Shown: positions 1-64,000 of the stretch, in pieces
How the letters are laid out: every line of letters starts with the position of its first letter
How positions within the stretch are numbered: the stretch's first letter is position 1
Origin: Psammoneis japonica
Taxonomy: Eukaryota
Assembly (NCBI GenBank): GCA_008632985.1
Contig: QPGO01000047.1
Location: 1 to 64,000, forward strand
Reading direction: 5' to 3'
Length of the DNA: 64,000 bases
Translations under genes and position numbers: made by a program
The notes under the pieces: model-generated
Databases searched by the model: none
The model's input: the letters and a program-made list of their open reading frames with translations, nothing else
Told to the model about the DNA's origin: nothing

Positions 1-999
1 CTGGCTGTTGGTGCCTCCCATGCCAGTTTTCTTCATGCACCTGTTGTGACAGTGTGTGGAGTGATTCTGACATTTGCACATTCCTGTTTCCACCCAGGAC
101 AAAATGCTTGCCCTCAACATGACAAGGCACAAAGCAGTCAATGCACACTTGACTTTGGATGCTGTTGCTCTGGTCACCCCTCATCTCTGCTTGTCCTGAA
201 AGCTGATCTAAAGTGTGATGGACATTTGCACAACTTTAATCTCAGGGCCCAATTGGGGGGGGGACACTGGTGCCACACACTTGGGTGCAATGAGCGGCCT
301 TGCCACAGGAAAGCCTGGCTTGCCATTCAACCCGCAGCAGACTCCAAGAAGGCTTGGTTTCACAGGGAATGCACTTTGTTGGAACCTTTCTTCAGCAGCT
401 TTGTGGGGTCACACTCTCTGCACTTGTCCTTGTGAACATAAAGAAAAGACTGTTGAATGGATTTGGTGCCTTTTTGATTGAATGCCAAGAAGCTGGAGGA
501 ACCAACCTCAGCATGGCAAAGTGAACTGGAGTGAAAGGCATCCTCAACATGCCTTGACACCTTCTTCATGTTCAAAAGCCACTCTCAAGCAAGGCGCCCA
601 ATGCATCTTGGAAACAAATGCAGCCCATGTCATCCCCGGCAACATCACCACAATGCTGGCTGCATCTCCAAAGCCACGTTGCTGCTGTTGAATCCTGCAC
701 CTGTGCAGCTGTTGTCAAGGCACGCATCTTGTCCAACCACCTCAGCATCCACTGCTTGTCCTTTGCCCATGTCACCAGCACCAGCATCACCACAATCTGT
801 GCCTTCTCCACCATCATCTGTGGTGCCTTGAACTGCAGCATCATGTTGACACCCTTCATCCTTTTCACACAGTCAAATCTGTCTTGTTTGGCAGAACCAT
901 CCACTCAGGCAGCACCTTGATGATTGCTCATGTCTCCTTCCATCATTTCTGCAATGTTGTCACAGTGCTTTCAAACCCGTGATGTGGCAACATGCCTCC

Positions 1000-1830
1000 A
1001 GCAAGAACGCAAAAATGCCACTCCAGAAAGTGAGAGATGACCTGTTTTGCATGGATCAAATTGTTCTGGAGCTGGCAGGCTGAAAGGAGCAGGGCAAATT
1101 CAACAAGAAGGCACCACTGTGACAACAGTCCATGACACATGTGACAGTCATGCCATTGATTTGGCAAAGTGGTTGAAAAGAGAAAAGTCTTGAACATGGC
1201 CAGATCTCTTGTGATCAAGTGGAGTCAACGTTGCATCCACATCCTTGTCTCTGTTCTTAAAAGCGTTTCCCCAAGGCATGAGCAATCCGCCATGGCCAGA
1301 ACAATGAAAGCAGACCAAATCTCCAGGAGAGCCATGTTTGACCAGTTTTCAAAGCCCTGCAATCACAGTTTGTCTTGTGGGAAAGAGGTGATTTCCATCA
1401 TTCACAATTGCCAAAATGTTGTGTTCTGGGTGCCCCTGTTTCTCAACCAGATGGTTTTTCATGTTGAGAACATTGTTGTGACAGCTGCTCAATTGTCCAC
1501 TCTGTTGGAGACAATTGACACCACCAGCGGTGCCCTCTGGGTGCCAAAAAGGGTGTCTCCTTGACATCCAATGGCCTTGAGGATTTGACATTGGCCATCT
1601 TTTGCCAGCTCTTGTCGGAGCAAGAGTGGCAGCTGTTGAAGGGTCAAGTTTTTGTTGTTGTGTTTGCATCAAATGTTGAGAAGAGCACTTGTGCAAGCCA
1701 AGCCCGCATGCCCCACTGCATCAGGAAGGTTGACCATCACGTTTGACAAGCTCGTGCTTGTTTGTTCTCTGTGATGGCCAGAAATCATTCCTGCTTCTGC
1801 TGGAGTGCATTCTGCTGCTTGATGATCAAA
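1000..1830 (-). pseudogene. Type III metacaspase (C14 peptidase, p10 domain N-terminal to p20) pseudogene
   Basis: Minus-strand fragments in order: PAEAGMISG..EQTS..SNV..LPDAVGHAGLACTSALLNI (p10), SSRPLDV, GTQRAPLxGVNC..GQLSSCHNNV, GDLVCFHCSGHG (catalytic His; canonical FHYSGHG) and VTCVMDCCHSG (catalytic Cys). Stops and frameshifts are present. Confidence 0.85.
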
Positions 1831-2387
1831 ACCAGACAGTGGTGGTGATGATGATTGCGAAGGATGAGCAACATCATTGCTGCTGTTTTCTTGGTTGTGG
1901 CGGTGGTTCAAGAGGTGTGTTGCCACAACATGTTCAGTGCAACAGCACAGAAGAGAAGTGAGAAGATTCCAGATTTTGGATTTTTCCAAAGAAAATGACA
2001 GCATCTGACCACAGCTCCAACCTGTGGCTCATGAGTTTTCATCTTCTTGCTCATCTGCATGACACAAGGAAAAAGCAAAATTGCCACTTCTGACATGGAA
2101 AGGCATCTCATTTGATGCACTTTTGTCAGCACAGCTCCCCACTCTCTCTGACTCTCAATGATGCATGGACATTTTAGTGAACTGCCTTGCAAGTGACTCC
2201 AGCAGACAATGCCGAGGATGGCTGTGCTTGGGTTGTCAACGTTTTGTTGCCATGGCAGAGCCGCACAAATCACACCAGCAAAGGTGCTCAAGGAGGAGCA
2301 ACTTTTGGCTGCAAAACAGAGCAACATGCAAAAACCAGCTTTTGGTCAGAGTTTCTCCACTCCACCACCATTTTGCAAGTCAACACA

Positions 2388-2389
<2 letters not shown>

Positions 2390-2445
<56 letters not shown>
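2390..2445 (+). repeat. (AG)n microsatellite
   Basis: Perfect AG dinucleotide run of ~56 nt. Confidence 0.98.
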
Positions 2446-2448
<3 letters not shown>

Positions 2449-2508
2449 ACACACAACATCACAGGTGTTTTCATGGCTGGAAAGAACCTTCATGTGTGGC
2501 AAACAAGA

Positions 2509-2618
2509 AGGGGTGAGTGGACAGCAATGGTGGTGAGCCCATGTGAATGGTGTTGTGAAGTCAAGGGGTGAGTGGTCAGCAATGGTGGTGGGCTCATGTG
2601 AGTGGTGCATTGAAGTCA
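2509..2618 (+). repeat. Imperfect ~55-bp tandem duplication
   Basis: ggggtgagtggacagcaatggtggtgagcccatgtgaatgg... is followed by ggggtgagtggtcagcaatggtggtgggctcatgtgagtgg... Confidence 0.85.
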
Positions 2619-3564
2619 TTTTTTCTGAAAGTTGGCTGGAGAGTGTGTGCACTGAGCAGTTTGAGGTTCCACTCACTGCAGGGTCCAGCAGAAAGATGTG
2701 TTTTTTTTGCAATTTGAGTTGCTTGAGCTCATTTGAGTCAATGAATGCATTGAAAATGAATGAAATGTTGCCTGCATTGGAGACACACCTTGGTGCACAC
2801 CTGGGCATGGTTCTTTGTGGAAAGTTTCTTGTGCAGACTTCACATGTGCTGCTTTGATTTTCACCTCCTGTTTCAAATGCTTGCTTTCCATCTCATCCAG
2901 CTGCTGAAAGCCACCCTCCTGTCACACAGTCTTCACACCTGTCACAGCTGGCAAAAAGCCACATCTCTCACACCTCAGGGTTTTCCACCAACACATGTGA
3001 ACAAATCCAAAGACCAGAGCAATCAAAAGGCATTGCACTCAATGCAATGTCTCTCACACCAATCACATCCATGTGTTGTTGTGCTCAAGAAGTGACACTT
3101 CAAATGCTGGAGTGCAAAACATGACCCTGAAAGAAAGAGAGAATTTGGTGCACTGGCACATTTGCTGGTCCAGCAACAAGTCGAAGGAGCATTCTTTCAG
3201 GCAGGAGACACAAAGCTGGAGTTTCAGAGCTTCTTGTTCAATCTTTGTCTGGCAAATGTTGCAATGGGCTTCAGAGATTGTTCAATGCTGCTTTGGGCCA
3301 TGGAGCCCAACACCCGTGTTTTGCAAAAATCAAATGGGCCCACCACACAGAGTGCTCAGCTAAAGGAAATGGAGTGGAAGGCCACACTGTCATGCTGTTC
3401 TTGGCCAGAGTTTCACCCACCACCTTTAAAAATGAACAGAAAAAGGCTCTGGATCACAATCATCTGCAAGCAACTTGTGGACATCCAGCCAGAACATGCT
3501 GTTGTCCAAAGACCCCACGCACTCTTGTCAGAGTGCTGCTGAACCTGCTGGCACACATGCATGA

Positions 3565-3755
3565 TGCATGCATGACAATGACTGGATTCAGGCCAGTGAA
3601 CTTGAGCAATGCAAAGCACAAGAGTTGATGCCTTGAACTCTTGTGAAAGTGCTGCCAACCTGCCAATGCACATGGCATGTGTGCCTTGAACAGTGGCATG
3701 ACAATGGCTGGATTTGGGCCAGCCAAATTGGGCAATGCAAAGCACAGGAGCTGGC
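3565..3755 (+). repeat. Degenerate direct repeat (~60-bp core, two copies ~125 bp apart)
   Basis: gcatgacaatgactggattcaggccagtgaacttgagcaatgcaaagcacaagagttg versus gcatgacaatggctggatttgggccagccaaattgggcaatgcaaagcacaggagctgg. Confidence 0.7.
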
Positions 3756-5469
3756 ACAGCTTGAGAATGACAATGTGCAGCAACGAACATCTTGGAGGTC
3801 AAACCAGGAATGGCAAAGAACTGCTCCTTGGTGCTTGGGTGAGCAGAGCCAGTGGGACCAGACCAGGCAAAGGAACTGCACCTGCCACAGATTTGTTGTC
3901 ATCTGAATCTCCATTGTTGGGGTTGTGAGCTGTTGCCAAAGCACATGATCATTGTCCTGCAAGCCGGCGTCAGAAGCGTCAGTCTCAACTGGGGGCTTGT
4001 CAGACAACATTCTTTGCAATGGCTCAAATGCAAAACCTTTTGATGCAGTGTGCAGTGAGGTTTTGTTGCAAACTGAAGTTCTCGTTGCACACTGAAGTCA
4101 GCAGCAGAGTGGTGCCAACAAGCAGCTGCAAGAAAGACATTCAAAGTGTGCACACTGCCATCTGGGCAAAGCAAAAGAAGTGGTCTAAGACAGAGCAGCC
4201 AGCAGTGTGTTTGCCCCAGCATGTCAAGATGAGAAAGGTGACACAGCGCACATGCCAGCAATGGCTTTGGTGCTGGCACTTGTTGGGCCAAGAAAGGCAG
4301 CACATGCTGCATGACCCAAAATGGGGCAGTCAGACAGGGCAGCTTTGCTTGGCCAAGAGGAGGCTAACCCAGTTTCTTGTGGTGACAGAGAGATTTGTTG
4401 GGCTCAAGTTGTGCTGCCTTTTGGGTGTGAGATGCTGCTGGTCCAAGAAGGGCCTGGGCTCTGATGCAGAGGTTGCATTGAAATGTGATCAAAAAAGGCA
4501 GTTTTTGGAAGATGTTGGAGACAAGAGCAGGGACATAAATTTGTGTCCCTGGACAAGAGGCCAATGTCACTGGAATGACTGAACATCTCTGGGTGAAGAA
4601 GGGCATTGCGAGTGGCAGTCCAGCGGCGTTGTTCATGCCACACCAGCATTGGAAAAGTTTTGCAGTCTGTTTTGTGGGACTGGTGGTGCAGCCTTTTTGT
4701 TGCCAGCGCACATCAGCTCCAAGATTTCCACATGTTCAAGTTGTGCAGGCATTCTCACAGGTCAAAGGTTTTGGTGGCTCCACAATTTTGAACAATGGTG
4801 GTGCTGCCAACTGACCCAAGTCAGTGTTGGTGATGGAACCTTGCAGATTTTTGCAAGTTGAAAGAGAGTTGGTTGCAACCTTTGGAAATTGCACACATGC
4901 CGTGCAGCAGGGATTTGGTTGCTTTTTCTGTGTGGCAGTGGCCAGAGGGCACACAGCATGGCTTGGCAGCTCATGGTGTCACAGCAGCAGTGCAGCAGCA
5001 GGATGATGCCACCTGCCAAATGACCTGCAGCATGGTGTGTGGCAACTCAGTGCAAGTGGTTGGCTGGAGCAGCAAGCTCATGCACTTGCACAGGACGGGC
5101 ATCTGATGGGGCCCCACACAGATCACAAAAACCATCCAGTGCAACATGAAGTGCGCTGACAGTGAGCCTCCTGCCATTTGGAGAAAGGGCCTCTGGCACC
5201 AGGCAAAGTGACAGTGAGTGATCACCATTCTCCCAGCAGGAGCTTGTGACAACCTTCAGCGGCAACAAGTTTGCTGGTGTGGGATGGTCCTCAAAAAGCA
5301 TCTCAATGAGACATGCACAGCACCATGGGGCAAGTCGCAGTGTCACAGAGGAAGAGATGATGGAAACTGGCAGTCCAAGAAAAAGAAACAGAAATCTCGG
5401 GGATCAACGACGGTCGAGTCCAGCGGTCTTCATGAGTCGAGAGATTGTTTCTGAAAAGCAAGCGCAGTC

Positions 5470-6810
5470 AAAAGCAATCAAAACTGTTCCAAAACAAGAC
5501 ATGGCACGCAGTGACCAACAACTGAACATCTAGAGAGGTGCTTTGCTTTGATTTCTTTTCCGCAACGCTCTGGTTCCTCATTTTGCTCATGAGCCGAATG
5601 TCTTCTTCATCATTGAGCTTTGATTTCAGCATGCCAGCAACAAGAGTGACGTGCCTTGGCTTTCGCCATTTTTCATCCACTCCCGTTGCTCATGACACAC
5701 TCTCGTCCTCGTCCACATCAATTTTCTCGTTTAACTTCAATGGGAATTTGTTTGCAGCTTCAAAATCATTGCGCTTCTTCATCTCGCGCTCCTTCCAGAC
5801 TCCAAAAATTGTAACAAGTTTGTCTGTTGTGAACTCTGGGTTGTTCCAGACACAAACGCGGAGTTGGGTGCAGGTGCAGGGCACAACAATGTAGACATGC
5901 CACGCCGCTGCAAACATCTTGGCCATCAGGAGGACCGGCTGTTCTGTCCACATCACTCTGGGATCGAAGAAACTGCAACACCATCAAAAAGGCAAACAAA
6001 ACAACAAGAGAGCATTCAGATGAAAAGCACTTGCAGTTGTGCATGCTGCCCTTGACAACAGCCAAACTCATGTGCTTTGGGAAGCAGCTCAAATGCACCA
6101 CGATGGAGCACATCAATGACAACTGCACCAGCTGAACACAAGCCCATGATGTGGACGAGGCTGTGACAAAAGCCTGTGCGGCATTTGGTGCAGTGGCCAT
6201 GGTCCAAAATCCCATTCCAAGTGCAACCGCTTCTGGGAGTGGACAGAAAAAGAAAACATTGAGGGCAACCAATGCATGCAGTTTGTCCTGTGCACCTGCC
6301 ATTCGTTTGATTTCGCACTCCTCTTCTGTCCATTGGCCCTGTTGGAGAGCATGGCGGACCATGTTGCGACACTCGTCTCTGGCAAGTTTTTTCGCCAAGG
6401 GAGCAAAGGCGATGCCAAACACACCAAAAAAACACAGGAGTGCTTGAAGTTGACTCAAAATTGGCCATGACTTTGCCCCCGGCGATGATGTTCCCCAATC
6501 GGCTCCGTGCATGATGATTGTGCCGGCAGAGAGGAGACACCAAAAAAGCTTCCCGCGTGTGTGGTGCTGTCATCGTGAACCATCTCAGATGCCGTGTTGG
6601 GCCACCCCCTGAATGTGTTTCGCATGCATTCCGCCATTTTTTCAGCGCTGCTGTCGTCGTCCATCAAGTCAAAGAAGCCAGCTTTCTTCACAATGGAGCG
6701 GCATTTTGGTGAATCCTTGCAGGTGTCATGGCACCACGCTGCACCCCAAAGCGCAATTGCCGATGCAATGTAAACAGCAACAGAGGACGATGTGGCATCT
6801 GCAGTCATGG
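5470..6810 (-). pseudogene. Decayed multi-pass membrane-protein gene of unknown family (CpG partly retained, TpA lost)
   Basis: Overlapping minus ORFs 6455-6808, 5766-6512, 5690-5956 and 5468-5680 join into a protein-like sequence with hydrophobic segments and a charged C-terminus. Frameshifted. Confidence 0.4.
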
Positions 6811-6979
6811 CGATGTTTTTGTGCTGTGTCGTTTGCGACAGGGTGTGTGAAGAAACATGAGAGCGGCAGCGCAGCGCGGATCATCGTCGCGACGATGGCA
6901 GAATTGAAATTTCCGGGATTATTTTTGATCAGTTCAACTGTGCAAGAACGGACGGAAAATCTGGAAAATGCTGTGCATG

Positions 6980-8600
6980 TGTGATGGATGCACGGATGAA
7001 GACTGTTTGTGCATGTGATCTCTTTTGGAAGTGCCTGGCCTTGCACACAGTGCAGTCATGGAAGATTGAGTGCACATCGAGTTGGCTCTTCTTGAGACCC
7101 ACAGCATCCCCCCATTTGCAGCTGCTGCTGTGCTTCTTGAGGGTCATGGCATGTTGGCAGTCTTGAGGGACTTTGCACCCATGCTTGTGGCAAGGCACAG
7201 CACAGAAAGACCACAGCTTGGCTTGGCTGGCCATGCAGAACGCCCCCTTCTGTCATCTTGTGACAGTGTGGAAATGCTTCCAGCCCTTGGTGTCAAGAAG
7301 GCCGCTCTTGTTGCATGTGCAGAAGGTGCAGGTGATGGGATTTTCCTCGTGACAACAGCCAGAGGCTTGGCTGTGATCTTCCCACCACTCTCCCACTTGA
7401 GCATGATGTTGCAGCTTGAACCTTTCCAAATGGGGTCATGACACTTCAGAAAACCTTCATGCAACAAGATGCCACAGAACTTCCCCAGATGGTGGTGTCA
7501 TCATCATCTTCTTCATGTTCTTTGCCATTGTTGACCAAGCAATTGAACTTGGCAAGTTCCAGGTTGTCAACAACTTTGCTGTTGCAGTCTTTGACAGCCT
7601 TCACAGCATGAGCTTGGCGGCGGTTCTTTCCATCCTCTTGTGGCTTCATGAGCAAGGTGCATCTGATGATGGTGTCTCCACAGGATTGAAAACTGGCATC
7701 TTGTGCACCCTGATCTCCCCGTGTGATGAGCCACATTTTGGAGATGTTGTGACAAGATTTGAAAATGGGTGAAGCAGGCTGCTCATCAGGAGGATCAAGG
7801 TGCAAGTTGTGAGCCAAAAGATTGTGGGCAGCAGGATGCATGTCAGACCTGTGCAGAGTTTTCTGGGTGTCATCAGAGATGGAATCTTGAAGGTCATCTG
7901 GTTGCCCACATGTTTGGCGACACCAATGAAATGACCACACAGCTTGTGGCATTCAAACAGCCAGCCAGAGTTGCCAAGGTGGCAGTGGACAGGTTCTCAC
8001 CAACATGAAAGTGCAAGAGAGGGCTGATGTCAAGCAGAGCTGCTCAGAATGTTCACGGGAGTGTGCCAGTGCAGCTTTGCAGGTGCGGCGGCTCAGAAGA
8101 AAGAAGCACATGCACACAAGGGCAAGCAGCCATGTGGAGCCATGGCGACATTGGCCATGTTTTTTGCTGTCTGATGGCAGTGTTCAGCAAAGTTCTGGCA
8201 CAGCTGTTGGCGCTCACTCTGCTGGCTGGAGACAAACAGGGCAGGTGTGTGGGATCCCAACAACCATGTTGCTGATCTTGACATCAGCTTGACTGCTGGC
8301 AAGCTTGGAGGGAGTGCCGCAATTGTTGGCATTGTCTTCAAGAGTGTCGACAAACTCATTGTGATGGTTTTGGTGCCAGCACACATGCCCATGAGACAAG
8401 AGATTCTGCACCCACAAAGAGCTGGGTGCTGATGCAGCTAAAGTCTTTAGCAGGTTCCACTCATGGTGGGCATTGGGGGCCAGGTCAGGAGATTTGCAAG
8501 CACACAGTTTTGAGGGTGGCCACCTGACACACCCCCAACACCAAATCATCAGCAGGAGCCACTTTTCAGCACATCAAAGCCCATCCCATCATTTTGACAT
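6980..8600 (-). mobile_element. Ty1/copia (CoDi-like) LTR retrotransposon pol relic (integrase to pre-RT region)
   Basis: EFVDTLEDN..GTPSKLASSQADVKIS and QQLCQNFAEH (integrase). HEGFL..DPIWKGSSCNIMLKWESG.ITAKPL matches the diatom copia WKGSxYNVxxEWExGEIT motif. HKHGCKVPQDCQHAM..KWGDA matches YKYGYEVPRDYxHA. Confidence 0.8.
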
Positions 8601-10617
8601 GCTTGCTCCTCAATGAATCTCTTCTGCAATTTCTTGTCATTGTTGCTTAACTTCATTCATTTGGGTTTCAAGCTTGTTGAATGAGCCCAGGATTGAGCAC
8701 AACAAAATGTCAGAAACAAGTTTCCAACAAGCAGGTGGAGGAAGGCAACTGGTGCTGCATGTGCATGGTGCTGTGGCAGGAGTGCTGCTTTGTGGTCAAA
8801 GCAGCTTGCACACCCTGGTTTTCTTGCACCACCATCTCATCCTGAATTTGGCTGCACATCATTGAGTGCAATCTTTTTTCAAAGCTGGTGCCAGCATCAG
8901 AATTTTTTTCCAAGTTTGCCAATGAGCGCACACTTGCAGCAACGGAGCTGCCCCCTCTCATCTCTTCCAAACAAGCAGGGCTTTTGCTTCAACCTCTTGG
9001 ACTTTCAAGCCCAGCACAAACAGCTTCAATGCATCGTGTCATCAAAAGCAGCAAGCTGTTGTTGCAGCATCTGGCTGATGACTTTGTGCTGTTTGAGCGG
9101 TGCAGCCAAATTTGGAGGACATCACAGGGGTGAGATGCAGAGAGAGCCAATGCTTGCTTTGCCAGTACAAAAACACTCTAGCTGTTGTTGACAGCATGCA
9201 TGAGTTCAAAATGAAGGCAATGAAGATGAGGCTCACAACAGCCTCTGACAAACACATTCTCAGAGCTGCTGGCGAGTGCACTTCAGGTGGGGTGCAAGGG
9301 GGAAGCTCAGACCCACCCTGAACACTGCATCACAAATGAGTGTGAAGCATGCGATGTTGCACCGGCAAGTGATGATTGCAAACGGGACACTCATCATCCA
9401 TCATGAGTGTGGGGATTGTTGACAAAATCTGCTTCCTGACTTCATTGAATCGCAAATCGATCAAATTTTCTGTGTGTCTGGCCGTCGGTCACTTAGCCTG
9501 ATTCATTCAGTCATGCGTTGTCAATAATTATTGATTCACGCATTCGTGACAGTGGGCACTGGTATGAATGGACGTTGACAAGACAGAAAAGCGAGACATA
9601 CAACGGACGAAAGCCCAAGACGCTTCTAAACATCGGACAAAAACGGGAGTGTCGCCCTCTAGACTACTGCCTCTCACTCCGATCAGCCTGAGCAACGGCG
9701 ATGGCCGCTGGAGAAACATGAAGCCAGAGTTTCCCGAAACCGCGAGGATGTTGTGGAACATAGCAGAAGACTAACAAAAGTATGGTTGCGCAGAGTGCTT
9801 ACAATGGTGCCATGACCTGCACGTACTCATGCTTCAAACATGCGCTCTGACAGTGTGTAAATAGAGGCTCCAAAAAATGCAAGAAAGCTTTGTGCTCAAA
9901 CCCACTCTAGTCTCTCTCTAGCTAGGATGCTCAGTTTCCAGTCAGTTGAAAATCGTAGCTTATGTAACAAAGGCGTTCTTCACCATGTTGAGTGCAGCGT
10001 GGGATCTGCCGAACCGGCGCAAATACAGTAGGCTTACTATGATCGCCATGATGTGCCGACACAGCAACGTGGAAAAGAGGTTCGCGGTACACTAGATTCT
10101 CGTTCGAGTAGTGTCAGAAGGTTCATCTTCGTCCCTTGACTGATGGATCCCTTTGATCCCGTGTTATTCCTGCCACCAATAAGTGAGGCCCATCAGGATA
10201 TCTCTGCCGATAAATGATGAATAGCCTCAAACTTTTTACTACATGCGAGATATTTCTTAGGGCTCGAATTATTTATGCTTGGTGATATTTATGAAGTATT
10301 TATGTCACGTAGACTCTACGGTTTCTTTGGTACTTAAGCAACACTTATTGCGAATCCCCTAAATAACGAAAACATCGTTTGTTATTCATCGATTTTGATT
10401 GGTTGGTTTTGAAATTTTCAACGTCACAAGTCGAAACGGATTACCGGATCGAATCTGTTGGTTTTGTCGCTCGGGATCAGCGCATGTGGCCATTTTTCTT
10501 GTTTTCCTGCTTCTTCTCTTTCCATCCGCCATCACCAAGTTGTAGCTAGATAAGCCCTCACTTCAATTCTTATAAGGAGAACTTCACATCATACGCAGCA
10601 TCAAAGAATTCTCGATC

Positions 10618-12399
10618 ATGTTGTATACACGAGGCCCTTGTGACGATGGTACTCAATGCATCTCTGTTCCGCCATCTTTGTTGGACGCGACCGATCCGAA
10701 AAACGCATCACGGGCGGCACTGCAGGACGCATTGAGACGGCACTACATTGTTATGGGATCAAAGTCTTATTCGCCACTTCTTTGCGAAGAAATAATAAGA
10801 CTTTACACAAGATCAACACAGGAAGATACTTGTTTGTTTACGAAAATTGTGGCAGAGAACAACATGGCACAAGTTTTCTATCGACGAGGACAGTACGAGC
10901 AAGCCTTGTTCGTGTTGGGACGAGCACTTGATTTGGCACGTCATGCGTCAGCGATAGAAAGCACATCAGCTAGTCCCAATCAACAAATGATGAAAGACTG
11001 CTTGTCGACGGTACTGTGCAACATTGGCAGAGTCCACTTTGCTCTCAGTGAATACGATGATGCGTTGATCTACCTGCTGGAAGCGCTTAATGCGCACGAG
11101 GGTATCAGCGATACGACCACAGCTATGCTTTGGTACAATATGGCCTTACTGTTGTATCTGCTGGGTAAGGGAATGGAAGAATCTCTCTACGCGTTGACTC
11201 GCTCCTTGGAGATCTTGTCGACTTCAGCGACGGACGTTCCCAACAACCCGGGCCTCCGACGACGTGACATTGTCACAGTACAGACTCTATTGTTGATTGT
11301 TCAACAACAGGCAAAACAAAAGGAACTATTTCAGAATAGTGATTCCGAAGAACAAGATCCAACTCCGTTGCTGGTGTCACTCATGTCACAACGTGAAGTC
11401 GTTGGATACGAACACGAATCTATTGCACGAACTCTTTGTTCCCTGGGGACCTTGTACATGCGCAAGGGGGAACATGATTATGCATCACACTTTTTGTCAG
11501 AAGCGTTGCGGGTACAACGGCATCTTGGCATTCAAGACAATGACATTCTAATGACGCTTACACAGTTGGGCCAATGCTTCCAAGGAGCTGGTCGACACGC
11601 CGAAGCAATGTCGTGCTTTCGTTGGGCACTCCGTACCAACTCGGGTAAGCCAATGGACAAGCAAGAACCTCGAACCAAGGCAGTGTTTGCCACTGTCCTT
11701 TACAATGTTGGTATGATTCAGTTCTCGCACGGTAACCGCGAAGACAGAACAAACCGACTGAAGGCGCTGCAGTCCTTTCGAATGTGTTTGGATCTGCGTC
11801 GGTCGTGTCTTGGAAAGATGCACCCAGGTGTTGCGTCGGTGTTGCACAATATCGGGATTCTGCTGCTTGAAGACGGACAAGTTCTAGGTTCATTGGATTG
11901 CTTTCAAGAGTCATTGGCTATCCGCCGCAATGCGTATGGTCCTCATCACATGGAGGTAGCGTCGTCGCTACGACACATTGGTCGCATTCAGCAAGACATT
12001 GGCGATCACGACAAGGCGCTGTCTCTGCACATGGAGGCCTTGTTTATTGTCCAAAAGAATGAACAAAGTGAAGGAGATAAACCGGATTTTTCGTCCAACA
12101 AGATTGAAATCTTGATTGGTCTCGGCCAAGCCCAGCACTCAATGGGTCTCATGGACCGGGCTCTCAAGTCCTACGGAGACGCGGCTCAACTACTTCAAGT
12201 TCGACGACAAAACGGACACACCACTGCCAACAAGCACATTGCTCGTGTCCTTACAATCATGGGGAATTTGTCAGTCGACATGAGTGATATGGAACGTGCT
12301 CACGCCTTTTTCGCAGAGGCGGCTCGTCTCTCGGGAACAAAGTACGACGTACGAAGTCTAGTCAACAACTCCATTCCTGCGTGTGCTGCAGCCGCGTAG
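10618..12399 (+). CDS. Tetratricopeptide-repeat protein (kinesin light chain-like TPR family)
   Basis: Intact 593-aa ORF with repeated TPR units (VASVLHNIG...ESLAIRR..YGPHHMEVASSLRHIG). Confidence 0.88.
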   Translation: MLYTRGPCDDGTQCISVPPSLLDATDPKNASRAALQDALRRHYIVMGSKSYSPLLCEEIIRLYTRSTQEDTCLFTKIVAENNMAQVFYRRGQYEQALFVLGRALDLARHASAIESTSASPNQQMMKDCLSTVLCNIGRVHFALSEYDDALIYLLEALNAHEGISDTTTAMLWYNMALLLYLLGKGMEESLYALTRSLEILSTSATDVPNNPGLRRRDIVTVQTLLLIVQQQAKQKELFQNSDSEEQDPTPLLVSLMSQREVVGYEHESIARTLCSLGTLYMRKGEHDYASHFLSEALRVQRHLGIQDNDILMTLTQLGQCFQGAGRHAEAMSCFRWALRTNSGKPMDKQEPRTKAVFATVLYNVGMIQFSHGNREDRTNRLKALQSFRMCLDLRRSCLGKMHPGVASVLHNIGILLLEDGQVLGSLDCFQESLAIRRNAYGPHHMEVASSLRHIGRIQQDIGDHDKALSLHMEALFIVQKNEQSEGDKPDFSSNKIEILIGLGQAQHSMGLMDRALKSYGDAAQLLQVRRQNGHTTANKHIARVLTIMGNLSVDMSDMERAHAFFAEAARLSGTKYDVRSLVNNSIPACAAAA

Positions 12400-12549
12400 G
12401 TACAGTAACAACAAGCTATCATAATACTCTAGAGAACTCGTCATAAGACTAACAGTAGTTTTCCATGTTTAGCTTTCGTCTCGTGGTGGGACAAGTATGC
12501 CTCCAATTCGTTCATTCGAATATTGTCAATCCGTAGCTGCTGTTACTTT

Positions 12550-13123
12550 TCAAATTCCGTATTTAATTTTCATAGTCAACAAACCCTGCTGACCAAGAAG
12601 GATTTCATGGAAAAAGGTAAAGACGCCAAGCCAAACAATGGGTGTAATATCCACGCCAAACGCCGGAGGGACTGTGCCTCGAATTGCCTTCAGCAGTGGT
12701 TCGGTCGGCCACGACACCAAACTCCAAGGCAATTCATTGAGATCGGTTGTAGGATACCAAGACAAGACCACGCGACACAACTGAACAAAGAAAAAAGTAT
12801 TTTTTGGTGAGAATTCAATGTAGGAGAATCATGAGATCAAAACATTGTCAGCCTCGAAAAAAGCCTACCATTGCAAAGGAAAAGAGATTCAAAAATGGAT
12901 CCAACACTAGGGCCAGTGGCTGAACCCAAGGCTCGGTTTCTGACAAAAGAAATGAATGAGATGAGACTGCGGTTTGAAGCTCCACTGGATCCACCACGAG
13001 TTGCAAAGAAGTTGCACTTGGCGAGGACGACAATCGCGTATTTGCCCGTGGTGGTGCAAACGCCCGAGCCATTGTGACCAACATCATGATGCATGCCAGC
13101 TGGAAATACCGAAAGAGTCCCAT
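12550..13123 (-). CDS. CCB3: YGGT-family protein, CCB3-like (cytochrome b6f heme ci assembly), plastid-targeted; intron 12781-12868
   Basis: Signal peptide plus ARAFAP motif. GT-AG intron joins FAM|LCRVVLSWYP...PTEPLL...PPAFGVDITPIVW...EILLGQQGLL, the CCB3/YGGT signature. Confidence 0.85.
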
Positions 13124-13544
13124 GATTTGTTGTTGTCTGCTCGTTTCGATCTATGTATGTCGAATTGGTTGTAGGGACTTCGTTTTCCGATGGCACATAC
13201 ACACCACAGAAGCAAAATAAGCACCAAATCACCAAAACCAAAAAAATAAAAAATGTGACGGTCGGTCTGCTGACGCACTCGCGCGTTGTCCGCCGTTCGT
13301 TCACCGCGAACAGCAAATTTCAATTTTTGAGTCGAAGGGTTCAAAATGTCAAATTTTGGCGCGCGGCCCACTTTTACTACAGAGAATGTGGTACAGGGCT
13401 ACATACGAGCTCTAATACCATATCTCACGTATGCCGATCTTTCGCCTCTCGATGCCGGCCATGGTCGATCGCAGTCGCTGTCGGCTTTGTTGAAAGCAGC
13501 TGCAATTGTTATTATCAAACTCTGAGGCACTTTTTTGCGTCAAC

Positions 13545-16500
13545 ATGTCTCCCAATAGTATCAGCAACGAAGCTGCTCATTATGTTGTAACAGCACATCC
13601 TCCTGGAGCGGTTTTGATGACTGCAAAATGCAACTTTGTTTCGCCCGATTCAACGGTGCGTGTGTTTGATGTAATTCTCTGCCATTTGATAATAGGCTTC
13701 TCGTCTCACTCATGCTGGTATCCTTAATTTTCCCGTTAGAATGTTCTTATTGCCAAATCACGGAGACTGGAAATACGCAAAGTCCGCAGCAACTCGGATG
13801 AGAGTTCCGCTGCTGCGACGGCAAGCAGCCCCTTCCCACTTGTTTGTACGGTACCGATTTACGGTCGAATCACAGCGTTAGAACCCTTCAAGGTTCCCCT
13901 GTCATCCACGTCCTATGTTTTTTGCATGACGGAACGACAACGTTATGCGGTTCTTTCCTATTCTCAAGACGACTCGTCATCATCATCTCCGATTTGACCC
14001 ATGCCAGTGGTTCGTTTCAGGATTATGATTCCTCCATCTTGGGACAAGAAGCAGAATGCGGTCCGCTGTTTCGATTGATCCATACAATCGATGCATTGCC
14101 ATTCACTTTTTGAATGGTTTGCTTACCATTATTCCTATCAATTTGGGATACGACGGTTCCAAGGCGGGTCAAAATCATCAAGAAGGAAGAAGCAAACGTC
14201 GCTTTGCCGCTGCCAAGGGCAATCTCTTGGGCGAACCCTACCACGGATCCATGGAAGAACGAAACGTGTTGGACATTGCGTTTGATCATACACTCAATTA
14301 TTCCTCTGGCACGTCGGCCAGCATGCCGCTCCTTTCCCTCTTGCACCAAGACTCGTCCTTGTACCAGCACGTGACGACGCATGTGGTGGATTTGAAAAAG
14401 AAAAAGTTGCTCCTGCACGGGAGTGTGCACGCCAAGAATTACTCCCTGTTGAAAAAGAGCCGTGTCGATGGTGGGTCGGCACGACTCTTGGCCGTCAAGC
14501 CGCCACCGCCAGTTCCAATGGGAAGGCCCAAACGGACTGGCGAAGAAGATGAAGACGAGGATGAGGAGGAATCAAACAAGGTCAAGGGCGGATTGCTTGT
14601 TTTGGGACAACGACAAATCACCTATCTGAGTATGGGCGTCGCCAAGGTGATTCCCATTTCACAAGCCCTGATTGTGGCTGCTTGTCTCGTGCCAGGTACT
14701 GACCCACAGTTTTTATTGGGTGATGAATTTGGAAACCTCATGCTGCTTTCGGTTCGGTTTCCAATAGTACCGGCGTCATGACGGGGTTGGAACTCAATGT
14801 GTTGGGTACCACCAATATTTGTTCCAGCATTGATTATCTTGACAATGGACTCGTGTTTGTTGGGAGTCAATTTGGTGACTCGCAGTTGGTTCAAATTCGC
14901 AATGACGCCGAACCCAATCCGTCCAGTTTGGAGGCGACGAGTTGTCTGACATTGTCGAAGAATACACGCATTTGGGTCCAATTGTAGACTTTGACTTGGT
15001 TCCGACATCCTATTCTACCAATGGAGATGGTGGCGGCGGCAAGCCGGATCAAGCGCAGTCACAACAATCTCAAGTGGTAACGGCATCTGGAACGTCCTTT
15101 TCGGGAACTCTGCGATTGGTCCGGAATGGAATTGGAATGAATGAATATGCCGCTGTCGAGATTCCAGGAATTCAAAACATGTGGAACATTCGAGCCAACT
15201 GGAAATCCAAGCAAGATTCGTATTTGGTTCAAAGCTTCGTTGGAGAGACGCGTGTGTTGGGTGTCAAGACGGCCCCAGCGCAAGACGTCGTCATGCAAAA
15301 TGAGGACGATGAGGAAGAGGATGATGATGGCGCCTTGGAAGAAACATTCTTGGCCGGTCTGGATTCTCACTCGTCGTCCCTTTTTGTTGGTAATGTACAA
15401 GTGGGCGACTCGATTGTACAAGTGACAGAATCTGAAATACGATTGATTGATTCACAAACGCTAGAGTGCGTAGACACTTGGTCGCCAGCGAGCATGGGTG
15501 GAAGCCAGCGCATTACGGTTGCATCTGGAAATGCATCGGGACAAATTGCTATTGCTCTCGAGGGCGGACTGCTTGTCTACCTTGTCGTAACGCAACGCGG
15601 AGAGGGCTGCAAGGTTGAAGTGAAGCAACAAAAAGAAATGGAGCAAGAGATTTCTTGTATCAACTTGAATCCCTTTACAGAAAATACGGAGAATGCCATG
15701 GATATTGACGACGATACGGCGGAGGATGCCATCAAGAGCAAGCTCGTTGCTGTTGGATTGTGGGATGACTTTACGGTTCGACTGTTGGCTTTGGAAGAGG
15801 AATCCACAATGAGCCCGCTCCAAGAACTTTTGGAAATTAATCTAAGCAACGAAGATGACGAGGAGGAAAAGAACGCGGACCAGGCGCAGCCAAACGCCCA
15901 GAATCGAGGCAACCGCAACAACATGATGGCACGAAGCCTGTGTCTCGTTACCCTGGACTCGCCCTCATCCAGCGGTTCTCATTCTGGCGGTGTCAACATG
16001 TTGTTTGTAGGCTTGGGCGACGGGACTCTGGTTTCGTTTGCGGTTGTTTCCGAATCCAATTCCCCAAGTGTCCGTTCGAGAAAGCAAACGAGTCTAGGGA
16101 CACAGCGAATCAGTCTTGTGCCGCTCTACACACAAGGCGGTGGCACGTGCGTTCTAGCGACAGGTGACCGTCCAACAGTGATTTACCTCGCTGGTGGAGG
16201 AGGTAGCGGTGGCGTCAATTTTTCGAACCCCAAACTCTGCTACTCCAATGTCAACCTATCAACAACACCCGAAGATGCCGAGGAGGAGGAGTCTGACGGT
16301 ATTAGTCGTCCTCCGGCACAGCAGAGCATAGCAATTCATGTCGCTACGCCATTTTCGTCGTCTGTATTGTTCGACACGAATCTGGCTCAGGCATCTGGAA
16401 AAGGAGCGAGCCAACAGTATTCTCTCTGTGTTGCGAACGAGACGAATTTGAGGTTGGGTGTTATTGACGACATTCAAAAGCTACACGTTACAACATGCCG

Positions 16501-18201
16501 CCTTGGAATGACCCCGAGACGAGTTGTTCATTGCCCTGAAGGACGATTGTTTGCCGTTGGATGTCTTGAAAGCGGAGTACGGGATGGAGGAACCATGGAT
16601 ACGGATGCTACTTTTGGCAATTGCATTCGATTTCTTGACGATACTTCTTTTGAAGACATGCATCGGTAAGAAGTTTTGCTATGGAATGTGGACTTATGAC
16701 GACTTGACGATTCGATTGCCCTTGATCTAACTTCAGTTTCCTCTCACGGTGCAGAGTTGATTTGGAGCCTCACGAGTTGATACTTTCCATGGCAAAGGTG
16801 AACCTTACGGAATCAAACAGTTCCGAAATGTCAGGTAATTCGACTAGCTCCACAGGCACAAAACCGTTTCTCTTGGTCGGTACTGCCTATGTGTTTGCAG
16901 ATGAAGATGAACCTACCAACGGGCGGATCTTGGTGTATTCATGTTCCAACGACCAAGGCATTGTTAGTGGCAACGGTGCCGTTCGTCAAGTCACGGAACT
17001 TTCGGTTCATGGCGGTGTCTATTCCATGTGCCAGTTTTACCAAGGTATGGCTCTTGTATCCGTCAATTCCAAGACACAGGTTTGCCAATTGGTGGATGAC
17101 GGCACAGGCATTCCAAAGTTGAAGATTGTTGGTATTGGTCATCACGGACATATTCTAAGCCTTTTCGTCCAAAGTAGAGCGCACTTGACTGTCGAATCGC
17201 ATGGTCCCTCCTCGGAGGCTCCTTCTGTCGCAGCAGCCAGTGCAGCCATCCCAGTGCTTCACGAGACTCCCACAAAGAAAAAGGCAGAGTCCGACGACGA
17301 CCAGGAGTATCAAGGTGAACAGCTTGCAATTGTTGGAGATTTGATGCGCTCCATCTCGTTGGTTCAATATTATCCAAAGCACGAAACGCTCGAAGAGATA
17401 GCAAGGGACTTCAACGCAAACTTCACGACGGCACTGGAGATGCTGACAGATGAAATATATCTGGGCGCAGAAAATTTCAATAACCTTTTTGTCCTTCGCC
17501 GAAATACCAAGGCCCAAAGCGACGAAGTTCGATGTCGATTGGACACTGTTGGTGAATATCATTTGGGAGAAATGGTAAACAAATTCAAGGCCGGCTGCTT
17601 GATCATGCCTCAAGGGCAGACTCCATCTTCGTCCGACTCTGAGATTCTGGGCATCAATCGGCGTCCTACTGGTCTCAAGTCCCCGGTCAAGGGCGATGGG
17701 AACAAGAAACCCGCTGCCCGAACACGGCGGCCGACAGTCGTAATTGGGAGTCAGACGCTCTTTGGAACTGTGGATGGGAGCTTGGGTGTAATTCTTGGAC
17801 TAGACAGACGGACGGCTGTCTTTTTCGCAGCTTTGGAACGAGCCATGGAACGGACCATTCCTGCTGCTGGAGACTTTCATCATTTTGAATTCCGAACGTT
17901 TCAAGCCGAAAAACGCATTCGTCCCAGCCATGGGTTTGTTGATGGTGATCTTGTGGAATCGTTTTTGGATCTAGATAAAGCTACAATGGAGGCGGTAGTT
18001 CGAGAAATGAATGAAGAAGACGGGTGGGAAATTGAGGAAAACTTGACCTCTTCCGGTGAGGCACGAGGTGGTAGTGTTTCGACGGATCTGGGAAGCGCAA
18101 TGTCCGATGGAGAAGGTGAGAATGAACTGGCCAGTAGTACTCGCACTCTGACTGTAGACGACGTATTGGCGATGGTGGAAGAAATGACGATGCTCCACTA
18201 G
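13545..18201 (+). CDS. DDB1: DNA damage-binding protein 1 (CUL4 adaptor); introns ~13656-13739 and 16666-16754; four -1 frameshifts likely sequencing errors
   Basis: Motifs: HYVVTAHPP, LGDEFGNL, YLDNGLVFVGSQFGDSQL, LGPIVDF, GTLRLVRNGIG, IDDIQKLH, VGDLMRSISLVQY, IARDFNAN, GEYHLGEMVNKF, GFVDGDLVESFLDL. Confidence 0.93.
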
Positions 18202-18282
18202 AGTAGGTACGCATTATATGCATGAGTAGCATGGTTTAAAATCTAAGTATTGGGCATAGCAGTTGTGATGCACCCTAATGAT

Positions 18283-19051
18283 TTAGCTAAGCTTCGGCAT
18301 GAAGCTACCAAGTACATTCTTGTACATCTCTTCCTTCTTTGCCCAACGCTTTTCCTTTGAGTTGGCATCCAGACTCCAAACCTTGCCTTTGTTCACACTT
18401 AGCTGCAACAGCTGGTGTGTACCGTCATTGATTGCAAAATCAAATTCATAAAACAAGACTCCATCAGTAAGGCGCTCCGTCGCAGACATTAGCTTTGCGT
18501 TACGCTTTGCTGCAAGCTTTTCTCCAAGGTCCTTGACATCACCCAAAGCGTTGCTGTTGAATACAATCATTAGTCAAGAGAGAGAGAGAGAAATCTCAGG
18601 TGTGAGGCATGACTTTGTTCTTGACAAGAACTATGTGTGCTAAACCGGGTACGTACATGGACGTTGTGTCGGATTTCACAGGAGAGCTAGAAACCTTGAT
18701 GTTCTCGGCGGGGTCAACCAAGTCTTGCCACTTGACGTCATAAGCACCAACCTCCCCTTCAAACTTGTTCCAACCAGAGGGTGCCAAAATCGTCCATCCC
18801 CTCGAGTCTTGGTACCGTTCAAGCAACCCTCCCATACGAGTTGTAACTTTGGGTGTCTCTTCCGAAACCTCCGCAATAGCAGGCATTGCTAGAGTAGTGA
18901 GTCCACCGACAATTCCAAAAGCTGATTTGATCAGTGCGTCTCTTCGTGAAACCTCGGGTGTTGCTCCGCCGTTTGGCTGAGAATTGCTGGCAAAGCCTGA
19001 TGCCGAGAGTGGCATGGCAATCAGGAGAAGTACGTTCGAGATTCTTGTCAT
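18283..19051 (-). CDS. PsbP-domain thylakoid lumen protein; intron 18554-18656
   Basis: Bipartite presequence (SASGF..., RRDAL Tat-like motif, AIA cleavage). PsbP-like core: WTILAPSGWNKFEGEVGAYDVKWQD...FYEFDF...GKVWSLDANSKEKRW...SF. Confidence 0.8.
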
Positions 19052-19494
19052 GGTTGAACTAACAAGTCGCTGCGTTGCTTTTTTGTGGGTACAAGAGCTT
19101 CACGACGGTCTTGGCTGAATCAAGATAGCATGGGGCGATGATGTGTTGAATGACACGCATCATAAAAGCATCGCGGCGCTTTCTGTTTCCCGCCACAAAA
19201 AGCAAAACACGTACTCGTGTAGAAAACCCGGATGTTGACTATCACTAGAGGTAAAACGAAGGACATGCTAATTTTGAGTCGATTTGACTGATTAGATTAG
19301 CCATGTCCTTCTCACATTTTGTCTTCGTGGCCACCGCCAACCGCAATCGCGCGCCTCGCACGCACTCTTCAATCGCGTCGCGTTGTTTTTCATAAAGTCG
19401 TGCCCTTGTTCCTATTGCTGGTGTTGCGAGGGGAAAGAATATCATACTTCAGGGAAGCCAGGAAGATTGTCCTTTCAATTTTTATTCAACAATC

Positions 19495-20604
19495 ATGGCA
19501 CCCAAGATCGCTTCGGCTCTCAACACGAACCGCGAGGAGGCCTCGGCTTTGCAAATTGCGTTTGGTGTGTTTTGCATTAGCAGTTTTATTGGGCTCTGGC
19601 TGGGTTCCCTCTTTTCTCCGTTGATTCTAATAATCACTCTTCATAAAGAGTACTACCTGACGGCTGCTGCGCTTATTGTCGCATTCATTGCGTCCTATTG
19701 TCCCTGGAAACGTGGCTCGATTTCAGAAACCGTCAAGAATTTCTATGCACGGTACCATCCACTGTATTACAAGAGTTTCAGAATTGAATTCGAGGGCGAC
19801 TCCTTACCTTGTCCAAAGAAAGATCCCCAGACAATGTATACTATGCATCCGCATGGAGCATTCTGTATTGGATGGTCGACCCTTTACTGTCACTCCATCC
19901 TGTCACACGTACGATTTTGCTTTTCTCCAGTGTTGCTCGCGTCTCCCCTGTTTCGACTGTTTAGTCGATGCATCGGTGACCCGGGGAGTGCTTCCAAAGA
20001 ATCCATGGTGCGGGATTTGGCAAACGGACGGCACATGGCGCTACCCCCTGGAGGTTTCGAGGTTCGTAGTGCATGTCAAAGCTTTGAAAAGAGTCGTCCG
20101 TCACATTTGCTGGCTGCGTTGCTGAGAACCAAAATAATTCGGATGGAATTACGTTACTCATGTTTGTTCCTTTTCATTTTCCAGGAAGCAACTCTGACGT
20201 CCACGTCTCATGACCGTGTGTTCATCAAGAAGCGAACAGGCTTTATCCGACTCTGTCTGATGCATGGAACGGCAGTCAGGCCTATTTATGTCTTTGGCGA
20301 AAAGAGTCTCTTTTCCAACTTGCAGGGAATGTGGGGTTTTCGGTTAGCATTGAACCGACTTGGTATTCCGGCCATTGTTATTTTCGGGCATCCGCTCTTC
20401 CCCGTCATTCCAAAGACCAATGTTGACATGAAGGTTGTGGTGGGTGCGCCGCTGCTGTTGCCAAAGATTGACAATCCAACCAAAGAAGACGTTGAGCTTT
20501 GGCACAAGAAATATATCGCTGCTTTGACAAAGTTATTTGAGGACCACAAGGAGGATGCTTACGGTCCAGAACATGCCAAGGTTGCAAAACTGGAGCTTTG
20601 GTAG
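19495..20604 (+). CDS. DGAT2: Type-2 diacylglycerol acyltransferase (DGAT2/MGAT family); in-frame intron 20062-20184
   Basis: HPHG motif, PGGFE|EA, KRTGFIRLCL..G..VRPIYVFGE, VVGAPL and LF..HK. Confidence 0.88.
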   Translation: MAPKIASALNTNREEASALQIAFGVFCISSFIGLWLGSLFSPLILIITLHKEYYLTAAALIVAFIASYCPWKRGSISETVKNFYARYHPLYYKSFRIEFEGDSLPCPKKDPQTMYTMHPHGAFCIGWSTLYCHSILSHVRFCFSPVLLASPLFRLFSRCIGDPGSASKESMVRDLANGRHMALPPGGFEVRSACQSFEKSRPSHLLAALLRTKIIRMELRYSCLFLFIFQEATLTSTSHDRVFIKKRTGFIRLCLMHGTAVRPIYVFGEKSLFSNLQGMWGFRLALNRLGIPAIVIFGHPLFPVIPKTNVDMKVVVGAPLLLPKIDNPTKEDVELWHKKYIAALTKLFEDHKEDAYGPEHAKVAKLELW

Positions 20605-21096
20605 ATATAGTAGAAATTGATAGATGCTTGGAGATCATACGAGTTTGAAGTTTGGTACTGCATAAGAACACAGATATAATACTTACTTAGCGCAGTCGCT
20701 GCATACAATCAATTGTTTCGGTAACGTCCTGTCTTTGCTGCGCTTGAGTCATACTGTGGGGAACGTTTCGTCGCCCCACGGACTTGATTTCGAGTAGTTG
20801 GCGACACGAGTTGCGAGTATCGAGTGAGTAGGACTACAGTTACAAGTGGGGCTCATTAGATTTTCTCTCTAGAGCGAAGCACTAGTGACTACACCCAAAT
20901 CTTGTCTCTTACAAGGTGACGGCCTCCCAACTTGTTGCGCCGCTTCCGATTCCACCCTCATCCGATAAGAAAGCACCAATCAAATGAACAAGGCTACTGC
21001 CCCCCAACCGGAGTGAGAAAACGCATGTTCCAATATGGCGATTGTCTCAAACGAGGTTTTCCTATCCACGAGTCTCTCGAAGGAACTCGCTATAGA

Positions 21097-23250
21097 TTAT
21101 TCTTTCTTGCCAAGCTTCGTCAACTTGCCCTGATCCCCATTGTTCGGAAACAATACAAAAACAACACCTAGCAAAAAGGAGCGGTAAAGGTTTGTAAAAT
21201 ATCTCGTGGCGACTTCCAAAAGGAGAGACGTTGCCATTGCTAGTTCAGAGCGCCACGTTATCCGACAACCAGGTGTCAACGTATTGAAAAACAAGAAGAA
21301 CTACAACAGGTGAGGACACCGCAATAATACATCAGCCAACAAAGCTGGGCAGTAATGCACACGTACCAACGAGAAACGCCGATGTTTTCATTGCCACGTG
21401 TAAAGCCACCTGTAAATTGATGAGAAAACGTTAGTATTCGGTTCGACACGGCCACCGAGTGATACGCATGTCTCGTATACTCACTTTCATGAAAGCCGCA
21501 CTAAACTTTATTATTGCCAGCGCATATTTCAACACTGAGGAACGCGAATGGCAGAGTTTCTTAACTCGGACTCTGTTTCTTCTCTTGCGTACTCCCGTGA
21601 CAAACATGACGTTTGGATTCCAACAAAACACAACCACACGAACATAGTTACGGAGTCGAATTCCAAACACATGGCAGCTGTCGGGAAAAGTCTTGCAACA
21701 AAACAGTGTAGGGGTACACCGAGAACGAAGTCTTCGCTCCTGTTCAAGGTTGCTGCATAACACTTTGGCCGTAAGACGCCGCACCGATGGGTTGGAGGAT
21801 ACCAAGCCGTTTGATGGACTCAGACGTTTCGAAATAATTTCTGTTTGGCGCGATCTGTTTAATATTTCAGACACCCCGCAAGCTACTGTGGCGTGTGGAT
21901 AGCTTTCATCGCAAGATACCTCTTTGTTTTCATCTCTTGTATCGCTCGACCATGAAGCCACCGCCGACAAAGGTGGAGACTGCATGACACACATGGATCG
22001 GGCTCGATCTAAATCAATCGATTCATCGTACAAGGATGCCAACAACAAGATTGAGTCTGGCGGGATCATTGACCTGAAAAAAGACAAATGGAACAGTAAA
22101 ATGCAAAGATAAGAGCACAGTGAGAAAAACTACTTAGAAGACAGATCACGCTCTGCTCTTGGACGTACATGAGAGTCAAGGCACTATCGATCAGATCTTG
22201 AGTTTTCAAATCAACAGGCGCATCGTTCCCAGTATTCCAACCTTCGTCAATGAGATCGACAAAGCCACGTATTGTCATGTGGACAGCGGTAGGGTCGCAT
22301 TCTCCATTCAAAATTTCCTGTCGGCTTGTGGGATGGATCAAAATCGCAACGCAAAGGTACATGGGCAACAACGCATGGGAGGCGAGAAACGCGTCCATGA
22401 GACGACTGGCAACTTGTTCGTGGTGAATATCGTGAGTAAACCACGCAATGAGCCATGAAAGAACCGTGTTGGTCAAGTCGACCTCACATTCCAAAAAGAG
22501 AAAGTCGTGTAATTCTTCATCGACGTGATGGAGTACTGGTTCCAGAAACACGGTATGCAAGAACCAAGTCGTGTTCTTGAGGTCCTTTCCCATGGCGTCA
22601 CGTAGTTGAAACATACAAACTTTCCGAAGTATCCTGCAAGTTAAGGAAACGTCGTAGTCAAGATTGTGCAGCATTACGCCTGCAACGTCATGGAGTCCTT
22701 GGTAGTATTGGAGTCTTTCTGTAGTATCCTTGTCGGTGCCAACAGGCTGAGAAATCACAGTCTCCAAGACTCTTATCAACTTGTCTTGGTATGGTGCCAC
22801 CTGATGATTCTGAGATGATGATTCCCCCGATGCTGCTAAAAGTGGCTCGTCGCCTTTTGAGTCGTCATAGTGAAACAGCACGGAACGAAAGACATCTTGC
22901 CGGATCAAGGCTAGTTCATCTCTCGGAACGTTTACAGAGGAAGTGTTCATGCTACCGGTAGTCGTGGAAGCTTGGTCCCCCTTGATCCCCACCAAGTGAC
23001 ACCATGCTTCCCGTCGAAGGTCGGCTATGAAAATATTAGACAAGTTTAGAAGTTGTGCAGGAATAAAGATAGTGAGTCGTCATTAGGAAAGCAGGAATTC
23101 AACAAGCAGCTTGGTTCTGTTCACGTTCACAAACTTACCATTCACCAATCCGCCTTCTGTAAGAGCTAGCTCTCGAAGCTTCCACAGGTTTACAGTAGAT
23201 TGGTCTAAGCACACCTTTATCTTCGAGGATTTCTGCATTGGATCCATCAT
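21097..23250 (-). CDS. TBC-domain Rab GTPase-activating protein (TBC1D20/GYP8-like), multi-exon; 3' end uncertain
   Basis: LWKLRELALTEGGLVN|..LRREAW..LVG; IRQDVFRS (R finger); LQYYQGLHDVA (Q finger); SWLIAWFTHDI; RLMDAFLASH. Confidence 0.8.
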
Positions 23251-23900
23251 GATACGGTGCACTGATTTCTGATGGGAATCGTTGTTGGTGTTGATGGATT
23301 CGCTTCTGAGGATGATTCTGGGAAAAACGAAATTGAACAATCTGAACGCTCTTGAAACTTGACTGTGAAGGAAACCAACTCTGTACCGTGAGAAACAGCA
23401 AACACATACAACACAATGGGCAATGACAACGCAGCCTTGACAAGTGGCAGAGATCCTTCAGTTAGTCGCCGGCAACGTCGGAACTGTCATGCCATCGCGC
23501 TGGAACCCGAAGATCTCGTTGCTGGCGGCGCTTCGTGTATGTTATTTATTCATCCACGATGAGATATTCAATAATTAAATGTTAATACTTGAATATTAGA
23601 TTGAAATTCCAAATTTTTGTCTGTCTAAGGAAGTCGATCGGTTACTAATCTTCATTTTGAATTTGAAAGTGGCCAAAGTGACATCCACGCAATGGCGTTT
23701 GCCGATCTTCCGACCTCAACTTTGGAAGGATCTATTACCTGTTATAATCACGTAAGCTCTACGACACCGAAGCGGTCCACGTATCATTACTAGATTTCGC
23801 CGTAGACCTCTACGTAGCGGATCCCATCGTCAACGTCGTCAGTGTCGTTATCTTCGGCGCTTTCCTGCATTACTTCGTGTTGAACGGCAAATCCACTAAG

Positions 23901-25037
23901 ATGAAGCTCCTTGCGTCCGCTCTCCTTGTCGGCTCTGCCGCCGCCTTTTCGACTCCCATGTCGATGACCTTTTCAATTGGAAAGGGAAAGAAGCCGTCTC
24001 CCAAGAAGGTTAGTATCGAAAATTCACAAACAAAAATACCGTCGGCATGGTGGCAACGCATGAGGACTAGAAAAGAACACCAACTACTTCATACTGCGGG
24101 GCTTGTTGGCTTGGTCTCCCTTCTCCATTAAAGAAGGTTACCGCTGTAGCCGTTAAAGAAGGAATATCAGGTTTTCAAGCGACTGGTTCTATCTGGTTCC
24201 TTCGTGTCGCAAAACTGTGGTCGCCATGCCGACAGTACTCTTTCAAATGTCATGATGTACTGCTGTGACTGTAAACATAATTTTGAGGTCGATGCAGCGC
24301 AAACTCACACTGTCCTTTCTTGTTTTGTATCAAAATAGTCTTCTTCTGGCGGTGCTTCCCCCAGTGCTCAAGCTTGGGCTGCTGGTGGACCTTCTCAGGC
24401 CCTTCCTTTCGCCACGGCTCCGGCAACCCTTGACGGATCCATGTTGGGTGATGCCGGTTTCGACCCCCTTGGTTTCTCCACTGTCCCCGTCGGTGCCTGG
24501 TTCCGTGGCTTTGAAGGACGTGACGGACAGCTTGGCGACCTTACCTGGTACCGTGAGGCCGAACTGATTCACGGACGTATCGCCCAGGTTGCTGTTGTTG
24601 GTTTCCTCTGGCCTGGCATTTTCGGAACCCTCCCAGGAAACGAATGGACTGGAGTTGATGCTTACTCCTACACTAACCCCCTTGAGGCTTTCGACAAGGT
24701 GCCGGGACAAGCACTTTTGCAGATCTTCTTGTTCATGTCTGCACTTGAGATCCGCCGCATCAAGATCATCAAGGAGGAAGGAAGCAACTACACCCCGGGT
24801 GACTTCAGGATTGGACAGGGCGGATGGAACCCCTTCGGCCTTGACTACACTCCTGAGCAGTACGAGGAGAAGCGTTTGCAAGAACTCAAGCACTGCCGTC
24901 TCGCCATGGTGGGTGTCTTCGGATGCTGGGCCCAAGCATTGGCATCTGGCGAATCGATCGGTGAACAGATTGGAAACGCCCTTGTCAGCCCTGAATACGT
25001 TAGCAAGTCTGGATACTTCTTCCCCGAGGGAATCTAA
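23901..25037 (+). CDS. Light-harvesting complex protein (Lhcr/Lhcz-like fucoxanthin-chlorophyll protein); intron 24009-24338
   Basis: SAAAF presequence; LDGSMLGDAGFDPLG, WYREAELIHGRIAQ and ELKHCRLAM. Confidence 0.93.
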
Positions 25038-25529
25038 GTATCTTGCGGTAGCAAATTAGCAAATTCTAATAAACATAAACTGCTTTTTTCTGCGCAGAGC
25101 ATTGATTTCATAGAAGTAGTACCATTTAGATGAAGCTCTGGCGTAATGTTTGTTTGGTGTGACCAAGATCGGGTGGATTTACCCCAGATTCAAGAAGTTG
25201 TGTTTGGAAACGCAGAGGAACAGCATTCAACCTAACCGTAAGAGCTTGGATACGGTATTCATAGGCTAGAGGGCCCTACAGTATTCGCCAAATTGTTGAC
25301 GTGTTCCTGACGAACAACGGACAACTGTGGCCACCGTCGGGCGGTCGGTCGCGTTCATCATCCAGCGTCCAGCATCCAGCAGCCACCGGGCGCGCGCCTC
25401 TCTGCTCTTTTGATGCCGCCGACGCCGCGCCGACGCCCTAGCCACTCCTCTGCATAAGTCTTGCAATACCTAAATCACCTTTCAAATTTTGAGAGCGACC
25501 AAAACTATTGCCATCCCAAGGATTCAAAC

Positions 25530-25946
25530 ATGGACCGCATCGTATCTGCAGGCCGTACTTTTCATGAACGCCATGAACGCCTCAAGAACTATGTGCATAC
25601 CGCTTGGCGCTACCCGTTGCCGAAATGGGGTCGAGTTACTATGGGATTTGTTTACTTTTGCATTCCGGTAGTCGGAGGATACGCTGCTATGCAAATGGCA
25701 ATCGGAAAGTCTCACGAATCCATCGGAGAGCACGGAGAAAAGTTGAGAGTCAAGGACATTGAAGGATTGGGTGACAAGCGTATAGTAAATGGTGAGGCTT
25801 CCAAAGTCGGTGCTGGAGGCATTGGTGGTGGTGTACGACTCGCCGTAAGCGATAGCAAGACGCAGGAGCAAAACAACAAGATGCTCATGGCCTTCCTGAA
25901 ACAACAAAAACGAAAGAACCAGGACAATCAAAGCGAAACAGCATGA
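25530..25946 (+). CDS. Small hypothetical protein with one transmembrane segment
   Basis: 138-aa ORF from ATG 25530 with coding-like composition and hydrophobic VTMGFVYFCIPVVGGYAAM. Confidence 0.7.
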   Translation: MDRIVSAGRTFHERHERLKNYVHTAWRYPLPKWGRVTMGFVYFCIPVVGGYAAMQMAIGKSHESIGEHGEKLRVKDIEGLGDKRIVNGEASKVGAGGIGGGVRLAVSDSKTQEQNNKMLMAFLKQQKRKNQDNQSETA

Positions 25947-26012
25947 CAGAGACAAATTCGCTAACACACACACAAAGTTCAACTAATTATTTCCCTACCC
26001 TCCGTCATCCGT

Positions 26013-28172
26013 TTAAATTTCAGCCACCGCGCCATCGACGAGAGTTGCGGTAGGATCAGCCACAAGAGTTGCCGCAACCGCCGCCGCCGCAGCTGTCTGT
26101 TCGTCCGTTGGTGGCACCATATTCTCAACACCATCCACCTTGACACCGGCTGCATCCACTACTGCAGCTGCCGCAGCAACAGCATCTTCCGCAACCTGGC
26201 TTGTGTTGGGAACCTCGACGTCCTTGGGTGCATTATCGATGAGCACAGTTGTCGAAGCATCGGGTGGCGGAGGAGGAATCTTTGCCTTGACCTCGGCTTG
26301 CGTCGGTTCCATAAAAATGTGTGGATATCCTTGATCCTGTAATGGCCGTTCTTCACCCAATCGAAACCGCGCTGCTCGGCACGAGAATGCATACGCGCAT
26401 ACTTTTCCCTCACCTTGACGTGAATGCCGAGCTCCTTGGCCACGGTAATCCAATTGACCTTCTGGTTGTGTTCTTTGGCGATCGCATTGTACTTCGTCCA
26501 CAGATTCTTGGAATGGGTGACAATTTGATGAAGGTCTGAAGCTGTGGATACCACAATGCAAGAGCGAGCCTTCTTTTTACTAGGTGCCGTTTCCGGTGGT
26601 GGCACGGCAATTCCAGACGCAGCTACGGCCGCGTTGGCTGCAGCCTTGGCAGCGGCGGCGCCCCGAGTGATTTCAATTGGAACTCGATTGGATGCAACGA
26701 GCTCAGCGGCCCTCCGCAGAGCAGCCTCTTTCTGTTCTTGTGCGAACTTTTCACGCTGTAGCCGAATCTCGAGCTTCTTCTGGCGCCGTTCCTCCCTCGT
26801 GGCCTCTCGGGCAGCGCGTTCCGATGCCTTTCGTACAGCTGTTGCCTCGCGCTCACGAGCCTTTTGTTCACGACGTTCCATGGACACCCTGCGCTGCTCT
26901 CGCTTCACGGTGAGCCTTCTCTCAGCTTCCAAGCCTTCTCGGCGTCTTTAGCCATTTTGTGGGCTTTAGACACTTCGGCAGCCTGCTTTTTTGACAGCTT
27001 TCCCGATGTGGAGTCAGCGGCCACTTGAGCAGCTGCTGCAGCCGCCGCCGCAGCTGCCGTAGTGTCCATCCCCGCACTCAAGTACGGTGAGAGATTCACG
27101 ATGCCGCCAGTGGGAGACACCGTGATACCGGCCGCAGCAGCCGCTGCAGCCGTTGCGGCATCCACTCCCACTTGATCCGTGAACAAATTGTCTACTTCAT
27201 CCGGCGCTGGACCATGAACATTGTAAAGGGAAGCAAACCTCTCCACTTGTGCGACAATGTAGGACTTGTCAAAGTCATCTTGAATACCCAGGATGCCCCA
27301 GAAGTCAGGAACCGATAGGCTTGGAGAAGCAACTTCCGACGATACGCCATCTTTTGGTGACGGGGGACACGAGAGTCGGCATAGGAGCTGTGGGGACAAC
27401 AGTCCCTTTGTGTACGATTTGTATTCCAGGAACTTTGCATCTGTAGCGTCCACGAGAGCTGCATTCTCTGCAGCCCAATCTTTACAGAGAAGCTTCAACC
27501 ATTCGGACGGTTTCTTAGTCACCTGCCGCATCTAGCAAAGATAAAAACAAGAGAACCGATGGTTAGCACTAAACACACATCACAGAAACTCGTTGACTCT
27601 AGAAATTCACTCTCCCAGCTAGTAGAGAATAATCAAAACCCCTTCAGTTCCGGAAGGAATTCTTGGTTAGTACTGAGCACATCACAGAAACTCGTTGACT
27701 CTAGAGAATAACACTCCCAGCTAGCTAGAGTAGAATAGATCCCCTCAGTTCCAATCCAAATAGGAATTCTTGAAACTCAATTGCGAAAAAAGAGGAGTGA
27801 CGTCGCAAGGAAACCCGGATATTTGTGTACATTTCTACGTAACATACGGAGATCGGACATCTCCGTAGGAATTTCATACACAGCTACGCCAAAAAAATAG
27901 CACGCACAAACAACACGAGAACTCTTCATTCCAGTTGTCACCCCTCGCCCTCCGTAGAATCTACGGAGTTTCTCGTATACCTCGAAGAAACGAAAAGGAA
28001 TGCATCGCAACACGACCGGAGTGGAATCTTCGAGGCGACCCTCATGGGTTCCGTTGCGTCGTTTGATGGAACTCACCTCGATCTTTTCGTTCTTGGATGG
28101 CTCATGATCAAAGAAATCGCCCGGACTCGGCACGACATCATGCATTTCCGCAACAACGCTTTCTTCCGCCAT
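26013..28172 (-). CDS. Hypothetical nuclear protein: Ala-rich linkers, charged coiled coil, possible helix-turn-helix-like C-domain; intron 27532-28076; two probable error frameshifts
   Basis: ORFs 28172 (exon 1), 26905-27531, 26159-26932 and the 26013 tail join with single-base additions at ~26948 and ~26328. Contains VNWITVAKELGIHVKVREKYARM. Confidence 0.7.
27561..27772. repeat. Intronic ~104-bp tandem duplication
   Basis: ggttag.act...cacatcacagaaactcgttgactctaga...ctcccagctag...ccctcagttcc...ggaattcttg occurs twice, starting at 27561 and 27665. Confidence 0.85.
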
Positions 28173-28836
28173 CTCTGAAGCGGCCGCTGACTGGCTGGTG
28201 ATGAAAGAATGTGCGTTGTGACACGAAAAGTGCTCATGACGTCCGTCGCCGCTGCCTCACGTAAGCTTCTACGCAAGTCAAGTACTGGTGTAGCTTTCGT
28301 ACTGATGCCTACGACCTCGCTTTTTCATTGAAATTTGAAATTGTAGCTCTAACAATGACAAACGAACCATGCCTACTAGATAAGAACAAAGTTTCTATAT
28401 CTCATAAACCATAGATTTTCCCTAGAGTAGCTTATAACTTCGTTATCGACGGCGGTTGCTGCGAGCTCGAAGAACTTATGGGACCACGGGAATATCTCCT
28501 CTAGTAGAGTGGCTCTGAGTCATTGTCTACACAAATGCTCTATCAACCAATTCAGCAGTCTCCTGCTGCGCTCTAACATTCGCCTCTGGCTGTGCACAAA
28601 TGAATCGCTGAATCGAAGCAAAAGACAATTCAAAGAGCAACGAAATCCAGCTCTTCTTCCAACGTGCTGTTTCTATACCATACTGGACGTACTGGACAAT
28701 CCATTTTTGTGATTTCGCCATCGCATCATGGTTCTCGTGTAGCATGTGCGTGACTATAGATAACTCGAATCGTTCCATGAAATAGGCTTCCACGGATTAG
28801 CTTCGAATATGAACGACTTCATGTAGCATCATCTGT

Positions 28837-29878
28837 TCAACGAAACAGCGACCTGCCGGAGAAACGTCCTCTGGAATGTGTGCTTTGGCTCTCTATTATA
28901 CATTTCGCCTTACCTGGTAGGCTTTTGTTTGGGCGATGAAGATGAGGTTGTGCTCGTTGTTGGAAGCGAATGATAATACTCTGCCGGCTGAATCCCCAAA
29001 CGCTCGCAGGCTTGCTTCCAAATCTCGTCCGACGATAGAGACGTGTCCTCTGGCATCAAGCCAAAATGCACAGGATGGACCCATTCGCCTTGGTTGGTGT
29101 GGATCAGACCAGTGTTTTCATCCAAGACTTGATTGGCGTCCCATTCCTCGTATGCAAATTCCAAACTGTTGCGGGCAACATTTTCCGACAGTTCGTCTCT
29201 CCCCGTCCAGATGGTTTCCTTGATGCGGTTGCTGTATGCCTTGTGACTTGGAATCGGGTGAACCGTGACGGCCGGGTCAAACCGGAGTGTTGTTTCCTTA
29301 TCAGACGTTGTCGTTGTGGACGACTTTTGTATTCTAGCTCCTTCTTTTTCACAACTCGCAGAGGTGGCAGTCTCATATGTATTGATACTGTTTATGGCAT
29401 CGTCGTTCAAGAGCACCGTGTAAGATGGTCCCCATGACGACTCACTTACACTCGGGGGAGGATTGGCCATGGCTAAGTCGGATCCTCCCGCTGTACCTGT
29501 TGTAACCCGCTGCTGTTTTTGAATCCCAAGGTTTCGCAAGAGCCTTGTTCGCACTTCATCCGCGTCTCGACCAGACGATGCTTGCGGTTGCTGTCGTTCT
29601 TGTTGCTGCTTCGATGCAATTTCGTCTCGCCTTTTTTCATCGTCAGCCTCGATTTCCTGCTCTTGGTTTGTCTCAATGGCTTCTTCATCAGCATTTTCTC
29701 CTCCTGGCAATAAGGACGACGACGAAGACAAGGAAAATTCCAAGAGCTCACGAAGCGAGCGGATCGAGTCACCTCGGAGGGAACGAAATGAGTCGCTGTC
29801 GTCCACTCCGAGAGAACGATTTCTGCCCAGTTGGCCAGGATGGATTAGCAATTCTTCTTCTGGAAGGAGCTCGTTCAT
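28837..29878 (-). CDS. Hypothetical protein (low-complexity N-terminus, RF..V.V.PIPSH..YS..I...IW...NV.RN..EF..E.W domain); short last exon; possible upstream exon
   Basis: 322-aa ORF ends at an AG|GTAAG donor, and an acceptor at 28853 gives RSLFR*. ATG 29878 is preceded by an intron-like acceptor. Confidence 0.7.
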
Positions 29879-29999
29879 CTATGAGGTTACTATTTCTGCT
29901 CTCTTCTTTTTCCCTCGAAATTTCTATATACAATGCTCGACCGCCACAACGCTGCAATGAAATACAGTAATGAAACCTTGAGTGTCGTACCGTGGGAAC

Positions 30000-30049
30000 C
30001 CGGACACAAAAGTACCTATCTTTTCCGGACACAAAAGTACCTATCTTTT
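30000..30049 (+). repeat. Perfect 25-bp tandem duplication
   Basis: ccggacacaaaagtacctatctttt x2. Confidence 0.9.
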
Positions 30050-30297
30050 TATTCGCGTTGCTCCTGTGCTGTCCGCTTTACTTTGATTGGCGGGCGAGAG
30101 TCACTACTAGCTAGCTAGAGCTACTCTAGAGTAGAGTTCTACCTAGTAGTAGAGCATAGATAGATCAATACGCTTATCGAGTACAGTCGAACTAAGTCAA
30201 CAAATTTCAAAGTACTTAATGTCTGTCCAACATCTGACAACAAGGCGAGAGAGCGACTTGCGCTCACGTTTGTACACGCTCCCTCTACGTTCTAGCC

Positions 30298-31416
30298 CTA
30301 GTTGCTGAGCATCATGGGGTAGTCCGTGTATCCAGCAGCCTCCTTGGTGTAGAACAAATCGGGCTTGGGTTCGTTGAGCTCGGCACCGACGCGCACCCTC
30401 TCTGAGTAATCGGGATTGGCGAGAAAGTTGGTGCCGAATGCGACGGCATCAAAACTTCCATCAGACACACCCTTCTCCGCTTCTTCGGCTTGGTATCCCA
30501 TGTTGACGAACAACGTGTTCTTGAAAGTCTCACGAGCAGGGGTAATTACATCACCAGACTGGACACCAAAGAAATCGGCACGCATGAGATGAAGATAGGC
30601 CAAGTCAAACTCGTTGCAGATCTTGGAGATGTGCCTAGTTTCTTCTTGAGCAAACTCCTCGGTACCGCGACTCATGTCTTGGTAAGAATTGAAGGGCGAG
30701 ATACGGAGTCCAACGCGATCACTACCCACTTCTTCTACAACAGCCTCGACAACATCACGGAGAAACTGGCTGCGAGTTTCTAGAGAAGTTCCAGCGTAGC
30801 GTCCGGATTCGCGCTTGTTGGACTTTTCGCAAAGAAACTGATCGATAAGATAGCCGTTTGCACCGTGAATCTCGACGCCGTCAAATCCAGCGTCCTTAAC
30901 CGCACGCTTAGCGGCGCGCTTGAAGTCCTGGACAATCTCTTTGGCTTCATCATCGGTTAAAGCATGGGGCGGCATGGTGTAAGGTTGCTTCTCGTCGGTC
31001 GGATTGAACTCGGGGTTGCAGGTGTGAGTGAGAGCAATCGCACTTGCAGAGACGTTGTCCTTCCCGTCGTTGTTGAGGGGATGAGCCGCCCTTCCACCGT
31101 GAGCAATCTGGCAAAAGATACGGCCACCCGCTTCGTGAACAGAATCCACAATCTTTTTCCAACCGGCGGCCTGCTCATCGTTTGCGATTGCACCTTCCGT
31201 ATGGAAAGTGATTGCGTCTTGCTTAATACTGGTGAACTCAGTGATGATAAGACCAGCATAAGGAGCACGCTGAGTGTAGTACTCCTTCATAAGGTCGTTC
31301 GGGACGTTCGTGTCGAGGTCGGCACGGCAACGAGTGAGTGGCGCCATGATAAAACGGTTGGGCAGAGTCATGGAGCCCAGCTTGACCGGAGTGAACATTT
31401 TCTCGATTGCGACCAT
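30298..31416 (-). CDS. Old yellow enzyme family NADH:flavin oxidoreductase (alkene reductase/OPR-like)
   Basis: NRFIMAPLTRCRA, YYTQRA, QIAHGGR, AGFDGVEIHGANGYLIDQFL, VGLRISP, FLANPD and GYTDYP. Confidence 0.95.
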   Translation of the reverse strand: MVAIEKMFTPVKLGSMTLPNRFIMAPLTRCRADLDTNVPNDLMKEYYTQRAPYAGLIITEFTSIKQDAITFHTEGAIANDEQAAGWKKIVDSVHEAGGRIFCQIAHGGRAAHPLNNDGKDNVSASAIALTHTCNPEFNPTDEKQPYTMPPHALTDDEAKEIVQDFKRAAKRAVKDAGFDGVEIHGANGYLIDQFLCEKSNKRESGRYAGTSLETRSQFLRDVVEAVVEEVGSDRVGLRISPFNSYQDMSRGTEEFAQEETRHISKICNEFDLAYLHLMRADFFGVQSGDVITPARETFKNTLFVNMGYQAEEAEKGVSDGSFDAVAFGTNFLANPDYSERVRVGAELNEPKPDLFYTKEAAGYTDYPMMLSN

Positions 31417-31983
31417 GGTTAAGATTAGTACAAGAACCCTGCGTCTCTCCCTCTCTGTTTCAGTGTAAAGATTCGATTCTCTCTCGGGACAAGAAAGCCG
31501 CCACGTCGATTGAAAGCGATCATCTGGCTGGATCCGGGCAATAATCGGGCGGAGCGGCACCTCATTTTTTGGAACAACGAAATGCTTCCACGCAGTTCCA
31601 AGAAGCAAATCGAAATGTACGCAAATGTCCTCGTAAAACCACAGTACTCGTTTGGCTCAGAACCTACAGGACTACGATCACATTATTTTACTCTCTACTC
31701 TCTCTACTCTCTAGAGAGTAGAGTAGTAGAGAGCTACTCTAGCTCTAGAGTAGAGAGTAGGTAGAGCTAGAGTAGAGAGTGGGGAGGCTTTGGTGAACGC
31801 TAAGATATCTTTCCTAATTACTACGAATACGAACAACATGCACGAGTACCGTACGACTGTAGACAAGACTAATCAGTATTTACGGGTTGCTTAGATCTAT
31901 TGTACTGTAACGCGTAGCTTGAGAACTTCTAATGCCGCAGACGCATGCTGTGAATGTGAATTCTGTTCATACTGTAGATTGAG

Positions 31984-33490
31984 TTACGATGTCATCGTGT
32001 TAAACTTGGTCACCATGAATTTCTTGCGGGGACTGCGATAGGCGTTTTCCGCAGGAGTTGAGTAATTCGACCGCTGCATCGTGTGTGTCTGCCTCATGCG
32101 TTTGCACTCTTTGGATCCAAATGTGTTGTAGTAGCTCGCAGACTTCAAGCCGGAGAGCACCGTGTCCAAATCCCTGGCTAGCTGATCAACTAAAGGATCA
32201 GATTTGAGGCCCTCGATGTCAGCCTGCTGGGATATAACTAGCTCTTTGCACTGCTGAATCTTGGTCCTTGCCGTAGAGAGATTGCCGTTGCTTGAGAGTT
32301 GATCTGCTGAATCGATTTCATGCGTACAGTGAATACGAAGCCATTGAGCCACAACGTGAGGGTCTGGCTGAGACACTTCTTTACCAGTGGGCCTTGCGAT
32401 TGAGCACCTTATGCGATTGCCGAGAACAGGTCGCTTTGCAAGAGTGTCGGTGTACAAAGGCTAGCGTAGACGTGTGGAATCGGATTTGGTCCAATATCAC
32501 CCTGCGGAGTCGCAAGAGTTACGTCAAGGAGAATATCACGACTCTCCTCGGCATAAAAGTCGCCCACCGTGACTGCAAACGAGCCATCGTCCCTCTTGAT
32601 GGCACTTTCATGATGGACTTTGGCGATTTCGACACCAAGATTCGCCGCTTCTGCACCGACACCAATGTTAAGGACGGTGTTCTGGGCGACAACAGAAAGG
32701 ATCCCTCCGAGAGCATCACCAAATGCAGTGGAAACATTCGAGTCGTTCTCTACAAAGTAATATGTGCCACCAGAATTACCTCGGACACAGCTGTCAATAA
32801 GGATTCGTCGTGGTCCTTGCCATATCCAAAACAGTGAATGGTAGGAGAACTCCCATCGTCCATTGCGTCTTTGAAACACCCTTTCGAGATTTCGACAATA
32901 CCAGCTGCGTCACTCACGCCACGATTGGCGTGTCCGTCGGTAAGAAGAAAGACACTACGAACTTCATTGGGATTTTCAATCGCGCGTAATTCTTGAGCAG
33001 CCATCCCAATAGCGGCAGAAATGTTCGTACATCCTCTAGTCCTCAAGCTCTTCACCTTGCTGAGAGCCATGGCCTTGTTCGTCTCGTTCAGCTTCATGGT
33101 GGGAATCTCGATTTTTGCTTCATCCGAAAACGTTACGAGTCCAAAGCGGTCGCGGGCGAGCAATTGTCGGATAAGAAGCTCAAGCGTCGCTTTGCATAGC
33201 TGTAGTTTGTCGCCAGTCATAGATGCCGATAGGTCTAGAGCGACAATAATATCAACGGGAGCTCTCTGTGTCTCATCGTCAGGAAGATCGATTGCACGAA
33301 TTGCAGCACAGATTTGAGTCGTGCTCATACCGCTTTCGACTCCAATCACACCATGACGGGGTGTCAAAACGAGCTTCAACGCTTGTTTCTGATGACCACC
33401 AAATGCTGCAACAGTTGCTTCCTCTGTATCCATGATATGCACGAAGGAGTCATCGTCACTGTCCAATGCGGCTGTGTTATTGTTTGCCAT
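31984..33490 (-). CDS. von Willebrand factor type A domain protein; two probable error frameshifts (~32780, ~32458)
   Basis: MIDAS LDLSASM, GCTNISAAI, LLTDGHAN, TIHCFGYGKDHD, GGTYYFVE and AFGDALGGILSVVAQN. Confidence 0.85.
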
Positions 33491-33958
33491 TGTTAAGGTC
33501 TGTATCGTGCTGCTATTTTGAAGAATTGTGGCATGACACGAGTGACGACTGCCGGAACTGGAAGGATGCTATCGACCCTTTCATCATGTGTTCCGAGTTG
33601 CTTCCGAGTCGTGCGTGTGATGATGGCGTACGTTACGTACGTACGTTTGTCCCCTTATGTCTGCCTGCCTCCCGTGCCTACTGTAATGGACCCCCAAACG
33701 ATAGAAAGCATGCAGAATGACGGGACCAGATACTGCAACTTGTAGCTTCCATTCGTCCCAGCCTCTCATCAGCTTCAGCAGCACGATTCAATCACCAGTG
33801 CTGCCTCTGAATGACATGTGTGTGCGCTCAGTAAACTGGCCAAGCGTTCGTTGAAGAAGTTCAACCCACCGACTGAGAAGTTGCTCTTGCTAATCTGCCT
33901 CATGCTTCGGCAAACATCTTCCTCGTTCCCAGTCGTCTTACGATGTACACTCATAGAT

Positions 33959-34619
33959 TTATTCCAGTCTTGGCCAGTAAATGGACTCCTTCCCGACTAG
34001 GTTCAAAAATCCATAGTAATCGAGGCTTTCCGTTTCTTGATAGACTTTTTCAATACTTGCAGCTGTGATTTTGTCGCCGTTTGCATCCGCCAGAGAGAAA
34101 AAGACCACAGCAAGCGCATCAGTGTCACGGCTTCTTTGTCCATCAACTTGTTGAGCTGTGGCCGCAAAGAGGTGGGCAACGGCCCAGTTGGATGGTGTCG
34201 ATTGTACAAACCCCGTTGCTCGAGTTCATTCATGTACAGGGCCGTTTCTGCTCCCTTGTTGACAATGGCAGTCTTGGCTAAAGATTTACTGTCGTCGACT
34301 CCATAGGGCTTTAGTGGCCACTGGAATTCCAATTTGTTATTGACAATGTCGGTAAACTCTGCAAGAGAGACCGAGGATGTTTCCGTCGACAAGCCCAACT
34401 CGCTCTTGAGGTATTCCAGAGGCAGCTGACACGAGGAGCCAGGCGGCGCTTGGCGACCAAAACACTCTCGCCCCGCCAGAGATCCATATGCCTTGATGAC
34501 TTGCATTATCGGAACGGGCGTCTCCACGAGCGCAATCGAATGGTAGGAGGAGAGAAGCACAGCGAAGATATTAGCGCCACATGCTGAAACAAACTCGCAG
34601 CTGCATTTGGTACAATCAT
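33959..34619 (-). CDS. Hypothetical protein, possibly organelle-targeted; frameshifted
   Basis: Fragments MIVPN..., then FQWPLKPYG...TAIVNKGAETALYMNELEQRGLYN..PTGPLPTSLRPQLN, then DYYGFLNLVG..IYWP*. Confidence 0.6.
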
Positions 34620-35043
34620 TCTTGTCTTGTTACTTGTTCTGGTTGGATTCAGTTGAATGTATAACGAGCAACGACCTTTCAGCGACACAACGCAATAGTA
34701 AGTACATACAACAAGCAACAGCATCAAAGCTGACATGCCACTCCATGCAATGCATCATCGCATCGATCGACGCAACCAAAACGAAAAGGGGGGCAAATCC
34801 GACGCACGCCTAAAAGCGATAAAAGCCAAAATATCGAAATTTATCACAACGGACGAACTTGTGTTAAGTATCTTTTTATAGAATGCTTCAGACTTTAATA
34901 ACTATAAGAATCACGGAATCTTCCCTTCTGCTTCCCAACACTCTCTCACGATCAACTTGTCACAACCGCATCATCATCTTGCTTCACCGCAAACACCGTA
35001 TCTTCATCGTTGTGTTGTCTCCGATCCTCTCCTCTTCCTAACC

Positions 35044-36525
35044 ATGAGCAACAAATTCCAGAAGCAGCTATTTGATCAGTTTGATTGTGCCTGTTCGGCG
35101 CTGCTGCTCAATTGCGGTCAATTTGGCTGCTGTATTGCCAACGTGCCCGAGTTCGAATACGGGATTGGGGATTGCCGTCAGTGGATGACCCACCTCACGT
35201 CCGTCAAGCCCAATGCGGTGCTCCGTGACCTCGTAATACCTGGTACGCATGATTCTGGAAGCTATTCCTTTCCCAAGGCTCGTCCCTTTTCGGCCGTGAG
35301 CAAGACGCAAAACTGTAATCTGTATGAGCAGCTTCAACGCGGCGTGCGTTATCTAGATCTTCGAGTGGCCGGCAAGGGCGATGGCGTTCAAGATGTACAC
35401 ATTTTCCATGGATTCATGGCGGGCTGCACATTTACAAAGGCGCTCGATGACATTTGCAAATTCATGGAGGAGAATCCTAATGAGTTTGTGTTTTTGCACG
35501 TGGTGCAAGAGTATGGCCAGTCCTTTACGCCGGAGCAACGCATCCACACGTTTGACTTGCTCCAAACGACCTTTGGCGACAAGCTGTACCAAGACAAGGA
35601 CTTTTCGAAACTCATTACCGGCATGTCCTTGAGTGACATAAGCAACAGTTCCACGAGATGCGTTGTCTTGCTTCACAACCGCATCCTCAAGGACTTTACT
35701 CTCAATGATGTCGAGTACAATGAAGAACACATTCTAGGAACGTACGGATACTTCCTTAGCTCGCGGTACATGTTTGACAAGTGGCACAACACTCGTGAGG
35801 TAGACCAGCTTCTCGAATGGAATATTGACGAGGTTCAACGCCACGGCAACAATCGTGGAAAACTCCTTTGCAATCAAGTCTTGCTTACCCCCGGTGTCGG
35901 TGGAGCGGGTGACATTATGGGGTTGTTGATTGGAAAAAAGAGTTTGAGACCCATTACCTTTGCATCCGCCTTGTACAAGCGCGACGCCTTGGACAATTTC
36001 TTTCGTCAGCACGCGGACAAAAAGTGGAACATTCTCAAGCTGGACTTTTGCGACCTCATTCCGGCAGCCATGAGTTTTCTCATTGCGCTCAACTTTCCCA
36101 CACAGCTCACGGTACTCACGGCAGCCGTGTCGGCGCGCGGCAGTGACACGTCCATTGATGTGACGGACAAGATTCGAAACTATGTCAAGCGAGAGTGCGT
36201 GCTGTACCTGACCAATGTGGAGGATGATTTGGGATTGGATTTTGTGGAAGGAACCTTGACCATTGCCTACCGCCTTGGCAATGCTCATGATATTTTCGAG
36301 GTTGAATTTGACGAAGGGACAGAGATTGTTTTGGGTGAGTATACCCATAATGACGGTGCAGCCCTTGTCCACGTGGATCAGACAACGACCCGAGATGCAT
36401 CTTCCAACGGAGAAAGCGTTTTCTACCAAGGAAGGATTCTGCCAAAAGACGAGTTTGCGGCAATGTCAAAGACTGGAAACGCGCTTGGAATCTCAAACAG
36501 TGGAACAAATTTTACAATCCTTTAG
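35044..36525 (+). CDS. PI-PLC X-domain (PLCXD-like) phosphodiesterase
   Basis: WM..L....LRDLVIPGTHDSGSY, QLQRGVRYLDLRV, HIFHG and FMEENPNEFV. Confidence 0.9.
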   Translation: MSNKFQKQLFDQFDCACSALLLNCGQFGCCIANVPEFEYGIGDCRQWMTHLTSVKPNAVLRDLVIPGTHDSGSYSFPKARPFSAVSKTQNCNLYEQLQRGVRYLDLRVAGKGDGVQDVHIFHGFMAGCTFTKALDDICKFMEENPNEFVFLHVVQEYGQSFTPEQRIHTFDLLQTTFGDKLYQDKDFSKLITGMSLSDISNSSTRCVVLLHNRILKDFTLNDVEYNEEHILGTYGYFLSSRYMFDKWHNTREVDQLLEWNIDEVQRHGNNRGKLLCNQVLLTPGVGGAGDIMGLLIGKKSLRPITFASALYKRDALDNFFRQHADKKWNILKLDFCDLIPAAMSFLIALNFPTQLTVLTAAVSARGSDTSIDVTDKIRNYVKRECVLYLTNVEDDLGLDFVEGTLTIAYRLGNAHDIFEVEFDEGTEIVLGEYTHNDGAALVHVDQTTTRDASSNGESVFYQGRILPKDEFAAMSKTGNALGISNSGTNFTIL

Positions 36526-36967
36526 AGGCGGAAAGAAGTCAGATTCTCTACTAGCTACAGTCTGCACAAACGTAAACTCCATGATATTTGTTGGAGCATA
36601 TCGGTATTTTGTGGAGCTCTAGAGCTCGTTTCAGACGTGTGAAGATACTACATATTCATTCAATCGGTCCTGTAGATGTCTATAAAAAGTTTGTGACATC
36701 TTTCGTCATATTGATTCCTTTGGTTCTGTAGATGTTTATATCATTTTTTGTCACATATTCTCCTATTCATTCCGTTGAATACTTCATGTTCAGTGTTTCT
36801 GACTTTCCCAAATTTTTGCTAACGGTGTGCGTTGACCGAGACCGTTGGACCGTTGGGAAAGAAATTTGAAACTCGTCCTCACATTTTTCTCACGATTTGC
36901 TCATTTTTTCTTTTCACGACACACTGAAAAAGAAAAAAAAGTGGACATTGCGTTACCCATCGTCAAG

Positions 36968-39628
36968 ATGTCAAAGTCATTCAGCGCGTTGAGCGTGCTT
37001 CTTGCTGCGGCTGTCAAGACTGTGAACGGTCAAGATGACTGCTACACGTCCACGTTCGATATTTTCCAAGCCCAAGCAGATCCAGATCTGACCGAATTCG
37101 TCATTTGCCCAGATACGCAGATTGACATTGGTATTCCAGCCAACCTAAACTTCACTCAGTTCGACGATGGAGATTTTCCTCTGGTTGCCATTAAGCCAGG
37201 AGTCACCATCAAGTGTGGGGAAAGTGGACAATCGTCGAACAACTGCATTCTGAATGGTGGCTTTGTGCAGTTCACAACTATCCCTGCGCTTCCAGATGCT
37301 CTTGGTGGAGGTTCTGTCGTCACAGACAATCTCCTCGTTCAAGGAATAACCTTTACTGGCGAACTTGCCAGTGCATTTAACCTTATTTCTCCTGGCGTAA
37401 GTCTTACGGCACCTGGAACAAATGTGGTCTTCGAAGATTGCGCCTTCCTCGATTGGACAGGAGACGTCGCTATTGGTGTTGGAGCAAATTCGCAATTTCC
37501 TTCCGCTGGTTTTATTGACGTAACCTTCAGTGGTATGTTGTTTGACCGCGTGACTTACTCAAGATTTCTGATTGGAGACTCCGATGATGGCTCCAAGTCG
37601 AAAATCACCGTTGAAAACTCCGGATTCAATGAAGTAAGTGTTGGACCGCCATCCAGTGCTTGTGGATGCGACGGCACGACAGTTGGTCTGTTTAGCTGTT
37701 TCGACGACAGCGAATGCGAGATCACAAACAGCTGCTTCAGAAAAGTCGAGTACAACGCTGCTCTTCTCTTGGCTGGATCCAAGGAAGCCACCATGTCTAC
37801 AAGTCACCTCTACGAGGACGAGTATTTCGGAGCCCAGACTGTCTTGTCTAAAGATACGAAATTTCTGTGCAAACACGGCCTGGGGTTTGACACAGTGCCA
37901 GACAACGACACTTTTGAGAAGTGTCTCGATCCGTTCGACGTTGACTATTGCCCATTGGAGCCATCACCGAAGAAGGTTGAAAAGAAGCCGCAGTACAAAA
38001 TCATTGGCCAGGAACCCAAGTATAAAAACATCAAAAAGTTCCGTTACCTTTACGACCGGAGAGAGCATTATGGAAGCAAGCATAAGGAGCCTCACAGGTA
38101 TGATGTTCTTGCTGCTGCTCCTACTCCTGCTGCTGTTTCGCGATGTGATGGTGCCTTACCAACGTTTCTTTTCTTTCCTTTTAATAGAGGGTATGAATAC
38201 GCAAAAGGAAAGGGGCATGTTGGTTATTACGACCATGGCTATTATGATGGCTATGGTTATGGTTATTATGACGACCACGAGTACTACGAAGCTAAGGGCT
38301 CTGGCGGCAAGAAGGGCGGAAAGGGCTCTGGCAAGAAGGGTGGAAACGGCGGAAAGAAAGGTGGTGAGGGCAAGGGCTATGAAGGAAAGGGCTATGCGTA
38401 TGCCAAGGGCAAGGGTTATGAAGGGAAAGGATACGTGTACGCCAAAGGTAAAGGATATGAAGGCAAGGGCTACGAGTATGCCAAGGGCAAGGGTTATGAG
38501 TATGCCAAGGGTAAAGGATATGAAGGCAAGGGCTACGAGTATGCCAAGGGCAAAGGTTACGAAGGGAAAGGATACGAGTATGCCAAGGGCAAGGGTTACG
38601 AAGGGAAAGGATATGAAGGCAAGGGATACGAGTATGCCAAGGGCAAGGGTTACGAAGGGAAAGGATATGAGGGCAAGGGATACGAGTATGCCAAGGGCAA
38701 GGGTTACGAAGGGAAAGGATATGAAGGCAAGGGATACGAGTATGCCAAGGGCAAGGGTTACGAAGGGAAAGGATATGAAGGCAAAGGATATGAGTATGCC
38801 AAGGGCAAGGGTTACGAAGGGAAAGGATATGAAGGCAAAGGATATGAGTATGCCAAGGGCAAGGGTTACGAAGGGAAAGGATATGAGGGCAAGGGATACG
38901 AGTATGCTAAGGGCAAGGGTTACGAAGGGAAAGGATATGAAGGCAAGGGATACGAGTATGCCAAGGGCAAGGGTTACGAAGGGAAAGGATATGAAGGCAA
39001 GGGATACGAAGGAAAGGGATACGAGTACGCCAAGGGTAAAGGATATGAAGGCAAGGGATACGAGTATGCCAAAGGAAAGGGCTATGAGTATGCCAAGGGC
39101 AAGGGTTACGAAGGGAAAGGATATGAAGGCAAGGGATACGAGTATGCGAAGGGTAAGGGTTACGAAGGGAAAGGTTACGAAGGAAAAGGATACGAGTACG
39201 CCAAGGGCAAAGGATATGAAGGCAAGGGCTACGAGTATGCCAAGGGCAAGGGTTACGAAGGGAAAGGATACGAGTACGCCAAGGGTAAAGGATATGAAGG
39301 TAAGGGCTACGAGTATGCCAAGGGCAAGGGTTACGAAGGGAAAGGATACGAGTACGCCAAGGGCAAAGGTTATGAAGGAAAGGGTTACGAGTATGCAAAA
39401 GGGAAAGGATATGAAGGAAAGGGATACGAAGGCAAGGGTTATGAAGGAAAAGGATATGAAGGAAAGGGATACGAGTATGCCAAAGGAAAGGGGTATGAAG
39501 GCAAAGGATATGAAGGAAAGGGATATGAAGGCAAAGGATACGAAGGAAAGGGGTACGAGTACGCGAAAGGAAAAGCATACGAAGGGAAGGGGTACGAGTA
39601 TCCCAAAGGAAAGGGGCCCGAGCACTGA
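36968..39628 (+). CDS. Secreted protein: Cys-containing N-domain + RXL site + Tyr-rich linker + ~400-aa GKGYE/YAK repeat tail; probable in-frame intron 38098-38187
   Basis: Signal peptide MSKSFSALSVLLAAAVKTVNG; ICPDT...IKCGESGQSSNNCILNGG domain; RYL at 38042-38050; repeats 38365-39616 with synonymous codon variation between units, indicating protein-level constraint. Confidence 0.88.
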   Translation: MSKSFSALSVLLAAAVKTVNGQDDCYTSTFDIFQAQADPDLTEFVICPDTQIDIGIPANLNFTQFDDGDFPLVAIKPGVTIKCGESGQSSNNCILNGGFVQFTTIPALPDALGGGSVVTDNLLVQGITFTGELASAFNLISPGVSLTAPGTNVVFEDCAFLDWTGDVAIGVGANSQFPSAGFIDVTFSGMLFDRVTYSRFLIGDSDDGSKSKITVENSGFNEVSVGPPSSACGCDGTTVGLFSCFDDSECEITNSCFRKVEYNAALLLAGSKEATMSTSHLYEDEYFGAQTVLSKDTKFLCKHGLGFDTVPDNDTFEKCLDPFDVDYCPLEPSPKKVEKKPQYKIIGQEPKYKNIKKFRYLYDRREHYGSKHKEPHRYDVLAAAPTPAAVSRCDGALPTFLFFPFNRGYEYAKGKGHVGYYDHGYYDGYGYGYYDDHEYYEAKGSGGKKGGKGSGKKGGNGGKKGGEGKGYEGKGYAYAKGKGYEGKGYVYAKGKGYEGKGYEYAKGKGYEYAKGKGYEGKGYEYAKGKGYEGKGYEYAKGKGYEGKGYEGKGYEYAKGKGYEGKGYEGKGYEYAKGKGYEGKGYEGKGYEYAKGKGYEGKGYEGKGYEYAKGKGYEGKGYEGKGYEYAKGKGYEGKGYEGKGYEYAKGKGYEGKGYEGKGYEYAKGKGYEGKGYEGKGYEGKGYEYAKGKGYEGKGYEYAKGKGYEYAKGKGYEGKGYEGKGYEYAKGKGYEGKGYEGKGYEYAKGKGYEGKGYEYAKGKGYEGKGYEYAKGKGYEGKGYEYAKGKGYEGKGYEYAKGKGYEGKGYEYAKGKGYEGKGYEGKGYEGKGYEGKGYEYAKGKGYEGKGYEGKGYEGKGYEGKGYEYAKGKAYEGKGYEYPKGKGPEH
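38365..39616 (+). repeat. Coding tandem repeat of 15-nt (GKGYE) and 9-nt (YAK) modules, commonly a 39-nt unit
   Basis: ggcaagggttacgaagggaaaggatatgaa...tacgagtatgccaag is reiterated throughout. Confidence 0.97.
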
Positions 39629-39796
39629 GAACGCGATCGGCAGGCACTCGAGAGCAAGAGCGAGACTCTATAGATTTTGAAAGAAAAAAAAAACAGCGCT
39701 CTGTGACTTACGTAATACATTTGAATGATACTCCTTGCTCTATTCAGTACCGTTGTAAACCTAAGTATATCTCACTTCGCCTTGGTGGTAGAAACT

Positions 39797-41722
39797 TCAC
39801 AGCCACGCCCTCTCCCACTCTCGTTCATACACGTAGACACCACGGACCTTCCAGTATGCCTCTTTTAGCTCATCTGGATCACTCTTGATGTACGAATTGC
39901 AAGTTTTAAACTTTTTTGCAATCTTGGGACAGTCCAATTGAAACCGATTGCCAGCCACGCTTCCGCAAAAAGCCAGATTAAACACCAATCGCATGTTTCG
40001 AAAATGGTGAGAAGGACAATCGGTTTCGTCACCTGCGCAAGAACGAAACGGGTGGAGTGTTGTAAGTCAGTGTGGAAATCCAAATTATTGAAAACATTCT
40101 CTGCTGCTGTCAGTGTCGCTCACCAATAGCAAAATATCCATAGGGCAAGTCCCACAAATCTGGGTCAGGCATGATGCGTTGTGTTTCATCCGGAGCACTG
40201 GCTGTCCGAATGGAGTCTTTTAGATTGTTGGGAACATTGCTGTGTGGAGAGAATACCCACGTACGGATCCGTCGAAAAATAGGGTCCCACTCCAACACGT
40301 ACACACCTCCTCCCTTTTCATTAAGTGGACCGCCCAGCGTACCGTTCTGAGATTCAACAGCGACACATCCCTGATTCAGCCATTGCTTGGGATTGTACAC
40401 AAAGCAATCGGTGGCATACCGCATGGTCATATCCGGCACCCCCGTCTTGGCATCTGGAATTCCGACCGCCTGACAATATGCACGAACTGGTGAGAATAAC
40501 AATAGCGAGAATAATAATTATCTTTCGCTACAAAAGAGCCGTACCGTATCCCATGTTCCAGTCTTGACGCCATACTCGGGAACATCGTCCATGGAGCAAC
40601 CCCGTGTGGAATGGAGTGCCGTTTTGGCGACGGATTGATAATTGACTCCCTCGACTATATCAATTTCACCGTTGATGGGCCAGTTGGCTTCGTCCGTAAG
40701 CCAAAATGCGGGCCACACACCTTGTTTCGAAAAAGAATCAAGAGCAACAAAAGGGTGGCACGCACAGAAATAATGAGTACGCATGCAATGCGGACAGCCT
40801 TTTAACAGCACGACCCTAGAACACAACAATCAACCAGATTGTACACTCGAAACTCACCACAACCGGCAGGCATGTGCCTTAAATCAATGACAAACAAACC
40901 TCGATTGAAGCGGCGCTTTCCTTCCAATCGAATTGAGTTTCGTGGACCGTTTGCCGTTGGAGACGATCCCATGTAAACAAATGGTTCTGTGGCATTTCCT
41001 TGACTCTTGTCATAAACATTTTCCGTGTCTTGTTCGAGTGTGACATTGAGAATGCCGAGTTGACTGGCCTCTGGCATTCCAACGTACGTGAGGTACCCAT
41101 TGGATCCAGCCGAGTCGCGTCCTTCATAAAAATTGTAAAAGGAAAAGAAGTCAATCCCTTCCTGTCGTTCTACCAATTGGTATGGCCCAATAGGTTGTCG
41201 TGGTGGGCCGACAAATTGTACACTCAAAAACGTCAACACCACAACCACCAGCAACGCCACACCCGCCAGAGAAACAAGCGCAATCAGCTTCTTTTTTGCC
41301 TTTTCTTCCTTTTCCAATTCTTCTGCTGCTTCTTCTTCTTCGTCTACTGCTTCCATGGCGAGCGCATCCGACATTAAATGAAATGATTTTCGGATAATTC
41401 GTTCTTCTTCTTCGGGATGACCCGCCGGTACTTGCATTAATCGCATCGAGAGTCGATCGGCTTCTCGCGCATGACGATCAAACATGGCTGCCTTTTGTTC
41501 CAACGTCATGGTATCCTCGTCGTCTTCATCATCGTCCATGACTGGAGTTGATACATGATCAAAGGGAGGCTTTCCCTCCATGGCGGCATAGTATCTTGAC
41601 GAATACATGTTATCAAACAGCGGAGTTGATTCATCCTGTTGGTTTGCATCATCGTCGTGTTGTTGCGAGAGAAAACCGTACGGCTTTTTGCCCTTTTTCT
41701 GCTCTTCTGGAATATCATCCAT
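39797..41722 (-). CDS. Membrane-anchored GH16 beta-glucanase/transglycosylase (fungal Lam16-like), 4 exons
   Basis: TM segment LIALVSLAGVALLVVVVLTFL; RNSIRL; HMPAGCG|VWPAFW; catalytic GEIDIVEG; GGGVYVLEW; VFNLAFCG. Confidence 0.9.
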
Positions 41723-42075
41723 GTTTCTGGTGATGCAGTGACACTTCTTATGAGTGCAATCAAGCTTGTTTCTGGACAATCAACTGATTTTGGGGGTTGC
41801 GAATGGCTCACGCAAAGATGAATTAGCGTTAGCGTCGTCGGGCGGAGCGCATCGTCGTCGTCGCATGCTTCGTCGCGACAAAAAAATCGTCATCGCGAAT
41901 CTATCGCGCCCATAACCCGGATTTTTCATGCAACGGTTGACGCACGTACGCACAATTGACGACGAAAAAGCATCACCGCCTGATAACGATAACATACAGT
42001 AGAAGTACAAAGATGATGCTCGCACAATTCGCTGTCACAAAAAAAAGACACAGTCAGCTTGAAATTGCAGCAACA

Positions 42076-43236
42076 ATGAAACGATCGTCGACTGCCGCAT
42101 CGAATAAGTCTGAAAAGAGAAAGAGAGTGCGTAAAAGTCTACCTGTAGTAGAGCGAAAAGGTCAAACGAACTCGGAAGCGGAGGCGGTTCGTGCTCTGGG
42201 AGCACTCGGAGACACCGCAACGCAAAACAACGCATCAGCCACACGTCGGAACAATGCTAGTGAAAACAACAACTTACAACCACTAAACCCAACAGAAGCC
42301 CAGAAAGAAGCTGTTGCCAAAGTAAAAATCTCTTACTGGGATAGTCGGGAAGCGAAAGCATTATTCAGGCCGCTCGAGAACGAAACAGTACAAGACGCCA
42401 TGAAGAGACGAGAAAAACTGTTTCAAGGCGTTATTCGAGACAATTCCACCTATCGATCCTTGTTGGATCCTGATGGTGGTGACGATGATCGACTCACACC
42501 AGCACATCAACAAAAGATTGTCACGTCGTGTCTTTTGCTCCGCAAGGCCTATGTTTTGCTTCGAGAAGGAGCGGATGTGAGAGTGGATATGAGTTGGGGT
42601 ACAGCTCGTACTCAAGCGGTGAATGCGGTGCAAGACTTGGGTATTCCGTGCTGCAATGCTAGTATTCTGAAACGACTCCATTGCAGCTTTGTCCGAAACA
42701 ATGACAAGTTTCGTCATCCCGTCAAAAAGAAAGACAACACGCCACAGGACCCTCCGTTCTTCAAGGCTCATCCTCAAGCCAAACAACAGTTTGTTTCGTT
42801 TCTGCAACAGCACGTGACGGGACGAGATGAGGAAAAGGGGCTGTTCATTATGGAGAATATTGATGGACGCAAAATGGCAAAGCACTTTACAGACGAGATT
42901 CTTGACTGTGTTTTGGAGCGGTACAATCAAGAGCAACTACAACTGCAGCAACAGCAGCAGCAGCAGATGCGGTACAATCCACAACAACCAAGCGAAACAG
43001 CAACACAACTCCCCCTTTCGCGAGAAGCCTTTTTGAATTTGTATGGTCTCAAGGGAAGTCCAACATGCATTCAAGAGTCAGTGTATCGATGGTCAAAGTC
43101 TTTTGGATTCAAGATTAAGCGAGACTACAGCAAATGCATCAATGGACATATGAAAAATAGGATGCTTCTGGAACAACAGCAACGCCAGCAACAAGAAGGT
43201 TATGATGAAGAAGAACAAGAAGAGGGCTATGAATAG
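42076..43236 (+). CDS. Hypothetical basic/Gln-rich protein (SYWDSxEAKxLF motif)
   Basis: Intact ~386-aa ORF with NLS-like KRKRVRK. Part of it has a decayed paralog at 51512-51600. Confidence 0.7.
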   Translation: MKRSSTAASNKSEKRKRVRKSLPVVERKGQTNSEAEAVRALGALGDTATQNNASATRRNNASENNNLQPLNPTEAQKEAVAKVKISYWDSREAKALFRPLENETVQDAMKRREKLFQGVIRDNSTYRSLLDPDGGDDDRLTPAHQQKIVTSCLLLRKAYVLLREGADVRVDMSWGTARTQAVNAVQDLGIPCCNASILKRLHCSFVRNNDKFRHPVKKKDNTPQDPPFFKAHPQAKQQFVSFLQQHVTGRDEEKGLFIMENIDGRKMAKHFTDEILDCVLERYNQEQLQLQQQQQQQMRYNPQQPSETATQLPLSREAFLNLYGLKGSPTCIQESVYRWSKSFGFKIKRDYSKCINGHMKNRMLLEQQQRQQQEGYDEEEQEEGYE

Positions 43237-43291
43237 GGGACTCGATTATTTAGGGATGCGTTGCTGCTACAAATTAATGGTGTCTAGCAAT

Positions 43292-46200
43292 CTAATTATT
43301 GCAAAGCGGCACAGCTGCTGCCTGCAAAGCAGTCATCATGCTCGCAACGGCGCTCCGACATTGGCCGACACTGATCCTCCACTTTTTGTTGGATCTCTTC
43401 AACTTTGCCGCATTCAAAGTGGCGCGTGCCTGTACCAGGACCCCGTCATCAAGAACACCAGTCTCCGATGCAGTGTTGATGAACTTTTCAAGCGCACTAA
43501 TGGCACACGTGCTTCCGCTTTTGCCAAGATTTTTTGCAAGGTCGGGATACGTCCGTCGCATTATCTCGATGTTTAACGCCGCCTGCTTCAGCTTGGTTAG
43601 GGATTCGGTGATTCTTCCCTGTTTTCGAATCAATCGCTTTGCAGAATTCACCTGTGATCTCGCTTCTTTGAATTTGCCAAACGAAGCAGAGGCGAACTCG
43701 CCACCAAATCTATGAAGGCAGCTACTCAACGTGCAGGCCACCTTATGAAAATCCAAAGGTAATGATTGGTTGAGCAACGTCTCGACGTAGACGACCGTGC
43801 ACTCATGGATAACCGCGTTGTCAGAAAGCGTGACATTCAAACAAACATTTACTTTGGTTCGGTCTGGTTTGGGAGTTAGCCCTCTGCAGGTAAGAAGCGG
43901 CCTGATCACCTGCGCATCGAGGAAAACGCACTTGCTATTATCGCTTGTCCAATGGTATCTGCCCCCATTTATCAAAAGGGTGTTTTTCAACGCAATAGGT
44001 TGGTTAAGCTTCCCTTCATAATTCCCAGATATGATACCGGCACAAAGGTAACGGTGACAAGAACAAGTACGGGCGTCCCAACTGGACATTGGCTCGTTTT
44101 TAACATCTCGAAAGTAGCTAGGGCCTTCAGAGCTTAGCACTGTAGCGCCGACGACTCCGGCAGGATTGTTTCCGACTGCGGGGTCCAGCAAGCAGTAGCT
44201 ATTTGATATCCCCCCTCCTCCATACCAATCACTTCCGCCAACCAATCCACCAGAATGTCCAGAACATCTTACACTACCGAATGCAAAGCATTTACTGATA
44301 ATGCTAGTTGAGCCGGCGGCGCCGACCAAGCCACCGCAAGAGCTAACCGTTTCATTTCCATTCACAGTGACACCTCTTGCGCTACTCTGATGGATATCAG
44401 AGCCTTTGATCCCCCCAACAAGACCACCCACATGGGATTGGCTGCCTTTGACTGTCCCACCATACACATGGCAACAAGCGACTCTGGTATTGCTTCTTCC
44501 ATAGTTTCGAGTATCCCCAAGCATTCCTCCAACCAAGCCACCAACTTCACTATCGCCGTTGACAGTAGGATTATGTACCGTGACATTATGAACCCAACCG
44601 AAACTATCAAGGAACCCAACCAGTGCCCCTACTTGGTGTTTTCCTACAACATTTGGGTTCCTGAGGACAAGATTTCGCACCTCTCCTGCATGCTGAATTC
44701 GGCTAAATAAGCCTACTCCGTTGGTCAAGAGATCGTTCACTTGTATGGAGTTCAAATCATTGATTGTATGCCCAAGCCCGTCAAACGTTCCAGTCAATAA
44801 AGGAATGGGGAAGAAGTTATCACCTGGGTCAGCTTGAATATCATTCATCAAAACGTAGTGCCTGTCATGCCCAAATTCTGCAACAGCCCCAACATTCTTA
44901 AGGTCTTGGTACGTGAATATTTCGCAGGGATTCGTGTGCCCTCCGCAGCCTTTCGCGAAGCTTACTTTCGTTATTGGTGCTTCGCTAACGTTGTTGGCGA
45001 AGATTTCGACATTTATACAGTGTTGCAAGGGAGCTCGATCACTAAACCTGACGTTCAAGCATACTTTTACAAGAGTAAGGTTGTCTTTCATATCGCTGCA
45101 AGTAAGGTGCGGATGGACGATTCTAGTGTTGTCGAAGGCGCAGTTGCCATTGTCAATAGTCCACTTGACGCGTCCGCCCGCAGTGTTGATAGCGTCATCT
45201 AAAGGGATAGGCAATCCCTCACCACCCCTGTAAGACTCGCCGGCATAAGCTACCTTTTCTCTTGCAATGGCTACAATAGCAATGTCCCTAGTGATTGTTC
45301 CGTCAACAAAACTGGCCTTCAAGCTCGCTTTGACAAAGATAGGGTCGTCCTTGACGCCTCTGCAGGAAAGATTGGGGCGCAGAATGTTGGGGTTGGAGAA
45401 CGAGCAATTGTCGTTGTCGGCAGTCCAAAAGTAAGTAGCCGCGGCGGAGGAGGTCGCCTTGTTCAGCCGGATAGGTGTGCCGGGCTCTCCAATGTAGGGT
45501 CCTTCGGCCCTGACCTCCAGAAGGCACTGAATATGTGCTGGGTGGGAATTTCCTCCAAAGGCCCAGACGTCACCATCCCATCCCGACATTGGTTCATTGT
45601 CAGGACTAAAGAAGTAGCTGGGATCTCCAGAGATGACTTTGGTGCCACTGAAACCGGGACTTCGGTTACCAACGGCAGGAGCGACCGCGCAATATGCGTT
45701 CTTGAGAGGATTCGAGTCGTCATTGTGTTCGATCGATCCAATTAGGCCTCCCGATCGATATGCGGAGACTGTGCCTACCGCGTAACTGCGATTCACGAGG
45801 AAACTTCTCCGCACATAGCCAAAGAGTCCACCGGCAGCAAACTCTAGCCTGCCATTCCTGACTTGCAAAGCACTCGCATCTACTTGGGTGTAGCAGTCCG
45901 ATACCTTTGAATTGTCTTCAGAGTATCCTACTAAACCACCAACACTACCCTTGAGACAGGAGACGGTGCCCGTCGCAAAGCAATTTGTGATACCAGCTTC
46001 ATAGACGTATCCAATCAAGCCACCACACCTACTATCCCGCTCTTCAAAATCGTGTGGCTTCTGCCCGCTTCTCACGTCCACTAGTGTGGCACTGCATTTT
46101 TCAATGTCGGCTTCCCGCAAACTTCCGACAAGCCCACCAGCACTGACAGCAGTTCTAGTGCTCGTGATCGAGCCACCACGGACATGGCAGCATGACAGAG

Positions 46201-46895
46201 TTGCGTGTCTCAACTGCCCGGCAAGTCCACCAGCGGTTTTGCCGTTAGACAGAAAAGGAATTTTCGTGTTGACAATACGAGGGTTATCAACCTGGACATT
46301 CGTTATAGAAATATTCCCTCCTTCGCCAAATCCAATGAGTCCTCCAGCATATTGGTCAAATGCTTTCACAGTTGGATTTTCTACAATGATGTTGTGAATT
46401 TTCGCATTGCCGGTGACATGCCCCGCCACCGCACCAACGTGCCCCAAGCCGATCTGAAGACGATGTTAACCGAACGCCAGAGAGTGAGAAACCTTATCCA
46501 AGCATTTCAGGCAAACAAAAAGGATGACCTACCACCGTAGGGCCCCTAAGAATCAGGTTGCTGATCTGAGCATTGTCTCCAACGGATCCAAACAGACCTA
46601 CGTGATTGAAATATTGGCGATCAATGTTCAAATTGCGAATACCTCTCCCATTCCCGTTAAAGATTCCTGTGAACTGGTTATCGATCTTCCCGATCGGTTC
46701 AAAGCTCTCACCACCAGGCATACGGATGTTGTTGATCAAAATATAGCTTTTCCAAAGTCCGTTGCTCGTGACCTTCTCCAAGTCCTTGTAATTGTGGATT
46801 TCGCAAGGGTCGGTATTCTGCTTCCCGCAGCCAGTCTTGAATTTTGCCATTGCAGGCATCACCATGGAGCTGATTAGCGCGAGGAAGTATCCCAT
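43292..46895 (-). CDS. Large secreted GLUG-motif/PKD-like repeat protein; intron 46454-46532
   Basis: Signal peptide; two modules GCG..T(D/N)PCEI...Y.L.N.I...F.PI...TG.F.G.G..I..L...VGLF; many (V/A)GGL(V/I)G GLUG motifs; three PKD-like GPY.G..G.PI.L...WT.DN..C.F....PxLxC units. GT-AG intron joins PTV|IGLGHVG in frame. Confidence 0.85.
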
Positions 46896-47699
46896 GGCAA
46901 AAAAATTCAAATTGCAGTTGCTTGTCATCTCACTCTATAGTTTTCTTGTCTTGCGTCTGTATCTGATCTGCAGATAAAGAAGAAAGGATTGGAGTTAGAA
47001 CCCGGGTAAGACCGATCTATGGAGATAAGAAATTGTGATTCTAACACCCATTCTCTTTTCTGTTGTGAAACCAAATTGCAGCAGAATAAGTAATCGGTAG
47101 CAACGCTTGTCGCAGCAACGAAAGTGAAACGCGTGAACGTCCAACGCGCCTCTTTCCGTCCAATCGTCTGAACGCGACAATGGCCCAAGCATTGACAAAG
47201 AAGTAAAGGCATGCTCAGTGCCGAAAGCTCAATAATTTAACACGAAAGAAGAGGTAACCATTCGCTTCTGCCGAAATCATGTGTCACAGCTGTCGCTGTC
47301 CCACTCGCCTTCAGGTTCTTTTTTTGTGTGTGTGCGCGGTGTTCATTTTGTGTTGTCTGCCGATGCGATTGATTCTCGTTTGTGTAACAGGGCAGTACTC
47401 GTTCGCTCTCTGATGGTGTTCTTTTTGGGACGCACTTAACAAAAGCTGTCACGGGGCTATTAAAAATGATAAAATCTACAGCGAGTAAACGTCATCGACA
47501 TTCTAAACACTTATTGTGCGTAGATTGTGGTATCGATTCCACTGAAAAGAGAGAGAAAAATCGAACCCGCCTTTTCCCATTGTTCCCTTGCATCGCATCC
47601 AATGTTTTAAATGCTTGTGTCATCATCACGCCATCTTGCCTCCTGCGAACGACCCACATCTGATCCAATGCCTCCACTTCCAAGTTCACCCCCATGCAC

Positions 47700-50600
47700 A
47701 CTGACTGAGTGAGGCACCAATTCAAGAGAGAGACACTCCATCGTGCGCTCTGGCGCATCTGCCACCTCGGCACACACCACACGCTCATCCTCCAGGCAAC
47801 AATGCTGGCATGTCACACCAGTTGTTGCACTGCCAGCAATGGCATTGACTTTGTTGGCAAGAGTGATGTGTCCCATGGAGATCTTGTTGTTGTTTTGAGT
47901 TTGTGTCTGGGGTGTCACACAGCATCTGCAGCCACATCTCCCACACAGCACTGCAGCGCTGGAGCCAAGAAGAGCCCAAAGAGGCTTGCTCACCAAGATT
48001 GAGCCCTGCCATCTTGTTGGCAGCACCAGAGCCATGCCACAGTTGCAGTGATCACTTTGAATGAGACAGGAGACATGCAACAGAGAGCCCTCTTCTTGGG
48101 GCAAGCTCAGCCCAAACCTGGTCAAACTGCAAGATTCAGCCAGTTTTGCAAAGAGCAAAGAAGCCCCCAACCAGCGTGCATGCACTGGCAGTGTGCAAGG
48201 CTGAGATTTGGCTCAAGTGCAGCCTCTTCCTGAAGGGAGAGGCTTGCAAGGACATTGCTGCACATGAGTTTTTTGCTCTTCCCTGGCATTCCAGCCACCA
48301 TGCCAGTGCCACCTGTTGAGTTTGCCAGGCTTCCAACTGCACCCATCCAGCAAAACAGTGCTTCCACAGCCTGGCCAGTTAGAGGGCCTGAAACTCTCAA
48401 ATGACTTTGTCAATGCCTTGTCCCACAGGAGCTTCAACAGCTTTTTCTGCCAGTGGATCCACTGCCTCCAACTCCTGTCAACAGCAAACTCCTGGTGGCA
48501 CTGGCCCCAAAATGAGCACAAACCCTTTCCCCAGACTCAGGTGCTCCAACACATCAGCTCCCAACCCCTGTGCACTGGACTGTCATGGTTGCACTCACAG
48601 CAATGTAAAAGATCCATCACCTGCTCTGTCAAGTCCGTGGCTGAGCTCCTCTGGTGCTGCAGCAACAGTGGCAAAACAGTGCCATCAGACCACCATGCCA
48701 CCCCAAGTGAGCAATTCCTCCTCAACAGGCCATGCCCTGGCAACAACTGTGCCCCCTGCCACCACCTGCATTGGCCATTGACCTGCTTTTTTGAAGACAT
48801 CAATGACCTTGCAGTGTGCCTCTGAGCTCATCTTCACCAGCTGCTCTGACCTGGCACTGTGGTGCTGCAAGGCAGCAATGATCCATCAGTGCTTGTGCCA
48901 CAGCAGGATGCCATGTGGTCAGTTGGTCAGACATTTGCTGTGCAATGGGGTCCAAGGATCAGGCCCTCCTTGCACCCCAATCAACATGGACTTCCATGAT
49001 GCCCAGCAAATCCATCACTTCAAGAAACAGGATTTGCCCCAACTGCTGCATCAACCCCCACAGCTGTCATCCTGTGGATCATGCATGCAGCCATGCTTGG
49101 CTTGTGCACCAGGAGCCCAAAAGCCACCACCAATGTGTGTGTTGGCCTGGCTTCATTTGACTGTGTTGGCAAATTTTGAGACAACTCTTTTGAGTGCCAT
49201 TGCGCCAATGTGCCATTTGCCATCAGCAAGCCTGTGAACATCAGTTTGTGGTGTGGAGTCAGAACACGCCCCACATTTCACCAGGTGCATTGCAAAAAAA
49301 GCATCAAAATGAGATGACATTTGAGTGGTGCCAGTGCTGGATTGAAGTTTCAATTTGAGTCACATTTAACCACTGACTGGAAAACCCAATGTCACAAGGA
49401 CTCCAGCAATGCACAATCACATGCAGGGTTTGCGTGAGATGTCACAATCACTGTGTTGCCATTTTCTTGACAAAATCTGCAGGAAACAAACACTCAAGGA
49501 TGCTCCAAACAACTGCTGTGTGCAGACTGCAGTGCACACCTGTTGCACTCTTGTTGCAAGATGTTGAAGCATGCCTGCATGCCAGTTTGGAGTTGCTTGA
49601 TGGCTGGGCCTCAAGGCTGCCCATTGTTTCATTGCATCTCATCCAATGATGCAAAAATGCCTGTGCCGCCATCTCACCCCCCATGCTCCTCCTGTGAGTG
49701 AGCCCACTGTGTGCATGTGCTCAGGTCCAATGCCTCTGCCTTCAAGTTCACCCACCAGCAGTGCACCAACTGAGGCACCCAGCAATGCTCTTCATTGTCA
49801 ACAGCCCATTTTTGTTTCCTCCTCCTGCCTTTGTGCTTGTGGGCAAGCCCACCTTTTTGCCAGTGCATGCTCCAATGAGCACTTTTTCAAATGGACCCAC
49901 CACATCTCATTTGGGCAAGCCAATGTGAGTGCACATCCTCTCAAATTGTCTGTCAAAGCTTCTGACAAAGTTTCCTCCAAAGGAGGGTTTGGCAATCTTC
50001 CAGGTGTGCCTCTGTGCCAGCTCTGTTGCTGACCAGAAATCTCACCACAAACCTTGGGCATGCTGTTGATGCAAGCAGATGTGCTGCTGCCTCATGCTGC
50101 TCCTGACACTGATTCAGCAGTGCAGGCGCAACCAACATGTCAACATTTCTCTTGTGGCTGTGCACTTGAACCACTCTGCTGGTGCCTGCACTTTCATTGA
50201 GAGATGTTGTGGACAGTGCTTCAACAGCAGCAATCTGACTTTTTGTGCACAAGCTGACAAGATGTGACAATTTCATGCAGGAACTCAAGTTTTTCCTCAG
50301 GTGGCATGCTCAACTCCAGTGGGCAACATTGGCTTTGTCAGCAAGAGTGGCATTTTCTCCCCTGGAGATCTTGCTGTCGTGTCTGAGAAAAACTGTTGTT
50401 CTTGGCCCAGCTGTGTGTGTGCTGCTGCACATCCGCAGTGCATTTGCCAGACCTTGCATCTTGAAGACTGCGGTGTTTTCAAAAAAGACAAGAGATTGGA
50501 GCACAGAGAGCACTCTTGGTGGGCTCAGCCCAAGCTGGGTTGAGCCACAAACACTCCAGTCAACAATGATGGTTGCTGTGTTTGGGGCCAAGCTTGAGAC

Positions 50601-50700
50601 AAAACTTCAAAGCTGGCTGACTTTGGCACTCTGCAAATGTGAAATTGAAGCCATCACTGCAAAACTTGCACCAGTTGTCATGTGATGCAAAATCTGCACA
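47700..50700 (-). mobile_element. Non-LTR retrotransposon (LINE) 3' relic: post-RT, RNase H-like and C-terminal regions
   Basis: APNT..IV..VCGSTQLG (cf. IVYGSxxLGG), LNQC, and RGWELMC...FWGQCHQEF...WIHWQKKLLKLLWD (cf. IGW..L..G..S..W...Q..Y...W..KLI.LLW of diatom LINEs). Heavily decayed. Confidence 0.5.
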
Positions 50701-51429
50701 ACTTGATGTTTCATGTGATGAAGCTCGTCATGACACATCAGGCACAGCAACAACATCTGCTAAAAATGCCATTTGGTGGCAGCTCAAAAACTCCTGCAAC
50801 AGCAAGGTGTGCACCAAGGAAATCAAAAAATCTGTTGTGATGCCACAGGTGAAATGTCACATGTCAATTCTTCACCAACACACAAACACCATTAGCCACA
50901 TTCTGACACCTGCTGTGTCAAATCCAGCAAAAACAAAAACAAAAAGAGCTTCAAGTGCAAAGTGCAAATTTCTGGCAGAGAAGAGATTTGTGGTGTGGGT
51001 GGTTGGTCTGACAACAGTGCAGCTGATGAAGTGAGACATCTGGGGACATCTGCAGTTTGTCATCGATGTCCAACATGTGCGCCGAAGACATGCTGCTGTT
51101 CCAAAACTTTCTTGCAGAGTGCAGAGTGATGGCTTCACTCTGAAAACTCTCTGGCTTTGCTGACACAAATGAGTGCAAAAAAATGAGATTTTTTGCTTTT
51201 CAAAGGGACCCACAGATTGCAGAATTGGGGAGAGGGGGGGGGGGGGGGGGCAGCAAGTCATCATCATGCAGTTGGGAGTGAGCCAGGTTCTTTTCCCCCT
51301 CTGAGCCAGCACCCTCTTGAGTTTGCATGCACCTGCCTGCATTGAAAGCCAACTTCCTGTTTGTGGTTGCTTTGTGGCTGCTCTCTGTTGTTTTGCTTGC
51401 TGCAGCATGTTTGTTGCCCCAGACATGTG

Positions 51430-51610
51430 CCAATGTTTCTCAGTGCTGCAGTCAAGTTGAGTCAATTCATTGGAGAGCCAACATGAATTCAGAGTGCAGC
51501 AACAGCTGCAGTCCACAACAACCAAGCAAAACAGCAACACAACTTCCCTCTTTGCAAGAAGCATTTTTTGAACATGCACGGTCTCAAGGAAGTCCAACAT
51601 CTGCTCAGGG
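51430..51610 (+). pseudogene. Decayed paralogous fragment of the 42076-43236 gene
   Basis: tccacaacaaccaagcaaaacagcaacacaacttccctctttgcaagaagc...ggtctcaagg-aagtccaacat aligns to 42978-43066. Confidence 0.9.
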
Positions 51611-51799
51611 ACATTCCCAAATCTGCCATCTTGAGACTGCTGCATTTGTGAGACTGGCCAGACTGGACTGGCCCTGGTGATGCAGTGCTTGAGCAATTTT
51701 GTAAAAAACCAATTGTGATTGTTTCTGCAAGATCTGCACAAGTGGTTGCAGTTGTTTCACAAGAACCTGACATGACATCAAGATGACACCCCATGCAGT

Positions 51800-54670
51800 G
51801 CCGGCCATTGGGATTCCATCTCAGGATTCCCTTTCAAATGCGTTCACTCGTGGCATTTGCTGCAACCACACACAAGAATGACCACAACAACAACAGCACC
51901 ATTGTTGTCAGCCAACTCTACATTGCATCACAACAACAAGTCCAAGTTGCTGAGAGCCCCTGTTGCCAATGCCACAGCCACACTTGGGATGGCTGCAATG
52001 GGGGCTTCCAATCAGCTCACCTCTGACACTTTTGCTCAGCAGTCAAGATTGGTGAGAGACATGCATGATGACTTGGGCGACAAAGATGACAACACAAAGA
52101 AAGCAATGAAGGTGCAAGTTTCAATTAAAACCTTGTCACGCCTGCATTTGAATTTCTGCCTCTGACCCTGAGTTTCAACCAAACTTTTTGCAGCAGACAT
52201 GAGAGCCAGTTCTGTGCAATGTGTGGCCACAAGCACGCCACATTGGGAGACACCAGGTGCTTGGTTGATGAGCAAAAAGCCTTCATTTGCCTGTTTTGTT
52301 GAGCCTTTTGCCCACAAAAGAAATGGGGCAGGGCAAAGAAGGGAGAGACCAGTCAGGCCAATCTTTGATTCTGAGCTCTTGTTTGAAATGGTGACAGCCA
52401 GCAATCCCTTGACTGCAGCGGACATTCCAAATGAGACTCAATTGCTTGACCACACAGAACCTGGTGTTGGCAAACCCAACAAGCTCAGCCAGTGGCATGT
52501 GGTCAACCAGGCTTGTGCATCCCTTCGATGACTGTTTGTTTTTCAGCTTGAAATGCATGGCAGAGATCCTGCTTTGTGTCACTCCGTCATGAAAATTCCA
52601 GCCACATCAAATGTCTCAAGTGTCTTGTGAAGTCCCCAAAACCACAAGAGAAATGGAGACAGGTGAGTTTTGGCCAAAATGTGTGGCACATTTCTGTTTA
52701 AAACAGCCAAGCTGTGCTGAGTTGTCCACCTCAAACATGGTCAGGTTTCTGGCAATGTGTTGCCCCACCTGGCCCATGAGCATTTCCCAGAGTTGGAGGA
52801 GGCTTGCTGGGGACATTCTTCTGGGACATTGCTCAATGGAACAGCTGCTTTGTGCAACCATTTCTTCATGCTGTGCACAAAACAAGCCATTTCCCACTGG
52901 GAGTCTCTCCTCAAGGCTCTGACCTGAGCGATCTTTGCAGTTTTGGTTGTCGGGCAAGGAAAGAGGAACAGGCCCAGCTGTTGCTCATCATGAAGATGTT
53001 TGCTGGCAAAACCAATGGTGAAAGCATGTGGTTTGGCCATGTCATGCAACACAGAGATGTGAGAATAAACTCCATTGGTGGATTGGGTCTTTGTCTGCTC
53101 GGTGCAACCATCCAACCACTTCAATCAAACAAACTGTTGCTGCAATCATTTTGAATGCAAGATGCTTTGAGATCAGCAAAGAATGGGAGAAGATTGACCT
53201 AAAAAGGAAGGAAACATGGTGGAACATCAAGCTCCTTGTGGACATGCAGAAGGCTTGCACATCTTCTGGAGACAGTGCCAAGTCACCTGCTGACATGCAG
53301 CTCATGTCTCCCTTGTCTTGTGTTGCTTGGTTTGATCATTTGAAGGAACGGCTTGACCTGTTCATCAACTGCAGTTTGCACTTTGGACATGTTGGAGGCA
53401 CAGTCAAGTTAGAATCAGAGGAGTTGGAGTCTTCTTGTCTCATCAAAGCTTTTGAAAATTGAAACCCAAGTGTGTTTGATGCCCTTGAAGGTGAGTCGCA
53501 GCACTTGTGGTGTGGCCTGTTTTTCTTTTAATTAAACTCACATTTTGTTTCAATTGAACAATGTGAGGCAATGAGGGTTGCAGCTGGCTTTGCAAAGGAG
53601 CCTGGAACCTGATGAATTGCAGAAGGAGATCTTTCCTTGGCTTGAAGGCATGGCAGAAGGAGTGTCTTGCAGGGAGCACCCCACATCACATGCTGCCTTT
53701 GTGGAGCTCTTGAGACCATTGCGTGTTGTCATCCTCCAAGATGTGGCTGCTTTGATGCTGCTCGGCTGCACCCACACCCTGCTCAAGCTTGCTGTTTTCA
53801 TGTCAGCTGGATTTTTGTCATTCAAGGAAGAAATGAAGGTTTGCTTGGAAAAGCCACCCCCTTGCCCTGATGCTGGACAAATCTGTGGGGTGTCAGAGCA
53901 GACTCAAAACTTGCACCAGGACAACTGATGCAGCCACCAGCAGCTGTTGTCTGCAGTTGATGGGTCCTTTGAATGCAACAGAAACACAATGAACAATTTT
54001 GCCTTTGCCACTGGAAACTCACACAGCCAGAAATGAGTTCAACAACTTGACCCTGGAGCAGTCTCCACTGACTGGGCAGCAAACACACCAGCAATTGGTG
54101 AGTGCTGTGCATCATCTTGCTGTTTCAATCAAATGTCATTTTAACCAAACATTTGCTGACCAAATTGTGCATTCAATTGAAACCATTTTCAGCCACAGGC
54201 ATGATGCCAGCAACAGGCATGCAGTCTCCCAGTCCCAGCTTGAGTGGCTTTTGACCCCCCAAGTGGAAAGACACAGATCTTGCCAAGATGCACAACTGCT
54301 TCAAGGGAAATGCTCCTCCTTTCACTGCCCGCAATGAAATGAGGCATTTGGAGGACAGCAGGAAACCATGGCATTCAGCATGGGAAGACAAAGACAAAAA
54401 TGCTCTCCATCATTGGAAGCAGCTGATGAAAATTGTGGACAAAGTGCTGGTTGAAAACTCTGCACACCTCCAAGTTCTGGTCATTGCCAAGTTGAACTCA
54501 TTTTGCATTGCAGATTGCAACAAGGTGTTGACAACCACATTGAAGAAGTTCCCTGAACAACATTGGCACTTTGCGGGCCATTTCCAGCTGGCAGCAGTGC
54601 AAATCAAGGAAAAATGGCCAACAACCAAGGGGAAGTGGCCAACATTTGGCTGCAACAAAAACACAAGTTA
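51800..54670 (+). mobile_element. Crypton-type tyrosine-recombinase DNA transposon relic (NDC10_II-like)
   Basis: ESLLKA.LSDL, GKTNG..WFGHVMQHRDV...GGLGLCLL..RF, WWNIKLL, LHFGH (HxxR with CGT>CAT), ELQKEIFPWL, and FVELL..LRVVILQDVA. Confidence 0.7.
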
Positions 54671-55229
54671 AAGGGTTTCATCGAAGCTCACTCTTGGTGC
54701 AATTCTTGGTGCATGTTCTTGGAGCATTGCACACTTTCCAACTTGGTGCCTCTTTTTACATTTCAACAAAACCCATTTGTGACATTTTAAATGAAGCCAA
54801 CTTAAATTTTGGTTGAAACATGATCACAACACATTGCACATGTTTGAACTCGATGCTGCTCTCCTTCAGAATGTCCGCCACTTTGCATTGGATTTGGCCA
54901 TCTGGCTTGCCTTTGCTGTCCCAACTGCAGTCATTGAGAACATTGTGCTTTGTGTGAGCAAACCATGTGGTGCAGTTTTTGTTGAAGCCAATGGCTGTGG
55001 CACTCTTCTTTGCAACAAATGAGCCACACGTCTTGTCAAATTTGGTGCGGTCCTCCTCAGGGACTTGGAAACACAGGATGGGGGGGGGGCACTTCTGATG
55101 TGCTGGAATCAAATGTGACCCTCACATTCTGCAGAAGGTTGGGCAGTGCATTGCTGCTCTTCTTCACCTTGCAACCTTCCTCCCAGGTGACCATGGGCCA
55201 CTCAATGCTGTCCAGTTTTTGAAACCCAC

Positions 55230-55620
55230 AAGTGGATTTTGGGGGGGTTGCTGTTGAAGGTCTTGGCTGCATCGCTGCCTCTGGCCTTGACAGTGCCCTT
55301 TTTGGCCTTCTCACCAGCACTGCCACCCTTGGTGCTGCTGTCCTTGCTGCTGCTGTCTTTGTCAGTGGCCTTCCTGGGCTTGGCGGCACTGCCACCCTTG
55401 GCGCTGCTTTCCTTGGCAACACTTTCCTTGGCAACACCCTTCTTGGTCTTGGGGCTGCCCTTGCCACCCTTTTTGGCCTTTGCTGCACTTTTCCTGCCAC
55501 CCTTGGCAACACTGTCGGCCTTGGCACCACTGCCCTTGGCACTGTCAGTGTCCTTGGCAGTGCCCTTCTTAGCCTTGTGGTGCGCAGCAGTGTGGGTGTG
55601 TTCTTCCTTGGCAATGTGGC
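55230..55620 (-). other. Lys/Ala/Gly/Ser-rich low-complexity coding-like repeat (AKGG/KAKKG), relic or gene
   Basis: KAKKGTAKDTDSAKGSGAKADSVAKGGRKSAAKAKKGGKG... is open for ~130 codons and built of gccaagg repeats. Confidence 0.55.
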
Positions 55621-57859
55621 AGCATTGCCAGGGACAGCCTTCCTCTGTGCACCACACAGAGAGAGAAAAACGTTTTTTCAATGACCTTGGCAACAAGTGA
55701 TTGTCACTTGTTTGTTGAGAGCCAAAGATTGCACAAACTGGTTGGATCTTTGCTCTCACCATTGACCAAATCAACATGTGTCAACAAATGTCACAACTTT
55801 TTGGGATCGCCAAAACAGGCACATGTTCAGTCACATGGGAAGCTCTGGGTTTGTGAAAAAAAAAGAAGAGGAAAGGGAGGAGGGGAGAGAGAGTAGAGAG
55901 GCCTGCATTCAATGTGCACGCATGATGGCCACATGTCTCACGCACCTCAGATCTCAGACAAAACTGCGACAAAAAAAAAACAACCATGGTGGCAGCAACA
56001 GCCACCACTTGATTTTGTTGCCAAACCTTTTTCTGCACAAAAAATGAATGTGTCACATTCTACATCTTTCTCTGATGAGTGCATGCAACAAAAGAGATGC
56101 AAGAGAAAATCCAAAAACAGACAAAAACTCCCTTCTGGGATTTTGCTGCTGTTGGTGCTCTATCCTCACAACTTGCGCATTTCAATTTTTGTTCACATTG
56201 GACAGATTGGAGAGCACTCTTGGAAAACTCTGTGTGCACATGTGGAAGACAAGGTTGCCCTCATCTCCAAATGTTGTGGGCCAGCACATGGCTGGTGTGG
56301 GAGTCAACTGTGTGGGAGGAGCAGCTTCTGGGTGGCACAGGAGTCATCAGGGCATTGGAGTGGCCAGACGGCATGGCAGTTGGTTTGGCTGGAGCAGCCA
56401 GTTTGCACAGGGAGTGGGTGGTGTTGGAGCAGCTGTGCAGCATGGCAGTTGGCAGTGTTGGAGTGGCCAGGTGGTGTGGCAGTTGGTGGCATTGGAGCAG
56501 CCAGGCAGATGGCATTGTGGTCAGCATGCAAGTCTTCAGAGTGGCCTTTGGGGGTTGTTGGAATTGGTCAGCATGGCAGCACCACCAGGCAGCACTGTCA
56601 ACACATGACAGGCAATTCACAATCTGCCACTTTTGGAAAAGTCCATGCACAAAAGGCAGACAAGGTTGACCTCATCTCTAAAAATCATGGGCAACTGCTG
56701 AAGTTTCTGACTGCAGCAGCAGCACCTTGGCATTTTTTCTGCAATGATGTTCATGTGGCATGAGATGCCGGAGGCTCCCGGCCACACATGTCTGGTCTTT
56801 AAATGGCTGCCTTTGATGGAGTCATTGGCTTGTCAAGGTCATTGGCATTGGAGCTGTGAGGGAGAGGTGGCATGAGAGTCAGTGGTGCTGGAGCAGCCAG
56901 CTGCTGGTGCTGGGAGAGAAAAAAGAAAGATGTGTGTGTGTGTGTGTGTGTGTTTGGTGCCACAGCTTGGGTCCATGTCACCAACTGGGAAATCCAGGGT
57001 TGGCGCCAATGTCATTCTCTGCATGAGTGCATTTCCACCATCACAAGTCCACCACTGTGATGCATTTCCAGCATTGTGGCCATTTGGTGCTTCCCAGTGT
57101 GGCACCCTGTCCTCAACCAGCATGGTGCAGTGCTCCGTGCTGTTGGGCTGTGCCATGCAGCTGTGATGTGGACCTTCTTTGTGGCTCAAACTACACCAGA
57201 AACAGCACTGCACCTGACAAGTGGAAGCTTTTCTTTGTCTGCTTGCTCAGTTTGGTGGAGGATCAAGCACTTGGCTGTGCCACCTGACAGCTGCCAATTC
57301 CAACACAGCTGCATTTTGAGCTGACAATTGATGGCTCAGCACTCTCCTGCAACTCCAAATGGCTCAGACCTTTCTGGTGGGTTTGAAAGAGAGGTGCAGA
57401 AGGTTCACACACAAGCTTTGTGTGTGTGTGTGTGTGCTCAGATCTTTTGTGTCTCCCCACTCACAAGAATGACTGTTCTCTCTGCACCAGTGCTGTTGTG
57501 AGTGGCGGCAGTTTGCTGTGTGGTGTGAGCTTTGATTTTCTGTCTTTAACCTTTTTGCAACATGCCAAGTGAACAGGTGCTGTGTTCTGGAACATCTGAC
57601 AATGCTCGCCAAGTGGCCCTGCCACTCACCACTCAATGTCCACCAGATCACTCCAGCATGCATTCATGCATGTAAAGTCATGCAAACCATGCTGGTTTTG
57701 GTTGTTTTGGCATGCTTTTGCAAATCTTGGAAGCACTTCCTGAAACATCTTAGCTTTGCTGCTGGCAACCTGACAGGAATGCCATCCCTTCCACCTTGCT
57801 CTGCAAGGAACTCCAAAGCTTCAGACATGGCACTCTCTGCCATTGTGACAGGTGGCTCA

Positions 57860-59204
57860 GAAGGACACTCAGCACCGTCGCTTTTTGATGCCATTGCTGA
57901 AGAAGCAATGCCACGATTGGACAGTTTCAACCAGCAAGAAACAGCAAACACTGCACGGGCCTGTGCTGCTGTTGGACACCCAGCGCTGTCACTTTTTGAT
58001 GCCATTGCTGAAGAAGCAATGCCGCGATTGGACATTTTCAACCAGCAAGAAATGGCAAACACAGCATGGGCCCATGCTGCTGCTGGACACTCAGCACCAT
58101 TGCTTTTTGATGCTCTGTTGCCAAAGAAGCAATGCCGCAATTGGACAGTTTCCACCCGCAAGTGACAGCAAACACGGCATGGGCCTGTGCCACTGTTGGA
58201 CACTCAGCACCGTCACTTTTTGATGCTGTTGCTGAAGAAACAATGCCACGATTGGACAGTTTCCACCCACAAGCAACAGCAAACACTGCGTGGGCCTGTG
58301 CCACTGTTGGACACTCAGCACCGTTGCTTTTTGATGCCATTGCTGAAGAAGCAATGCCAAAATTGGGCACTTTTAACCCCCAAAGCCCAGCAAGCATGGT
58401 GCGGGCCTTTGCCGCAGTTGGACAGTCAATGCCGTTGCTCTTTGATGCTGTTGCTGAAGAAGCAATGTCAAGATTGGGCAATTTTGCCCCCCAAAGCCCA
58501 GCCAGCACAGCATGGGCCCACTGTGCACTGCTGCTGGGCATTCAGCACCGTCGCTTTTTCATGCCGCAGCTGAAGCAGCGGCATCGAAATTGGACAAGTT
58601 CACCCCACAAGGCCTTGCAAACTTGATGTGGGCTTGCGCGGTTTGTGACCAATTCAGTGAAATTCTAATTGGAGATGCACCACGCATTGCGCACGCTTCC
58701 CATTCCACTGCCGCCTCCTTTTCTGATGAAGAATTGTGTCAACTCCACCAAATTCATCTTTGGCATCTTGAGAAAGGGAAGTCATTGTTGCTGCTTGATT
58801 GTGACTTGCAACAGAGGTGTCAAGAGGCTTTTGTTGGAAAAACAAGGCAATCCATCCAAGCTGCAAAAGGATGTTGTCAGGACACTTTTGGACCTTGGAC
58901 TTGACCCCCAAAGGAAGAATTCCAGATGGATGTGGGTTGCAGCTTGGGTGCAGTGGTCAGGCATTGCAATCGAGAAGTTGCCATTGAAGTGGATGGGCCA
59001 AGCCACTTTCTTTCTGATCAATCACTGACTGGTTCTATGATTCTAAAACATCGCCAGCTTGCAAGATTGGAAAATTACAGCGTGGTGTCAGTGCCTTGTT
59101 GGGAGTGGAATGCTGTGGCAGAAAAGGACCCAAATTTAAAGTCAGTTCAAGAATGGCACAAAAAGCACTTGTTGGAAATCCTTGGTCAAGCGATTGCAAG
59201 TTAG
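57860..59204 (+). pseudogene. Helical-repeat (37-aa HPR/OPR-like) + RAP-domain RNA-binding protein pseudogene
   Basis: About seven 111-nt repeats (GHSAPSLFDAIAEEAMPRLDSF.PQ..ANTAWA.A), then RAP VAIEVDGPSHF...TGSMILKHRQL..VVSVPCWEW. Frameshifted. Confidence 0.9.
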
Positions 59205-60030
59205 GTTGAAAAAAAAAAAGAGGAAGGGTTGTCTGTCAGCTTCTCTCTGCTGTGCACTGATGCAAAAGAAACGTTCGCACCACAGTTTTTGTTTGTGGCA
59301 CAAGCAGCCAAGCTTGTCAACCAGTCCACGCATCGAGTTTGGCTCTGCACTCTTGTGCGTTTGGCCATGACGACTCTCATTGCAGCCGCATTGCATTCGT
59401 AGCATGCAGACTTGAGGCCTGGTTTGTTGGGCTCTGTGTGCTTGGCTGCACAGACAATTGATTTTGAACACATGTGTTGCAATGCGGCTTGAACCTTTTG
59501 AGAGGATGACATTTGCAACAGACATCTGGCTTCAGAAAAATTGCGTTGGCCACTCAAAGTGCCAACATGTGGATTGCACTGGTTCTGATTCTCCTCTCTG
59601 CTTGTGGCAGACATGACCTTCATGACATTGGCACACAAAGCAACCTCTGCCTGCAGTCTTCATCCAATGCGAGCAAAGCAGGTCAAATGAAATTGTCATC
59701 CATTGAACAATGGGGTGGCTTGTCAACGCAAGTTTTCACCTTGCCATTCAAGTGTCCAACGCAGTTTCACAAAATGCTGTCACATTGTCAAAAGGTCACA
59801 GCGGCAACAGCATTCTCCACCTGGACGCAATGTTCAAAGCTGTTCCCAAAGCAGGGCACCTGAGCACCTCAATTCCAACAGATGGTTGTGACTCGCAGAG
59901 ATGTTTCTGCACCAAGCTGGACCAGTCAAACACTTTGCTTTCCCTGCCAACTCGATCCAGCCAAGTGACAATCACACCCATGATGAAAGAGCAAAATTTT
60001 TCAAAGAATGAGAACAAGGTGGAACAGCCC

Positions 60031-60340
60031 TCAATCATGTGAAGCACGGGACACGGACTCCAGCAAATGCTTTTTGCACCATTTCCTGCCAGACTTCATG
60101 GACGAATCTTTTCCCAACACTTCATCCCATTCCCAATGTGGACCTGACAAAAGAGTGTAGACTTCTAGTTTCAAAAGCTGGCAACATTTCAATTTGGTGG
60201 ACCCAGTTGGTGATCGATCATGGATTGATCTCAAGACCATTGCAAATGCATCAATGGACATGGAGTGGGACCCTGTTGCAACAAATTCAATGGGAGGAGA
60301 GCCAAGGGCAGAGAAGAGGCAGCAATGTCCCCTGGTCATT
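60031..60340 (-). pseudogene. Second RAP-domain relic, inverted relative to the first
   Basis: TGSTKLKCCQLLKLEVYTLLSGPHWEWD...WCKKHLLE, paralogous to ...PCWEWN...WHKKHLLE at 58990-59200. Confidence 0.75.
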
Positions 60341-60689
60341 TGGATTCTCCCGTTTGCAAATGTTCATCATGAGCATTGTCCAATTGATGGGAAGAAATGG
60401 CACAAAGGCTGTGAGAAAAGGAGAGTTTGAAGGGAAGACAAGTTCTCAGGGGTGGTGTTGATGACCAGTTGGGAGGAAATGTTTGCCACACATGGGACAA
60501 TCATTTCGCATGGCAAAGGGGGGCACCATTGTTCATGTTGCAAAAACAAGTGAGATGAAGATGAGTGGGGCAAGCCAAGTGGTAAAAACAACATGTGGCA
60601 GGTGACAAGATTGCATTGAACAAGTCAACTTGCATGTCACCATGCAAGATTGCACCTTGGTTTAATGCACAACATCAGTTGTCTGCACA

Positions 60690-61600
60690 CCGGCATGTGG
60701 TGCTTGCACAAAACACTTGACAACACAAGACAAATCTGACCAGATGTGGTGGCTCCTGCTCTGTGGCACTTGTCATGGGGAAGAAGCACACAGCTTGCCC
60801 TGTGCTGACAACTGGCAGAAACCACCAGTGACATCTTGTGTGATGTGAGATTTCCACAAGAAATGGAGATGTGCAACATGACAGAAGCACATGGGGTTCA
60901 AATTTGCAACCCTCATGATGTGGGTCAAATGCAGCCAGCACATCAACACACCCACACTCAGCAGAATGAGTGCAAGTCATGTGAACTTGTGTGGTGCACA
61001 CTTTTGGGTCTCATGTGTCCTGCTGGTGCTGCAGTCTTGTGTGTCACAAGATGTTGCTCTGGCATCTGCCAGCTGTCCCAGCTTGCTGCTAAAGTTTGAA
61101 GAATGTCAGACAAGTCCTTTGCACACTCCTTTCTTCATTGGGAGAAACAAGAACCCCAAGACAGCTGGCTTGCATGACAAAAACAAAGTCATTGCTCCAG
61201 AAGCATTGCTTCAGGAGCATTGCTGCAGAAGCAGGATGGCTGCTGGCATCATCATCCCAGAGAGACACAAACTGAGGTTCCGTTGCCAATGTGACAACAG
61301 CTGGCACAGTGTGCAAGCTGCAGTGTGCTCCACATGCTCCAAACGCAAAGCGCATCAGAAGACAAAAAGACAAAACCAGAAACATGGGAAGTTGCCAGAA
61401 AAATCAGCTGAAGTTGTGCCATGGGAAATCCTGTTTGCAGATGCTGCAATGAGAGGTTGCACTCACTGTCAAGCAAAAAGGGAAAAACTGCTGCATTTGC
61501 AGGCAGTTGTGGTGATTGACCCCACAACAGGATGGCTTGTTGTTGCCAAAGAATGTCTGGTGGCTCCATGGCCCTTGTCACGGAGAAGCATGTGGTGCAC
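60690..61600 (+). mobile_element. Ty3/gypsy LTR retrotransposon relic (integrase zinc finger and core start)
   Basis: KVIAPEAL.Q, W..V...V..CS..K.HQKTK..KHGKLPEKSAEVVPWEILF.D, and LQAVVVIDPTTGW (cf. KYGKLP.K.AE..PW..LCVD...LTMIDPATGW). Confidence 0.75.
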
Positions 61601-64000
61601 CACCCCACTCTGACAACTGGCAGATGCCAGTGATGTCTTGAGCAATGTGAGACTCCCACAAAGGGAGATGTGCACAATGAAAAGCACATGCTGTGCAAAC
61701 CCGTGTGACTTGCACTCATTTTGCCAGCAGATGTGTGCTGGCCCAACTCAACTGCCCCCTGCCTGAAGCCATGTCTGGTGAGCAAATGCTCTGCTCATGC
61801 TGTGCATTCTGCGGCATTTGCCCACAGCTGTGCCAACTCAGAAACAGCTCTCACTGTTGCCATTGACCACAACAACCTTTGTGGCTGCTCAATGCCCAGC
61901 TCTAAATTAAGTGCACAGGGCAAGACAGCTGGGAATGTTTGCAGCAGATGGCTTTGAGATTCAACACACCTGGCATGATGCTTCAAACAATGCTCAGCTG
62001 GCTGGGTGCTTGCACACTGTCCTGACAAGAAGAGCTTCAGTCTCTGTTTGCCCACTTGCAAAAAAGTGGCAAGCACCATGACAGCTGCTCTCACTGCATC
62101 AATTTGCTGCAATTTTCTTTTTGTTGAACTCTCAAAGCACCTGTGCTGTTGAGATGATTGCTGCTGCCTCATTTTGTGTGTTGGCTGCAGGTGCATTTTG
62201 GCATGGCTGGGGGAAGGGGGGGGAGACATTGTTGCTTCACCTCTGAGAAGTGAGAAGGCTTGGGCATCATCATCAAATGGTGCAGCAGCCACAAACCCAA
62301 CTGCACAGCATGCACCAGCTGATGATTGGCCATGTGATGGGGCAGCACCTCTTGTCTGCAGGGGCACAGGGTTCACAAAGAATGAGCTGCATCACTGTGT
62401 TGGCTGTCTGTGCCCAAATGCACCATGGCTTGAAATGAGCATGACAGCATGGAGCACTGCAGGCCAGAGTTTTTGTGCTGCACAAAGTTTTGTGCACATG
62501 TCAGCTGGCTCTGCAATCAAAGCAGACAGAGCACAGCAAGATGACAGTGCATGCAGCATGGCCTGACTCCACAGCAAGCATTTGCAGCACACAGCAGAGG
62601 AGTGTGGTGCATGCTGCAGGTGTGTGCTGTGTGTGTGTGCAAGTGTGGCAGGGCCACACTCATGTGTGCACAAGTGTGGGGCAGTGGTGCTGGGCCTGAT
62701 GGCAGGGAACAGCAACAATGTTGTGCCAAGACAGTTCCCCTGATTTTTCTTCCTGCTGACAACATGAAAGCAATGGAGCAGCCATTGCAGCACAAGGCAA
62801 TGGCACAGCACATGACACATGCTGTGGGGTGTCATCCGACCCAGCAACAAATGGCAAACCTTCCAGACCTGACATGTGGGACACTCTCCATGTGACATTG
62901 GCCAGCAGATTCTGCATGTGCAAGCTCCACAGTTCAAACATCAGTTGACAAACCAACAGACTTGTTTTTGAAATTTAAACAAACAAGCAAAGTTTGCAGC
63001 ACAGCTGCACCTCTTCACCACACTGAAGTTGTCAAACAGATCACCCAACAACTGCAATCTAAAGTGTCACAGAACACCACCAAAGTTGCACAAAAATGCA
63101 CGTGCACATGGCGCATCTTAAAAAAACACAAACATCCTTGAAACTCAGCAGCAGCATGTGATGTCCTCCCACCTGCAGCTGTTGCTTGGGCAACCAGAGC
63201 CATTGCCATTTTTTGCAAAAAAGGCACAATGACAGACCTCCAATGAAACAAAAATGGAGGAGCCACAACTCTTCTGCTGGAGCACATCAGCTTTGCTGGC
63301 AGATTGCTGGCAGGTGGAGCCTCAGCCAGCCACCAGTTCAGCAGCAGATTTGACTTGCTCCTGCAGGATCACAACTCAAAATTATGAGCTGGAGTTTGGC
63401 ACCTGCTCACATGCATTGATGCTGGTGCTGGTTTGACAGGCTGAAAAAGCTGGTGTGTGTGATTGTTGACAAGCCCTTGAAAGAAATGTCTGCAACAAAA
63501 ATTTTGCAGTCTTTGGCCCTCCATCTGTGAGGACAGCAGCACAAACTCATCAGCTGCAAGGTCCAAATGTCATCAAATCAAGTTGGTGTGGTGGTGGGCA
63601 CATCTGCCACATCACAGAGCCTGCCACAGCACATGCTGTTCAGGCTGACAACTGGCAAACACTGGCAATGATTTGTGTCACATGACTTCCATGTGGCAGA
63701 AGCCATGCAATCTAAAAGCGCACATTGTGCAAGCATGAATGACTCACACTCATTCTGCTGAGCAGTTTTGTGTTGTCTGCATGTTGCATGGCCTCCTGCT
63801 GACACAAGCAAGAAGAGGAGCTGGGGTCTGTTTGCCTCCTGTGTGCAGAAGTGTGGCAAGGACCATGGTGACAACTGAGTCTGACTGCCCTGATTTTCTT
63901 GCAGCATTTTCTTTGTGTTGAACTTGCAATGCTTGCATTGTCAATGGTTGTTGCTGTTGCTGCTGTTGCACTGGGGGGCTTGGGGATGACAAGATGCGAC

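Follow-up and report, generated by a model that had tools for sequence, protein, structure and literature searches.

In the 64,000-nucleotide window analysed here (Psammoneis japonica, contig QPGO01000047.1), we confirm that a block at either end has undergone near-total conversion of CG and TA steps to TG or CA. We tentatively attribute this to the decay of methylated CpG together with a separate, presumably enzyme-driven T:A to C:G hypermutation at TpA that is confined to the blocks, with adenine deamination as the favoured chemistry.

Two purged blocks flank a gene-dense core

Likelihood change-points place the block borders at 9451 and 47655. In the left purged block (1..9450) CG and TA are nearly gone, TG and CA stand at about 1.6-fold core density, and read contigs match the letters; composition and change-point give the right purged block (47655..64000) the same signature. 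The unaffected core (9451..47654) is recognized by its CG and TA observed/expected ratios (o/e), by spliced RNA contigs and by Pfam matches (TPR, DDB1/CPSF-A, DGAT, RabGAP, OYE reductase, PI-PLC and a GLUG-motif protein). The initial annotation had described flanks nearly without CG and TA around a normal core, and sliding-window values within the window bear this out. In 2-kb windows of the flanks, o/e is 0.04-0.41 for CG, 0.02-0.20 for TA, 1.63-2.12 for TG and 1.73-2.11 for CA, vs 0.82-1.13 for CG and 0.36-1.16 for TA in the core. Densities per kb (left, right, core) are 2.2, 3.0 and 37.3-39.2 for TA and 14.1, 8.0 and 56.9-57.7 for CG. TA o/e below 0.2 combined with CG o/e below 0.5 occurs in 90 of 96 overlapping 1-kb flank windows and in none of 2359 windows from 658 kb of other algal-type DNA, and none of the 147 core windows of 1 kb has TA o/e below 0.2. 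The signature is known from these two blocks of one window.

With core composition taken as a stand-in for the ancestral composition of the blocks, the mass balance is clean (CG+TA deficit of 78.8 per kb left and 84.1 right; TG+CA excess of 81.2 and 90.1), so the changes are almost purely transitions. Loss of CG covers only 43.6 (left) and 49.8 (right) per kb of the TG+CA excess, and the remainder is supplied by the loss of TA. This upholds the proposal of a further process, distinct from CpG decay, that removes TpA by transitions on both strands. TG and CA increase equally. G+C is 0.49 in the flanks vs 0.48 in the core, AA/TT is not depleted (76.8-80.2 vs 76.8-79.8 per kb), and AT decreases in the flanks only by what the TA model predicts.

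The flanks are complex sequence, with only five tandem arrays, all short. Read depth shows most of the block sequence to be single copy, and some of the relics are pseudogenes of ordinary host genes; the repeat-restricted, RIP-like triggering of the initial annotation is therefore conjectural.

TA loss is independent of CG loss

The loss of TA is independent of that of CG. TA retention is uniform (0-0.19 in 25 of 25 one-kb bins) and CG retention is patchy (0.03-0.78). At 5001..7000, TA is purged (retention 0.11 and 0.05 in the two bins) and CG largely kept (0.52 and 0.78); within this interval, 6501-7000 has o/e of 0.95 for CG, 0.07 for TA, 1.67 for TG and 1.62 for CA. At both edges the TA-free zone extends beyond the CG-poor zone, toward the genes: the left fringe (9180..9493) holds 9 CG and no TA (~11.7 expected at core density), and the right fringe (47609..47782) holds 8 CG and no TA (~6.5 expected). 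The two processes obey unlike 5' neighbour rules, and CG survival peaks in GC-rich contexts. TA has disappeared even from stretches with intact CG, so TA loss is not triggered by T:G mismatches.

Sequence context of TA loss

Per strand, TA is lost in the order T-A-Y > T-A-G >> T-A-A. Computed against a core-scaled expectation for each tetranucleotide, survival is 0.72 for TTAA (22 observed, 30.4 expected), 0.27 for CTAA/TTAG, 0.06 for both CTAG and GTAA/TTAC, and 0.01 for GTAC; none survive of 170 expected ATAC/GTAT and 69 expected ATAT. The TA process is restricted to the blocks: the core TA spectrum is the reverse of that of the flank survivors, depletion there being strongest at TTAA (o/e 0.26) and weakest at GTAC (0.89). 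Survivors in TAA context were possibly re-created instead of spared; the purge hierarchy is the same either way.

When both processes are simulated on the core, a context-aware model reproduces the trinucleotide changes of the flanks with r=0.945 and RMSD 5.4, a uniform model with r=0.925 and RMSD 6.2, and RMSD is 16.4 without change; AGC/GCT, GCC/GGC and GAA/TTC are off by 9-10 per kb in this simulation on core composition. Strand-coordinated clustering of TG vs CA above core level was not detected, in a test whose power is low because at most ~40% of TG/CA steps are new. The sequence preference of TA loss is enzyme-like and fits no described mutation process, and a literature search found no description of TpA hypermutation of this kind.

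Relic genes have lost conserved tyrosines

Every motif cited in the initial annotation was found in the six-frame translation. It had read the relics as having Cys or His in place of conserved Tyr, and in three relic families 9 of 11 conserved Tyr columns are indeed now Cys or His (TGY/CAY) and none is Tyr; the intact core gene keeps Tyr at 11 of 12. For the RAP family alone the change to TGY/CAY is found at 6 of 7 columns vs 31 of 505 (Fisher p=6e-7).

The metacaspase pseudogene relic (1091..1570, minus strand) aligns to 4afp_A (E=4.2e-10) and 4f6o_A (E=4.7e-10). Both invariant Tyr are Cys (GINY>GVNC, FHYSGHG>FHCSGHG), and a TGA stop replaces a conserved Trp. On the plus strand, a 111-bp tandem array (57863..58633) encodes the FAST/heptatricopeptide-type repeats of a RAP pseudogene, identified by Pfam FAST_1 and tblastn of intact relatives, and its copies carry CG, TG and CA mixed at identical columns. 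The C-terminal part of this pseudogene (58554..59219, plus strand; Pfam RAP, E=8.1e-13) was compared in a codon table with 47 intact relatives, among the named ones Thalassiosira oceanica and Stephanocyclus meneghinianus, which makes a diatom plausible as the source; against these homologues PYWEW has become PCWEW, with TGT at 59097. A second, inverted RAP-domain relic (59992..60321, minus strand; 11 tblastn matches) reads PHWEW at 60127-60141, with CAT in the Tyr column at 60138.

A Ty3/gypsy-type integrase relic (61299..61548, plus strand) comprises the H2C2 zinc finger and the start of the rve core, as judged from 48 relatives, their Pfam domains and a codon table; 46 of 47 tblastn matches fall inside the 61200-61499 bin. 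Here KYGK has become KHGK through CAT, at a column that is Tyr in 83% of 47 relatives. The Crypton/Ndc10-type relic (53575..53925, plus strand) has a Pfam NDC10_II match (E=8.6e-08) downstream of the GLCLL motif in the same frame. For this motif and the copia motif HKHGC, whose Tyr replacements are putative, a solved-structure relative was sought and none was found. A mutated and an unmutated version can be compared directly at 51496..51600 (plus strand), which is 81% identical to core 42957-43066: core CG is CA or TG in the flank four times, and core GTA is GCA once.

Read contigs and polymorphism

Contigs were assembled de novo (31-mers) from a public DNA run, X1, which is possibly the assembly's own source and whose platform is unrecorded; the comparison spans 1-20000, i.e., the left block and its border. 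All 30 bins are covered, at a depth of ~60 on either side of the border except for one bin at 1173 and five at 72-93. A single contig of 18,515 bases across 2459-20000 has 10 letter differences and 6 gaps. Because the contigs show identical letters and even depth over the border, it is very unlikely that the pattern stems from nanopore base-calling errors. The read depth of 1173 marks a copy of a high-copy family at 7338..8004 (no strand assigned). Sequence adjoining other copies of this family retains CG, and GTAC in one.

A paralogous read contig has TA at 1628 (TG in the window) and at 1667 (CA in the window), which supports the direction TA to TG/CA. Differences between read contigs and window in the flank are of CG/TG/CA type at 5 of 6 sites, and positions 706-707 show a CA/TG double difference. 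These differences, and the presence of only 13 TAs outside TTA/TAA contexts vs 6025 CA/TG steps in the blocks, suggest that purging is recent or continuing.

Comparison with known mutation processes

The CG part of the signature resembles 5mC decay in vertebrates and methylated diatom repeats: it is symmetric (CG to TG/CA) and patchy, with CpG-retaining islands, CG/TG polymorphism between read contigs and assembly, and better survival where the context is GC-rich. In a centric diatom, repeat blocks with CpG methylation reach 30 kb (extract of PMC5124317). Here such decay covers only roughly half of the TG/CA gain and none of the TA loss. Basidiomycete hypermutation of TCG type also resembles the CpG part (extract of PMC3318451). 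Fungal RIP (Neurospora and others, RID/DIM-2) shares with the blocks saturating transitions in sharply bounded, silent, repeat- and pseudogene-rich DNA beside intact genes, and diatoms carry a RID-related DNMT4 (extract of PMC9998398). However, RIP produces only C:G to T:A, raising A+T and enriching TpA, whereas here T:A becomes C:G, TpA is removed and G+C is unchanged. The RIP indices are opposite (TpA/ApT 0.04-0.06; (CpA+TpG)/(ApC+GpT) 2.04-2.07), in agreement with the direction argued from the sequence by the initial annotation. RIP or APOBEC tracts are strand-coordinated, whereas no coordination beyond core level appears in our low-power test.

Alternative explanations

A single RIP-like deaminase of dual specificity might act on duplicated or silenced DNA, deaminating C at CpG (C>U) as well as A at TpA (A>I). 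Trypanosoma brucei ADAT2/3 has such breadth (A in tRNA, C in single-stranded DNA), and the CG and TA losses have nearly common borders and both end in TG/CA. Also in its favour is the diatom DNMT4, whose function is given as unknown in the extract of PMC9998398. We nevertheless consider it quite improbable: CG retention is 0.52-0.78 at TA 0.05-0.11 and 0.23-0.42 at TA 0.08-0.19, the borders lie 170-310 bp apart, the neighbour preferences are unlike, and CG survives best where its context is GC-rich, as it does when 5mC decays in the ordinary way. It is improbable, too, that TpA loss needs no dedicated enzyme and arises incidentally when silent, late-replicating or heavily repaired chromatin is copied, through biased mismatch repair, GC-biased gene conversion or error-prone patch repair of polymerase eta type. 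A mutation spectrum of its own is common in heterochromatin, CpG decay in the blocks makes T:G mismatches and repair patches, and polymerase eta in somatic hypermutation resembles the process here in making A>G at A after T, downstream of cytosine deamination. Yet that polymerase targets WA, AA equally, with strand bias and far from saturation, whereas AA/TT is untouched here and TA is purged at intact CG and in CG-retaining fringes; its WA>WG errors via T:G mismatches, one route that the initial annotation had offered, are not supported on either count. GC-biased conversion should raise G+C in all contexts, but G+C is unchanged. A polymerase bias would hardly yield a thousand-fold context range (TTAA 0.72 vs 0 of ~239 for ATAC/GTAT plus ATAT) or such near-complete saturation. 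Highly improbable is an artefact of sequencing or assembly on modified DNA, or foreign DNA of unusual composition. The uncertain origin of X1 and the restriction of the read check to the left block leave some room for the former, but noisy long reads would not yield 31-mer contigs with matching letters, depth of ~60 on both border sides and one contig of 18.5 kb; on synthesis-based platforms 5mC, 6mA and 5hmU come out as C, A and T; and strand-wise miscalling of CG would also make TA, but TA is missing. Moreover, the relics derive from genes of diatom type and carry their damage at invariant residues, and one segment of the flank matches a gene of the core whose CG it shows as TG or CA.

Attack on thymine deserves more weight, although we consider it unlikely. 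A TET/JBP-type dioxygenase would place 5-hydroxymethyluracil (5hmU), possibly 5-formyluracil, at symmetric TpA in silent chromatin, and the modified T would now and then be copied as C, so that mutation would arise as a by-product, much as 5mC>T does at CpG. TpA is self-complementary, so sequence cannot tell adenine from thymine attack: T>C at R-T-A fits every sequence result just as well, and the symmetry would let the mark persist on both strands, as at CpG. 5-Formyluracil mispairs with G, and in kinetoplastid telomere repeats base J occupies a T that precedes A; J, however, sits in TTA, which is spared here. Transversions too would be expected from oxidised thymines and from their repair, whereas the mass balance is almost purely one of transitions. 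Precedent comes from dinoflagellates, another SAR alga group, where 5hmU made by TET/JBP homologues concentrates on repeats and keeps transposons silent, and where older work reported T in TA and TC to be preferentially replaced in Crypthecodinium (extracts of PMC11572971, PMC11071213). Against it, these extracts ascribe a mutational footprint to neither 5hmU nor J, the base-resolution map of Breviolum showed no sequence preference (extract of PMC11071213), and modified T in diatoms was not found in the literature searched.

A putative adenine mutator in silenced chromatin

What stands of the mechanism proposed in the initial annotation is a second transition process at TpA, confined to the blocks; its polymerase-eta variant does not. 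For this process we tentatively prefer adenine deamination. Adenosine deaminases (ADAR, TadA/ADAT and TadA-derived base editors) likewise cause A to be read as G, in pure transitions. TadA/ADAT act on A34, always after U33, and bacterial TadA reads U-A-C, which resembles T-A-Y here. ADAR, which hypermutates double-stranded RNA, tolerates either A or U on the 5' side and favours G on the 3' side; unlike this, 5' T is obligatory and 3' Y preferred in the blocks, and non-retroelement DNA is equally affected. To our knowledge, chromosomal DNA is not a substrate of any natural adenine deaminase, TadA-like or other.

The best reading is that two processes, both confined to the blocks, have reshaped them. 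Methylated CpG probably decays to TpG/CpA, patchily and with polymorphism still present. Separately, T:A is converted to C:G specifically at TpA, far more completely and on either strand with equal chance; expressed as A>G per strand, T-A-C and T-A-T are about equal targets, followed by T-A-G, with T-A-A far behind. Adenine or N6-methyladenine at TpA may be deaminated to hypoxanthine, which would be copied as G; near-pure transitions are as expected from a miscoding deaminated base. The second process would be enzymatic and aimed at silenced chromatin, and may thus represent a mutational arm of genome defence.

Composition of the window and the genes of the core

Both flanks of the window, a left block (1-9450) and a right block (47655-64000), nearly lack CG and TA, and the core between them (9451-47654) is normal, as the initial annotation had described. 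In 2-kb windows of the blocks the observed/expected ratio (o/e) is 0.04-0.41 for CG and 0.02-0.20 for TA, with TG and CA at 1.6-2.1; in the core, CG is at 0.82-1.13 and TA at 0.36-1.16. This corresponds to 2.2 (left) and 3.0 (right) TA per kb vs. 37-39 in the core, and to 14.1 and 8.0 CG per kb vs. 57. Likelihood change-point analysis placed the borders at 9451 and 47655. TA o/e <0.2 combined with CG o/e <0.5 was found in 90 of 96 overlapping 1-kb block windows, and none of 147 core windows (1 kb) has a TA o/e <0.2. As a control only, we used 658 kb of algal-type DNA from 78 environmental algal loci, which are gene-centred and from other species. None of its 2359 one-kb windows is doubly depleted, and its 27 TA-poor windows are GC-rich DNA (CG o/e 0.88-1.41). 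Both blocks consist of complex sequence without simple-repeat character.

The core encodes a TPR protein, DDB1/CPSF-A, DGAT, RabGAP, an OYE reductase and PI-PLC (Pfam matches), and spliced RNA contigs map to it. The DDB1/CPSF-A-type gene (14942-18201, plus strand) appears as two open frames, between which RNA contigs splice out an 89-nt GT..AG intron (16664/16754); other introns observed in RNA contigs are 84-103 nt long. The OYE-type NADH:flavin oxidoreductase gene (30298-31608, minus strand) has relatives from unnamed marine eukaryotes (72-77% identity). Oomycetes (46-53%) and gamma-proteobacteria (e.g., Marinomonas, about 58%) supply the next best relatives with names, a hint that the stramenopile gene came from bacteria. 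A 927-aa open frame (36845-39628, plus strand) consists mostly of 15/39/54/108-nt tandem repeats (38367-39615) in which codons for Lys, Gly, Tyr and Glu abound (AAG GGC ... TAC GAG TAT GCC). It has a strong G and A skew (GC skew 0.36), the sole TA o/e >1 in the window and no Pfam match; its product could be secreted, with a structural or adhesive role. The core's final gene ahead of the right border is a 1051-aa open frame (43292-46447, minus strand) that matches the GLUG motif (Pfam PF07581, E=2e-17).

The purged sequence of the left block is present in reads

We compared the assembly with contigs from a public DNA run (X1, 31-mer assembly) over 1-20000; among the blocks this covers the left one only, and X1, a run listed with no platform, is possibly the assembly's own source. 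The contigs cover all 30 bins of this interval, and a single contig of 18,515 bases spans 2459-20000 with 10 letter differences and 6 gaps. Depth is about 60 on either side of the left border, apart from one bin at 1173 and five at 72-93, so that most of the left block is single copy when judged at 85% likeness or more. Thus, the letters are present in reads, and most of the left block is at gene copy number. The initial annotation had proposed looking for reads with TA or CG at the purged sites as a sign of artefact; in the left block, the X1 contigs carry the letters of the assembly. Sequencing-by-synthesis platforms read modified bases as their parent bases. A nanopore miscall is rejected, as noisy long reads would not yield such contigs, and so is a strand-wise miscall at CG, which would create TA as well, yet TA is absent. 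Foreign DNA was also rejected as the source of the block composition.

The bin of highest depth (7338-8004; 1173 vs. about 60 elsewhere) belongs to a high-copy family and has many partial contigs and joints. Sequence adjoining other copies of this family retains CG and, in one copy, GTAC. Reads are apparently cut at a perfect (AG)28 microsatellite within the left block (2390-2445). Contigs from a second public run that behaves as RNA (X2) leave nearly the whole left block uncovered, which we do not take as a sign of silence.

Lost TA became TG or CA

Mass balance, with ancestral composition taken from the core (as in the simulation below), gives the direction of change. The combined deficit of CG and TA relative to the core is 78.8 (left) and 84.1 (right) per kb, and the excess of TG and CA is 81.2 and 90.1 per kb. 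The CG deficit alone (43.6 and 49.8 per kb) is too small for this excess; therefore, lost TA became TG or CA, with about 35 TA per kb converted by T:A>C:G change. G+C is flat (0.49 in the blocks, 0.48 in the core), as expected if C>T at CG is balanced by A>G or T>C at TA. CG was lost symmetrically with about equal gains of TG and CA, the form expected of methyl-CpG decay. This decay covers about half of the TG and CA excess and none of the TA loss, which bears out the initial claim that deamination of 5-methylcytosine leaves the loss of TpA unexplained.

Individual sites show the same changes. A 105-bp flank segment is 81% identical to a core gene, and four core CG are CA or TG in the flank and one core GTA is GCA. 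At positions 1628 and 1667, where the window reads TG and CA, respectively, a paralogous read contig has TA, and sequence adjoining expressed paralogues retains CG and, in part of that sequence, TA. Copies of a 111-bp tandem array have CG, TG and CA intermixed at identical columns; thus, the copies decayed independently after duplication.

TA loss was INDEPENDENCE from CpG decay: TA retention is 0-0.19 in 25 of 25 one-kb bins, and CG retention ranges over 0.03-0.78, a patchy pattern compatible with unmethylated islands. Between 5 and 7 kb, CG retention is 0.52-0.78 while TA retention is 0.05-0.11; in a RAP pseudogene of the right block the values are 0.23-0.42 and 0.08-0.19. At 6501-7000, CG o/e is 0.95 and TA 0.07, with TG/CA still at 1.6-1.7. 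The TA-free zone also extends nearer to the genes than the CG-poor zone at both borders. The left fringe (9180-9493) has 9 CG and no TA, with about 11.7 TA expected at core density, and the right fringe (47609-47782) has 8 CG and no TA, with about 6.5 expected. Neighbour preferences of the two losses differ. CG survival is highest for GCGC (0.44) and lowest for CCGA/TCGG (0.08), as in ordinary 5mC decay, and the spacing of surviving CG has no periodicity.

A trinucleotide rule for TA loss

The 70 TA that survive in the blocks are non-random by context. Measured per tetranucleotide against core-scaled expectation, survival is 0.72 for TTAA (22 observed, 30.4 expected), 0.27 for CTAA/TTAG, 0.06 for both CTAG and GTAA/TTAC, 0.05 for CTAC/GTAG, 0.04 for ATAA/TTAT, 0.02 for ATAG/CTAT and 0.01 for GTAC. 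It is zero for ATAC/GTAT (170 expected) and for ATAT (69 expected). One per-strand rule covers all of these values, namely that A>G occurs most readily at T-A-C and T-A-T, less at T-A-G and by far least at T-A-A. A single rule suffices because each TA can be hit on either strand; in its equivalent form, T>C occurs most readily at R-T-A, less at C-T-A and by far least at T-T-A. Under the rule, TAA should become CAA rather than TGA, and TAC should mostly become TGC.

We simulated both processes on the core and compared the result with the trinucleotide changes in the blocks. With the rule, the correlation is 0.945 and the RMSD 5.4 per kb; without it (uniform loss), 0.925 and 6.2; the RMSD of a no-change model is 16.4. 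Relative to the uniform model, gains of TGA/TCA are smaller and those of TGC/GCA larger. Among the TA contexts of the core, depletion is strongest for TTAA (o/e 0.26) and weakest for GTAC (0.89). This order is the reverse of that among flank survivors, and therefore the TA process does not act in the core. Strand clustering of TG vs. CA was not detected (runs-test z: flanks -0.6 and -0.3, core -1.8), in a test of low power; block variance ratios of TG vs. CA range over 1.1-1.5 for the flanks and 1.4-1.55 for the core.

Tyrosine codons are lost from protein relics

The blocks contain decayed protein-coding sequences in which, according to the initial annotation, conserved Tyr had become Cys or His. 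This holds in homologue alignments for 9 of 11 Tyr columns of three relic families (metacaspase, RAP and integrase), none of which retains Tyr; it does not hold for the second Tyr column of the integrase, where the alignment is poor and the relic reads Thr. On the minus strand, the metacaspase relic (1091-1570) aligns with metacaspases of solved structure (E=4e-10); Cys stands at both of its invariant Tyr positions, and a TGA stop replaces a conserved Trp. Two relics, one a RAP/FAST-type pseudogene (57.6-59.2 kb) and the other inverted (about 60.1 kb), were aligned with 47 intact relatives, of which those with names are mostly from centric diatoms. TGY or CAY occupies 6 of the 7 columns in which Tyr is commonest vs. 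31 of 505 non-Tyr columns (Fisher p=6e-7). Among columns with at least 50% consensus, Tyr is kept in 0/5, Phe in 19/24, Trp in 11/16 and His in 8/8. The Ty3/gypsy-type integrase relic (61299-61548) has CAT at a column where 83% of 47 relatives have Tyr. The intact core OYE gene keeps 11 of 12 Tyr. Further codon changes fit both processes: Thr>Met (ACG>ATG), Arg>His, Pro>Leu and Leu>stop (TTA>TGA). The copia and Crypton motifs named in the initial annotation occur in the sequence.

Searches of Pfam with 128 flank frames of at least 95 aa returned only NDC10_II, RAP, FAST_1 and weak chance-level matches, and whole-frame read-through of the left block gave no families in six frames. Among solved structures, none matched the Crypton-like, RAP, integrase-like or copia-like relics in a usable way. 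For the frame at 5769-6569 (minus strand), in the CG-retaining sub-region, none of 437 candidates scored. Because TA is gone, stop codons in the blocks are almost exclusively TGA (239 TGA vs. 14 TAA and 5 TAG on the plus strand of the left block); thus, long chance open frames are frequent and gene finders will be misled.

Timing of the purge

Outside the protected TTA/TAA contexts, the blocks contain only 13 TA among 6025 CA/TG steps. If roughly six in ten re-created TA fall outside TTA/TAA, as is the share in the core, less than about 0.4% of CA/TG steps have reverted by ordinary transition since the last TA purge. Many relics have decayed beyond Pfam recognition. Few re-created TA in heavily decayed relics imply that the purge is either continuous or very recent. 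In the 111-bp array, one re-created TA was observed where 7.9 were expected; we give this count no weight, as the repeats perhaps diverged while the gene was still functional. All six differences between read contigs and assembly in the left block are transitions and five are in CG/TG/CA steps (including a CA vs. TG double difference at 706-707), vs. two transitions among eight differences in the core. Thus, CpG decay is still segregating.

Candidate mechanisms

These results show two block-restricted transition processes, the second of which is TpA-specific with a trinucleotide rule, acts equally on both strands, is near-saturating and is uncoupled from CG loss. As had been proposed, the pattern is opposite to that of fungal RIP (repeat-induced point mutation), a process that causes only C:G>T:A changes and a rise in A+T, whereas the blocks have T:A>C:G at TA and flat G+C. 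RIP is indicated by TpA/ApT of about 0.89 or more and (CpA+TpG)/(ApC+GpT) of about 1.03 or less. Both indices point the opposite way in the blocks (0.040 and 0.057, core 0.63; 2.04 and 2.07, core 1.21). RIP responds to duplicated sequence, strikes both copies before meiosis and needs a homologue of RID/DNMT4-type cytosine methyltransferases. No gene for a RID/DNMT4-type methyltransferase was found within the 64-kb window; many diatoms are reported to carry a RID-related DNMT4 of unknown function (PMC9998398).

The large context effect, saturation and sharp borders suggest that an enzyme directed to a chromatin state, and not passive chemistry, is at work. The initial annotation had offered error-prone repair by polymerase eta as one variant, which is disfavoured: AA (76.8-80.2 per kb in the flanks vs. 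77.2-79.8 in the core) and TT (77.8-78.4 vs. 76.8-78.8) are untouched, and TA loss has no need of nearby CG loss, with TA gone at CG-intact 6501-7000 and in the CG-keeping fringes. GC-biased conversion is likewise disfavoured since only TA is affected and G+C is flat. ADAR accepts a 5' U or A and prefers a 3' G. Hypermutation of this type on RNA is at odds with undepleted AA and with a 3' order of C about equal to T, then G, far ahead of A; passage through reverse transcription is at odds with the purging of 25 of 25 one-kb bins, which include host-gene pseudogenes, a tandem array and unassigned DNA. A single enzyme carrying both CG and TA activities is unlikely, as the two losses are uncoupled.

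We favour a chemistry in which adenine at TpA, possibly as 6mA, would be deaminated with an A>G outcome. The sequence fits A or T as the attacked base equally; adenine is favoured because the outcome is almost purely transitions and because the TadA/ADAT family has a built-in rule of A after U (U33-A34; U-A-C for TadA). The corresponding DNA feature, pure A>G at A after T, is seen in that only TpA is affected and TG/CA close the mass balance, and a thymine target fits this equally. No gene for a CDA-fold deaminase was found among the ORFs of the window. The chief competing reading is a TET/JBP-type mark (5hmU or J) on the thymine of symmetric TpA, which would miscode as C. The only precedent is in dinoflagellates, where 5hmU is reported to occupy repeats and to silence transposons, and where older work described a TA/TC preference (PMC11572971, PMC11071213). 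On a broader reading, which embraces both adenine deamination and a miscoding thymine modification, this alga may possess a natural base-modifying enzyme that acts at symmetric TpA where chromatin is silenced. Alongside CpG methylation, it would form a faster second arm of a RIP-like defence with its own borders, a T-A-Y rule and continuing activity. We hold this tentatively, as a possibility rather than a probability.

Implications

Known hypermutation in genome defence, namely fungal RIP and APOBEC editing of retroelements, attacks cytosine. Full-text literature searches, with most subscription journals outside their scope, did not turn up joint purging of CpG and TpA, nor T:A>C:G hypermutation of chromosomes specific to TpA, and neither was described in the available parts of papers on diatom methyltransferases, diatom retrotransposons and the Cyclotella methylome. 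We regard the pattern, as seen in one window with two blocks, as a novel form of hypermutation-type decay of silent DNA, and as a new chemistry if the enzyme reading is right. Chromosomal T:A>C:G erasure of TpA, more complete than the decay of methylated CpG, would be a new mutational chemistry in nature. Should adenine be the target, engineered adenine base editors would have their first natural counterpart, one with a defined T-A-Y rule; should it be thymine, a TpA-based DNA mark would come to light in diatoms, together with its mutational cost. The scarcity of TAA and TAG stops, the loss of Tyr and the gain of Cys and His explain the failure of repeat annotation and gene finding in such blocks. 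Either way, TA- and CG-free blocks would provide a simple signature by which to map silent chromatin in algal genomes.

Follow-up and report, generated by a model that had tools for sequence, protein, structure and literature searches.

The window, the whole stretch of 64,000 nucleotides that was analysed, is diatom DNA in which a gene-rich core of 38,119 bp (positions 9491-47609) is enclosed by two domains depleted of TA and CG (1-9490 and 47610-64000), the limits of which were set from position lists of the two dinucleotides; no compositional feature described here is assigned to a strand. The core is an ordinary diatom gene region and serves as an internal control. Its genes encode TPR, RSE1/DDB1/CPSF_A propeller, DAGAT, RabGAP-TBC, Oxidored_FMN, VWA, PI-PLC-X and Glug domains according to Pfam, and it also contains a tyrosine-rich tandem repeat; all 12 of the relatives of its DDB1-like protein that are named by organism, among the 120 matches listed, belong to diatoms. 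Among the listed sequencing runs that match the window, none is recorded as RNA. The contigs of one of them (X2) leave out pieces of 75-137 nt with CT..AC ends in the core, which are introns of minus-strand genes, and the run is considered RNA-like because its contigs skip these introns. X2 contigs are missing from 48005-57342 and present as traces on 57343-59343, which is not taken as evidence that the flank is silent. In searches with Rfam and for tRNAs, the window gave no match.

Both edges of the core are sharp: on the left, the stretch without TA ends at 9493 and dense TA begins at 9494, and on the right TA is dense up to 47608, with the next one only at 48380. The depletion, of the hypermutation type, is thus confined to delimited regions adjoining normal genome. 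The left domain (21 TA, TA o/e 0.03-0.06, CG o/e 0.12-0.13 outside a CG-retaining island, TG/CA o/e 1.6-2.1) continues past the start of the window, and the right domain (49 TA, TA o/e 0.04, CG o/e 0.09-0.10 outside its island) continues past the end. The 25,881 bp of the two flanks hold 70 TA (o/e 0.04) and 269 CG (o/e 0.17), with densities of 2.7 TA and 10.4 CG per kb compared to 39.2 and 56.8 in the core, where the o/e ratios are 0.58 for TA, 0.98 for CG and 1.16 for CA. CA and TG move the opposite way, from 144.2 per kb in the core to 233.4 per kb in the flanks (o/e 1.87), so that a loss of 82.9 TA and CG per kb stands against a gain of 89.2 CA and TG per kb, and the total of YR steps is conserved (246.5 per kb in the flanks, 240.3 in the core). 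The o/e ratios of AA, AC, AG, AT, CC and GA in the flanks all lie between 0.83 and 1.22. TC/GA has an o/e of 0.90 in the flanks and 1.11 in the core, a difference left uninterpreted, the core being coding DNA.

TA and CG were not lost everywhere together. An island at 5400-7000 within the left domain keeps 70 CG (o/e 0.71) and 6 TA (o/e 0.06); it has no Pfam match, and the best Protein Atlas score of the ORF within it (5769-6569, minus strand) is 0.81, which is chance level. In a second island at 57800-59500 the ratios are 0.39 for CG and 0.07 for TA, and the outermost strips of the two domains (9273-9490, 8 CG, o/e 0.59; 47610-47782, 7 CG, o/e 0.60) are near normal in CG and contain 0 TA; at the edges the domain without TA extends about 200 bp further than the CG-poor one. 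Because islands and edge strips keep CG (o/e 0.4-0.7) at a TA o/e of 0-0.07, the two losses are separable, and a single enzyme responsible for both was rejected on the ground that the islands retain CG without TA. Surviving CG is commonest in G+C-rich surroundings, from 0.30 of the core density for GCGC to 0.036 for ACGA/TCGT. The conversion of CG to TG or CA and the better survival in islands and in G+C-rich context resemble methylation-driven CpG decay, which leaves TpA untouched, whereas here TA is gone where CG stays; we infer that cytosine methylation is the cause of the CpG decay of the flanks.

Recognisable sequences within the flanks are few. A Pfam scan of 272 stop-to-stop flank ORFs (translation table 11) placed above the curated cutoffs only NDC10_II and RAP among the 146 ORFs of at least 90 aa, with FAST_1 and some weak or low-complexity matches falling below them; the 126 ORFs of 60-89 aa had no Pfam match. 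These hits represent one relic of a Crypton-type element and one host-type pseudogene. The former, on the plus strand at 53575-53925 (NDC10_II, tyrosine-recombinase-like, E=8.6e-8), lies in a segment with related copies elsewhere in another sequencing run (X1), of which several contigs carry other letters on 52-54 kb; the summed contig depth of 274-303 there, against about 60, is not taken as copy number. The latter, a decayed FAST/RAP gene copy on the plus strand at 57863-59204 (RAP, E=8.1e-13; FAST_1, E=1.1e-4), lies in the second CG-retaining island of the TA-free domain and has a 37-residue repeat encoded by a 111-bp tandem repeat; its reading frame shifts between repeats and is interrupted by a TGA at 58902. 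A phmmer search of 1.84 billion representatives gave 0 matches to the longest flank ORF, of 294 aa, which probably arose by chance where stop codons are scarce. A tblastn comparison of the core ORFs with the flanks found nothing beyond one short paralogous piece.

Several of these copies record what was changed into what. All three positions of the FAST/RAP copy at which the majority of 13 homologs have tyrosine are now C, C and H. Over seven repeat units its motif W-A-[Y/F]-A has C four times, H twice, F once and Y never, the same ancestral codon having become TG in four units, CA in two and TT in one. The direction of change is given by a plus-strand flank copy (51496-51600) of the core segment 42957-43066, 81% identical over 111 bp, in which GCGA has become GCAA, TCGCGA has become TTGCAA and GTAT has become GCAC. 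Among the 35 differences listed between repeat copies at 52-54 kb, 11 are CG in the other copy and TG or CA in the window, and two adjacent pairs are swaps between TG and CA. These copies bear on the suggestion that the flanks brought their composition with them from a virus or other genome in which TA and CG were already avoided, or that selection has kept sites of the TTAA type. Most flank DNA is indeed without recognisable origin, just two loci reaching a Pfam curated cutoff among the 272 ORFs, but a host-type gene copy that is broken and has exchanged conserved Tyr for Cys or His, a paralog that differs from its core counterpart exactly at CG and TA sites, copies of one repeat that differ by CG versus TG/CA and by TG/CA swaps, and the conserved total of YR steps make such an origin very improbable.

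TG and CA are balanced between strands, numbering 1067 and 1092 in the left flank and 1952 and 1929 in the right, and they follow each other without strand-coordinated runs (runs-test z of -0.66 and -0.33; lag-1 autocorrelation of 0.014 and 0.005). This random mixture is not what would be expected if a modified base in heterochromatic TA and CG, both of which are classic modification targets, had been misread as TG or CA in sequencing or assembly, since misreading according to the strand of origin predicts paths that are all CA or all TG. The frame changes and the in-frame stop of the FAST/RAP copy are, moreover, unrelated to TA, and contigs of the independent X1 assembly, each with 0-4 differences, reproduce the flank sequence and run on into normal core; one X1 contig of 7691 bp, on 43565-51250, spans the right boundary with 4 other letters. 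The library type of X1 is unrecorded and X1 may be the source data of the window itself, which speaks for the artefact, but we consider it, too, scarcely probable.

The TA sites that survive are a biased sample of contexts. A first-pass annotation had stated that they are mostly YTAR, and 47 of the 70 are (TTAA 22, CTAA 14, TTAG 8, CTAG 3), including all 19 of the positions that it named, within 1 base. Another 22 have one favourable side, 13 being RTAR (GTAA 6, GTAG 4, ATAA 3, ATAG 0) and 9 YTAY (CTAC 3, CTAT 2, TTAC 2, TTAT 2). RTAY is, as had also been asserted, virtually absent: the sole survivor is a GTAC at 9166-9169, about 320 bp from the left boundary, and ATAT, GTAT and ATAC number 0. 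The protected T-TA-A context is exemplified by TTAATTAA at 53529-53536, which contains two adjoining survivors. The core has 241 YTAR, 764 mixed and 489 RTAY sites (n=1494), or 240, 730 and 422 when the Tyr-rich tandem repeat is set aside, and the flank classes depart from these proportions with chi2 = 139 (p = 6e-31). The flank/core density ratios per kb, 0.278 for YTAR, 0.043 for the mixed classes and 0.0034 for RTAY, fall in the order that the annotation had predicted, in a sample of only 70 sites from one window and against a core baseline of coding DNA, which is by nature poor in YTAR, in place of the composition that the flanks had ancestrally. When the CA and TG contexts of the flanks themselves are taken as the baseline (16.2, 36.0 and 17.8 sites expected; chi2 = 80, p = 4e-18), the ranking is unchanged and the factors are smaller. 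The ranking is found in each flank separately (YTAR, mixed and RTAY being 14, 6 and 1 in the left flank; 33, 16 and 0 in the right), and the counts are 40, 15 and 1 in the flanks minus the two CG-retaining islands and 29, 11 and 1 within the range to which the annotation referred (200-55600).

Exposure does not account for the bias, RTAY source sites (1539) being more numerous than those of YTAR (1395) although the survivors number 1 and 47. With similar exposure (352 source sites for ATAT, 393 for TTAA), ATAT has 0 survivors and TTAA 22, so the effect is oriented and is not plain A+T richness; on the same comparison, spontaneous deamination dependent on breathing of the helix was rejected. 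A multiplicative model in which each TA consists of two half-sites, one per strand and independent of each other, was fitted to the 10 strand-symmetric NTAN classes and fits well (residual deviance 4.1, 6 df, p=0.66), with half-site persistence factors of 1, 0.51, 0.19 and 0.09 for A, G, C and T as the 3' neighbour (+1). The position beyond it (+2) has an independent effect as strong as that of +1: an A there is protective by a factor of about 3.5-4.5 (p = 3e-12 by likelihood ratio), and the other three bases are equivalent, with no preference for G. The resistant half-site is TAAA (48 of the 140 half-sites). The T-A-pyrimidine target put forward in the annotation therefore stands insofar as loss depends on the 3' neighbour on each strand, but the dependence is graded over A, G, C and T and TAG is also heavily lost, CTAG being reduced to 0.06 of its core density (about 94% lost), similar to GTAA at 0.056; as a motif TAY is also incomplete, since +2 matters equally and TAAA is the protected half-site.

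The annotation had itself raised the objection that YTAR survivors might be new sites, recent C>T (or G>A) products at CA and TG, with TA removal blind to context and a context-specific source, for example TCA>TTA deamination or methylation outside CG, at CAA and CAG. Back-mutation must supply some TAs in sequence so rich in CA and TG, and 57 of the 70 survivors (81%) contain TTA or TAA. A deviance of 25.5 (6 df, p=0.0003) rejects this account in its simple one-sided form, that of creation only: it predicts 11.4 TTAA where 22 are found, and over-predicts ATAA and GTAA. The source sites also speak against it, RTAY outnumbering YTAR among them but not among survivors. A mutation-balance model, in which sites turn over at equilibrium, is not rejected (deviance 10.1, p=0.12), and since it fits, the survivors need not be ancestral; it still requires removal rates that differ 32-fold with context. 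We regard context-blind removal as decidedly unlikely.

Context-dependent removal of TA within delimited domains has few parallels. Fungal RIP is alike in being a domain-wise dinucleotide transition hypermutation that ruins repeats and pseudogenes in sharp contrast with neighbouring genes. RIP converts C to T at CpA and so increases TpA at the expense of CpA/TpG, exactly the reverse of what the flanks show. Flank stretches covered by a single X1 contig are equally TA-free, and thus present-day duplication is not required, unlike in RIP. A closer counterpart comes from mutation-accumulation lines of Bigelowiella natans, in which 231 of 302 nuclear mutations fell within two integrated viral regions, and in those regions all but one were A>G or T>C, those all on TpA, the rate of this type of hypermutation, as measured in lines, being reported as about 1000-fold above background; according to the text of the same preprint, the genome has 124 clusters depleted of TpA and enriched in CpA and TpG (bioRxiv 10.64898/2026.01.13.699255).

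The resemblance extends to the almost exclusive change of TpA to TpG or CpA in delimited regions of an otherwise ordinary genome and, as the preprint describes its clusters, to their content of transposon-type and unannotated sequence. In the window, too, TpA has gone to TpG or CpA with other dinucleotides spared, as judged from end products, CG being lost separably. The differences are that B. natans is a chlorarachniophyte (Rhizaria) and the present organism a diatom (stramenopile); that, by the preprint's account, mutation was measured directly there, in viral regions, and is here deduced from end products in sequence alone; that a viral region of B. natans is reported to keep 3.3% TpA, whereas the flanks are near saturation at 2.7 TA per kb; that CpG is co-depleted here, the term 'CpG' being absent from the main text of the preprint; and that this main text gives context as the dinucleotide only, whereas +1 and +2 matter here. 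Apart from this preprint, the literature searched described neither a combined erosion of TA and CG nor a diatom case of TpA hypermutation. No TA-free domain of this kind occurred in 77 metagenome loci (549,706 bp) around RAP-domain relatives; in them, TA o/e was at most 0.2 in 8 windows of one kb, all with 58-74% G+C.

Various agents would produce A>G at TA. ADAR hyper-editing through an RNA intermediate shares the preference for a 5' U/T, but it leaves strand-coordinated clusters and prefers a 3' G; the mixture of TG and CA without runs, with a 3' G only intermediate, argues against it. DNA polymerase eta, which mutates WA motifs, also gives A>G at TA but should erode AA as well; the annotation had suggested AA as a means of telling this polymerase from a deaminase, and AA is not eroded (o/e 1.22 in the flanks, 1.17 in the core), which argues against polymerase eta. 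The tRNA deaminases TadA, to which the annotation had likened the mutator, and ADAT2-ADAT3 target an adenine after T (U33-A34 in tRNA), and the substrate loop of bacterial TadA is U-A-C-G. The 5' T and 3' pyrimidine of the losses fit a TadA-type context of T-A-C(-G), yet loss with T at +1 is at least as great as with C, a G there gives an intermediate loss, and at +2 the three bases other than A are equivalent. The one eukaryotic ADAT2 shown to edit DNA, that of amphioxus, is described as deaminating both A and C, with GAA as its adenine preference and TCG as its other context, not TA (PMC10354150). A scan of 21 ORFs of the window (16 core, 5 flank) revealed no deaminase domain.

The favoured chemistry is an adenine deaminase acting on DNA, as was likewise proposed for B. 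natans, but on duplex DNA A>G at T-A-Y is the same event as T>C at R-T-A, so an adenine deaminase is not singled out. The T of R-T-A could instead be oxidised, for example to 5-hydroxymethyluracil by a TET/JBP-type enzyme, and then mispair or be misrepaired to C, in which case the context rule would be a 5' purine before T rather than a 3' pyrimidine after A. All counts being strand-symmetric, they accommodate this equally; in dinoflagellates, moreover, 5-hydroxymethyluracil is enriched at TpA and TpC. On the other side, the sole experimental precedent, B. natans, is read by its authors in the preprint as adenine deamination, which is itself an interpretation, and thymine-directed chemistry appears rather unlikely, though the least so of the alternatives considered here.

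The reading that best accommodates these observations, to which we assign a probability of roughly 0.7, is that the flanks are decayed repeats and pseudogenes of the diatom chromosome in which two separate transition processes have run nearly to completion. One would be CpG decay of the cytosine-methylation type, converting CG to TG or CA. The other would be a domain-restricted hypermutation of TpA to TpG or CpA, acting on each strand independently at a rate set, for whichever strand is read, by what follows the A on its 3' side: T or C at +1 would give the quickest removal, A the slowest and G an intermediate rate, and a base other than A at +2 would speed removal up a further 3.5-4.5 fold. 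RTAY, with two fast half-sites, would be gone, and YTAR, with two slow ones, would persist, above all as T-T-TA-A-A. Of this, the sequence shows the depletion and the direction of change, their strand symmetry, the dependence on context and the sharpness of the domain edges; the agent may be an enzyme with a footprint of 4-5 nt. An extended proposal, which we put forward tentatively and at somewhat under even odds, is that a diatom enzyme targeted to chromatin domains acts on duplex DNA with a footprint of 4-5 nt, T-A-[T,C>G>A]-[not A], hitting the A or its paired T, and, in combination with CpG methylation decay, clears the chosen domains of all TA and CG, the same system being present in chlorarachniophytes.

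Domains of this kind matter for annotation: where TA is missing, TAA and TAG stops and Tyr codons are missing too, long spurious ORFs result, and gene finders and codon-usage analyses will misread them. TpA-specific hypermutation of selected regions has been reported once, in the 2026 preprint on a chlorarachniophyte, and a saturated example from a diatom would place the process in a second, distant lineage that includes major marine primary producers. The spectrum of survivors provides the first extended footprint of such a process, oriented, strand-independent and covering +1 and +2, which can be compared with the de novo mutations of Bigelowiella and against which candidate deaminases or enzymes that modify thymine can be assayed in vitro. 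If the extended proposal is true, diatoms and chlorarachniophytes would share an old, widespread and unnoticed eukaryotic genome defence, and the footprint would be the fingerprint by which to identify its enzyme.

The flanks of the window (1-9490 and 47610-64000, 25,881 bp together) retain 70 TA and 269 CG dinucleotides, or 2.7 TA and 10.4 CG per kb, versus 39.2 and 56.8 in the gene-bearing core (9491-47609), and carry 233.4 CA plus TG per kb versus 144.2 in the core. The total of pyrimidine-purine steps is unchanged (246.5 per kb in the flanks, 240.3 in the core), with 82.9 CG and TA per kb lost against 89.2 gained, as expected of transitions that strike only CG and TA. Both edges are abrupt: TA is absent over 9180-9493 and dense from 9494, and dense TA runs through 47608, the following TA standing only at 48380. 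Among the 272 flank ORFs read stop to stop (at least 60 aa), only a relic of NDC10_II and a FAST/RAP copy lie above the Pfam cutoffs, and the longest (294 aa) has no relatives among 1.84 billion representatives; with TAA and TAG absent in the flanks, chance alone would produce long ORFs without relatives, and a foreign origin of the flanks is thus no more than possible. The left TA-free domain contains a perfect (AG)28 microsatellite (2390-2445). TC/GA is also lower in the flanks (observed/expected 0.90, versus 1.11 in the core), with TTC, ATC and TCC at 0.70-0.74 of the core level; the coding bias of the core may be all that this reflects, though a degree of C>T change at TpC would agree with it too.

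Independently built contigs from X1, a public sequencing run, cover the core as well as the flank; 95% of the words sampled from a stretch across the right boundary are present in this run, and a contig of 7691 bp matches 43565-51250 with four other letters. As X1 is possibly the source data of the window assembly, this agreement rules out an assembly or polishing artefact and leaves standing a modified base misread as TG or CA. Against such a misread, a modification read differently on each strand of origin predicts paths in which the converted sites are all CA or all TG, whereas TG and CA are about equally frequent in each flank (1067 to 1092 and 1952 to 1929) and are intermixed without runs (z = -0.66 and -0.33; lag-1 autocorrelation 0.014 and 0.005).

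The core, an internal control, has ordinary dinucleotide content (observed/expected TA 0.58, CG 0.98, CA 1.16). Its ORFs encode eukaryotic-type domains (TPR, DAGAT, RabGAP-TBC, Oxidored_FMN, VWA, PI-PLC-X and Glug) and the three propellers of RSE1/DDB1/CPSF_A, split by short gaps; among the 120 matches listed for the DDB1-like protein, all 12 organism-named relatives are diatoms (43-53% identity), and the window is assigned to a diatom. Contigs of a second run, X2, pass over pieces of 75-137 nt whose ends read CT..AC, the introns of minus-strand genes. X2 is catalogued as 'DNA?', but with such pieces missing from its contigs (at 40028-40855 and 46453-46533) it resembles an RNA library made from that sample. 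The 1051-aa ORF at 43292-46447 (minus strand) contains a GLUG motif (E = 2e-17), a domain whose usual setting is bacterial surface proteins; this GLUG-bearing diatom gene has an intron (X2 joint at 46453-46533). An Old Yellow Enzyme-type reductase (30298-31608, minus strand) has organism-named relatives only in oomycetes (46-53% identity) and in gammaproteobacteria of the Marinomonas/Thiomicrorhabdus type (54-58%); its nearest relatives (72-77%) come from marine eukaryotes or metagenomes, and the gene family may have originated in bacteria. The ORF at 36845-39628 (plus strand) has no Pfam match and includes about 1.25 kb of 15/39/54/108-bp tandem repeats (38366-39615), in which several frames are open and which encode a Gly-Lys-Tyr-Glu-rich peptide (GKGYEGKGYEYAK...). 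Because of its Tyr codons, TA observed/expected exceeds 1 in this block, which alone supplies 67 of the 489 RTAY sites of the core.

The first-pass annotation had proposed that surviving TA sites are mostly YTAR and that RTAY is virtually absent, and the counts bear this out: all 19 survivors that it listed are YTAR, and the flanks hold 47 YTAR, 22 mixed (RTAR and YTAY) and 1 RTAY sites among 70, versus 241, 764 and 489 in the core, the sole RTAY survivor being GTAC at 9166. The contexts of flank CA and TG predict 16.2, 36.0 and 17.8 (chi2 80, p = 4e-18), and core proportions predict 11.3, 35.8 and 22.9 (chi2 139, p = 6e-31). The Tyr-rich repeat (38301-39700) inflates core RTAY; without it the core has 240, 730 and 422 sites, and the flank/core ratios per kb are 0.278 for YTAR, 0.043 for mixed sites and 0.0034 for RTAY. 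The pattern is found in the left flank (14, 6 and 1), in the right flank (33, 16 and 0) and in both halves of the latter, and after removal of two CG-retaining islands (40, 15 and 1). The tetramers show that survival of YTAR is mainly survival of TTAA (flank/core density ratio 0.72) and CTAA/TTAG (0.27); CTAG (0.06), although YTAR, has disappeared to the same degree as the mixed classes GTAA/TTAC (0.056), CTAC/GTAG (0.05) and ATAA/TTAT (0.04), with RTAY at about 0.002.

These differences fit a half-site model of the ten strand-symmetric NTAN classes, in which the 3' neighbour on each strand determines that strand's factor. Taking flank CA/TG sites as exposure leaves a residual deviance of 4.1 (6 df, p = 0.66), with factors of 1, 0.51, 0.19 and 0.09 for A, G, C and T; taking core TA instead gives 1, 0.38, 0.11 and 0.05 (deviance 5.3, p = 0.50). 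Adding position +2, the second base 3' of the A, strongly improves both fits (2dLL 56.7 and 58.9 on 3 df, p = 3e-12 and 1e-12): A there gives 3.5-4.5 fold protection, with G, C and T equivalent. Among the 140 survivor half-sites, 79 carry A at +1 and 82 carry it at +2, and TAAA makes up 48 of the 79 TAA half-sites (expected share 0.34, p = 1e-6). The context effect is oriented and is not mere A+T richness, as ATAT survives at 0 of 352 source sites versus 22 of 393 for TTAA. This analysis covers 70 sites in one window, measured against a baseline of coding DNA or of products within the flank itself, and on duplex DNA a change directed at adenine cannot be told from one directed at thymine.

Survivors of YTAR type might instead be new products of C>T change rather than old sites, the case that the first-pass annotation named as a refutation. 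The counts reject a creation-only model, in which C>T acts at C-A-N and the 5' base is free (deviance 25.5, 6 df, p = 0.0003); it predicts 11.4 TTAA versus 22 observed and 16.3 sites of the GTAA class versus 8. A turnover model, with context-blind creation from CA/TG and removal rates additive over the two strands, escapes rejection (deviance 10.1, p = 0.12) but fits worse than the multiplicative survival model; its removal rates relative to creation are 8.5 for A, 28 for G, 110 for C and 271 for T. Survival and turnover alike require that removal vary with context, and with one and the same ranking.

TA and CG were lost in separate processes. Two islands retain CG (5400-7000, observed/expected CG 0.71 and TA 0.06; 57800-59500, CG 0.39 and TA 0.07), and edge strips at 9273-9490 and 47610-47782 have near-normal CG (about 0.6) and TA of 0, so that at both boundaries the TA-free domain extends about 170-220 bp nearer to the genes than the CG-poor domain. 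Outside the islands, 150 CG survive in 22.4 kb, commonest amid G+C-rich surroundings, with densities relative to the core of 0.30 for GCGC, 0.20 for CCGC/GCGG and 0.036 for ACGA/TCGT. Better CG survival in G+C-rich context is the usual pattern of methyl-CpG decay. The four TCG-containing classes (0.036-0.121 of core) are lower on average than the other six (0.09-0.30).

Four observations, small but independent, agree that the change ran from TA and CG to TG and CA. A set of flank ORFs at 58111-59201 matches FAST_1 and RAP (RAP E = 8.1e-13), with 111-bp (37-residue) tandem repeats upstream; frame changes between repeats and an in-frame TGA identify it as a pseudogene. Aligned with 13 diatom-type homologs, its three majority-Tyr columns read Cys, Cys and His, exactly as predicted by TAY>TGY and TAY>CAY. 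At the Y/F position of the W-A-Y/F-A repeat motif of the homologs, its seven units have Cys four times, His twice, Phe once and Tyr never (in DNA, TG four times, CA twice and TT once). A flank segment (51496-51600, 111 bp) shares 81% identity with a core segment (42957-43066), and core GCGA, TCGCGA and GTAT correspond to flank GCAA, TTGCAA and GCAC. Around the NDC10_II relic, which is of Crypton type (52-54 kb), several X1 contigs with other letters represent related copies; among the 35 differences listed (58 more exist), 11 set CG in the related copy against TG or CA in the window, two adjacent pairs swap TG and CA, and none is a TA kept in the related copy. TA loss is thus complete in the copies seen and CG loss ongoing, and in these copies TA seems to have been lost earlier or faster than CG.

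Three known systems do not fit. The change in the flanks runs opposite to that of fungal RIP, and the strand-coordinated runs of TG or CA of ADAR hyper-editing are lacking. AA is spared, contrary to polymerase eta: the flanks show no AA>AG erosion of the magnitude that this enzyme, in the test proposed by the first-pass annotation, should cause (observed/expected AA 1.22 in flank versus 1.17 in core, AG 1.05 versus 0.95). A TadA/ADAT-like enzyme is a candidate whose target context matches in part only, and the DNA contexts given for amphioxus ADAT2 in its report, GAA for adenine and TCG for cytosine (PMC10354150), do not match the TA target of the window.

The one relevant report found in the literature, from 2026, concerns TpA hypermutation in Bigelowiella natans (bioRxiv 10.64898/2026.01.13.699255). 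According to the text of this preprint, 231 of 302 nuclear mutations in mutation-accumulation lines fell within two integrated viral regions; apart from a single exception, the 231 were A>G or T>C, all of these on TpA dinucleotides, at a rate of about 6e-7 per site per generation and in some lines only. The genome has 124 clusters depleted of TpA and enriched in CpA and TpG, and an ADAT2-like protein is the proposed, untested enzyme. The main text, supplements apart, does not use the words trinucleotide, context, flanking, CpG or diatom. No other TA-free domain was found in 549,706 bp of related metagenome loci. The window is accordingly classed as a second, saturated instance of a Bigelowiella-type process, in an unrelated lineage; new relative to the main text of that preprint are the co-depletion of CpG, through a process that can be separated from TA loss, and a context rule that is extended and independent of strand.

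Follow-up and report, generated by a model that had tools for sequence, protein, structure and literature searches.

The TA dinucleotides (TpA) of a gene relic near the start of contig C49 of Psammoneis japonica have probably been rewritten by a TA-specific mutator, which would work in the same silenced blocks as the decay of methylated CG (CpG) and about twenty times faster than it, the relic having likely been silenced later. The existence of a fast TA-specific process is in itself well supported, by the composition of the relic, by the direction of its codon changes and by a series of copia retrotransposon copies of graded age.

A CG-retaining, TA-erased island

The window analysed here begins with the first base of contig C49 in a 91-Mb assembly and is 64 kb long. 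A taxonomic check with a neighbouring gene returned matches to marine eukaryotes, none of them named as a diatom. Its gene-rich middle (9.7-47.4 kb) has observed/expected (o/e) ratios of 0.98 for CG and 0.58 for TA, and in the two blocks at 1-9.4 kb and 47.6-64 kb TA is gone, CG mostly gone and CA/TG near twice expectation, with CG o/e of 0.10-0.13 and TA o/e of 0.03-0.04 in the older depleted DNA. At the block edges (9300-9700 and 47400-47800) the zone without TA comes 100-200 bp closer to the genes than the zone without CG, as if the TpA mutator reached past the CG-decayed zone. The highest TA values of the window (o/e 1.5-1.6) occur at 36836-39700, where a 930-residue open frame without Pfam match, probably encoding a repeat-rich protein, is accompanied by long frames overlapping on both strands.

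An earlier sequence-only reading of the window had pointed to 5400-6970 as a stretch with many CG and few TA. Indeed, these 1571 bases contain 69 CG (o/e 0.72) and 6 TA (0.06), and the two CG-rich motifs quoted in that reading are both present, near 5402-5421 and 6870-6899. At gene-rich rates 94.0 CG and 58.3 TA would be expected (deficits with P=0.004 and P=3e-18, respectively), and in gene-rich DNA none of 23 equally long windows falls below 0.82 for CG or below 0.37 for TA. With the rates seen in the remaining TA-less DNA the expectation is 10.3 CG (excess P=2e-33) and 3.9 TA (P=0.20), so that the TA of the island stands at the floor. Roughly 90% of the TA steps it once had have become TG or CA, and its CG is down by roughly a quarter to a third. 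The edges are sharp, CG/TA o/e passing from 0.15/0.03 (3900-5397) to 0.72/0.06 (5398-6995) and back to 0.17/0.01 (7052-8445), and they coincide with a gene plus ~100 bp upstream. Terminal repeats or a target-site duplication around the island are not evident (short imperfect matches only), and matches elsewhere to the left flank (3900-5420) are all short.

A short-read contig that spans 2459-10500, perhaps from the source sample, differs from the assembly by two letters and two gaps, and within the island by one letter without indels. This match rules out a long-read assembly error and, the sample possibly being the same, nothing beyond that. Among the differences listed between the assembly and near-identical short-read contigs, every substitution of the left block is at a YpR step (706-707 CA/TG, 1898 TG/CG, 2210 TG/CG, 6305 CG/CA), a hint that decay is still going on in the sample, and none of the three substitutions between assembly and short-read contigs in 44001-64000 lies at TA or CG. 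One-base indels between the two occur at 3181, 7348, 48208, 51587 and 54656; part of the apparent frameshifts in the assembly may thus be sequencing errors.

Table 1. Features of the window discussed in the text, with positions on the 64-kb stretch.
Feature	Positions	Strand	Evidence
TA-erased block holding the island, start of contig C49	1..9400	.	dinucleotide o/e
CG-retaining, TA-erased island	5398..6995	.	71 CG (o/e 0.72), 6 TA (0.06); flanks 0.15/0.03 and 0.17/0.01
Pseudogene of a rare predicted membrane protein, no Pfam family	5470..6860 (ends approximate)	-	phmmer, tblastn
CG in assembly, CA in short-read contig	6304..6305	+	CpG differing within sample
Old copia retrotransposon relic, TA and CG both gone	7052..8445	-	~65% identity to copia family; CG 0.17, TA 0.01
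Second TA-erased block	47600..64000	.	dinucleotide o/e
Frameshifted RAP-domain gene relic, ~111-bp repeats	57900..59400	+	PF08373 match 58983-59117; alignment to 9 paralogues

The island holds a pseudogene whose product looks like a membrane protein. It carries frameshifts near 6555 and 5975 and an in-frame TGA at 5690-5692, and its tblastn segments (6787-6545, 6691-6521, 6554-5949, 5974-5702) alternate in frame. An exhaustive HMMER search of 1.84 billion representatives yielded two homologues only, P0001 (phmmer E 2.8e-14) and P0002. Pfam gave nothing above cut-off on three island frames, P0001 or P0002; a word-indexed protein search returned no match for the relic and for P0001 only itself; a search of the Atlas brought no usable match, and a metagenome scan returned solely the contig of P0001. 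An identity as Mpv17/PMP22 was rejected, the island being absent among 28 PF04117 matches and tblastn against 25 fetched loci giving no match below E 0.1. Searches for a second copy in the genome itself gave self matches only, and at 80% likeness over 5251-7000 a single contig was found, both results being lower bounds; the gene is apparently single-copy, with no paralogue found, and no parent copy of the island was found for direct dating.

The homologues give the direction of change. Eleven Tyr of P0001 align to the island. Six of these positions are Cys (TGY) there and one is His (CAY), with no Tyr left (BLOSUM62, P=9e-7); the remaining four are Trp, Trp, Met and Phe. All five aligned Trp of P0001 are kept. 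P0002 has two Tyr, one retained in the island and one Cys. Across the 461 codons of the whole relic there are 2 Tyr, where the neighbouring genes would lead one to expect 12. These replacements mean that TA was turned into TG or CA, and the 6:1 ratio of Cys to His fits a preference for A before a pyrimidine. Among 12 aligned Arg, five have become Gln or Trp and two are still CGN (P 0.003-0.014, a weak result at 33% identity); together with the CG/CA difference within the sample this indicates that CpG decay is already under way in the island.

Chance, codon usage or assembly error as sources of the pattern have a negligible probability. The island derives from coding sequence, in which TA is scarce (0.58), but its TA deficit relative to gene-rich DNA has P=3e-18; moreover, the coding sequence of P0001 is itself ordinary (TA o/e 0.57, CG o/e 1.03), the replacements of Tyr are polar, towards Cys and His, and the short-read contig matches the island.

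Order and pace of the two losses

The sequence-only reading took the losses of TA and CG to be uncoupled, a view against which tight co-depletion would speak. We drew 379 windows of 1 kb from 38 arbitrarily placed stretches of 10 kb, leaving out one short locus and one window containing N, and found an L-shaped cloud rather than tight co-depletion. TA is lost alone in 38 of the 127 windows with TA below 0.2, which keep CG of at least 0.6, but the reverse never occurs: none of the 231 windows with TA of at least 0.3 has CG below 0.4. Uncoupling thus holds in one direction only; the losses are nested, TA first and CG later. Over all 128 bins of 500 bp in the 64-kb window CG and TA are correlated (Spearman 0.73), and in the 50 TA-less bins the coefficient is 0.10 (P=0.50), CG being overdispersed (P=3e-37) and TA not (P=0.37).

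The pace can be read from the copia family matched by the relic beside the island, a young copy of which carries RVT_2. Fifty-one copies were aligned to one young copy, two duplicates and five loci closer to the old copy of the window being left out; the young set of 34 consists of this reference and 33 copies 96.6-98.3% identical to it. A TA column is one where some copy still has TA, and the cells counted are not independent events, as the copies share ancestry. With these provisos, the young copies keep TA in 1115 of 3014 cells (37%) and CG in 9647 of 10109 (95%). TA loss amounts to 51-63%, against 0.1-0.4% for other transitions, and the ratio of TA to CG loss rates is 16-22, varying with the choice of TA columns. 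TA, TG and CA occur together in 77 of 93 TA columns, which points to recurrent hits on both strands, and only 6 of 2241 cells at TA columns are anything but TA, TG or CA. Double changes between TA and CG run at 0.0 per pair, and new CG arising from TA was not found in the young copies. The very recent copia burst (L066, L114-L142) comprises no fewer than 40 copies that share 98-99% identity along 1 kb, in which only ~37% of TA sites are left and frames are long through loss of TAA and TAG.

CG decay has begun in the same copies: CG columns are hit in 212 of 311 cases, as against 22 of 388 for CC and 5 of 198 for GG, an excess of the kind produced by methyl-CpG deamination, and already ~10 times background in the youngest. 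Both processes therefore act simultaneously on the same DNA. CG is kept at 67-85% in the fourteen middle copies and at 9-38% in the three old ones; the more a copy has diverged privately at non-YpR sites, the less of its CG survives (Spearman -0.77 over the 51 copies). Binned by divergence, as the sequence-only reading had proposed, the median TA/CG o/e is 0.18/0.92 in young, 0.09/0.80 in middle and 0.09/0.50 in old copies. The claim that TpA loss is faster than, or independent of, CpG decay accordingly stands as to speed, given the rate ratio, but not as to targets, which are common to both, no sampled window with TA of at least 0.3 having lost CG only.

The island (0.06/0.72) lies on this copia time course, and since a single course suffices, independence of the targets is not needed. 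At 73% of CG kept, the copia clock would predict TA at its floor and a silence ~7 times longer than that of the young copies. A 'younger' target, as the island had been called, is likely on this fit, the dating resting on the very quantity to be explained. Rather improbable, in our view, is an island of the same age as its flanks that was little methylated, the whole block having been swept by a methylation-independent TpA mutator. The dispersion of CG among TA-less bins would fit such a history, as would island edges that follow the gene and its upstream ~100 bp, and the lack of effect of local CpG on TA loss. Against it, the island itself bears marks of CpG decay (Arg to Gln/Trp; 6305), CG survival in copia tracks divergence, and the frame is still recognisable with three breaks only.

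The RAP relic was thought to resemble the island. It does so in TA, nearly gone (0.07), but more than half of its CG is gone as well (0.42). Over an aligned kilobase it has TA 0.09 and CG 0.37, against 0.35-0.60 and 0.75-0.96 in eight intact-looking paralogues. It keeps 2 of 10 TA and 6 of 20 CG shared by paralogues L034 and L031, and 3 of 9 TA and 6 of 23 CG shared by L030 and L034, while L034, taken as control, keeps 5 of 6 TA and 12 of 19 CG. The similar site-wise losses (2/10 and 6/20 kept) count against a faster loss of TA; the relic has gone further down the path on which the island lies, and it makes a poor case for CG retention. L030, the ninth paralogue (G000:C136:54497-57643), is part-eroded over the aligned kilobase (TA 0.19, CG 0.64); its repeat part looks TA-eroded and its 3' RAP part retains several TA. 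Pfam searches of 82 frames from the TA-less blocks gave one match over cut-off, NDC10_II (PF16787) at 53575-53925, which we take to be possibly a Crypton-like tyrosine-recombinase relic.

A candidate TA-specific mutator

The claim that TpA loss is no by-product of CpG decay is borne out by a flank rule of its own and by its lack of relation to CpG distance. In the CG-poor old DNA of the window TA survives at 1 of 1389 RTAY sites, 15 of 2805 mixed sites and 40 of 1274 YTAR sites, i.e. purine-TA-pyrimidine is erased and pyrimidine-TA-purine spared; CG in the same flank contexts obeys no such rule, its fractions being nearly flat (0.018-0.033). Among 89 copia columns TA survival is unrelated to the distance to CpG (rho -0.01), and no strand-coordinated runs were found (concordance 0.562 vs 0.559 shuffled). 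Taken together, the missing distance effect and strand runs argue against repair patches at methyl-CpG, and the latter give no sign of a processive single-strand deaminase.

Methylation could also act through mismatch repair at deaminated methyl-CpG, an error-prone fill-in of the Pol eta type restoring the CG and mutating nearby TA. Such an origin, which we regard as very unlikely, would account for the common targets and the strict nesting, and AA>AG changes (24 of 6341 cells) are slightly more frequent than GA>GG (10 of 9105; P=0.0007, the cells not being independent). Pol eta, however, hits AA within a few-fold of the TA rate and makes transversions. Here TA is hit more than 100 times as often as AA, cells other than TA, TG or CA are nearly absent from TA columns, neither CpG distance nor strand runs leave a trace, and RTAY is still erased in DNA that is poor in CG.

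We favour a TA-specific mutator with the following course. Either the gene would have remained active with transposons around it or it would have come in late; a silent domain would then have engulfed it. Inside the silenced block its TA steps would be turned into TG or CA by a DNA mutator, most plausibly an adenine deaminase that converts A to inosine on either strand, site by site, and is recruited by the chromatin state rather than by repeat pairing or methylated CpG. The slower loss of CG would be due to deamination of methylcytosine, and DNA silenced later would then show TA gone and CG partly kept. The targets of the TpA process comprise copia elements, a RAP-gene paralogue and the island gene, for which the search yielded only two homologues.

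As to the enzyme, a DNA adenine deaminase of the TadA/ADAT type is our best guess, held with somewhat less than even confidence. TadA/ADAT enzymes recognise U33-A34, which matches the TA preference. The genome encodes ADAT2/TadA-like deaminases along with several C5-methyltransferases, which the model requires but which are unspecific; ADAT2 homologues are near-universal, so that their presence says little. At least seven open frames resemble C5 DNA methyltransferases (L150-L157, L160-L161), many for a microalga, with broken copies on contigs C297 and C10, and none of the C5-methyltransferase matches was identified as a DNMT5. A likewise very unlikely alternative places the change on the thymine: T at TpA, oxidised or modified in some other way, would mispair with G and give T-to-C, with the same targeting and timing. 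TA>CA and TA>TG are one event seen on opposite strands and either base fits, so that the two chemistries are not separable from sequence alone; modified thymine occurs on the repeats of dinoflagellates. The agreement of the TA preference with U33-A34 recognition speaks for adenine.

Relation to known systems

RIP (repeat-induced point mutation) in ascomycetes is likewise a regional, dinucleotide-specific transition hypermutation that ruins repeats. It can spill into neighbouring single-copy genes, and a similar leakage onto the island from the adjacent copia relic may have occurred. RIP, however, makes TpA from CpA, whereas here TpA is destroyed (0.03-0.06), and the island is without a detectable second copy, homology pairing being not evidently needed. 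In diatoms, CG methylation of transposon islands by DNMT5 is described for Phaeodactylum (PMC9998398). Isolated transposon islands and copia as targets are shared with our case, and the change of CG to TG/CA corresponds to the slower process seen here, but deamination of methyl-CpG cannot turn TA into TG or CA.

The closest parallel is the case of Bigelowiella natans, a distant alga, where, as the main text of a preprint describes, A/T to G/C mutation confined to TpA reaches ~6e-7 per site and generation in viral insertions that are single-copy, and is active in some lines only; the targets are integrated DNA of NCLDV and virophages, and ADAT2 is proposed there as a candidate (Mettrop et al., bioRxiv 10.64898/2026.01.13.699255). 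Both systems show transitions from TpA to TpG/CpA on both strands (the 6 exceptions in 2241 cells being ours), confinement to regions far above background (here with sharp block edges), action on single-copy DNA (here the apparently single-copy island, the searches giving lower bounds) and the TpA-poor, CpA/TpG-rich clusters left behind. They differ in that the B. natans process was measured directly in mutation-accumulation lines and its viral DNA still has a TpA o/e of 0.45, whereas in P. japonica the end state is 0.03-0.06, transposons and host-type genes are hit, and a flank rule and nesting with CpG decay are evident. The words 'CpG' and 'diatom' do not occur in the main text of that preprint.

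A literature search returned nothing joining diatom, TpA and hypermutation, and within the literature searched natural A-to-G hypermutation of genomic DNA appears only in the B. natans preprint, as far as its main text goes. New here is the placing of TpA and CpG loss on one time axis, with the same targets, a TpA loss ~20 times faster and different flank rules. This comparison excludes a by-product of old methylation and offers a dating of silencing, to which the island adds a target that is apparently single-copy, together with a rate estimate obtained independently. We tentatively propose, as a possibility somewhat short of an even chance, a chromatin-guided DNA adenine-editing defence, apart from cytosine methylation, that would erase TpA from anything silenced, unique host genes included, well before methyl-CpG decay shows; TA and CG would then be the two hands of a silencing clock, and the island would document how the sole copy of a gene was irreversibly lost.

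What the first reader, a model, noticed from the sequence alone, without database searches (positions are those of the whole stretch)
42978..51600. Internal before/after control: core segment 42978-43066 versus its mutated copy at 51512-51600
Seen: the intact ...aagCGaaac...tttCGCGagaagc...ttgTAtggtctcaagg... reads ...aagCAaaac...tttGCAagaagc...atgCAcggtctcaagg... in the relic. All three CpG and the single TpA in the aligned ~90 bp are changed to TG/CA, while most other positions match. This directly shows the direction of both mutation classes within one window. The relic lies just upstream of the Crypton remnant, hinting that the core gene is TE-associated or was captured.
Basis: seen in the sequence. 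Interest (0 to 1): 0.8.

Follow-up and report, generated by a model that had tools for sequence, protein, structure and literature searches.

The report
Gene fragment stranded in CpG/TpA-purged diatom DNA
A roughly 100-base piece of an active diatom gene also sits in a neighbouring silent block where almost every CG and TA step has been rewritten to TG or CA; the CG loss is an ordinary kind of decay, but I found no published account of the TA loss.

Summary
42957-43066 matches 51496-51600 (81% over 111 bp, E 2e-21, 99.6 bits; best of 100 dinucleotide shuffles 30.1 bits). In the 89-bp core, 4 of 4 CG/TA steps are lost against 15 of 81 other steps (P about 0.002). Two sequences cannot give a direction, and only one TpA is involved.

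The pair sits in a larger pattern. The window is diatom DNA. A normal gene-rich core (about 9.4-47.7 kb) is flanked by sharply bounded blocks with CpG o/e about 0.1, TpA o/e about 0.03 and TG/CA about 2x. Total pyrimidine-purine steps stay at 24-25%. Independent read contigs reproduce the block, so it is not an assembly artefact.

Outgroups polarise the CpG class. In a Crypton recombinase relic (52739-53961), 6 of 10 Arg columns read CAT, CAA or TGC, and other genomic copies keep CG at 14 sites where the window has TG/CA. TpA loss is supported less directly: 0 Tyr in 379 relic codons, the dinucleotide budget and 3 direct sites.

The TE-capture idea is not supported. Best reading: methyl-CpG decay plus a second, unidentified TpA-specific A:T-to-G:C process. 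Ten literature searches found no description of this.

The parts
42957..43066 (+). Core ('before') copy of the shared segment. It lies inside the expressed orphan ORF and encodes residues about 315-351.
   Evidence: blastn E 2e-21; alignment; contigs of the RNA-like run X2 cover 42189-43248.
51496..51600 (+). Relic ('after') copy of the segment, in the purged block. Same frame over 30 codons. All 4 CG/TA steps of the core copy read TG/CA here.
   Evidence: An X1 contig of 771 bp at depth 60.6 spans it and adds a G behind 51587.
42013..43236 (+). Orphan ORF (407 aa from the first ATG, 386 aa from 42076) with normal CpG/TpA content. It has a basic N-terminus and Q-rich tracts.
   Evidence: ORF list. 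No Pfam family even at E 10. No homologue among proteins of 212-676 or 677-2000 aa. AlphaFold2 mean pLDDT 43.7.
1..9350 (.). Left CpG/TpA-purged block. Over 1-9000: CG 127 observed / 546 expected, TA 19/579, TG 1011/576, CA 1035/549.
   Evidence: The edge lies at about 9.3-9.4 kb.
47700..64000 (.). Right CpG/TpA-purged block. Over 48000-64000: CG 123/962, TA 49/1039, TG 1912/994, CA 1874/1006, GC 1294/962, AT 836/1039.
   Evidence: The edge lies at about 47.6-47.8 kb. X1 contigs reproduce it.
52739..53961 (+). Relic of a Crypton-type tyrosine recombinase gene, broken over several frames with TGA stops. It is multi-copy in the genome (X1 depth about 280-300 against 60).
   Evidence: Pfam NDC10_II E 8.6e-8 at 53575-53925. 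57 homologues. tblastn up to E 6e-39. Codon table. Depth.
57863..58579 (+). Tandem array of a 111-bp (37-aa) helical repeat of FAST-kinase type. It is the upstream part of a RAP-domain gene relic and retains some CpG (o/e about 0.37).
   Evidence: TRF; Pfam FAST_1; aligned columns mixing CG, TG and CA.
58905..59201 (+). RAP domain relic (a host-type, organelle RNA-binding protein gene) inside the purged block.
   Evidence: Pfam RAP E 8.1e-13; translation.
5250..7000 (-). Sub-block that keeps CpG (4-18 per 250 bp) but has almost no TpA (0-2 per 250 bp). It holds frame-shifted, hydrophobic ORFs. It shows the two losses can be uncoupled.

Best explanation
The two segments are true paralogous copies of about 100 bp of an expressed, lineage-specific diatom gene. 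One copy sits in the gene. The other is a stranded fragment 8.5 kb away, inside a sharply bounded block of TE and pseudogene relics where I saw no transcript cover.

Across that block, transitions have converted the two self-complementary pyrimidine-purine steps, CG and TA, into TG/CA. G+C content and the total number of pyrimidine-purine steps are unchanged.

Shown:
- The match is real.
- The block-wide purge is real.
- It is present in independent reads.
- CG was the ancestral state for the CpG class.

Inferred:
- The CpG class is deamination of 5-methylcytosine in methylated heterochromatin. TE methylation by DNMT5a is documented in another diatom.
- The TpA class is a second, separate, TpA-specific A:T-to-G:C transition process. 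Its enzyme is unknown. Candidates are adenine deamination at TpA, or a mutagenic modification of T or A at TpA.
- This process acts on the chromatin domain rather than on repeats as such.

The pair agrees with both classes but, taken alone, proves the direction of neither.
For: Match: E 2e-21, 99.6 bits against at most 30.1 bits in 100 shuffles. 4 of 4 CG/TA steps lost against 15 of 81 others.

Block composition: CpG o/e about 0.1, TpA about 0.03, TG/CA 1.7-2.3, with edges within about 200 bp.

Budget in 48-64 kb: a deficit of 839 CG + 990 TA = 1829, against an excess of 918 TG + 868 CA = 1786.

Total pyrimidine-purine steps: 24.4% and 24.8% in the blocks, 24.0% in the core, 22.4-25.0% in 8 intact Crypton loci. 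The loss therefore went by transitions.

GC steps are up and AT steps down in the blocks. This is what TA-to-CA/TG produces and the opposite of CpG decay alone.

Not an artefact: X1 contigs at about 60x cover 40-60 kb. One 7691-bp contig spans the edge (43565-51250), and all 4 of its differences lie in the core part.

Polarity of CpG:
- 6 of 10 Arg columns of Crypton homologues read CAT x3, CAA x2 and TGC x1 in the relic.
- At 53767 the homologues have Arg, another genomic copy reads CGC and the window reads TGC.
- 14 of 35 listed copy differences are window TG/CA against other-copy CG, and none is the reverse.

Polarity of TpA:
- 0 Tyr in 379 relic codons, against 2.5% Tyr in 57 homologues.
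- 2 of 35 copy differences are window TG/CA against other-copy TA.
- 1 of 5 Tyr columns reads TGT.
- 1 site in the pair.

Not a property of the element: 0 of 8 Crypton loci from metagenomes show the purge (CpG 0.66-0.85, TpA 0.53-0.85).

Domain, not repeats: single-copy-depth DNA at 47.7-50.7 kb is purged. A 1.2-kb tandem array inside a core gene (38.4-39.6 kb) has TpA o/e 1.1-1.2.

Diatom TE methylation by DNMT5a: passages of PMC9998398.
Against: - Only one TpA lies in the pair.
- Of 5 columns where homologues tend to have Tyr, the relic has TTT x2, CTC, TGG and TGT. Only one is the predicted single transition.
- The relic keeps a CpG where the core has TpG. Part of the divergence therefore lies on the gene's side, or the two descend from an unseen ancestor.
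- 7 of 11 substitutions are outside the context.
- Methylation of the block was not measured.
- No enzyme is identified, because the genome is not held.
- The 5.25-7.0 kb sub-block keeps CpG but not TpA. A single coupled cause is therefore unlikely, and the CpG story is not uniform.
- The ancestral composition of most block DNA is unknown.
Confidence: 0.6

Rival explanations
1. The two segments are members of a small gene or motif family that diverged from an unseen ancestor. The gene copy is then not the 'before' state, and the differences are split between both lineages. The pair illustrates the block's composition but is not a polarised control.
For: Core TG against relic CG at 43044/51579. 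X2 contigs match only 43102-43143 of the ORF and run on into unlike sequence at both ends, so other transcripts share a short piece of this ORF. Homology is cut sharply at both ends.
Against: No other copy of the segment exists in the window. The ORF has no homologue in two protein searches. All 4 CG/TA steps differ in the direction expected from the relic's surroundings.
Confidence: 0.25
2. One coupled process: deaminated 5mC gives T:G mismatches, and error-prone patch repair around them (as in somatic hypermutation by polymerase eta, which mutates A in WA motifs; recalled) removes TpA.
For: Both classes are confined to the same blocks with the same edges. Both are transitions ending in TG/CA.
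Against: AA, the other WA motif, is not depleted (o/e 1.24 in the block against 1.16 in the core, from counts). The 5.25-7.0 kb sub-block lost TpA while keeping CpG.
Confidence: 0.1
3. Fungal-type repeat-induced point mutation (RIP), driven by the RID-related DNMT4 that many diatoms carry.
For: Diatom DNMT4 groups with fungal RID and its function is unknown (PMC9998398, passages). The block holds a multi-copy element.
Against: RIP makes TpA and lowers G+C (RIPCAL abstract seen in the listing, plus recall). Here TpA is removed and G+C is 45-54%, as in the core. Half of the changes are A:T to G:C. Single-copy-depth DNA is purged, and a tandem array in the core is not.
Confidence: 0.03
4. Sequencing or assembly artefact: modified bases in heterochromatin were miscalled by a long-read basecaller as TG/CA.
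For: The window has long-read-type homopolymer errors (extra A behind 48208, G behind 51587, A behind 54656 in X1). Two core sites read TG in the window and CG in X1 (43609, 43771).
Against: X1 contigs, assembled separately from reads at about 60x, agree with the window throughout the block part of contig 43565-51250 (0 differences there) and in 5 further contigs. Relic genes show amino-acid-level decay, frame breaks and stops.
Confidence: 0.02

Closest known systems
Methyl-CpG deamination decay of silenced transposons (vertebrates, plants; TE methylation by DNMT5a in the diatom Phaeodactylum, PMC9998398)
   Same: CpG deficit matched by TG/CA excess, confined to DNA full of TE relics where I saw no transcript cover. 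Outgroups show CG as the ancestral state.
   Different: The depletion is stronger (o/e about 0.1). It comes with an even stronger loss of TpA, which cytosine deamination cannot produce. Methylation was not measured here.
Repeat-induced point mutation (RIP) of Neurospora and other fungi
   Same: Wholesale, context-specific transition mutation that ruins TE genes and leaves sharply bounded compositional blocks beside normal genes.
   Different: RIP turns CpA into TpA and makes DNA AT-rich. Here TpA is destroyed, G+C is unchanged and half of the changes go A:T to G:C. There is no sign that duplication is the trigger.
CpG / TCG hypermutation of repeats in basidiomycetes (recalled: Horns et al. 2012; not read here)
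   Same: C-to-T at CpG in repeats outside the ascomycete RIP context.
   Different: No TpA class is reported there, as far as I recall.
Somatic hypermutation (AID plus polymerase eta) and ADAR hyper-editing (recalled)
   Same: Combination of C-to-T with A-to-G. The A-to-G class prefers a 5' T.
   Different: Those act on immunoglobulin genes or on RNA. AA is also hit by polymerase eta but is not depleted here. The whole chromatin domain is affected, non-transcribed DNA included.
CryptonS transposons of stramenopiles (Kojima and Jurka 2011, PMC3212892)
   Same: The relic at 52739-53961 is homologous to tyrosine recombinases of this kind. CryptonS was reported from one diatom.
   Different: This copy is dead: conserved Arg columns are replaced, it has no Tyr, it carries TGA stops and its frame is broken. 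Its ends were not defined.

Membership tests
Fungal-type RIP | C-to-T mainly at CpA, so that TpA rises and CpA/TpG fall | tested here: not met
   TpA o/e 0.00-0.08 and TG/CA 1.6-2.3 per kb in the blocks.
Fungal-type RIP | AT-enrichment of the mutated DNA | tested here: not met
   Block G+C is 45-54% against 44-56% in the core.
Fungal-type RIP | Triggered by sequence duplication | tested here: inconclusive
   Single-copy-depth DNA (47.7-50.7 kb, depth about 60) is purged. A 1.2-kb tandem array at 75-81% identity in a core gene is not. Ancient repeats cannot be excluded.
Fungal-type RIP | Dependence on a RID/DNMT4 enzyme, acting before meiosis | not testable with these tools
   No genome is held for the window.
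Methyl-CpG deamination decay | CpG deficit balanced by TpG/CpA excess | tested here: met
   CG 123 observed / 962 expected, TG 1912/994, CA 1874/1006 in 48-64 kb.
Methyl-CpG deamination decay | CG is the ancestral state at the TG/CA sites | tested here: met
   6 of 10 Arg columns read CAT, CAA or TGC. 14 of 35 listed copy differences are window TG/CA against other-copy CG, 0 the reverse. Array columns mix CG, TG and CA.
Methyl-CpG deamination decay | The DNA is cytosine-methylated | not testable with these tools
   No methylation data were available. Only an analogy to Phaeodactylum (PMC9998398).
Crypton (tyrosine recombinase) transposon | Encodes a Crypton-type tyrosine recombinase | tested here: met
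   Pfam NDC10_II E 8.6e-8, above its cut-off. 57 homologues at E 0.001 or better. tblastn covers residues 17-359 of a 618-aa homologue.
Crypton (tyrosine recombinase) transposon | Intact catalytic residues and open frame (an active element) | tested here: not met
   Conserved Arg columns read His or Gln (53038, 53047, 53388). There are 3 in-frame stops and 0 Tyr in 379 codons.
Crypton (tyrosine recombinase) transposon | Short terminal direct repeats (TATGG in most CryptonS, PMC3212892) | not tested
   The element's ends were not defined. Any TpA in such termini would have been erased.
Polymerase-eta-type WA mutagenesis | Both TA and AA motifs lose A | tested here: not met
   AA 1299 observed / 1047 expected in the block, against 2926/2531 in the core.

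The most novel reading that the evidence does not exclude
This diatom has a chromatin-domain-wide mutator, or a mutagenic DNA modification, that specifically turns TpA into TpG/CpA. Possible forms are deamination of adenine at TpA, or a mispairing modified T or A at TpA. Together with methyl-CpG decay it erases both palindromic pyrimidine-purine steps from silenced DNA. The outcome would be a GC-neutral counterpart of RIP that removes every Tyr codon and every TAA/TAG, as well as most CGN Arg codons, from transposon genes.
Probability: 0.45. Interest if true: 0.9.

Novelty: new variant of a known kind. Interest (0 to 1): 0.7.

Why it matters
Context-specific mutation of silenced DNA is known as C-to-T only: 5mCpG decay, RIP and APOBEC editing. 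A second class that removes about 97% of TpA by A:T-to-G:C transitions, confined to the same sharply bounded domains, would point to one of two things. One is a DNA-level adenine (or thymine) modifying activity. The other is a repair bias not described in eukaryotic heterochromatin.

It would also give a sequence-only marker of long-term silent chromatin in diatoms, and a dating tool for insertions. It would explain why TE relics in such genomes escape profile searches, since they lose Tyr and CGN Arg codons.

The small gene/relic pair is the only within-window pair where both classes can be seen side by side. It needs genome-wide paralogues to carry weight.

Tried and rejected
- **Whole genome:** not held, so genomic paralogues and enzyme genes could not be searched.
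- **Phage collection megablast of the ORF:** no match, and not a sensible target.
- **ORF identity:**
  - No Pfam family at E 0.001 or at E 10.
  - No homologue in near or longer length classes. Shorter proteins were not searched.
  - The protein atlas gave only unnamed fungal clusters at 0.88-0.90, and transposase-type HTH/DDE_3 clusters at 0.75-0.79, below the level the tool calls a lead.
  - PDB sequence search gave nothing meaningful.
  - The AlphaFold2 single-sequence model was too poor to search with (mean pLDDT 43.7).
  - No terminal inverted repeats around the ORF.
- **Second possible relic:** 43122-43149 against 60234-60261, with a 20-nt exact core and E 0.006. I judged it inconclusive, because that kind of TG/CA word is common in the block.
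- **RAP relic against PDB:** only a spurious hemocyanin hit.
- **Rfam and tRNA scans of the window:** nothing.
- **Sequencing runs:** no RNA holder is listed. Run X2, which behaves like cDNA, has no cover over 48.0-57.3 kb and faint cover at 57.3-59.3 kb. By the tool's own caution this blank is not used as evidence of silence.
- **Metagenome scan:** a 14-protein alignment had no conserved stretch to search with. A 6-protein alignment worked.
- **Pfam re-scan of relic pieces:** stopped by in-frame stops and not repeated.
- **Earlier findings of the scan:** nothing on this genome or sequence. The word search returned only phage cases of the opposite bias.
- **Literature:** ten full-text searches found no paper describing joint CpG and TpA loss to TG/CA in diatoms or elsewhere. 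Subscription journals and supplements were not covered.
- **Organism:** not pursued beyond 'diatom'.


Full report
**1. The observation**

The quoted letters are in the window at the stated places. A global alignment of 42978-43066 with 51512-51600 gives 11 substitutions (10 transitions, 1 transversion) and two single-base indels.

The core copy has three CpG and one TpA. All four are TG or CA in the other copy. That is 4 of 4 CG/TA steps lost, against 15 of 81 other dinucleotide steps (Fisher P = 0.0019). If 11 changes are placed at random, all four steps are hit with P = 0.0018.

blastn of the whole normal core (9.5-47.5 kb) against both flanks finds this pair, extended to 42957-43066 / 51496-51600: 81% over 111 bp, E 2e-21, 99.6 bits. 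It is the only hit below E 0.001, and the next best is 38 bits. In 100 dinucleotide-preserving shuffles of the flanks the best score was 30.1 bits. The frame is shared for 30 codons.

Four details were missed:
- Seven of the eleven substitutions lie outside CG/TA.
- The relic has a CpG at 51579 where the gene has TpG.
- One indel is an error of the assembly. Read contigs have an extra G behind 51587, which restores the gene's spelling.
- Identity drops to random right outside the roughly 110 bp, also in purine/pyrimidine code. The relic is a fragment, not a decayed full-length gene copy.

**2. What surrounds it**

The window is eukaryotic, with few introns. Its DDB1-type protein is closest to diatom proteins. 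Named hits are Seminavis, Cylindrotheca, Mayamaea, Nitzschia and Phaeodactylum at 49-52% identity, and the best unnamed hits reach 58-59%.

Per-kilobase dinucleotide ratios split the window in three:

| Region | CpG o/e | TpA o/e | TG and CA o/e |
|---|---|---|---|
| About 9.4-47.7 kb (core) | about 1 | about 0.5 | about 1.2 |
| 1-9.3 kb and 47.8-64 kb (blocks) | about 0.1 | about 0.03 | 1.6-2.3 |

The edges are sharp, within about 200 bp.

In 48-64 kb the deficit is 839 CG plus 990 TA (1829). The excess is 918 TG plus 868 CA (1786). The sum of the four pyrimidine-purine steps is 24.4% and 24.8% in the blocks, 24.0% in the core, and 22.4-25.0% in eight intact Crypton loci from metagenomes. The lost CG and TA therefore reappear as TG/CA, which means they changed by transitions.

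GC steps are raised and AT steps lowered in the blocks. TA-to-CA/TG creates GC and destroys AT, whereas CpG decay does the opposite. CpG decay alone therefore cannot explain the blocks.

**3. It is not an artefact**

Contigs of a DNA run of the same sample (X1, depth about 60) cover all of 40-60 kb. One contig of 7691 bp crosses the edge (43565-51250). All four of its differences from the window lie in the core part. X1 differs from the window by single-base homopolymer indels, so the two are different data types.

A second run (X2) behaves as cDNA. Its contigs skip four short stretches with CT..AC ends, which are GT..AG introns on the minus strand. They cover the ORF at 42189-43248.

**4. What the blocks contain**

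Of 148 stop-to-stop frames of 90 aa or more in the blocks, the matches I judged meaningful fall at two loci. The few other rows were weak, below the Pfam cut-offs.

The first is a Crypton-type tyrosine recombinase (NDC10_II, E 8.6e-8). With 57 homologues it can be traced over 52739-53961 in several frames.

The second is a gene relic with a 111-bp (37-aa) helical repeat array followed by a RAP domain, at 57863-59201.

The Crypton part is multi-copy in the genome (X1 depth about 280-300 over 52.0-54.0 kb). Other parts of the block are at single-copy depth.

**5. Polarising the changes**

The Crypton homologues have ordinary composition (Tyr 2.5%, Arg 6.1%). Eight related loci from metagenomes have ordinary dinucleotide ratios: CpG 0.66-0.85 and TpA 0.53-0.85, so 0 of 8 are purged. 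They can therefore serve as outgroups.

*Arg columns.* There are 10 relic codons aligned to columns where at least 40% of at least 5 homologues have Arg:
- 6 are single-transition products of CGN: CAT x3, CAA x2, TGC x1.
- 3 are still Arg: AGG x2, CGT x1.
- 1 is AAG.

At 53767 the homologues have Arg, another genomic copy reads CGC and the window reads TGC.

*Other genomic copies.* There are 35 listed differences between the window and other genomic copies in the block (58 more were not shown by the tool). Of these, 14 are window TG/CA against other-copy CG, 2 are window TG/CA against other-copy TA, and none is the reverse.

*Repeat array.* In the 111-bp array, ten aligned columns mix CG with TG and/or CA.

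The direction CG to TG/CA is thus well supported.

For TpA the support is weaker:
- The relic has 0 Tyr in 379 codons, where about 9-10 would be expected.
- Of five Tyr-leaning columns only one reads TGT. The others read TTT x2, CTC and TGG.
- Direct sites number three in all: one in the pair and two from other copies.

The strongest arguments for TA to TG/CA remain the budget and the GC/AT shift of section 2.

**6. Is the gene TE-associated?**

I found no support for this.
- The relic lies 1.14 kb upstream of the first Crypton codon I can detect.
- A contig at single-copy depth (60.6) spans it. The depth table rises to about 280-300 only from 52.0 kb, so I infer the multi-copy part begins beyond the relic.
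- The ORF (42013-43236) has no Pfam family, no homologue in two length classes, no terminal repeats, and no match in the Crypton proteins or loci.
- Its structure model was unusable.
- The atlas leads to transposase-type HTH clusters score only 0.75-0.79.

One hint of a family remains. cDNA-like contigs match only 43102-43143 and continue into unlike sequence.

The simplest origin of the relic is a fragment of an old local duplication, or repair-templated filler, from a gene 8.5 kb away. This is inference.

**7. Mechanism**

*Shown:* a domain-wide, transition-only conversion of CG and TA to TG/CA, with CG ancestral.

*Inferred for CpG:* deamination of 5-methylcytosine in methylated silent chromatin. 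TE methylation by DNMT5a is documented in Phaeodactylum (PMC9998398, passages read).

*Inferred for TpA:* a separate process.
- Cytosine deamination cannot give A:T to G:C.
- The 5.25-7.0 kb sub-block keeps CpG (4-18 per 250 bp) but has 0-2 TpA per 250 bp.
- If the blocks are at equilibrium, TA to TG/CA is at least about 77 times faster per site than the reverse (49 TA against 3786 TG+CA).
- Residual TpA is mostly TAA (45 of 70).

*Candidates for the TpA process, none testable here:*
- Adenine deamination at TpA.
- A mispairing modification of T or A at TpA.
- A repair bias.

A polymerase-eta-type WA process is unlikely, because AA is not depleted. RIP in the fungal sense is contradicted on context and on G+C.

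*Trigger.* It looks like chromatin domain rather than repetition. Single-copy-depth DNA is purged, while a 1.2-kb tandem array inside a core gene has TpA o/e 1.1-1.2.

**8. Novelty and verdict**

Ten full-text searches found no description of a joint CG and TA purge. The library lacks most subscription journals, and I saw no supplements, so a genome paper for this species could still mention it.

The CpG half belongs to a known kind. The TpA half I found nowhere in print.

The pair itself is a small but genuine illustration. It is consistent with both classes. It is statistically biased to the context (P about 0.002). Taken alone it does not prove direction, and it gives no evidence that the gene is TE-derived.

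Noticed in passing
window 5250-7000 (minus strand): This sub-block of the left purged block keeps CpG near normal but has almost no TpA. It holds hydrophobic, membrane-protein-like ORFs broken by a frameshift near 6520-6570, with 0-1 Tyr per ORF and no Pfam family.
   Followed up: partly
window 51234-51250: A run of 17 G. X1 contigs end and start here (contig ends at 51250, next starts at 51227), so its true length is uncertain.
   Followed up: no
window 48208, 51587, 54656: X1 read contigs carry one extra base (A, G, A) in homopolymers. These are residual long-read assembly errors in the window, and the one at 51587 falls inside the relic.
   Followed up: yes
window 43609 and 43771: Inside the core gene 43292-45589 the window reads TG where the X1 contig reads CG. 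This is either allelic CpG polymorphism or a basecalling error at a modified CpG.
   Followed up: no
window 43102-43143: cDNA-like X2 contigs match only this 42-bp piece of the orphan ORF and continue into unlike sequence on both sides. Other transcripts therefore share this short motif.
   Followed up: no
window 43130-43149 and 60242-60261: A 20-nt exact match between the orphan ORF and the purged block (28 bp at 89%, E 0.006). It may be a second relic, with TAC (Tyr) reading CAC, or it may be chance in TG/CA-rich DNA.
   Followed up: partly
window 38366-39615: Tandem repeats (75-81% identity) inside the 886-aa ORF 36968-39628. Locally TpA o/e is 1.1-1.2, the highest in the window.
   Followed up: partly
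window 47800-64000 and 1-9300: The few TpA that remain in the blocks are mostly followed by A (TAA in 45 of 70). Either that context resists the process or these TpA are newly made.
   Followed up: no
window 40468-40544, 40717-40855, 46453-46533: X2 contigs skip these stretches with CT..AC ends. They are introns of minus-strand genes, so run X2 is cDNA-like although recorded as 'DNA?'.
   Followed up: partly
window 57343-59343: Faint X2 cover and X2 contigs with loose ends at 58299 and 58348. An expressed paralogue of the repeat/RAP gene, one that still has CpG and TpA, probably exists elsewhere in the genome.
   Followed up: no
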